Below, piece by piece: positions 1 to 45,757 of a DNA stretch of 45,757 nt. The translations under genes and the position numbers were made by a program. The DNA is taken from positions 1 to 45,757 of the forward strand of contig MU053340.1 of NCBI GenBank assembly GCA_013239625.1. The letters run 5' to 3'. The notes under the pieces are model-generated. The model saw nothing but the letters and a program-made list of their open reading frames with translations. It was not told the DNA's origin and ran no database searches. The stretch's first letter is position 1; every line of letters begins with the position of its first letter. Origin of the DNA: Lama guanicoe (taxonomy: Eukaryota).

Positions 1-345
1 CACAAGGTCCTGGATTCAATCCCAGTACCTCCATTAAAAATAGTGGGGAGAGGGGTGGGAAGGGATAAACTGGGCATTGGAGACTTGCAAATACTAACTA
101 CTATAAATAAAACAGATAAACAAGTTTATACTGTATACCACAGGGAACTGTATTCAGCATCTTCTAGTAACTTATGGTTAAAAAATAAGAAAACAAATCT
201 ATGTATGTTCCTACATGACTGTGTATTGTGCTGTACACCAGAAATTGACACAACATTGTAAACTGACTGTATTTCAATAAAAATTTATTTTTAAGAAACA
301 ATATATGTAAATAAGTAAATAAAAATGTGATTACCTCCTCCCTCT
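1..345 (+). mobile_element. Camelid Vic-1-type SINE (1-41, tail ~300-345) interrupted by an L1 3'-end fragment (~43-295)
   Basis: 'ggtcctggattcaatcccagtacctcca' is SINE core. The L1 3' UTR 'tgctgtacaccagaaattgacacaacattgtaaactgact' is shared with 27926-28233. Confidence 0.75.
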
Positions 346-1304
346 CATAAAATAAAGTCAGCATGTTAAATAATTTTCTTGAAATACTGCAACTAGCACC
401 CAGTTTACTTCCCTCACAGCCCTTACAATCATCTAATTTTAGTCCTTTTGAATTGTCTGGCACACCCTCTGGCCACTAAACTTCATGGAGAAGGAGCTTG
501 ATCTTACTCCTGGCGTTAAATACATAATGGATTTTAAGTGGAATTGATTCCAAGATTGGCCAGTGAGGAATGGGTCTGTTGTTATAATCAGCTTTCTGAA
601 AATTTTAGCATCGATACTGAATCCCTTCCTCTCACTTTTCACAAGAAGCTAGACTTCTTAAAGCCCAAACATGGATATGATTGAAGTGTCCCTGGCTTAA
701 ACTTAATTTAAAGTAATTTGGTATAAATTGAATTAAAATAATTATCTTGTGCAGAAGAAACTTCAAATACTTTTTCAGAATGTAACCATTGTCTCTTTCT
801 CTACTTTGTTCCCTTCATAACAAACTTGAAAACGCTGGGGTGAGTTACATAATTAGAAATCTAGCTGCAAATTAAGTTCTCAATGACATGAAACACGTTT
901 TTACTCCTTTAAAAAATCTTACATGCAGTACATTAATATTTTCTTTTAGAAATTACTTTGACAACTTAATCCCTAATTCAGGACATCCATATAATTAATT
1001 TATAGAAAGGTTTTTCAGTAAAATACTTCACATAAAATGTATATGAGATGCTGAGATCTGGATAACAATACACCTTATTTGAAAGGCATTCACAGTTTTC
1101 AAATGCTGCAGCACAATCCCACTTAAGGCCATAGTTACTTGGTTCCTAAATGCTTGGGATTCTGCTTGAGGGAAGTTTTAAAAGGCCTGTGTCTTCTCCT
1201 GTGTCCACAACTGTAGAAGCACACTGATGGCCCTCATTCCTGCTCTCCAAATTTCAAATAAGGGGTCAGAGCCAAGGGTAAGGATAACCAAGAAAGTCTT
1301 AAGT

Positions 1305-1437
1305 GGGGAGGATATAGTTGAAGTGGCAGAGAACATGCTTAGCAAGCACGAGGTCCTGGGTTCTACCCCCAGCACCTCCTCTAAAAACAAGTAAATAAAT
1401 GAATAAACCTAATTATCGCCCCCCCCTCAAAAAAAAA
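1305..1437 (+). mobile_element. Vic-1-type tRNA-derived SINE
   Basis: ggggaggatatagttgaagtggcagag...gtcctgggttc core, A-tail, TSD AAAGTCTTA (1293-1301 and 1438-1446). Confidence 0.85.
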
Positions 1438-1447
1438 AAAGTCTTAC

Positions 1448-1546
1448 CCATAAACCACAACCAGCAATTTCTGGAATGCATCTGTCATAGCCTTTGAATA
1501 GCAAGCTTCTGGGTTATCTTCCTTTTCTTAAGGAATAATAATGGCC
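1448..1546 (-). pseudogene. RDM1: RDM1 pseudogene exon 5 (frameshift and stop)
   Basis: 99 nt. Reads ATT CAA AGG CTA TGA where IQKAMTDAFQKLL is expected (-1 nt); donor GTAAGA. Confidence 0.88.
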
Positions 1547-2451
1547 CTAAATCCAAGAAAAACAAATGGACTTAAAATGCCTATCTGAATAATTGATTTC
1601 TGTTATACATTTAAAAAGAAAAATGCATCTGTGATTCTTAGATCACTATCACAGCAATTAAGGACAGGGCCAACACACACGTGTGGCTGAATGGCTCTGT
1701 TGTAGATACATCCTGGCAGGACACATTTTTACTGCCCAGATCGATTCTGGAAGTTCCTGAAGTACTAGACAGGAGATGCAAGCCAAAAATGCGGCACAAA
1801 TCTCCCATCACTCAGATTTCAAATGGACAAGCTGAAGCTATGCTCCTGCTCTCCCGTGCATAAACAGCTGGAATCGCACAATGAGACAAATTTGGTGGTG
1901 GTGCAGATGATCTGGTCTCTCCCAGGGCATCAGCCACTAGGGTGGATGGTGGAGCCTCCTCCACTCCATTAACTAACAGACCTGCCTCTGACTTAAAACC
2001 CTAACCCCAAATACCACAGGTTCTAGGAAAAAAACTCAGTACCAGCTGGAAAAACCTTTCTAGGGATCTACATTTGACTTTATCCACTCAAGTCCTTGTA
2101 TAGGAAGCAAAGGACTGAAAATTTACACAAGAATTTAAATCTTCAGATGATGATTTTGTTGGGATAACTGAAGGCTACAAGAAATCTGTATTGGAAAGGA
2201 CTATTTTAGCACAAAACAAATTAGTAACCAAAAATGGGGAAAAAAAATTTCCCTCCTCCTAAGCTTGACAGGCAGAGCTCTAAAATTTTAAAGTTAAAGG
2301 TTCTGTAAGGCATCACCTAAGATAAGAACCTATATTGCAAGGCAGAAAAACTCTGCCCAGGGCTTTAGTTGCTTAGCCAGGGTGATGTATCTGAAAAAAA
2401 AAGTTTTAGAAAGAAAGAAAAAAGGAGAAATCCCACCCCCTCACTACCCAC

Positions 2452-2617
2452 CACACACTGGGTAGTCCCAGGGTTCCTCGGCCATGCCAGCTCCAGGACT
2501 CCTGCCCTCACAGGACGGCAACACCACCTCTAAAGCACGGAACTTCAGGCCTTGCTTCTGATGTGGTGCCACAGTATCTTCATTTTCCCTTTCTTCAAGG
2601 TCAGAAAGATCCTGAAG
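2452..2617 (-). pseudogene. RDM1: RDM1 pseudogene exon 4
   Basis: 166 nt, LQDLSDLEERENEDTVAPHQKQGLKFRALEVVLPSCEGRSPGAGMAEEP; cag| acceptor and |GTGGGT donor. Confidence 0.88.
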
Positions 2618-2640
2618 CTGGTAGAATTTTGGTGATGAGT

Positions 2641-2742
2641 TTTTGGGGTTTTGGGGGTTTTTTTAATGGAGGTCCTGGGGATTGAACCCGGGACCTCATG
2701 CATGCCAAGCACATGCTCTACCACTGAGGTACACCCCTACCC
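2641..2742 (-). mobile_element. Vic-1-type SINE
   Basis: 'ggaggtcctggggattgaacccgggacctcatgcatgccaagcacatgctctaccactgag' core. Confidence 0.8.
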
Positions 2743-3091
2743 AGGACTCTGAATTAAAGGCAAGGCTTCAAAATATTTTATTAGAAGTAAAAACTGAACT
2801 CCAGCAAGCCCACTTAATAGTTGAGGTGTCCTGTTGCTTCAAAATCAAGTAAGACTCACAGATGAATTACTAGGTATGGGCAACTATTTTTTATTACATA
2901 CCATACACATACTGGAGAAAATTATGAACACCACCACCAAGTCACTGAGATTATCGTTAATACTACGTGGCAGGTCAATGCTCAGAAACTTGTCTCTAAC
3001 ATCTCCCCACAATCCAGTTCTAGTCTTCTCTCTGAAGTCTAGGATTTCAATATTGAAAGGAGTCTGGTTAGTCAAAGAAAATCTAGTTTAC

Positions 3092-3214
3092 CTTTATGAC
3101 CCTTTTTGACCATCCAGTGAATCCAAAATAGTAACTGGCCAATTCTTGGCATCTGGAGCTGCTTAGAGCAAGGGGATTAGGTTGAACTGCCTTATGCCTG
3201 GTGCCCAGACAAAC
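3092..3214 (-). pseudogene. RDM1: RDM1 pseudogene exon 3
   Basis: 123 nt, open frame, tag| acceptor and |GTAAAC donor. Confidence 0.9.
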
Positions 3215-3908
3215 CTAAAGACATAAGAGGCCTAAAAATATCACAACTTCACACAGAGACTTATTTTGGATACACCTGAGATTTATCAATACCAAACTGA
3301 TAAGTGTGGTTGTGAAGATTAAATAGGACCACAGTTTAAGCAATGAGTTCATAGGAAGCCCTAAATAAATATTATAACTTTTAAATCAATACTTTCCTGT
3401 ATCACTTCCAGTGCCTCTGATTAATCGGAAGGTTTCCCTGACCTCTGATGGTGAAGGTGATGATGAAAGCAACCAAGGAAGTCCTGCAGAAGCCTATTAC
3501 AGGCTTGTGGGTAAGCAAAGGAAGTAAATTGTTTAGTCATGTCATCCTGCAGCTCCTGCTTGAGAATATGACCTGAAGAGGAGATAAGATGGACCTACCA
3601 CTGAAATAGGACCTGAATCTGTAGCAGCTCCACTCCCTATGTAACTAACCCCTGTGAGAAGGAACACACATACTTCTACACATTTTATAAACAACTAAAA
3701 GTATTAGCACTCTTTTAGCATCATCTGCGTTAGCAAGTTCCTTTGAGAGTCCAAGTATCTCGTGTTAGCTCTCTAAGTAACTTAACACATTACTGTGGAT
3801 TTCTTACATTGCTAGTTCTTTCTTATATCTCCATTTCAATTTTAGATAGGATGTAGTATAGAAATATATTCATAAAAGTTTACATACAAATCAAGTCAAA
3901 GCATTCTT

Positions 3909-5064
3909 TTTTTTTTTTTCTTTTTTTCATACAGCTCCCTTGCCCAAAAGATGGCAGGATGTGGTCAACTCCTCCAAAGAAAAGACACAAACGAAGAGGC
4001 AGACAAGAAAATCATTACAAGTCTCTGCCCAGGGAAGGCAACAGTGCCAGGTGTTTCCTTGAGTATACACACAGGACGGTTCTTCCCTCACCAGGGGACC
4101 AGTCCCAGAGGTCCAATCTCCTTCTCCAGGAGCTAGGTGGTAGCAGAGCCAGCCTTAGGCTGGGTCCCACCCCTGGCTAGACTCCTGGGGCTGGCCCAGG
4201 CTGGGAGTGGGCTTCCTTCTCACTGCCGGCTCCCTGGGGGAAGTGGAACCAGCAGAGGAGCCCCTGCTAGGGGAAGACCATGAAGAGAGAAGGGAGCCGC
4301 GCTAGCCCTGGTCCCCGTCATTCCATGCTTTCCCCTGATCTAGATCAATCTGACCTGGGCTGACCCTCCCCACTCCACTCCCGCCCATGCCTTCAGAAGG
4401 CTGGTCTAGGGGAGCCCCTGTGTGAGGCACTGGCCTCAAGACCTGATTCTGTAAGGTGTTGACAAAAGAAAAACCAGACATCGAGGCAACAGGAGAGGAA
4501 CAAAAGCAGCCAACACTGGAAGGGACTCATGACACTAGGACAATCCCATCCCCTACCGCTGGGGCACTGGAGCCCCTATAAGCCTGCTGGGCCCTCCAAA
4601 ACCGTAACATCCTATGGAGACCTGGACCTGCCCCTCTCTTCACAAAGACCTTTCCTGGGTCTCACTCTCCCTGTAAAGCACACCACAGACACATCACTCT
4701 GATCTGAGCAAACAGTGCCTCGCTCAGTTCTCAAGACCTGTCCTTAGTCCCACTACTTCCCTCTGCATCGTCCCGCGCGGAGCCAGGCGAACGAGGCAAG
4801 CGGGGCGCGGCTCGCGTGCGCGCGTGCGGCCTCTCCCTTCCCCATCGCTGAATTCGCTTCCTCCGTCCCTCGCAGCTCCGGTGGGTAATGGCTCTGGCCC
4901 ATGCACCCTAGCTGCCGGCGCTGCGCCGCGCCTTTCTGGGCTCGGCGCCTAGTCGACCTCTGGCCCCGAGCGGGTAGTCAAGAGAGCCCCGCGCCGAACC
5001 ACCGCCGCCTTCCCGCCCCGCCACTACTACGCGCTCCCTTCCCCACCCGCACCCCACTCCCCGC
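3909..5064 (-). mobile_element. Probable L1-mediated retrocopy of a non-repeat, CpG-island-initiated transcript, inside RDM1 pseudogene intron
   Basis: Poly-T at 3907-3927 and flanking direct repeat CAAAGCATTCTT (3897-3908) / CAAAGCATTATT (5065-5076). GC-rich body sits in AT-rich flanks. Confidence 0.65.
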
Positions 5065-5249
5065 CAAAGCATTATTCTATATTGATTTGTTTAGGGGGTC
5101 ACCTTGCAGCGCCAGGCTCGTGCGGGGTGGGGGTTGGTCACCTTGCAAAGCCACGCTCGTGCAGCGGGGGGCGTCACCTGGCCCGGGACTCCCAGTTATT
5201 GGGGCGAGGGCGGCTTTCTGCATCCCTCTCTCCACCCTGGCCAGTTCAC

Positions 5250-5344
5250 CTGCAAGGCCTCGGTCCTGGGTCCGAACTCGGCTCCCACACCAGCAAGGTT
5301 TTGTCACTCCGGATGGGAACTGCGAAAGGCACCAACTCAGCCAT
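5250..5344 (-). pseudogene. RDM1: RDM1 pseudogene exon 1 (frameshifted)
   Basis: ATG at 5344; donor AG|GTGAAC at 5249. Length is 95 nt versus 96 expected; the ...GPRTEALQ end is out of frame. Confidence 0.88.
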
Positions 5345-6522
5345 CACAGTAGTAGTCACCGCGGTGCGCTGTGGTTCTCTGACCGTTCCTGCGCCCCCTC
5401 CCACTCTGGACGGGTCTTGGCCTCTAGTTCCCTTCCCACAGCCCGGCAGCCTCCAGGTCTTTGGAGTTTAGTGCTTCTGTTCAAGTGTATTTTTAGGGTA
5501 GAGTCCAAAGGGTTAGTTTACAGGATCAAGTGGTACAAATGTCTTTACAGCAGATAGCTTCATTTTCAAACTCCCATAGAAGACTAGAATACTAGGTAGT
5601 TACCACTAACTACCCACAGAACTTTAAAAATTTAAACTTCCCAACTCTGTGGAATGTGACCACTAAAGTGAAATCCTTTGACCTGAGTGTTTGCATGAGT
5701 TTTAAATATATCAAGATATAGCTCATTAAATCTATCAACTGTCTAACATGAAATCATTGAAAAGAATTCCCTGACTTTCCTTCATGATTTTAATGAATGA
5801 TGTATGAGAGCTGGTGGAGGTAGATGATGTGGGAAGTTGGGAGGTAAGGTGAGGAGGAGAGAGAAGTTTGGAAAAAGTTGGTCGAATTAGGGCACCAACA
5901 TTGGAGCTCATGGTGCTGGTGCCGGAGAAGGGCTGTTCTAGGCATCCTAAAAGTTGGCTGTGTTACCGAGGAAATAGAGCAGATCCCTTGAGGTTTCCAA
6001 ACAATGGTCTTCAGACCCATGCTGCACTATGATGAAGTTTTTACTAGTTCTCAGCAAAATGGGAAAAGGACAGTATAATCAAGGTTTATATATTTTTAAC
6101 ACAGAACAAAATCTATTCCTTCGTATTATCCTACAAATATGACTTTCCTTCAATTTGATGCTAAAAACTGTCTTATGAAGAGATACTGATAAAGGATAGT
6201 TGTTTTGATTAACACTTAGGCATTAAAATTAAAAGTTGGAAACTTTCACAGTCTTTAATTTTTTTTCTTTGACATTTCACTGGTCTGTGAAATCCAAAAG
6301 TCTGGAAATCACTGAATAGTCAAATCACTCATTTTATAGCTGAAGGAGTAAAAGTTCAGAGTAGGATTATGAGTGGCTCAAGATAAAACACAAGTTTAGT
6401 CAGACAGGACTGATGGTGGTTCTGTGCAGGGCATTCCTCCAACTGTCCCTTTTCTGTCTTTGCAGTGTCCTTAAGCAGGTTTTACTCCAATCAGCACCAT
6501 CCGAGCAAAGCAGATCCTGAAG

Positions 6523-6651
6523 CTTTTTATTTTGGTGGGGTGGGTTATTAGGTTTATTTATCATTTTTTTATTTAACAGAGGTACTAGGATTGAACCCAT
6601 GACCTTGTGCATGCTAAGAATGCACTCTGCCACTAAGCTATACCCTCCCCC
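6523..6651 (-). mobile_element. Vic-1-type SINE
   Basis: Same core; flanked by an imperfect TSD CTGAAG(C/A)TTTTT. Confidence 0.8.
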
Positions 6652-7201
6652 CTGAAGATTTTTAATTATCTAGATTCTACTCTATTCTCCCAAAGTACCC
6701 CCAAATCACTGGCACCTGGCACCATTTCTCCCCTCCCCTCCACTACCTTCTCCACCGCAATATACCAGACCCTTAGCCCCACCCATGACCTACTTCTGAG
6801 CTTTCTCACTTCAAAAATAGTTGGCTTTGGAGGAAAAACTTAAATCCTGATACTGTTTCAAACCAATAATTAAGATTTTACTACCACTGTATTCATTGTA
6901 TGTATCTATTCATTGTCTCCATTATGCTTGTGTGTCTCTGCTCCCCCAGCTAGATTATGAACGCCTCATGAACAACAGTTATGCTTTGTCTGCTAGTCCC
7001 GAGCACACTCCTCCTCTGTTAGGTACTCAAATACGCGTGGAATTAATAATGAATACGTTAACACAGTCTTTGCACAAGGGATGCTTTCATAAATCCAAAA
7101 ATATAGGAACTTCTTCATTATGGTCTTCTCGGTTTGCAAATGACAGTCAGGGAACCAGGGGCCCGGACCTGGATGGAACAAGGACGAAGCCCTAGAAACC
7201 A

Positions 7202-7231
7202 TTTATTGCTGGGGCTCTGGTCAGTTTTATT
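7202..7231 (-). terminator. Candidate LYZL6 polyadenylation signals (two AATAAA)
   Basis: TTTATT at 7226-7231 and 7202-7207, 120-145 nt past the stop codon. Confidence 0.6.
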
Positions 7232-7348
7232 TGTAAACAGGAAGGGAAGAAAATGACAGGAAGTGGAGGCAAGAGGAAGAAGAAATGAAGAATTCCGAAG
7301 TGAGGAGAGGAATTCTGGAGTGACCTCACCGCAGGCCTGTACCCTGCC

Positions 7349-7418
7349 TCATCCCATGTGGCACCCTGTCATCCAGCAGGAGAGTGGCTGGCCTGCACAG
7401 TGCAGCCTGCATTTTACC
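7349..7418 (-). CDS. LYZL6: LYZL6 coding exon 4
   Basis: 70 nt, VKCRLHCAGQPLSCWMTGCHMG*; cag| acceptor. Confidence 0.9.
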
Positions 7419-10400
7419 CTGTGGAGAGAAAGAAGACCAGTTCTTGCTTCCACCTGACCAGCTGCTTCCCCGCCCACATGACCCAGAATAGTGAGGCTTC
7501 CACGCAGAGCCACGCCCAGCATCCCCTTCATGCCCAGCCGTCTAATCTGTCCTCCTTCAGTGCCTCTGATTCTTCCTTTAAATTCCGTTATCCGTGTTGT
7601 TTGCCCTCTTCCCCATTCAATTTGCTTCCACATTTCTTTTTTTTTTTTAATAGATGCACTGAGGATTGGACACAGGACCTCCTGCATGCTAAACTTGCAC
7701 TCTACCACTAAGCTGTACACCCCCCACCACAGGCTTTTGAATTTTTATTATTTTTATTGTTATTTGCTTCTACATTTTCAAATCCTTATCTCCCTCTGAA
7801 GGAGGAGAGCACTGTGTTACAGGGCTGAGAGTTATTAAAAAACAAACAAAAAATCCCAGAGGCAACCATTGACTTTTTTTTCCATGATAGTCATCCCCTC
7901 TTTTGCATGTGTTTTTAGAGAATGCAAGGCACTTAAATCCTTCCCTTTTTCAGTTTCACACAGAGACAGCCACTGATATTATTTATATATCTAGTTTGAA
8001 GATCAGAGAAGTTAAGTAACCATCCCGATGTCCCCCATTGGTAAGCTGACAGCTGGGGTGTCTGCCCAGCTGATGAACAACACACTTATTCCAGAAAATG
8101 TTGCTGCCAGCTATGGAGAGAGGGCCCTGTGGCAGCCAGGTTTCTGTTGCTCCACTGCTCCCAGGCCTACGGCTGATTGAATCAAGCAGGGACACAGGGT
8201 CTAAGCTGAACCCATCAGATTCTCTAGCTCAAGCACTTGAACTGGGACTGAGCCTAGCCAGGCTCTGTGTGGTTGCTTAGGACATTAGCCCATAAATTCA
8301 GGGCAGACATGGTCCTGTGGACAGTAGAGCAGAGAAAGCTGGTCTGCAGAGGAAGTCGTAAAGCAAATACACCAAGAGAAGCAGAAACCTGCCAAGGAAA
8401 GCTTGCTGACAGTTTCCGGCCCTGCTTCCGTCCTCCTCCTGAGGCCCAACCTCACCCCTCGTGTGGGCTCAGTAAGACCCCTTGTCCTCTCAGAGTAAAT
8501 CTCCTTCGGCTAGCTCAGGCGGTTCTGTCACTGCAACCAAAAGAGTTTGGTTTAACTCAGTCAGAGGAAGAGCCAGATCTCGGGGTTCCAAGCCCTGCCA
8601 CTAGCCCACATCTTTCTAGACTGTAGAAGACATCTAGGCCTGCCCTAGTGTCCCTTTCTCTGTCAGCACATCTTTCTTAAGACCCTGCCCACCAGCTTAG
8701 TCCCACGGGGTCCTCCTCACCAGTTCTTCATGCCCCCTGCTCCAGACACGGTCTTTTTTGCACAGTTGATGATTGAGAGAAGGTTGGGGCTCAGCAGTCC
8801 TGAAAGGGAGAAGGAACTGTACTGGTGACAGCACAGGGGACAGTCCCGAAGACTGAGGCGGTCACTGGCTCTCCCCGCACAGGTGTGTGCCGCCCAGAGG
8901 CCCGAGTACTTCCAGATGGGTCAAGGCCTCCCTCCTAGAGGCCCACTGGGGCATCCATACAATGGCTGCTGGAGGTTGGGGGGTGGCCGGGGGTGGGGGC
9001 AGGAGGGACAGGAAGCCTGAGATTTGGGCTGGTTTACTACCACACTTTCCAGCCAGAGTAGATAGTGGTTCACCCCTAGGTTTGGAGGTTTCAAGGGAAA
9101 GCACAGAGACCAAGGCAAAATCATGCTTAAGGAGGGAGGCACTTCAGGTGAACAAAGGAGGAGATAAGGGACAGAGTCATGGACCCGTGGAGCCTCCTGG
9201 ATCAGCTCTGAGTGGGGAGTTTGACCTTGGCCTTTGGTTAGACTGTTAGCCAAAGACAGTACTGCTTGGTGGTGAGATCTGAGCTTTCAGGGCCACCAGT
9301 TTGGCATTTGGCACTGGTTCTATGAGCCTCAGTTTTCTCGTCTGTAAAGTGGGGATCATACTAGTCAGCACTGCATGGCAGTTTGGATGAAATGAGCTAT
9401 GCATGTAAAGTGCTGAGTGCATAATCCACTCTTAATAAATGCTGGCTGCTGCTGCTCTACTGCTGCTGGCTGTGCAGAGCCTGTCTAGAGCCTGGGGAAC
9501 ACCGCGGCAACTCCTATGGATGGGCAATTCAGGACACAAATCAAGCCCTCTGCTCAGTAAAAGGATTCCCTGATTCCTTGAGCCACCCCACCAGGGGCCA
9601 TTCCCAGGCTGTGCGTAGGAAGGGAAGTCCTATGCATAGAGCCTGGTCACCTCTCTCACCTCTCCCACCCTGGGGCCCTGGCCTGACCTTGACAGTCCAC
9701 GTGGGAAGGGTTTTCCGTGTGACTCTGGTAATCGTTGCACCAGTAGTGGCTGTTGATTTGGAAGATGCCGTAGTCAAAGCTGCCATATGTATTTTCATTT
9801 ACCTTTGCTATGATGAAGTCACTTTCCACAAAAGCCAGGCTCAGCCCTTAGATCAGGGAGAAGAGGGTTTTTAGAGGGGACTAAGCTGAGGGAGAAGGGA
9901 GATGCAGGAGGGAGACCAGGAACCAGAAGAAAGGAGCAAGGCCTTAGAGGCTAGATGGGGCTTGCAGGCTACAACACCCATTAGCTTCTCCTCTCATCCT
10001 TCAGTCCATCCACCCACCCATCAGCACAACCGCCCATCAGTCCATCTGTCCATCCATGCTTTCTGCCCTCAACAACCATCTACTGTGTGCCAGAAACTGT
10101 GCAAAGCCCAGGGAGGGACATTGAGCTGGATCAAGTGCAGATGCCGCCTTCAATGCACATGTAGGAGAAGAATGAAGCTATGTGCCTAAAAAAAACACAA
10201 AGCAAGATGAAAGGAGAGAGTGCTGTGAGAGAGATGTGCACAAATTCTGGGCAGAAGGGAGATTTCTCTACCATGGAGTAGGATAAAGCCTTTACACTGG
10301 CTGTTTCCTCTGCCTGGAATACTCTTCCCCCAGATGTTTGGGGGACCCGGTCCTTTATCCATTCAGCACTGCTCAGTGTCACCTCCTCAGAGAGGCCTTC

Positions 10401-10923
10401 CTTGACTTCTCTTCTGTAACATTGTCACCTATCACTCCCCCTGCTTTACTCCTCTGCATAGCATTTATCAGCACCAGGAAGTACTTCGTATATTTGTATG
10501 TTTTGTTAAGAATGCTTCACATTCTTCCCCTAGAATGTGAACACTGTGAGGGAAGGGACTGTGTTGATATCTATACCCCCAGTGTCTAGAAGAGTTCCTT
10601 GGACATACTAAGTGCTCACTGAATAAGCATTGAACGAATATGCAATGCTGGGAAAGGCTTCTTGGAGAGGCTGTTTTCTGAACTTGACTCTGGAAAACAA
10701 GTGACAGAAAAGGACAGCTGGCCACGTAGGGCATGACCGGGAGAGGAGGTGCAGTGGGGGCTGGGGGGAGGGAATGGCACTCACAGTCACTCAGGGAGTG
10801 GCCCTCAAACCCATCCAAGTCCTCCTTGTGTGGCACTTTGGCCAAGTCACAGCGGCTGATGGGTCTGGCCTGACTTATGGCCACCAGGCAGCTGACCCAG
10901 GAGATGAGTAGCAGGCTGGGCAT
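7349..10923 (-). CDS. LYZL6: Lysozyme-like protein 6 (c-type lysozyme family), 4 coding exons, 148 aa open frame; may be a divergent or decaying paralog
   Basis: join(10785-10923, 9688-9846, 8721-8799, 7349-7418) = 139+159+79+70 = 447 nt. Protein: MPSLLLISWVSCLVAISQARPISRCDLAKVPHKEDLDGFEGHSLSDWLSLAFVESDFIIAKVNENTYGSFDYGIFQINSHYWCNDYQSHTENPSHVDCQGLLSPNLLSIINCAKKTVSGAGGMKNWVKCRLHCAGQPLSCWMTGCHMG*. Has a signal peptide and the ES and DYGIFQIN motifs. Confidence 0.9.
7634..7728 (-). mobile_element. Vic-1-type SINE in LYZL6 last intron
   Basis: Diverged core 'caggacctcctgcatgctaaacttgcactctaccactaagct' with T-tail. Confidence 0.75.
8721..8799 (-). CDS. LYZL6: LYZL6 coding exon 3
   Basis: 79 nt, LLSPNLLSIINCAKKTVSGAGGMKNW; cag| acceptor and |GTGAGG donor. 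Confidence 0.9.
9688..9846 (-). CDS. LYZL6: LYZL6 coding exon 2
   Basis: 159 nt carrying the catalytic Glu/Asp region; aag| acceptor and |GTCAGG donor. Confidence 0.9.
10290..10640 (+). mobile_element. L2 3' fragment
   Basis: 'ctgtttcctctgcctggaatactcttccc...ctagaatgtgaacactgtgagggaagggact...aagtgctcactgaata'. Confidence 0.65.
10785..10923 (-). CDS. LYZL6: LYZL6 coding exon 1
   Basis: ATG at 10923; signal peptide followed by SRCDLA; donor T|GTGAGT. Confidence 0.9.
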
Positions 10924-11694
10924 CCTCGATGGAGAGGAGGCACAGTGGAGGGCGTGCAGTGGCAGACCGGCAGGTCCTAGGGTCTCCCAGACTGCCTGCT
11001 GGTTTGCTCCGAGGGCCTGAGGAATCTGGAGAGAGTAGCCAAATGTCCTCGCTCACTCACTGCTCCCCACCTGGCTGTTTCTAGTCTTTCCCCTCATTTA
11101 TTATGTTATAAATACTCTTTTATTGCGGAAAATCATATACGTTTATAAAAGGAGAAAGAATAGTGTCATGAACCTCCGTGTACCCATTGTCCAGCTTTAG
11201 GAGTTAAAAACCAAGGCCAATCTCCTTTCATCTGTAGGTCTCCACTTTCCTTTAGCTGTTCTCACCCTTGTGATGGGCACCCAGCTTGGGGCAGCATTTG
11301 GGTACAGGGCTGGGGAGTGAGGTGGGCAAAGGAGATGAATGAGAACTCTCCTTCACTAGTATTTGTTAGTTTGTATTTGCATATGTGATTTCAGAGAATG
11401 GGCTAAGACAATGGACACTGATCACTCCCAACCGCACACCCCATGTGACACGTGACTCTCCCTAAGGGGATGCCCTGCCTGGTGCAGTTCGCTGGGAGCC
11501 GGTTGGTTATAGGTCCTATTCTTTTTTTTCCATTCAGAGGTGCATATCATAAAGCAATCAAGAATGATCTAGTTGTAGAAACAACCCTCACTTTCACTCT
11601 CTGTGTGTGTCAGTCAGACTAATTCATTTAAAGTGTACAATTCGGTCATTTTCACAGAACTGTGCAACTAGCACCTCAGTCAATTTTAGAACAT

Positions 11695-11698
<4 letters not shown>

Positions 11699-11735
<37 letters not shown>
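11699..11735 (+). repeat. (TG)n microsatellite, about 18 units
   Basis: Uninterrupted tgtgtg... run. Confidence 0.95.
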
Positions 11736-11737
<2 letters not shown>

Positions 11738-14351
11738 CTTTCCCCTTAAACTATATCCTTAGGGTTCCTCCACCCACCAGCTTCATGAGTCAGGACAAGA
11801 TGCTGCCCTGATGCCCTGTTTCCTCAGGGATGTTTCATCCTGTTTTCTAAGACTCGCTCATAGCAGCCTGTGCTTGTGACCATTCTTTTGCTTCTCTTTC
11901 CCACCCTAGAGTTGCCAGATTGAGCAAATAAAATTACAGGATGCCCAGTTACATTAGAATTTCAGACAAACAACAAATACTTTTTTAGTGTAAGCACGTC
12001 CCATGCAACCATATTCTGCCCTGACTCAGTAGGTTCCTTCAGAGACAGGTGTCACTGAGCCTCAGAAAGCAGGGAGCCCCATCTCTGCTCCTGAAGCCCC
12101 CTCTTGGGGTTCCCTTGGGGAAGACAGTGGTTCTGGCAGGTGCGCACCCACCTTCTCTCTCCAAGCTTACCTCTCTCCTATCCTTCTCTGACCCCAGGTC
12201 CCACCTCCTCTTCCTCAGGAGCTACCCTTTAGCACCCCTTGCTCACCACTCTCCAGTGTCTAAAAAAATGGCAGGAGTTCTGGGCCACCCCCACCTTCTA
12301 GAACCCCAGTTGTGTGACATCATCACTCTTCTAGAAATATTCTGGTCTTAACCATGCAAATTGGCTCAGTTTTGAGGTCTGTCCTACCTTCAGGCAGAAG
12401 TAGCAGATGGACCTGGAAGGATTGGTGACACTGTGATGCAGACCACTGGGTGGGACAGGGTAGAGAGCGCTGGCTGCTCTGTCTGCCTCTCTCCTGCCTT
12501 CTGGGAACAGGACTATCTGTGAGGGAACTCCTTCCCCCATGGGGTTTTAGTGGGGCTGTCAGTCGCAGGGCCCTGCCATCCATGTGACAGGGTATGCCCA
12601 GGCCACAACCAGTATGTCTTGACTTGAAATTAAGCAGAGCAGCTCAGCTTCTTACAGGAAGCCTTGGGTGTAGGGCCAGAGGCCGACAGTTTGGAATCCT
12701 GTGCATCCAGCCCATCTGAGGGACTAAGCCTCCTTGAAGAGGGAGCAGTGTCCAGATAGAATTTCAGTCCCAGGGTCCACTCTTTCTACAACCTAAACAC
12801 GCTCTGGTCCTTACTGCAACCTTGCGATTCAGTAAAGGTCCCTTCTTGTGTAAACATATTTGAGTTGGGTTTCTGTCACTTGAAACCAAAGAGACCTGCC
12901 TAATAGAGTCAGCATGGGGCTAACCATCCTTGGAGTGGTGACCTGACAACCTGCTAGCTCTCCATGAAGGCCACACATGCTAGTATCATAAGTCACCAAG
13001 GAAGTCTGGGAGATACTTCCATCAACTGCAGCAAAGAGGAGGCAAGAGAAAGTTTTGTTACTGATCCTCACCCCACCCTTGGAGACAGGTTGCTAGGGTC
13101 TGACAGGAAGCAGGAAGAGCTTTCTAAGTGGGCAGTGCTGCCCTGTACCCTCCATCTCTGGACTTCCCTCCCCAGCAGGACAGCAACACATTACATCTTG
13201 GGATGTGAAGCCAGCAGGACTTGGGTGGAGGCAGAACCCCGGGAAGAGGGCATTCTCGGGGTACCACTTTATGAGGTACTGCTTGTGACCAGAAATCTAC
13301 AGGTGCTTCAGCTGACCCAAATAACCTCGTCTGTGCAGAATTAGAGCCACGGGCGGAAGGAGAGGTTTCCATAGCCCAGGTCCACATGCTGGAAATTGGC
13401 CCAAGGGAGGATCTCCCTGCAGCCTAAAGTCTTAGAGGGGATGATGGCAGCACTCAGAGGGGGACCAGAGGGACCCTCAACTCTCCACCCACCCAACTGT
13501 GACAGACATGAGCCCTGGATGGGTTCTTACCCAGTCAAGGAACCGGAAAGCCCAACCTGGGGCCCATTAATAAATTCTGGATGTCATAGCCTAGGGCAAG
13601 AGGACATGAAGGCCACAGATCATCTGTCTATATAAACATTTACAAGTTATAAATCAAACTAACAAGCTGTCAACTGAAGGTTATGTTTGTAGTAGAAGGT
13701 TCTAAAGCCTTGTTGCCTCAAAAGCATTGCTGAACACTTTCTTCCATAAAATCATAGTCTGGCTCCTGAGAGAGGCCCCAGTGGGACTGGGAAGTGCCAA
13801 CGCCTGCCGCTGGCCCTGAGAACTTGGGGAAGAGAAGACTGCTTATGTTCCTGCTCAGCAAAGTGCAATGGAAGATCCTAGATTGTGCTGTGTAAATAAG
13901 ATAAGAGGAATGCAAATGTGCCTTTGAAAACTTAAATATGGACCTTAGTGAATGAGTCTGGATCGTTGATAGGCTAGATAGTGGTCTAAAATCCCATGGT
14001 GGTCCAGTCCAAACACACCATTCACATAACTCAGAAAGAAGCACGCCAGCCCTGTGAGAAATGAATCTTTCCACTGAGCTAAAAATCTGCCTGTTTCCAC
14101 CTCTCTGCTCAATCGCAGGCCCCATGCATCATCCACACAGCACTGTACCCTCCTGCATGGGATGGCCAACTGCTGGCCATGGGAGCCAAACCAAAGTTTC
14201 TGACAAAGAACCAGGTTCATGGAATTGTGTGTATAGGTCAAGCATGTGACTACATCATTGTATGTTCCAGTGTGATCATGGCTGAGCATCTACATGGGAC
14301 TTACCTATTATTGTATTACTTTCCTTCAGTTTCTCTTTTATATGATAGTAG

Positions 14352-14877
14352 TGCTACCAAGTCCTAACTCATTCTGCTCATGGCACGACAGGACTATAAA
14401 TTGGGAGATGAGGTGTTGGGGCAAGGAATAAAGGCTTTATTTGGAAAGCTGGCAGACTGAGAGGATGGCCCACTAATGTCTTGGAGAACCACCCTCCCCC
14501 TAGTCAGAATACAGGCTCCTTTTACACACACACACACAAAACAGGTGACAGGGTGTGGTTGGTTGTTGCAAACTTCTTGCTGTAGGAATTCTTTGTTCCT
14601 GCAGCTGTCCAGGTCATGGTGCTCCTGAAAAACCTCCAACAAAACAAAAGCTACCTTCTATTCTGCAACTTCTTATCTTTATATAAGTGCAGAAGTGTTA
14701 ATATCTTAAAGGTCAGAGCCTTGAGAAAAGGCTCTCCTGTTTACCAGGCAGGCTAAAGGCAACATTGTTTTACAAAAGGCTCAGAGCCTGCAAGAGTAAA
14801 CCCAGAAAAAAAGGCACAGTGGTTAAAACCAAAGGAACAGACCCAACATAGAGTCAGATCTGGTCCCCTCTATTACA
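14352..14877 (-). mobile_element. Solo ERV1-class LTR, 526 bp
   Basis: TG...CA termini, TSD GTAG (14348-14351 and 14878-14881); alignable along its length to 37146-37674 in reverse orientation. Confidence 0.88.
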
Positions 14878-14914
14878 GTAGGGCATTATATTAATTTTTA
14901 AATTTACCCTCATT

Positions 14915-15300
14915 CTGAATAGATGAACTGCAGTATATTCATATGATGAAATACTACTCAGCAATAAAAAAGGAATGAACTATTGGTACATAAAACAACA
15001 TGGATAAATTTCAAAATAATTATGCTGAGTGGAAGAAGCCAGAGCAGAAAAAAAGAAGTATACATTTACAGAAATCTCTAGAAAATATGAGCTAACCTAC
15101 AATGACTGGAAGCTGCTCAGTAGTTGCTTGGGGTGAGGAATTAGAAAGGAGCACAAGGAAATTCTGGGGGGTGATGGAAATGTTCACTATCTTGGTTGTG
15201 ATGATAGTTTTTTGGGTATATAACATATTAAAAACTACCAACTTGTACACTATAAATGTGTCATTTATAGTATATCAATACCTCAGTGAAGTCCTTAAAG
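14915..15300 (+). mobile_element. Old L1M 3' fragment
   Basis: 'aaatactactcagcaataaaaaaggaatgaactatt...tatgctgagtggaagaagccaga...gtgatggaaatgttc' typical of L1MB/MC/MD. Confidence 0.7.
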
Positions 15301-16299
15301 ACTTTTAAATTAATATCATTACACAAAATATATTTTACGAAAAGGGAATTATGGGTCTGTCATGGTTGAGAACCCCAGCATCAGGAAAATTCAGAAGCGG
15401 CGAATTGTTTCTCATACATGCCTGTTCTCAGGTCAACTCGCTGTGCGATTTATCCAGTGGCCGCTAGAGGCCAGCAGCGGCCAGCAGTGGTGCATGTACA
15501 GGAAGTTGGGGCTGGGGTGGGCAACAACACTTCTTGAAAGAATTCCCTCCTCAATGCTCGCTAGCCCGGGAAGTGGGCATTAATCACCCCAATTTGCACG
15601 TGGTAGAGCTGGGATTTGTGTTGTGATCTCTTTGGCTCCTGATTCCACTTTGTTGGTCCAAGAGACCTTCCTGCGCTACCTCATGTCCTGTCTCCAGTGG
15701 GTGGGCAGCCACACCACTCATACATCCGCAGGCTCAGGGTGCCCTCTGTTGGCCTTGCACCTGACTGAAACAAGGCAGGGTTCCGTTGAAGCACTGAAAA
15801 GATCATTTTTATAAGGGAGAGGGAAAGGAGAGAAGGTTTAATTAGGGGTAGGGAGGTGATGGTGGAGCACCTGTGAGCTGCTCCAGTGGAGGTCTCCCCG
15901 CCAAAAAAAAACTATCGCTGATGTCTCTTGAGCCCTCCCAGTGCGTGAGGCATGATGTAGCGTGTGCAGTGAATCGTTTCATCATCAGAGCACTCTTGGA
16001 AATTATCTGCAGAGATGTTAAGTAACTCACCCAAGGTCACAGAGCTCGTAGGAGACAGAGCAAGGATTTGAATCCAGATGTGACACCAACGTGGTGGGTT
16101 TGGCTGCCATTCTGTACTGCTCACTTTCACGGACCTGTCTTTCTTGCTCTTCGGAGCTGGGGCATTACTGAGTTCACGTGGTAAATTGGTTGGTGTTGGT
16201 AGCAGGTGGTGGGTATTTTAGTTTAACCTTCTGGAGATAGAGCTTCTGATACGTCAAGAGAATTTTAAGCCCCTGCGATGGCCCAGGAGGGAAGTCCTC

Positions 16300-16720
16300 T
16301 CTCTTGATTTATTGAGATTTATTGAGCATTTACAATGTGGATGGTTCAGTGCTAAGTCTGATACTTCCTTAGTGATGTTATTGGAAGACAGCTGGGCAGA
16401 GGCCAGCAACAAGGAGTCGAGGGGCAGGTGACATAAGGATCCAGTGACATTGTTCATTTGTGCCCATGAGAGTGTGTCAAAGGCAGTAGGACCCCACCTA
16501 CACTGGAATCCTGAGTAGGTGACCAGACCAGGATGTAGGCCAAGGGAGCTCACCAGCAGGCTCCAGGCATCTGGAAAGGCCAAACCATCCTGGTGAACAG
16601 ATAACTCATGCACGTGGTTGGTGGGTGATAAGGTCTTCCAGCAGTTTCTTTCTTGGACATCTATTCTCTTGGGTTTGGACCTGCCCACCTGGGATCATGC
16701 AGCTTGATTCTCCAAGCAAG
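16300..16720 (-). mobile_element. Highly decayed ERVL/MaLR-like internal (pol) remnant
   Basis: Weak resemblance of minus-strand translation to ERVL RNaseH/integrase zinc-finger region (WA..H..., DLA...C..C); inference only. Confidence 0.3.
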
Positions 16721-19700
16721 CTGCCTCGGAGAGGTGGCCTCTTTTGTTCCAGGTTCTGCAGGGCCCAACAGCTCTGGGCTTCTGCCCATCCTGCTGCTTT
16801 TATGATCTTATGGGTGGATGGTAGGGGAGACACAGGCACCAAATAAAGGTTCCAGGGCTGCACAGGTGAGGACAAAGCAGGAGACCAGACTCAGGCCCTT
16901 GCAGACCCATTGGGCCTGCCTGCTTCATTTCATAGGTACGGAAACTGAGGGCTGGGGAGGGGAAAGGACTCAATCAAGGCCACACACGGGGTGCACAAAT
17001 GGCCGAGCTGGGGGCAGGACTCCCACCGCAGTCCCTGTCCCCATCCTCCCCAGCCTTATTTCATACTAGCTCCTTGCTGCTGGGTAGTTCCTTGTACTTC
17101 GTCCATTGCTCTTCACTCTTCTTTCTTAAAACAATAATTCTTTAATATCATTACATATTCAGTCGATCAGTGTCCAAATTTCCAGATGTTTTTATGTCAA
17201 AAGGCATTTCTTAACAGTTGGAGTAAATCAAGACCCAGATAAGATGCGCTCAGTTGTGATGGGCTGACGTCTCTTCAATCTCTTTTTAATCCACAGGTTT
17301 CTCTTTCATCTTTCTCTGTTTCCTTGCAATTTATTATTGAAGAAAGCAGATCATACATCCTATTGATTGTCCACAGTCTGGGCTTTGATGTTTACAAACC
17401 CATGAGGTAGTTCTCTGTCTTTTGTAATTCCTATAAATTGACATTTGAGTCTAGAAGCTTGATTAGATTAAAATCATAATAGGTGTATCCTTCCATCTAA
17501 GGGACATGTCTAGTTGGCTTCCTTCTTGTGAAATTAGCAGCAGTTGCTGCCCAATGCCTGGACTCAGTCATTCCTGGGGCGAGGGGGGGTGGGTGTGGTG
17601 AAACATGGTGATAATTCTATCTTTCCTTCTTCATTTATTAGCTGGATTTTTCCTGTAAAGAGAAACTTCTCCTCATCTACTGTCGGTTACCCGTGGTATT
17701 ATCTCATGATTCTGTGAGGATTCGGGGTAGGGACATGTGATTATCTCCATCTCTGTATGAGCACACTGCACTGGAGAACTGTCCAGCTGAGCCCCAGTCA
17801 ACCCACAGAATCATAATAAATAATTAGATGGGTTGTTTTAAGGCCCTAAATCAGGCCCATGGGTGGCAAACCCAGGCCTAAGGGCTCCTTGGCCCTTATC
17901 TCCCTCTGTAGGTGGAAAGACCCACCCAGAATCTTAAACATCATCCAGCTTAGCCTCGTCCTGTTCCAACGGGGAAGCTGAGGGCCAGAGAGGAGTAGTG
18001 ATTCATACAGACTTGCACACGTGACCAAGGTCATGGGCATATGCTTAAAGGAAACCCCTGAAATTCCCTGGGACCAGTTCCAGAGCCTCAGGCAGCTGTG
18101 TCTGCCGTTCTCACTGTACAGCCGTGCTTGTACCTGCTGTACTAGCTCCGTCCCCCCACCATGTCTAACTGTTGTGTCCTCAGTGCCCAAGATAGATGCT
18201 TGACGAATGTCAGCTGATGAATGTATGCATGAAGGTACCATGGTTTTTATGTCTCAGGAACTCCTCATGGACCTGTCCCCTGGAGAACGTACTGTAGGCA
18301 TCGGTCCTGCTGCAGATGTCCAGAGAGTGGCCAGCCCTTCAGGCACAGGGCAGGTGCCAAGGGTAAGAGGATGAGTGGGAAGAGAGAAGTATTAGGGCTC
18401 ACTCTCAGAAATGGATGGGAGCAGTGGGCTGTTCTCCACTCTGGCAAGAGGCAAGCCCTGCCACACATGATCCTGCAAGCAGCTGGGATGGAGCACACCA
18501 GCACGCATCAGGGTCCAGCCACAGAGATGGGGTGGAGGCAGAACTCCAGTCTGCAGGAGGAGCAGGGTGGGACCCTCATCTTTATACTGGACAGGTGACC
18601 AATGCAGGAACTCAGGCCAAGGATCAAGTCAGAAGCCCTGTTAGTGTTAGTTAGGGTTAAGTTCGGTTGAGAAGAATGGAAGACCTTAAATATCATTGTC
18701 TCAGACAGGGTAGAAGCTCATGTTAAGAAACCCCGAAGAAAGGAGTCAGTCCACCACCAGCAGCATGCTCCACAGTGTAAAGGAAATAACAGATGACTCA
18801 GGCGCCCCTGTCTTATTGCTCTTCTATTTTCAGTCATGACTTTGATCCCTGGCACAAAATGGCTGCTGGAACTCAGCCTTTCCATGCCATATTCCAGGTA
18901 GCAAGAACAAGTAGGGGAAGAAGAAGAGCATGCTCCTTTTTCAGGGCAATTCCCAGAATTGTGCAGAAAGATCACTTACATTCAATTGGCCAGAACTGAG
19001 TCACATAATTAGACCAAGCTGCAAATGACAATGGGAAATACAATCTTCGTTTCATACATCCATGGGTCCAGCTAAAAATCAAAGTCTGTCAGTGAAGATC
19101 AGAAGACATGTGTCCAGTGACTCAAATTATGATACAAGACAGAAGTCAGCAGGGGACTCACAGCTTAGGCCCAGGTGCTGGGCTGTAGCTGTTTCCGTCC
19201 CTGCTGCCCTAGGTCCCAGGGTGTGGGCAGGATGGCGTTATGTGAGTCCCGTTGTGGGGAGGGAGGAGGTGTAGAGCCAATAGGGCCTGGCTGTCTGTGA
19301 ATACCTGCTGCTGCGGCAACAGTGGGCCCTTCCTAGCTCAGCATAGCATCAGCCCTGGACGAGGTGTTGGCCTGTTGTTGAGGACAGGCACAGACTCAAA
19401 GGCCAACAATTGCTCAGTACTGTAAAAATTGTCTTCAGGATTATGAGTCGGGGGCCACGACTGCCTTTTCCCAGAAGACAGTGATGTGGCTGAGGACAGC
19501 TGCCTTTTTTTTCTTAAAATTTAAAAAATTTACTGTAAAGTAACGTGCACGTAGAAAAGTACACAAATCATAAACGTATAGCTCGATGATTTTCAAACAC
19601 AAAAAGAACACACCCAAGTCCCCAGCACCCAGGCCGGGAAGGAGGACATCATCACAACCGCAAAAGGCCCCGTGTGTCCCCTTCCAGCTGCTACCCACTG

Positions 19701-20982
19701 GCCCTCCTCCCAACTCCACCCTTTCCATCCTACACCCTCCAATGTCCATGCCCACTCCCAGCATTTAAAAAATCTTCCTAGGTGATCCCACAGTTAATGT
19801 TGAGAATCATTGCTTTTATAACAACGGTTATCTAACTTTGCTGCACGGATCCACCGTGATAGAAGAGGGAACAGGAGAGACACCTAGAAGGCAGTGTGGT
19901 ACAGTGGAGAAAATTAGGGGCCAGACAAGCCTGCCAGTCATCGGCTGTGTGACCTTGACTGAGTCCCTTCACCTTTCTGAGCCTCACCTGTGAACTGGGA
20001 ATATCATCACATGCCTGGCAGAGTTAAGGCAGAGCGATAGAGGGTGTAAGCCCTGGCATATGAAGGGTCGATAAATGGCAGCTACAATTGTCACTTTTAT
20101 TAAAGGGGAGCAGCCCCAGGAAGACTGGAAAGCCCTTCTTTCATCATGCAGACGGGCCCCAACCTGAGGATGGTGAGCACAGGCTATGCTGATAGAGGGT
20201 CAACAGACTGTGCTGATGAGAAACCAGGGCCTTTCTAGGGAGCACAGGAACATTCCACGGCAGCAGAGATTCCAAGCCAAGGCCAGTGAGAGGTGGCTGC
20301 CGGCTGGCACAGCTTCAGCAGCACCGGGGACCAGCAACTGGGGATGAACTTGGGCAAGCCCAGTTTTGGCAAAGCCAATCCCTCTCCTGCAGCCAGAAGA
20401 GCAAGATGCTGGCTACAGACTCTGACTCTGAGAGCTGCTTATAGGGAACAAGTGCCTACTTTGTGCCAGAGGCTGCACATTCATGCCTTTAATCCCGTAA
20501 GGTGGGCCAACCCATCCCATCTAACCCTTGAGGAGCCTGAGGCTTAGAGGCAGCAGCATATGCCTGACTCATAGAGCCCTGGTGTCACCAAGAGGCTGGG
20601 GCCTGCCTCCCCACTGGTCTGCAGTGCCAGCACCCCTCCAGGTGTGCTGTGTACACAAGTGACCTGCAGACTCCTTATTCGATTAGATGCTCATTCCTGT
20701 ATGTTTTCCCAAAATGAAAAGTGTGTGACTTCTTAAGCTGATGACTTTCTTTTCTGGTACAATTGTTACAAGATAGACTGTTCACTTTAGAACACACAGA
20801 AAATGCAGACAATCAAAAGAAAAGTATCAGTATCTCTCCTAGCCCCATCCTGCAGAGAGGAGCACCTCGGTGTTTTGGCACCTGTTGTTTGTGTATGTGA
20901 GTGTGTGTGCACGTGTGTGTGGGGGTAAGACGTTTACCAAAAAGGACTCATATAGTACACTCTGTTAGATAATCTGTTTTTC

Positions 20983-21229
20983 TTTTTCTTTTTTGACTGT
21001 TTGTTGCTTTTTTAAATTTCTAACTTTTCTTACAAAAATTTGGATGGTTACCAATACAGTCTTATTTTGGTTTTGTTTTTAATGCTTTTTTGTCAGTATT
21101 TTTCTTTTGATTTAAAGTCTCAAACAGCAGGCACTAAACAGCAGTCCCTCGCTGCTGGTTAAGGTCAGTCCCCAAGGTGCTATTCAGGGCTCAGCGACAG
21201 GACAGGGCACCGTGGCCCTGGGTCAGAGG
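20983..21229 (-). mobile_element. Short retrocopy of an mRNA-3'UTR-like sequence
   Basis: TSD TAGATAATCTG(T/C)TTTTC at 20966-20982 and 21230-21246; T-rich tail at the left end. Confidence 0.7.
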
Positions 21230-21257
21230 TAGATAATCTGCTTTTCTTCACTTAACA

Positions 21258-21450
21258 ATAGTTGACCCTTGAACAAAACAGGTTTGAACTGTGCAAGTCC
21301 ATATATATACGATTTTTTTTTTCAGTATAAGGCAGGTTCCACATTCACAGATATGGAGGGTGACTATTGGGACTTAAGCATCTGGGGATTTTTGGTATCT
21401 GCGGCGGGACCTGGAACCAATTCTCTGTGGCTACCAAGGGATGACTGTAT
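21258..21450. mobile_element. Tigger/MER2-like DNA transposon remnant
   Basis: Terminal 'agttgacccttgaacaa' ... 'gggatgactgta', with TA-like ends. Confidence 0.55.
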
Positions 21451-21769
21451 ATAGTGGCTGTATTTCTATGTCATTGAGAAATCTTCTACAGCAGTGGCTC
21501 TGAGTTAGAACTCTCCAGGAAAGCTTAACAAATATTTGTGTCTGAGTTTCACTCCCAGGCAGGCTTAATTGGCTTGGGATGGGGTTAGTCTATGGGACTT
21601 TTAAGACTCCCCAGGTGGTTCCAATGTGTAGCCAAGCTGGACAGCCCCTGTACCACAGCATCGTTTTCCCATAGTGGCCTTGCATTCTCTTTGCTGAAGG
21701 GATACACTGTAATTTGACCAATCCCCTATTCTTGGACACTAAGTTTGGTTCCAATTTTCACCATTATAA

Positions 21770-21960
21770 ATCAGGAGTTAGCAATTTTTTTTCTGTAAAG
21801 GGCCAAATTATGTTTGTTTTAGCCTTTATGGACTATAAGGTCTCTAACCCTGCCATTGTAGCACAAAAGCAATCATAGCCAGTACATACATGAATGGGCA
21901 CGGCTGTTTTCCAATAAAACTTTACTTACAAAAACAGATGGTGGCCAAATTTAGCCAGTG
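21770..21960. mobile_element. MER58-like hAT DNA transposon remnant
   Basis: 'ttctgtaaagggcca...ctgccattgtagcacaaaagcaatcatag...ccaataaaactttacttacaaaaacag'. Confidence 0.6.
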
Positions 21961-22430
21961 TGCTATAAGCAGCGCTGTAGTTATGTAGTTAAGTCTCCCT
22001 GAAACTTAAACCTTCTCATCTGAAATGATCATTTTCTTGGCACAGTGACTTTCATACAAAACATATAGAAATGTTCATTGTATTTGTCATGCTGTACATT
22101 ACATCTTTAGTACTTACTTGTTTTGTAATTGGAAGTTTGTACCTTTTCACCACCTTCATCCAACTGACTGGGTCAGTTAGGAGGAGGTCAGGGCCATGTC
22201 TCTGCACCTCCCCCACAGGCCCTGTCCTCTGTGGACACCCACTCCCCACCCTTCCTCCATGGTGATGCCCCAGTGGGGCCTCAGGGAGGCAGGAAGCCAA
22301 GACCCAGGGACACAGGGTCTGGAGCTGACCAGCCATGGAGACAGCCTGCTTGGTTCCCCGTCTCCCTGATGTTTGGGTCTAAGGGCCACCCACACAGAAA
22401 GACCATGTCCCGAAGGCTTTAGTTTTGTCT

Positions 22431-22436
22431 TTTATT
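22431..22436 (-). terminator. FKBP10 polyadenylation signal AATAAA
   Basis: TTTATT on the plus strand about 660 nt past the stop, at the end of a pyrimidine-rich (sense) 3' UTR. Confidence 0.75.
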
Positions 22437-23097
22437 TGGCACAAAAGAGAAAGGGGTCTCATGCCAGTTTAATCTTTTGAGTGTGCAGAGCTCTGCCCAC
22501 CCCCTCTCACCCTCAGCCCCCAATAAGCCCCTCTTCTCTTTGTCCCTCGGGGGGAAGGAACAGGTGGAGGAGGAATGTGACAGGGGAAGGGACCAGGACA
22601 GGTGAGGTAGGGCTGCCATCCTGAAACCACCCCCTTCCCTAGGAACCAGCCAGAGCCAAGGGAGGAGAGCGTGCTCCTGGGGAGCTGACAGAGTACTGGG
22701 GGCTGGAGGCAGGGGGTGGGTGGAGATGGTGGGGGAAAGTACAGACAAAGGGGGAGTTTGGGGAAATTAAGAAATGATGAGCTTGGCCCTGCTCAGTGTC
22801 TGCTGCCATGGAGTGAAGGTCTGGGTGAGGGGCCGGTGATGATCCCAGCCAACCCGCAGACGCCAGTCATCCCCAGATTGACCTTGTAATTGCAAAACTT
22901 TTAAGGAAGGGGTTTGGGGTTGAAAGAGAAAAATCAAATAGAGGTCTGTGCTGTGATTTTACTCTCAGGCAGTGGGAAGACCAGAGCTGTACCCTCTGGC
23001 CACTTTTTAGAGGCTTCCAGACCTCATCCCAGCAGGGGAGAGGGTGACTGTCCCCACAGACATGCGCCTTTGCCTTGGGGCCCAGGCCTCTGGCCTT

Positions 23098-30040
<6,943 letters not shown>

Positions 30041-31848
30041 GGTGCCTGGAGCTGGGAAGGCCGGCAGTGAGGGTGAAGCGAGAGAGCCGCTGCCACCAGA
30101 CTCCTTTTCCCCCTCCTCCTCCCAGAGCTGGCTCCCCCTCTTCCTGTCCTCCATCCCCTACCCCCGCCCTGGCTGGTCCACGTGGAATGGGGGCTGGGGA
30201 GACTGAGCTGGCGGGGCGGGGGAGGGGGAGTGGAATAGCGGGACGAGGCAGGGCTGATAGTGTTAAGAGTCGGAGGAAAGAACCACAAAGAACTCCAGGT
30301 TTACCCCCACCCTCACCCTGAGGGGTCTGAGAGACCTGGGGCCTGGAGGGGGAGGGAAGTTCAGAAAAGTTGAGAAGTCGGAGCTGACTTTAGGGAAAAA
30401 AAAATTCAGAGCCTTTTTGTTTTTCTGGAACTCCCGGGTCCTAAAGCCGAGCTAAGGCCTCGCTTCTCTGGCTGGCTTCCCCAAATCCAGGCCTCTCCAT
30501 GTGGCTGGTGAGTCTCCAGAATGTGAGGGGTATCTCAGTGCTCCCTCCCACCCCTTCTGCCCCAGGAACGGCCTCTCCAGGGACAAGCTGCTTTGTCCTG
30601 CAAAAGCTGGACTGCCAGAGGACTTTCTGACGTGGGGATGGAGACCGAGTGGGAAGTGGCAGGAGTGGAAGGTGTGCAAGGTAAAACCAGGGGTGTGCCT
30701 CCCCGTTGCGGGCTGGGGGGCAATTGGAGTTGAGACAGGAAGGGGGCCATTCAAGCAGAGCCATTCAAGGAATGCTACAGCAATTAACATCAAAATGGTG
30801 GAAGATTCAACCCCTAGTAGGCCTTGAGGCTCAAGGTGGTGGGAGATTTGACTTCTAGCAGATCTTGAGCTTCTTTATACGCCCATTGTAATATATTAAC
30901 GTGGCAAATAACATGCCCACAGGCACCATGGCAGTCCCAAGCCTAGCCACAGAAGGTTAAAGAGTGGGAAATGGCCAACTTCCTGGGAATCCCAGCCCCT
31001 TCCCCAGGCTAGTTAGACTGCTCCTTCCACTTACTAGCATATGAAGCCACCAAGTCCATAAAAACTGGCAACACAGTGCCTCACGACTGCTGTCCCCTCT
31101 CCCTCCCTCTTTGGAGACGGAGACAGCCCAAACTCAGTCTACGGAATGTGTACCTACTTTTAATCTGAGCACCCAACCCCCACACCTCATGGCCTTTCTC
31201 GTGCCTTTCAATGTACCTCTCTGAATAAATCTACCTTTACTCAACTGTGCTGGCTCTTGAATTCTTTCCTGCGCGAAGCCAAGGGCCCACACTTGGTGGG
31301 ACACGTCCCAGGGGCTCAACCGAAGCCTGGGACACGGCCCTTCTCACACCCCAGATCCATTTTTCCTGCATCAGAGTGACCTCTTCAGGGCTGAAGGTGG
31401 AGCGTGAGCAGAAAGACCGCTGTGATGGAAGACCAGGTTCCAGGGCTTGGGCAAAGTAGAGGGAGGTGGGACTTCCCTCAATTTCTTGGTCTTAAGGGGG
31501 TGACGGGAGGTGCGGTGGTGCTGTCTTTGTGTGGGAGGGGCTTTCTGGGCTCCCCATCCCTGTGACAAGCCTTCCCACACCCACTCACCATCTGCCAAGG
31601 GGAAGACTCCCAGGGGCAGGAGGTCAGGGACTCAGGACACCGCTGAGCTTTCTGAAAAGAAAGAAGACGCAGCTCTCAGCCCCTCAGAGACCCTGACCCA
31701 AGCCACCACCCCGTCTTGCTGACGCCAGTGCCCGGCGCTAAGACCCAACGGATACGCCGGCCGGGCTGGGCCCCGAGTCGGCCCGCCCAGCGGGGACGCT
31801 AGCTGGGCGGGGAGAGCCGGCGGGCGCGGAGTGGGCAGCGGAGGGGGC
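30041..31848. promoter_or_regulatory. FKBP10/P3H4 head-to-head (bidirectional) promoter region
   Basis: Divergent gene starts at 30040 (-) and 31849 (+). GC boxes (GGGGCGGGG near 30213; GGGCGGGG near 31805) and CpG-rich flanks. Confidence 0.7.
30731..31373 (+). mobile_element. Solo ERV1-class LTR (MER41-like appearance), 643 bp
   Basis: TG...CA termini, 4-bp TSD GAGT (30727-30730 and 31374-31377), AATAAA at 31224-31229, U5-like 'gaattctttcctgcgcgaagccaag'. The family assignment is by recall. Confidence 0.85.
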
Positions 31849-34800
31849 CTGGCTCAGGCGGCGTGGGGGCTGCTGTGGCTGCTGCTGGGCAGCGGCGGGG
31901 CGCAGTAGGAGTACAGCTTCCAGGGCTTCCCGCCCGAGGACCTGATGCCCCTGGCCGTGGCCCACGGGCACGCGCTGGAGCAGGATGAGGGCGAGAGCTG
32001 CACTACGCACAGTTCAAGGTGAGCGCCCGGCCGGCGCCGGCCACCCTGTTGGGTCGGGAGGAGCGCGGCTCTCACCCAGCACCCTGACCGCCGAGTCTTC
32101 CCGTCCACTCGGGGCTGCGGGCTCTGGCCCTGCCGACCGGCTCTGTCCCCACCCTGCAGGCTAACCAGCTGGAGAAGGCGGTGGCCGCGGCCTACACCTT
32201 CCTGCAGAAGAACTAGAAGCATGATCTCACCATCAAGTATCTCAACTACTACTGGGGGCTGCTGGACGCCGCCGAGGGGCCCCTCCTGGACTTGGAGACC
32301 CAGCCTGAAGAGGCCGTCTTCCTCCGGGCGTGAAGCTCTACAACAGCGGGGGTTCCCGCAGCAGCACGGAGGACAGGGAGCGGGCCCTGGCCGAGTACCT
32401 GGCCATCTTTGCCCGGTGTCTGGCTGGCTGAGAGGGGGCCCATGAGCAGGCGGACTTCAAGGACTTCTACCCAGCCAAAGCAGGTATGCCCTCACCCAGA
32501 CTCCTGTGGGCACCCCTCTCACCCACAGGCCCTGCTTCCCAGAATTCCTAAGTTCCCTTAACACAAATATTCATTCCATACACACTTATGGAGCCCCTAC
32601 TAAGTGCTTGGGAGGTGGACCGGAATAGTGTCATCCCAGCCATCAGAGCCTTTAGGCGCTAACAGGTCACCTGCCACTGGGCGCAGAGGGCTACAGTGGG
32701 GAGGGTCCAAAGTGCCGGGCATCGGTGCAGAGAGGATGTGATATCCCAAAAGGGTCTGGGGAGGTTGGGGTCACAGGCCTTCCACGCAGAGGGAAATGCC
32801 GGTGCCAAGGTTGGAAACAGCCCAGCAGGTATGTGCAGAAAGCAGTTTGTGGCCAGAAATCACCCCTGGGGATTCTGAAAGGCAGAGTCCCTCAGCAAGG
32901 GCAGAAAGGACTGTCCTGAGGTTCTCTCACTGGGCTTCAGTCCTACTTCCAAACCTCACCTGCCATTCCCCCAGAATGCCCTGGCTCCCTCTCGCTTGGG
33001 GGTGGTGCCCAGCCCACAGCAGTCTTCCCCAGCATCACTTGTCACTTTACACACATTATCTCATGTGATCAGGAAGCAGAGCTGGGATTGGAAGTCATTT
33101 CTGTCATCCATATCATTGGATGTGGATGGAGCTGGTCAGCACACCAGCTCCTTACTGCTGCCACTCACCCCCACCAGATCTCTCTGCAGAATCCCTGTAG
33201 TGCAAGGTGGACTGTGAAGCCAACTTGACTCCCAACATGGGCGGCTACTTTGTGGAAAAGTTTGTGGCCACCATGTATCACTACCTGCAGTTCGCCTAGT
33301 ACAAAAGTGAGCCTCCTGGCGGGCCTGGGGCGGGGGAGAGCACTGTGTGGGGAGTCATGCAGAGTCATAGGGCACTGTCCCTCAGAATTGAGGACCCTGG
33401 GTGATGGGAGGGAAGGCTAGAGTTACTGGGGCAGGTGAAAGGCTTGTGGGAGGGAAGAGAGAGCAGCCCCAGGGGAGAATTCCAGGGCCTCTCAGGTAAA
33501 TGACTAGATAGCCAACAATTGCATAGCACTTGACAGTTTACAAAGCCCTGCTACATCTGTTTGCCTCACTTGATCCTCTCACAAACTGCCAATAGCTGAC
33601 ATTACTGGGCCCATTTTTCAGATGAGGAAACTGAGGCTCATAGAGGGCAAGGGGCTATTAGTCACATGGCCAATAAAAAGTGACACCAGGACTCAAGGTT
33701 CTTCTCATTTGAGGGAGATTCTGGCATCAGCTGGGGCTCAGATGGACGATCTCCAGGGTCTCTGCTATGCAGAGATGCCCAGATTCAGACAGAGGCTGGA
33801 GCTGGAGTAGAGGAGCTGAAGACCAGGAGACCCTTTGTGGGTCCAGTTGGCTAAGAGGTTGAGGACTGGGCCACCGGCCTCTGATTTCCCAGTCCCCTCA
33901 TCCTCCAGCTGTGTGAGCTGGAGCCTTTGACCTAACCTCTCTGTGCCTTATATTTCTTGTCTGTAAAATGGGGATAACAATAACAGTGAAGCTTACATGA
34001 GCTACACGGGGCATAGGAGAAGTGCCCAATATGTTCTAGATTGCATTATTATTGGGTAGGGTGAGTAGCTCAACAGATATTCTGGGAGGCAGCTGGGGAG
34101 CCAGGGGCACTGGACTAAATTGGGAGGTAGGGGTGGGTTAGGTGAGGGTTATACCCCTGAAGGTGGGGAAGTGCCAGGGCCACTACTCCCTCCTGTCCTG
34201 CCTGCAGTGAATGACGTTTACCAGGCTACCCACAGTGCCGCCAGCTACATGCTCTTTGACCCTGGAGACAGTGTCTTGCAGCAGAAGCTGGTGTATTACT
34301 GCTTCCACAGGGCTCGCTGGGGCCTGGAGGAGGAGGCCTTCCAGCCCAGGAAGGTGGGGCATCAGGACATGTCATTTGATAAAAATATCCTGGCTTCCTC
34401 CAAAGGCAGGATGGGAGATGAAAAGAAAGAATATGGTTTGTGGTTGGAGTCCTGGGTTCAAACCCAGCCCCACGAGCTGTGTGGTCCTGGGAACACCATG
34501 GACCTTTCTGAGTCTGTTGCCTCACCTGCGAAATGGGGGTGGTATTGCCTACCTGACCAGCACAGTGCCTGGGAGGTGGGAGGTAAAAAATAACCTGTCT
34601 GTTCCTGCCTTCTCCCCTCCCTACCCTCGTCATCCTCACTGCTGGCCTTTGGCCTTCTTCCCCAGGGACCCCCTCACCTGGACCAACTGAGGAAACTCCT
34701 TGGGAGTCCAGGGCAAGACTGGCAAATATGGCACACATGGTGCCACTCCCGATTTCCTTGTCAGTGGCAGACAGTGCTAATTGATCAAGGCATTCTTTTT

Positions 34801-36987
34801 CATTGAGCCCTCAGAATCCTTCTTACTTTTAAGCACATTAAGCAGCTATGGTTTTTCAATCAGCGTGGAAACTGATACCTGTTCCCGGGTCCTTGAGCTG
34901 GAAAAGGGCCAGAGGACCCAGATCCTAGGAGCTCTGGCTCCTCCACCATCTGGCAGCAAGGCCCAGCTCACCTCACTTTCCTTCCCTCCGCCCAGGAGGC
35001 CATGCTCTACCACAACCAGACAGCTGAGCTGCAGGAGCTGCTGGACTTTGCACACATGTACCTGCAGGCAGATGATGAGGTAAGTGGACCCCTGCCCTAC
35101 AGGGGTGGATGCACGTAGAGACTCCTTAGTCCTCTTCCCGGGGCTGCTGTGCCAGAGCTCAGCCCCAGCTCTTGGCAGTCGGCTATTGGGAAGCAGAGAG
35201 ATTTCACCTGTCCCTTATTTACGCCTGCCCTTCTCTCCCCACTCCATGTTCTCATGTCCACTCTTCTGTCCATGTCTAAATCTTGCTTCTCCTGGACCCA
35301 GCTCGGGTTGACACCTCCTCCAGGAAGCCCTTGCTGCCCGTCCTGACTCTGTCTTCTGGGCTTGCAGTGCCTCCCTGCACTGGAGTTACTTGCAGTCCTC
35401 ATCCATCTCACCCACCCCCTTCTCCACCTAGCCTCCTAGAGGACTGTGCTCCAGGACAAGGGACCAGGGTATTCCCAGCTCTCCCACAGCACCTGGCACA
35501 GAGCTGGGGCTCAGAAACTGAGTTTGAATGAACCAGTGAGTGGATAAATGGATGAATGAATGCAGGACACCAGGAAGGAAGGACCACAGTGTGTTATTAC
35601 ATTGATTCTGAATGAGGGCTTGAGAGCCTGAGTTCTCAGAGGTGTTGCTGCCCAGCACGTATTTATCCATTCCCTCTTTTCTTCGTGCACCCATGTCCCC
35701 CTCATCAAACACAGTGACCGGGTCTGGGCTGGGAGCAGGTAGGCTTTGGTGCTAGCCAGTCTTGGCTCTACCACCTCCCAGCTGGGCAACCTCCAGGCAA
35801 GTCTTAGGTAACCCTCAAACTTCCATTTCTTTATCCGTTGAATGGGGAGAATAATGCCCATCTCACACTGTTGGGCTGAGACTCAAATGAGATCCAGCAT
35901 ATAAAGCACTTAGTATAGAGCTGGCACACAGTAGGTGCTCAAATAACTCTTGTTGCCTGTTCTTTGCCAGACACCATGCTTGGGCCAAGGGTAAATTCAT
36001 GAAAGGCACAGTGTCTTGCCCAAGCAGCTTACTGATGCATGAATCACTATGCAATGGGAGAGGCCATCACAGGGCACTGGAGGTGGCCTCCAGACCAAGC
36101 CAGGGTCATCAGCAAGGACTGCATCCTGGAGCTGATGCCTGGCATTGGAGGGATAAACAAGAGCTATCCAAGGTGTTCCTGGTTGGGAAATAGCATGAGC
36201 AGACAATATTCAAGGACTAGCAGTATTCCCTGGGTATTTATTGCTGAAAAGGTGGGCTGTAGAGAGGGCAATGCTGACAGTAACACTGATTCTCTGCCAA
36301 TGGAGCAATTCACACATCAGTTCAGGGAGGGGGCAGTTTGGGAACAGGACTTTGGGAGAAACCCTCAAATCATTCCTGTGTGAGATCTTGAGGCTGGGAA
36401 GGAGGAGCTTTGGGGATTGATGGGATGGGAGGGCCCCCTTGGCCAGGAAGGGAGCCCACCTGGGTTTGTGCCTGCTGTGACCTGGTTTCTCGTAGATGGA
36501 GCTGGAGGAGACAGAACCACCCATGGAGCCTGAGGACCCACCATCTGATACCGAGCTTGGGGGGAGGGCGACTACGAGGAGAGCATCTATACTGACTGGT
36601 GGCAGGAGCCGGATGCCAAGGGTGATGAGGCTGAGGCCAGTCAGTGACTTCATCTTGGTGGAAGGGTGGGGATGCAGCCTGGGGTGGAGTTTGGAGACAG
36701 CGGGATCCATGCCACCGGCTGCAGACTCTGTGGAGTAGGTGTAATGGGCGTTGGCACGTCTCCTCTGGGGGCCTCTAGCCTGTTAGCAACCCCCTTCCCC
36801 CTTGGTGGAGGACGACGGCATCTTTCCTGAAGCAGAGACCAACTGAGACCTGTTCTTGGGGAGCCTCACTGCTCCCTGCCCCACCTCCCCTGAGGACAGC
36901 ACCCAGGCACCTGTTGGGAACGGAGTGGGGGGCTAATCCCAATGCTCTTTCCTTTCATTTTCAGAGCCAGAGCCTGAACTAGCATGG
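31849..36987 (+). pseudogene. P3H4: P3H4 (SC65/LEPREL4) unprocessed pseudogene
   Basis: Exon blocks 31849-32018, 32160-32483, 33178-33306, 34208-34353, 34996-35079, 36496-36639, 36965-36987 translate to P3H4 peptides ([93 protein letters not shown]). Lesions: ATG>CTG at 31849; stops at 31906, 32214, 32429, 33198, 33297; -1 frameshifts near 32329 and 36560; ~290-nt deletion in exon 1; terminal stop replaced by TGG. Confidence 0.95.
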
Positions 36988-37145
36988 GAAGAGGGCCCCC
37001 CTGCACCTCTCAAGAACTTGGGAAGCCTGGCCCAGTGGCACCACCCTCACCGGCCTGGGCAGCAACAAGAACTATTTATTAAGCATGTAAAATGGACACA
37101 GCTGACCAGGCTGCATCCTGTCCCACCTGGGAGCACTGCTCCCCA

Positions 37146-37674
37146 CGCAACGGAGGAGAACAAATCTGACTCCGTATGGATCAGCTCCTTTAGTTTTAAC
37201 CACTGTGCCCTGCTTTCTAGGCTTAGTCTTTCTGGCTTTGCACCTTTTGTGAAACTATGTTGCCTTTAGCCTGAAATACACAGGAGAGCCTATTCTCAGG
37301 ATCTGACTTTTAAGGATGTTATTAGCACTTCTGCACTTATGGAGAGATGGAAGTTGCAAAATAGAGAAAAAACTTTGTTTTGTTGGAGGTTTACAGGGAC
37401 ACCATGGCCTGACCCATACCATAGGAACAGCTGCGAGAACAAAGAATTCCTGCAGGAAGAAGCTTGCAACAACCAACCACACTCCATCCCCATTTTTTTG
37501 TATAAAAGGAACCTATATTCTGACTGGGGGAGGGTGATCCTCCAAGACATTAGTCGGCCATCCTCTTGGTCTGCCTGCTTTCCGAATAAAGTCTCTATTC
37601 CTTGCCCCAACACCTCATCTCCTGAATTATTGGCTTGTCGTGCGGTGAGCAGAAGGAGTTTGGACTCAGTAACA
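37146..37674 (+). mobile_element. Solo ERV1-class LTR, same family as 14352-14877, inserted in the P3H4 pseudogene 3' UTR
   Basis: TSD CCCA (37142-37145 and 37675-37678), 3' end ...taaca, TATAAAA at 37501 and AATAAA at 37585-37590. Confidence 0.88.
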
Positions 37675-40600
37675 CCCAGACCCCTCCTGCCTGTTTCTGG
37701 GTCTCTGGACCACAGGATGATGGTGCTGCAGCTGCTGACAGCCTGCCCTCCTCCCCATGCCCCCCAACCCAGTCTCCTGAAGGAGAAGAGTCCAGCTCTT
37801 CCTAGCTGGGGTCTCAGCCTGAACTGGAGAGACAGCATAGGGGCTGCTGGCATCAGAAGAGCACTGGGCCAGGAGTCCAGCAGTTTCTGGCACACTGGCA
37901 GTGGGTGCTCAATAAACATTTCTTGTTTGGAGAATCACAGCATTGGGATCTGGTCTCCTCTGGGTGGCGTGGTGAGGGTGCAGGTCCTTCCCTCCCTCTG
38001 CACCCATCTCCTCTCATCAGTGCAGAGGTGGGCGAGGGGCCATGGTTTGGCCTCTAAACCCTGGGTGTTTGAACGAAGGAGCAGCAGCCTGAAATTGCAG
38101 TCTGCCGCCAGAGGGCGTGAGTCCTGGGAAGACGGTGGTTTCAGATTTCTAAGATGGGATGTCCTGTATTTTCCTAGGTCAACATTGCTTCACTCAGGGA
38201 CTAGGGGAGGGGGGCCAAGAACATTTACTTCTGATTTTTACTTTCCAAGCACTTACTGACCCAGGTTCCTTCCAGTCAGAGCGAGCATGTCCTGCCCTGT
38301 CCTGCCTTCTCTGCCCGTTCTCCCATTCATTCCACAGTAGGGAACTGCCTTCTCAGGACCCAGAAGGGCCCTAGGGATACGGCTTGATAACAGGAGACTT
38401 CGTAGTGGCAGTGGGACTGCCAGACTGTCTTGCCCAATCTTGCATTGCTTCTAGGGGGCAGTGTCTGGAGGTGGGGCGAGGGTGATGCCAGGTGGCTACC
38501 ACCCAGTCCCCAACAATGTTCCAGAGTGGGCAGATGGGGGCAAAAGAGTCTCTAGGGAGGGACCCTTGGCCAAGGCCAACTAGGTGACAGCACTGCCCCA
38601 CTGCCCACATTTCTGGTCTCCCAGGGAAAGGGTGGTAGAGGAGGCTTCTCTTACCGGTGGGTGGAGCTGAAGCTGGTAAGCCCAGTTCTCACCATCCACA
38701 CCCCTGCCCAGATGTGCTAGGTAACCTGGTCTGGGTCCTGCCCATCTCTGTGCCCAGGAGGACTCCCTGCCCCACCCCGTGCACTTCTCTGGGCTTCTGG
38801 TGAAGGAAAGCCACAGTCTGAGTCTAGAGCACAGGCAGGTCAAGGCTGGGGGCGTGGGTGATCTCACTCTTCCCTCCCTCCCATAGGTGGGTCTGCAGTG
38901 GTGGCGTCTCCAGAGAGCTCTCAGGTGCCAGGCTGGCCCTGCCCCACCCCAGCAGTCTCATGCTGCTGTGTTGTCAGCTTCCCCTAAGCCCCGCCCCCTC
39001 TCTGGGAGGGGCTGGTCTTTCCGAGGGTGGGGAGCGGGGACGTGCTAGAGCGTGCCTGCGTGAGTAGGAGCTTTGGAATCTGGACGGCTGGGTGTGAGTC
39101 TGAAAGCGCCTGTGTGCCAGAGTGAGGAGGGCTGTGGGCTTGTGTCTTGTGGCGATGTGCGGGTCTGGGTGTGAGCGTGTGCCTGTGTGCACGCATCTGA
39201 GAATGTCCGTGGCAGCGTCGTGGGCGACTGAGCGTGTTTGCACATGCGTCCCAAAGGGTGTGCGCATTCGTGACTGTGATTCCAAAGGTTCTGTGCTTTC
39301 GCTCAGCACGTTATCTATTTGAGCGCCTACCCAAGCACCCTGCCTTCCTGGAGCTTGTATTCCAGCGAGGAGACAGGCAATAAACAATGTTATAAGTTAT
39401 CTGGCTACGATAGATAAGTGAGATGTAAAAACAGAGCAGGGTGAGAAGACCAGGAGAGCTGGTGCTGTTTCAGAAGTGTGTTGATGTGTGTGTCCAAGTG
39501 TGCACCTGAGTGGCATCTGAGTGTGAGAGTGTGTGTCAGGGGGTGTCCCCTAGGAGCAGGAGGCTGCCCCTCTCTAGGCACTCACGTCCATCCCGCCGGT
39601 TAGGCCAGGCCCTCCCCTTCCAGCGTCCCCTACTCAGCTCCTCTATCCCCGGCAGCCACCAGCCCCTCCCACCTCTCCCTGATGCCAGCGTCTCCCCATT
39701 GCCTGGCCAGCTCCCCAAACCGGTGAGACCGAGTTCCAGCGAGTCCCAGCGTGGGCCCTCTGGGGCCCTCCAGCCCATTGTCCCAACCCCACCCAGCCCA
39801 GACGCCCTCACCGCCTCCACATCTGCCTCACTCGGCCCTCTCCTTACCCTGCCCCCAACTCCCCCACCCAGCACCTCAGCAGTCCTACGCTCTGTAGCAT
39901 AATAAGTAGATTAGGGACAGCGAAAACGGCACTGGGGATGATGACCTAACACAGAAGTCCCAGACTCAGATGCCATAGAGGTGTCCTGGACCCAGAAAGA
40001 CCGCATCCTGAGGAAAGCATCACTGCTACAATGTATTGAATGCCTACCATGTGCAGGCACTCGACAGGTTCTTTACCTCAAAACAGTCTTGCAACCTAGA
40101 TAGCAATTCCCTTCTGCAACAGGTGAGGCTGATGAACGAGAAGCAACCTGTCCTTAGGATGTCAGGTGGGGCCTCAGGGGAGGAAGGTGAGGGCTAGATG
40201 TGGAGACAAAGCCCCCACATTGCAACATCTCACCAAGGGAGGCAGAAAGTTCCAGAGGGAGAGAGGGAAGGAGGGAGGAGGAGAGAGGAAAGGAGAAAAG
40301 GAGAAAGGGGAGGAAGAGCAAGCAGTCAAGACTCACTCTCAGGTCTGATTCCACAGCCTGGTCCCACCTCCCCTTGTCAGCTCCCTGGGGCTTGACCAGA
40401 TCTTAGAGGGCCTGGGGACAGACTTGCTGGGGTCATTTAGACCGCCCTCTTCTTGATCCTGAGGAGTGATGGCCAAAGGGAGAGTCCCATGGGATCACCC
40501 AAAATTCCAGTAAATTCCAGTGGAAGAATTTCCCCGTGAGCTTTGAGAAATAGTTGTTGAAGTCTCACCCTAGTGTTCCCCTTCTCTGGGAGAGTAGGGT

Positions 40601-40937
40601 TCCCCTGGGTACAAAGAGTAACCCCTTCCTGTGTCAGAAGGCTGTGTCCAGTTGGCACTGGGGCCAACCTCATAACTTTAATTGAGGGGGTGGTGTCCTG
40701 GCAGCTGCAGGGCCCAAGGCTCACGCAGCTTCCCCACTCAGGGGCCTCCATCCAGGCCTTCTTTTCCAACTTCTCTCCAAGGATAGCTCCAGCAGATGGC
40801 CCAATTTCATGGATGGGGAAACTGAGGCACAAAGAGACTAGATTGAGGCCCATGGCCAGGGTTCACTCTAAGCTAGGCTGGCGCAGCCCTGTCTGGCTTC
40901 TTCCTGTGATCAAATTCCCAGATGACTTGGGGATCTG

Positions 40938-41019
40938 NNNNNNNNNNNNNNNNNNNNNNNNNNNNNNNNNNNNNNNNNNNNNNNNNNNNNNNNNNNNNNN
41001 NNNNNNNNNNNNNNNNNNN
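40938..41019. other. Assembly gap (82 N)
   Basis: Run of n characters. Confidence 1.
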
Positions 41020-44000
41020 GCCAGGCCCAACCTGTGGACACATCATCCCATAATCACCACCCGCCTCGGTCCCAGCTGGCGCTGGGGTGCCTGGATAGCA
41101 TGTCTTCTGACCCCCAAACAGCCTTTGGGGTGGGGGCACCTCTCACCCCCATGACTCAGATGGAGAAACTGAGGTAAGAGGACATGGCTGCTTGTTTACC
41201 CCACCCCCCCCACAAATACTCGATCTTCTAAATCTGTGGAAGAACTCACTCAGGTCACTTAGCAAAGAAGAGGCCAAGAGAACTTGACATTTTCTATTTT
41301 GGGTCACCTTTTCCACCTTTCTTTTAATAAGAACAGTGTAATGTTATATGCCTGGAGCAGAGTAAGTGGTAGCCATTTCGGGTTCCTTCCTTTTCTCTTG
41401 ACCATCTGGCTAAATCCTGGTGGCCTTCTTGGAGGAGGAAGCTAGGAAGGAGCAAGGTTTAGTCCATATAAGTTGGGAGTCTGGCTTTTTTCCCAGGCCC
41501 TGGGTGGTGTGGGGAGCAGGGAGCTTTTTGGAGGCTTCACAGCCATGAAGGACATCCCATTAAAATTTGTTATCTCCAAGTGAGGTTATGTACACAGTTA
41601 CAGACACCGGGACAAGGAATGAAGTCAGAAAATGCTTGTCATGTAACTCTAACCTTTAGTGGAATTATTTCGATAACCTTTTTTTTTTTTGGTAATACCT
41701 TGGTATCCTCAAAAATGGAAATGTCCCTAGCCTTGGAGCTCCTCCTCTGCTCCAACACACCCTCTGGAAGGAGCTGGCTCCTCACAACCCTCATCAACAG
41801 CCAGCTCCAGGCTTCACCGGCCCCCACGCTCCCTGCCCCTCCCCCCACGACTTCCAGGTTCTCCGCTAGGGCCATAAATTATCCATGAGCTGTACGTTGG
41901 CTGCTTCTTCAACTGGAGGCTGAAGTGCTGATGAAATATGCAGAGATCTCAACTCTCAAATTCCCTGGGGTGCGCGGGACAGGACTAGGGAATCTGGGAT
42001 TAAAGTACAAGGCTGGGGGCCTCCAAAGCCTGGCCCCAGTTCCCACCGAGGTGGAGTCTGGGACAGGGAGAAAGGCCAGAGGGCGGGAGGAGGTGGGGGA
42101 AGTCTCTTTGCACAATTGATTGCTGTGGATCTGTGTAGTGCCCTTCTGGCTTAGAGGAAGTGAGGGGAGGTTACAGACTTAGACCCCAGAGGAGGGCTGG
42201 CCAGTCCCTCCCCCAGCCCTGGCTCTCTAATCTGGAGGTTTGCCTGAAGTCACACCTCCAGCTGACTTCTCACAAAGTTGGTTCTCATCTGCCTCCCCAC
42301 CTCCACTGCCAGGAGTGTGCTTGTGTGACCTTGGGGAAATTCCTCTCCTGGCTCCAGACTCAGTTTCCCCACGTATACAAAGAAGGGAGCCCTCATTAGA
42401 CTACTCCTTCTTCCCAAGGGCTCTCAACAGGTAGGGGAGAAATTCCTGCTGTGTGTGCGCGCGCACGCACAGACTCACACAGGCTGGTGTGCGGGCAGGG
42501 GAGGGGGTGGCCTCTCCGTGGGAAGGGCGCCTGTTGGGACAGGCACCTCTCCTGGCTTGTTGGGGGAGGGAGGGGCAGGCAGGCTGGAGGGCGGGTGGGG
42601 CCCCAGTTGTGTCAGCCAGTGGGTGGAGTCACCCAGGCCAGGAGCAGGAAGCGAGGTGACTCAAGTGGCAGAGCCTCGCCATCCCCTCAAGCCACTCAGG
42701 GCAGGGCAGGGAAGGGGTTGCTCGGAGACCCAGCTCCAGAATACAAGAATCGTGATGCTTGGGGCCCACCCTGATGGGCTCCTGAAGCTCTGAGATGGAA
42801 CCCTGGGGGGCTGGGTGCAGATAAGGGGGGGTGAGCCGGGAATAGACATTCTCTGGGGAGGTCCTGACCCTCCTCCACCTCCCCATCCACCACCACGGGC
42901 CCCTGGTATCTCGCCCTGGCCCGTGCTATTTCTGGCCCATTCTATCTCTGTTTTCTTGTCTCCCTGTTTTCCCTTTGACATTCCATCCCCGCCCACACGC
43001 CTTGCAGTGAAGTGTGGCTGGAGCTGCCTCTGTAATTAAGAGCCCTCCCCAGGCTGGCCGGGCACACACCCACAGGACCAGGCCGTGGGCAACCTCTGGT
43101 GTTGAGGCTCCTCCCCTGGACGAAGGGTGGCAAAAAATGGCAAGAGCACCCCCACCTTCCTGTCCGGGGCCTGCACCGTCCTGCCCTGCTCCTGCTCCCG
43201 CTGATGCCAGGGCCCACTCCAGCCAGAAGCCCTTGGGAGGCACTTCTGCCACCAATATCCTCTCCCCAGGCCTGAAAGGAACCCCCTGAGCAAGTCCCCC
43301 CACCCAAGCACCAGTGGGCAGGGGCAGCGGTGCAAAAGGAGTCCCATGGACAGAGATCTAAACAAGTTACGAGTCAAGCTAACTGTTAAGTAAGACACCG
43401 GACCAGTATACCTCCACAGGGACCCGAAAGGACAGATGGAATTGAGAATTCTGACTCCTCAGAAAGTGGCAGCCTCGGGGAAAACTGCTCCCTGGCCTCC
43501 AGCCCCTGGGCCATCCCCTTCACACCCCTGGCTCCCCCCACACCACAAAGGGCCTCCAGCATGCGTGTAGGCACCCCAGCTCGTGTGTCCCTGTCGTGTG
43601 CGTCCCTTTACCACAACTGCTCCTCATCACCTCTTTGCCTGAGTGTGTGCACACCAAGCGTTGCTGCTGTCCGAACAGGAGGAAGAGCCCAAGTAAGAGA
43701 CCCCCCCCCCAGGCCCCAGAAGCAGGGTCGGTGCCCGGCACGTCCCCGGGACGACTAGAGCAGGGGCCTTCTTAAGGGCAGGGACCCGGTACAGAGGCCC
43801 CCTCTCCGAGTCTAAGGCTGGCTCTGCCCCGTCTGCCACCGGGAATGGCTTGTTTGTGCTCCTTCCCCGCTGCTGTGACGCCAGGGGAGAGCGGCTGTGT
43901 GCTGAAAAGGGACCAGCATCAGCCTGAAGTTTAGCATCGCATCTGTTCATCAGGTCTCCCCACATGGAGGTGGCCATCCCCCCTTAGGCTGCAGAGGAGG

Positions 44001-45757
44001 GAAGAAGGGTGTGTGTGTGTGTATCTGAGTCTGATGGGGAGAGAGCATTGACAAGGCCGGCCTTTGCATATCTGGATCTGTGTCCCTGAGTATATCCGTA
44101 AGGGGTGTGTGCGTGCATATAGTGTGTGCAGATCAGTATGTCTGCCTGCCTCTGTCTGGGAAAGGGGACCCCACAGAGAAAGGGCTGGTTGTGAACACAC
44201 AGCAGAAACTCTTGCACCTCCTTATATGGCCCAGAGGACTCATGGAGGATGAGAGGAAGGGAGGTGAGCGGAGGAGGGCAGACTGGCTGCCTGTTCACCT
44301 TACCCAGGAAGCACCTCCCCACCCTCCCACCAGCTCCCCTCATTGGACCTCTCCTTGCCAGTAGCTCCTGTCTCTGGGATGACTTGGGTGCCCTTTCCTT
44401 CTTTACTCAGGGGCCCTAGAAAGCGGCAAGGTTGAATTAACCATATGTGTTCTTGGGGGCCCAAGGAGTCTGTTTCCACAGAGCTCCAGGCAAGAGAAAT
44501 GAGTTTAAACCACAGGGATGTGAATTGAGGCTAGACCCCAGAAGGAATTTACCAGTGTTAGAATAAGGAGACAAGAGTATTCATATAAGGGAGGCTGGAG
44601 AATCTCTTTTCCTGGAGATCTGTCAAACAGAGAAATCCCTGCCTTTAAAGGCTTGGAGGCAGGGGACTGGGTAAGATGGTCCTGTGGCCTTTTCCTTCAG
44701 GTTCAAGCTACAGAGAAGACTGTGGCCACAGAGACTCTCATCCCTCTCCCCGGCACCTCCTTGCCCCATGAGACCGCATCCCCTATACAGACAACTGATT
44801 CTAGTAAACATCACTTTCTGATTCTTTTCTGTATCCTACAGATGAATGAATACTCAGTGACTACCAGGCACTAGTAGGTGCTTAATAAATGTGCAGAGAA
44901 CCCCTTGGTCTGGGAGGCACAGCTCTTAGCCCAGTTATTCCTGCTGCTGTGGCAGTGCCTCCACCCAGTCCCAGCCTGAGCGCTGAGCTGTGGGGCCAGC
45001 TTGTTACGGCATGTTCCAGACTGACATTCAGGGCGCATTCTGGGGAGACACAGAAACACACAGATACACAGACTTTATTCTGAAGCCTTATTTCTGCCCC
45101 TCCAGCCCGGCCACGCTCTTCCACTCCTCTGCAGTCAACTAGCCCTGCTGCCTGTATGATGAAGTCAGGAGAAAGGAAGGGGTTAAGCCAGGCTTAAGCC
45201 TGGGAAGTGGGTGTGTGTCTGTGTTGTGTTTGTGCAGGGTGTGTGAAGTGGGCACGGGAGGATGGGAGGTGGGAGAGGAAGGAAGTGAAGCCCTGGTAGA
45301 GGCAGGAGCCTAGGACTGGGAGCTCTTTTCCTCCCAAGCTGGGGACTACATGGCAGGGTGGCAAGTGGGTGGGTGGAGCAGGGATAAGGTGGGGAGAAAG
45401 ATGCTGAGATAAACTGGAAGACGGGGAGTAAGGGAAACAAAACAAAGGGCAGTGGCCCTGGCATGTGGATGGTAACTGATCAGGGATGTTGATGTCTCCC
45501 TGGCCCCTTCTTGGATGGCACAAGCCTCAGAAGTGAGACTCTCACCATCATTCCTTTCTCTGGTGGAGACAGTCAAGAATGCTGCTGATGTACCTTCCCC
45601 CAGTGCATCTTGCATGCTAGCTTTGGGAATATAAAGCTTTTTTAAGGAGGGACCCTTTCCAGAACAACCACCTGTTCTGATACCGATGCACCCAGAGTGA
45701 CTAAGATGACCTATTTACACTTGGCTCTCTGGAAGCCCTTGGAGGGTTGGAGTCATT

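Follow-up and report, generated by a model that had tools for sequence, protein, structure and literature searches.

A camelid RDM1-LYZL6 unit joined to FKBP10-P3H4 within a probably LRRC37-linked mosaic duplication

Collagen cross-linking involves both FKBP10 and P3H4, and in humans defects of FKBP10 lead to bone disease. FKBP10 belongs to an FKBP10-NT5C3B-KLHL10 adjacency common to human and mouse. Why, then, does a camelid contig carry RDM1 and LYZL6 on the 3' side of FKBP10, and what became of NT5C3B? The stretch of DNA analyzed here (the window) is the whole of that 45.7-kb contig, from a 2.05-Gb assembly of 55,231 contigs. A first-pass annotation had placed RDM1, LYZL6, FKBP10 and P3H4 on it and proposed a lineage-specific mosaic duplication or rearrangement. 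Exon models and tblastn confirm the four genes at their places: on the minus strand RDM1 is broken, the LYZL6-like gene open but altered and FKBP10 intact, and on the plus strand P3H4 is dead. Related copies lie on other scaffolds, among them C6970 and C5890. The window is laid out as follows.

1453 to 5344, minus strand: RDM1 pseudogene, found by tblastn, the queries being RDM1 of ferret, whale and alpaca; exon 5, with a frameshift (1453-1556), exon 4 (2465-2635), exon 3 (3086-3202) and exon 1 (5267-5344)
7349 to 10923, minus strand: LYZL6-like gene; exons 10923-10785, 9846-9688, 8799-8721 and 7418-7349
10924 to 19528, no strand: non-coding part of the duplicated unit, from blastn and TRF, with no Pfam domain
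19529 to 23097, no strand: junction zone, the FKBP10 3' flank, from the end of C5890 homology
23098 to 30040, minus strand: intact FKBP10, splice model of ten exons; exons 1-5 at 30040-29793, 27103-26958, 26671-26482, 26363-26218 and 25846-25657, exons 6-10 at 25481-25336, 24790-24598, 24184-24042, 23810-23647 and 23283-23098
30041 to 31845, no strand: head-to-head interval between FKBP10 and P3H4, including an interspersed repeat (about 30731-31373) of which the genome has many copies
31846 to 36986, plus strand: P3H4 (SC65) pseudogene, from the sequence read, exon alignment to C6970 and tblastn with whale SC65
36987 to 45757, no strand: region downstream of P3H4, toward JUP's place in other mammals

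The FKBP10 model has a 1752-nt coding sequence for 583 aa ending in HEEL, and all nine introns are GT-AG. Camelus ferus FKBP10 has the same residue at 578 of the 583 positions, and where the window protein departs from camel its residues are shared with listed alpaca isoforms. Since the reading frame is open throughout, the splice sites are canonical, HEEL is kept and orthologues are closely matched, the window FKBP10 is the functional orthologue, its activity being predicted from sequence, and no diverged spare. The earlier view that both open genes had diverged fails for FKBP10. Among the best candidates in a search with the exon-7 peptide of FKBP10, full-length matches were found only on C664 (100%) and C6970 (83%). 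The C6970 copy of the gene has at least nine frameshifting indels and two stops, and a copy on C2834 has two stops and two frameshifting indels within exons 1-2. In two RNA-seq runs, X15 and X16, 0.32 and 0.28 of the sampled words from window 19001-29000 were present, a measure of word presence and not of copy-specific mapping. By estimate, these shares are about the exonic share of that interval.

P3H4 in the window has had the opposite fate. Its start codon reads CTG, exon 1 has an internal deletion of about 270 bp, and there are five stops in all (TAG at 31906-31908, one each in exons 2 and 3, and two in exon 4), along with 1-bp deletions in exon 3 and in exon 7. Intron 2 is precisely missing, so that exons 2 and 3 abut at 32312/32313. 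A processed (retrotransposed) origin does not fit, since the pseudogene has kept introns 1 and 3-7 and still lies head-to-head beside FKBP10. A true processed P3H4 copy is found elsewhere, at C3579:799999-802168. On C6970, where FKBP10 is frameshifted, P3H4 is almost perfect: eight exons, all with GT-AG introns, and 446 codons, 423 residues of which are identical to blue whale SC65 (444 aa), with exon 1 98% identical to Camelus bactrianus SC65. Its single blemish is an in-frame TAA in exon 3 that is also present in a partial copy at C3579:31 kb. Given this TAA, P3H4 may be dead on C6970 too, which would weaken a reading in which the two copies retain complementary genes.

The other dead gene is RDM1, as the first-pass count of two dead and two open genes had it. 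The window copy is without exon 2, which encodes the RRM core, and without exon 6, and exon 7 is expected beyond the left end of the contig; the C5890 copy has kept all seven exons. The LYZL6-like frame is open (148 aa, GT-AG introns), with two conserved exon-2 cysteines gone and two new cysteines in exon 4. Both exon-2 cysteines are kept in the LYZL6 copies of C5890, C6970 and C7820. That C7820 might be the untouched ancestral RDM1-LYZL6 locus is doubtful, a JUP-exon-like fragment lying directly beside its LYZL6 copy.

With P3H4, RDM1 and possibly LYZL6 degenerate, the window could be taken for a redundant, decaying duplicate of a true functional FKBP10-P3H4 locus that lies by JUP and is missing from the assembly. 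The assembly is fragmented, and JUP is found on a third scaffold, C1600, for which no FKBP10 or P3H4 match was reported. However, a decaying duplicate would hardly show 583 FKBP10 codons free of lesions and five residues from camel when neutral sites differ by about 10% between copies. Exon-peptide searches for FKBP10 and P3H4 gave no better copy among the best candidates scored, and the words of 19001-29000 found in the two RNA-seq runs, although unmapped, amount to roughly its exonic share. This explanation is quite improbable.

As the first-pass annotation had claimed, no NT5C3B coding exon lies between 11 kb and 22.4 kb. None of the 237 ORFs overlapping 10981-22621 (stop-to-stop, at least 33 aa; five of 242, at 10471-11093 in the LYZL6 exon-1 region, were left out) matched Pfam UMPH-1 at E<=0.05, and none of the 18 matches in a genome-wide UMPH-1 search was on the window contig. 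Likewise, no credible NT5C3B match in the window came from a relaxed tblastn search in which three exon peptides of the paralogue NT5C3A, taken from this genome, were the queries. The gene had been thought displaced, and it does lie on another scaffold; there it is more than displaced. C5890 reads KLHL11, KLHL10, an NT5C3B-like gene, a weak LRRC37 trace, RDM1-LYZL6 and two WNT genes, WNT9B-WNT3, the second identified by a last exon with 158 of 159 residues identical to human WNT3. NT5C3B sits there in gap-free sequence beside a different RDM1 copy, the RDM1-LYZL6 part being collinear with window 1-18236, and it is a pseudogene whose break coincides with the new junction. The last NT5C3B exon was not found in C5890, the window or C6970, a weak result since the query was a short paralogue peptide. 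A loose literature search on loss of the gene gave no paper containing the term NT5C3B.

C5890 also locates the junction within the window. The non-coding part of the unit, 10924-19528, has counterparts at C5890:1005.6-1013.1 kb, with an inverted piece at 1037.8-1039.1 kb in addition, and at C6970:1599.1-1610 kb; the Kimura two-parameter (K2P) distance to both copies is 0.08-0.11. Within it are a (TG)n run (11699-11735) and an interspersed repeat about 525 bp long (14351-14877). The NT5C3B-linked copy on C5890 is homologous to the window as far as 19528, and among the matches listed 19529-23097 is present only in the FKBP10-bearing copies, the window and C6970. The junction with FKBP10's own 3' flank is therefore within 19.5-23.1 kb, in agreement with the interval of about 11.1-22.4 kb first suggested, which is thereby narrowed and shifted.

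Which of the arrangements is derived can be judged from ruminants, the outgroup comparison being with the cattle and sheep lists. A cattle gene list (PMC7655849) gives ARHGAP27, PLEKHM1, RDM1, LYZL6, RPRML, GOSR2, WNT9B and WNT3, and the order in Table 3 of a sheep paper (PMC9104502) is the same. With RDM1-LYZL6 between PLEKHM1 and RPRML-GOSR2 in both lists, the camelid order is likely derived. C6970 carries PLEKHM1 (1493-1506 kb), LRRC37 (1553-1572.5 kb), RDM1/LYZL6 remnants and then the RDM1-LYZL6-FKBP10-P3H4 block. Conversely, RDM1-LYZL6 beside FKBP10 might be the original order of artiodactyls or laurasiatherians, with ruminants, human and mouse derived. Human, mouse and ruminants (for the last, PMC7655849 and PMC9104502) differ in where RDM1 and LYZL6 are placed, and the region is described as unstable in dog (PMC4053742), so polarity is not obvious from any single species. 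Yet the run PLEKHM1-RDM1-LYZL6-RPRML-GOSR2 is common to the listed cattle and sheep genes, and both of its halves are kept in the camelid genome: C6970 carries PLEKHM1-LRRC37 by RDM1/LYZL6 remnants, and C5890 carries RDM1-LYZL6 and then WNT9B-WNT3. The FKBP10-NT5C3B-KLHL10 order shared by human and mouse and the breakage of NT5C3B exactly at the new junction also speak against an ancestral camelid order, which is highly improbable.

Two assembled copies and the presence of k-mers underlie the contiguity of the window, k-mer presence alone being no proof of linkage. By blastn, window 1-45757 is collinear over its full length with C6970:1624339-1575627, at 85-93% identity over the 45.7 kb as a whole and 79-96% per block. 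One unbroken 16.5-kb aligned block (window 11713-27925, 88.2%) crosses the junction, where neither copy has an N gap; the window has no N at 1-40937 and its sole gap is at 40938-41019. As the gene order is present twice, the junction is not a one-off assembly error. In 14 DNA runs (four organism labels, six studies), 76-81% of sampled 31-mers from window 19001-29000 were present. The window comes from a real camelid chromosome, one that is homologous to human chromosome 17. Its place beside JUP or LRRC37 is inferred from the paralogues, as the contig is short and lacks neighbors on both sides. Tiny redundant contigs at 100% identity do occur in this assembly (e.g. C40915 and C40343). A chimera joining an RDM1-LYZL6 copy to FKBP10 through repeats, with NT5C3B really beside FKBP10, might be suspected of a small whole contig among 55,231 in a paralogue-rich region where such redundant contigs exist, but it is hardly credible, given that C6970 was independently assembled in the same order at about 9-11% divergence with a gap-free alignment over the junction, that paralogues so diverged share almost no 31-mers and so could not mislead the assembler, and that NT5C3B is in gap-free sequence beside the other RDM1 copy on C5890.

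The segments of the window recur well beyond C6970. Copies of at least 1 kb and high identity are found on at least 10 contigs, for example on C6456 (93.5% over 3.6 kb), C9403 (92-96% over 6 kb) and C7820 (90% over 3.8 kb), as expected of a segmental duplication. The FKBP10-P3H4 segment has at least three copies in the genome and the RDM1-LYZL6 segment many, at 85-94% identity; these numbers are lower bounds, the genome searches having scored the best candidates only, and a further copy may lie outside the assembled sequence. By convention, segmental duplications are 90% identical or more, and since several copy pairs fall below this value they are older than the conventional cut-off. In both the window and C6970, segments from different ancestral loci are joined, forming a mosaic. 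The multi-copy segments and the differing cattle and sheep gene lists bear out the lineage-specific mosaic duplication or rearrangement first proposed. That the window holds a real, derived rearrangement and duplication with a functional FKBP10 is very probable.

LRRC37 had been predicted to the left of the window. It does abut paralogous copies, at C6970:1553-1572.5 kb, C6970:9182-9207 kb, C951:169-198 kb and C6456:23.7-26.2 kb, the last adjoining a 94% match to window 1-3573. No Pfam LRRC37 match lies within the window, and the contig ends before any LRRC37 sequence. Across the genome, the LRRC37 repeat (PF15779) is matched 58 times, on 13 contigs, and the C-terminal domain (PF14914) 9 times, on 7 contigs, counts that may be inflated by assembly fragmentation and redundant contigs. 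Cow is reported in PMC3530683 to have one copy of LRRC37 and dog one complete copy. Compared with those reports, the camelid copy number is raised over a single ancestral copy. No Pfam domain was found in 137 ORFs from the flanks C7820:1466-1472.5 kb, C6970:1625-1630 kb and C9403:20-22.4 and 29-40 kb. An inverted LYZL6 plus RDM1 fragment follows the equivalent of window position 45757 in C6970, C6403 and C3131.

From the observed gene content, copy structure, open or broken state, flanking genes and ruminant order we infer an order of events, a mechanism and an age older than the camel-llama split; this specific sequence is tentative, somewhat more apt to err in a step than to be right throughout. 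In the camelid lineage, the ancestral run JUP-P3H4-FKBP10-NT5C3B-KLHL10 would have been broken between FKBP10 and NT5C3B through a rearrangement that involved the LRRC37-RDM1-LYZL6 region, placed in ruminants between PLEKHM1 and RPRML-GOSR2. Both new junctions now have a unit some 20 kb long, made up of RDM1, LYZL6 and a further 8.6 kb or so, one beside the FKBP10 3' end (window, C6970) and another beside the NT5C3B 3' end (C5890, on to WNT9B-WNT3). The FKBP10 3' flank meets the LYZL6 side of the unit in the window and C6970, and the NT5C3B 3' side meets its RDM1 side on C5890, the relative orientation being unreadable across separate scaffolds. The block of about 50 kb, RDM1-LYZL6-FKBP10-P3H4, would later have been duplicated at least once more. 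Complementary decay could then have left FKBP10 in the window, with P3H4 and RDM1 lost, and an almost perfect P3H4 on C6970, with FKBP10 lost, while NT5C3B decayed at the other breakpoint.

A simple single inversion from NT5C3B to PLEKHM1 was rejected as sufficient. On C6970 the P3H4 side, not the FKBP10 side, faces LRRC37-PLEKHM1; the FKBP10-P3H4 block is thus opposite to the orientation that a single inversion gives, and a second event must be assumed. The mechanism may have been an inversion with inverted duplication at the breakpoints followed by inverted duplication of the 50-kb block. The age would be before the split of camels and llamas. K2P distances of the window to the C6970, C5890 and C7820 copies are 0.08-0.11. 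Between C5890 and C6970 the distance is 0.016 in the LYZL6 part and 0.097 in the RDM1 part, uneven values that suggest gene conversion, which blurs any dating.

In humans, RDM1 pseudogenes accompany LRRC37, and here too RDM1-derived fragments travel with it. The resemblance to the primate LRRC37 core duplicon and the duplication/inversion architecture of 17q21.31, as described by Giannuzzi et al. 2013 (PMC3530683) and Bekpen et al. 2012 (PMC3371713), extends to LRRC37 edging mosaic intrachromosomal duplications on a human-17-homologous chromosome, to the same ancestral site near PLEKHM1/ARHGAP27, and to rearrangements and inversions that accompany the copies. Unlike the primate case, the camelid blocks captured FKBP10-P3H4 and the break destroyed NT5C3B; most camelid copies, at 85-94% identity, are also older than typical human duplication blocks. 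LRRC37-linked duplication is an established type of event, and the camelid locus is probably a further example. In a loose literature search, no paper was by its title on LRRC37 in camel or alpaca. The account of a dog chromosome 9 copy-number region (Berglund et al. 2012, PMC4053742) shows similar instability of RDM1, LRRC37 and ARHGAP27 in a non-primate; that is a polymorphic CNV found by array, whereas the camelid copies are old and diverged and include FKBP10, P3H4 and NT5C3B. In the ruminant lists (PMC7655849, PMC9104502), as here, RDM1 adjoins LYZL6, the LYZL6 end of the pair facing GOSR2-WNT9B-WNT3 and the RDM1 end PLEKHM1. The camelid genome preserves both adjacencies, each on a different scaffold. 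RDM1-LYZL6 is listed once in ruminants, between PLEKHM1 and RPRML, but in the camelid it is multi-copy, with FKBP10 and NT5C3B as neighbors.

It is a general concept that the copies of a duplicated multi-gene block undergo reciprocal (complementary) gene loss. The opposite fates of FKBP10 and P3H4 resemble it in that two linked genes were copied together and each copy retains a different member; unlike in a clean case, the best camelid P3H4 copy has one stop codon. On the broadest reading, which is possible and rather doubtful, camelids would have had their own LRRC37 core-duplicon expansion, independent of primates, that broke the FKBP10-NT5C3B neighborhood, killed NT5C3B and copied FKBP10-P3H4 at least three times. 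By reciprocal loss, FKBP10 and P3H4, served by a common promoter region in other mammals, would then be supplied from different loci, the best P3H4 in the llama-side genome carrying a premature stop.

As a second, non-primate instance of LRRC37-linked reshaping, the locus bears on the question of an intrinsic fragility of this site across mammals. The split FKBP10-P3H4 pair, the stop in the best P3H4 and the dead NT5C3B are candidate camelid gene losses that are testable. The sole intact FKBP10 found is on a 45.7-kb orphan contig and a broken copy is on a 9-Mb scaffold, so automated annotation, orthology and synteny pipelines for camelids could easily choose the wrong FKBP10 or P3H4 copy or call a loss. 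Downstream of P3H4, at 37153-37675, the window contains the interspersed repeat of 14351-14877 once more.

The window holds every element named in the first-pass annotation, which had reported RDM1 and LYZL6 exons beside FKBP10. It comprises all 45757 bases of contig C664, from an assembly of 2.05 Gb and 55231 contigs. Its reading of an RDM1-LYZL6 cassette joined to FKBP10-P3H4 where NT5C3B was expected, as a mosaic duplication or rearrangement, is supported and extended by a collinear copy on another scaffold (C6970), by the ruminant gene order and by LRRC37-flanked paralogues. The feature is a lineage-specific rearrangement combined with segmental duplication, an event of a known type in a region already known to be unstable. 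We are highly confident that this rearrangement is both real and derived.

Genes of the window (contig C664)
Exon 1 5344-5267, exon 3 3202-3086, exon 4 2635-2465, exon 5 1556-1453, minus strand: RDM1, matching ferret, whale and alpaca RDM1 proteins
10923-10785, 9846-9688, 8799-8721, 7418-7349, minus strand: LYZL6-like gene, open 148-aa splice model with GT-AG introns
Ten exons, minus strand: FKBP10, nine GT-AG introns, 583 aa, C-terminal HEEL
Plus strand: P3H4 (SC65), dead, with lesions in the start codon and exons 1, 2, 3, 4 and 7

Comparison with RDM1 proteins found neither exon 2 (the RRM core) nor exon 6 in the window, and the last exon is expected to the left of the contig end. As exon 5 is divided over two frames, it carries a frameshift; on this and the absent exons, the window RDM1 is a broken gene. 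In exon 2 of the LYZL6-like gene two cysteines are replaced by serines, while both are kept in the copies on scaffolds C5890, C6970 and C7820; exon 4 in the window has two new cysteines. With the disulfide topology of lysozyme C, the exon-2 changes would disrupt two of the four bonds.

When the window was compared at the DNA level with the assembly it comes from, many paralogous pieces appeared, with identities of 85-94%. By blastn, all of the window is collinear with C6970:1624339-1575627 (minus strand), in the interior of a 9.26-Mb scaffold, and a 16.5-kb aligned block (window 11713-27925, 88.2%) crosses the region ~11100-22400 in which the junction had been placed. Neither the window nor the C6970 copy has N gaps in that region, the only N run of the window being 40938-41019. 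Kimura distances from the window to the C6970, C5890 and C7820 copies are 0.08-0.11. Copies so diverged are not haplotypes and have too few k-mers in common to mislead an assembler, and the order RDM1-LYZL6-FKBP10-P3H4 must be older than their separation. In 14 DNA runs (four organism labels, six studies) 76-81% of sampled 31-mers of window 19001-29000 were present, and in two RNA-seq runs 28-32%; several animals therefore carry the sequence, the k-mers speaking of presence and not of linkage across the junction.

Copies and related genes outside the window
C5890:~980948-981049, 982625-982815, 983666-983865, plus strand: NT5C3B-like exons
Start of scaffold C3131: partial FKBP10-P3H4 copy
C7820, C6403, C6456, C4274, C4626, C1236, C951, C7848, C6970:9.21 Mb: other RDM1 and/or LYZL6 pieces
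C3579:30.4-32.3 kb: partial P3H4 5' region
C3579:799999-802168: processed P3H4 retrocopy, with stops

The C5890 copy narrows the junction. It has all seven RDM1 exons, then LYZL6 and ~7 kb more, collinear with window 1-18236, with window 18232-19528 found inverted 25 kb further on. Since homology stops at 19528, the boundary between the RDM1-LYZL6 unit and the FKBP10 3' flank lies between 19.5 and 23.1 kb. A ~525-bp interspersed repeat, with many assembly copies at 75-85%, is located at several homology boundaries (window 14351-14877 and, inverted, 37153-37675; C5890:1013077-1013601 and 1039104-1039622), among them both ends of the locally inverted C5890 segment and the point at which C9403 begins to match the window. 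The C3131 FKBP10-P3H4 copy overlaps redundantly (100%) with contig C1633 and is 95% identical to C2834. The small contigs C40915 and C40343 are likewise 100% identical to window parts (956-1319 and 42233-42584), so that with such redundancy naive copy counts would be inflated.

The window itself ends too early to show LRRC37 on its left, where the first-pass annotation advised looking. LRRC37 does lie beside paralogous copies. The closest paralogue of window 1-3573, on C6456 (93.5%), continues into LRRC37 repeats at 23.7-26.2 kb, and LRRC37 adjoins RDM1 copies at two sites on C6970 and on C951. The assembly has 58 LRRC37 repeat matches on 13 contigs and nine C-terminal-domain matches. Very long open frames contain repeats at C6970:9205311-9207395 (1138 aa) and C951:197064-198629 (877 aa), from which at least some LRRC37 copies may be coding. 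Giannuzzi et al. report a single LRRC37 copy for cow and, for dog, one that is complete, and regard that locus as the ancestral single-copy site (PMC3530683). Berglund et al. describe a dog region of complex copy number whose orthologous genes are RDM1, ARHGAP27 and LRRC37 (PMC4053742). Other laurasiatherians have predicted proteins in which RDM1 domains are fused to LRRC37 or PLEKHM1, consistent with adjacency of these genes. Judged by title, no paper on LRRC37 expansion in camel or alpaca was found.

NT5C3B coding exons are indeed missing from the window. The Pfam UMPH-1 profile at E<=0.05 matched 0 of 237 ORFs (>=33 aa) overlapping 10981-22621, five of 242, all in the LYZL6 exon-1 region, having been left out; none of 18 genome-wide UMPH-1 matches was on C664, and relaxed tblastn of the window with peptides of the assembly's NT5C3A paralogue gave nothing credible. 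UMPH-1 matches with intron-exon structure occur in two places. The one on C12518 is NT5C3A, with near-identity to the human protein in the PDB; it adjoins FKBP9-like exons at 148-183 kb, mirroring the NT5C3B-FKBP10 pairing, and the two are presumably an old paralogous neighbourhood. The other, on C5890, is of NT5C3B type (best PDB match, human 7-methylguanosine nucleotidase 7ZEE). Pfam scans of C5890:960-990 kb gave KLHL11 (plus), KLHL10 (minus) and then the NT5C3B-like exons (plus), a conserved neighbourhood. This gene has a frameshift within the exon for profile positions 87-148, an in-frame TAG, and another shift and a stop in the following exon, and its last exon was not found on C5890. 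The only NT5C3B-type gene of the assembly is thus a pseudogene, which may reflect a breakpoint-linked loss of the gene in camelids.

Directly after this pseudogene and a weak LRRC37 trace (23.4 bits, below the Pfam cut-off) comes the C5890 RDM1 copy, and WNT genes follow further on at 1098.8-1100.5 kb (minus) and 1179.2-1185.4 kb (plus), the last exon of the second matching human WNT3 at 158/159 residues, better than WNT3A. On C6970, PLEKHM1 exons (1493-1506 kb) and an LRRC37 gene (1553-1572.5 kb) are followed by remnants equivalent to window 2-656 and 7226-7864 (1574.07-1575.37 kb), between LRRC37 and the block, which begins with the equivalent of window position 45757; the switch from there to an inverted LYZL6 fragment is also found on C6403 and C3131. 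One interval of cattle chromosome 19 is listed as ARHGAP27, PLEKHM1, RDM1, LYZL6, RPRML, GOSR2, WNT9B, WNT3, NSF (PMC7655849), and a sheep list runs GOSR2, RPRML, LYZL6, RDM1, PLEKHM1, ARHGAP27 (PMC9104502, Table 3). For ruminants, as far as these two lists extend, this answers the annotation's third refuting condition, that the window order be ancestral in other artiodactyls. Both halves of the ruminant order are kept in this camelid, but on different scaffolds, each joined to one side of the old FKBP10/NT5C3B boundary, and so the camelid arrangement is derived. JUP is on a third scaffold, C1600, where two of its exons are doubled (3920977-3923920, ~2.2 kb apart, identical scores) through either local tandem duplication or assembly redundancy. 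At the end of scaffold C7820, immediately next to its LYZL6 copy, there is a sequence resembling JUP's first coding exon (C7820:1471905-1472201, 58% identity, with two stops), so that this copy too is a mosaic.

The assembled FKBP10 coding sequence of the window shares 578 of its 583 residues with FKBP10 of Camelus ferus, agreeing with the listed Vicugna pacos isoforms where the two differ, and its exon-7 peptide is 100% identical to that of Camelus dromedarius. By these protein matches the window belongs to a camelid. In the assembly this peptide has full-length matches only on C664 (100%) and C6970 (83%); the remaining matches are other FKBP repeats or the FKBP9-like gene beside NT5C3A on C12518. 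Compared with the window exons, C6970 FKBP10 has at least nine frameshifting indels, one 15-bp deletion and two stops, and exons 1-2 on C2834 have two stops and two frameshifting indels. Within this assembly, FKBP10 is thus predicted to survive in the window copy only.

The window P3H4 starts with CTG, has a TAG at 31906-31908, has lost ~270 bp within exon 1, and carries additional stops in exons 2, 3 and 4 (two) and single-base deletions in exons 3 and 7. Its intron 2 (136 bp on C6970) is precisely missing at 32312/32313, as in the C3131:8001-14000 copy, the other introns being kept. The pattern resembles a partial loss of introns, in which conversion by a cDNA-derived copy may have been involved. 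On C6970, P3H4 has eight exons, canonical splice sites and 446 codons; it agrees with blue whale SC65 at 423 residues and, in exon 1, has 98% identity to SC65 of Camelus bactrianus. This otherwise pristine copy has a single in-frame TAA close to the end of exon 3 (about C6970:1586759), so P3H4 function cannot be asserted anywhere in this assembly. The TAA and two neighbouring amino-acid changes recur in the partial paralogue at C3579:31.3-31.6 kb, making sequencing error unlikely; it may be an old lesion or one spread by gene conversion. Six exon-5 peptide matches (C664, C6970, C3579, C3131, C2834 and a 56% paralogue on C1007) included no better copy than C6970, and the assembly yielded no intact P3H4. 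Judged from the coding sequences, decay of FKBP10-P3H4 is complementary, with FKBP10 kept only in the window and P3H4 best kept on C6970. At the 5' end of the retrocopy, the equivalent of window 31089-31468, upstream of the start codon, is joined to the final 84 bp of exon 1, suggesting a source transcript with an alternative upstream first exon. An LRRC37 C-terminal-domain match lies 25 kb from this retrocopy.

The camelid LRRC37-linked expansion, the location of the sole intact FKBP10 on an orphan contig, the complementary FKBP10-P3H4 decay and the dead NT5C3B appear undescribed in the literature searched. Our confidence in the order and mechanism of events is moderate to low. A rearrangement between the FKBP10/NT5C3B boundary and the LRRC37-RDM1-LYZL6 locus probably came first, and would best fit an inversion from NT5C3B to PLEKHM1 with the ~20-kb RDM1-LYZL6 unit duplicated inverted at both breakpoints. 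The FKBP10 3' flank would thereby meet the LYZL6 side of one copy, and the NT5C3B 3' side the RDM1 side of the copy continuing to WNT9B-WNT3. NT5C3B would then have lost its 3' end and decayed. Because the C6970 block has its P3H4 side towards LRRC37-PLEKHM1, one inversion is insufficient, and a later inverted duplication of the 50-kb block is invoked, with partial copies afterwards. Complementary decay would have gone along with local gene conversion; between C5890 and C6970 the distance is 0.016 for the LYZL6 part and 0.097 for the RDM1 part. At neutral rates typical of mammals, ~0.1 points to tens of millions of years. By this rough dating the events would precede the camel-llama split, in agreement with the likeness of camel FKBP10 to the window copy and of camel SC65 to the C6970 copy.
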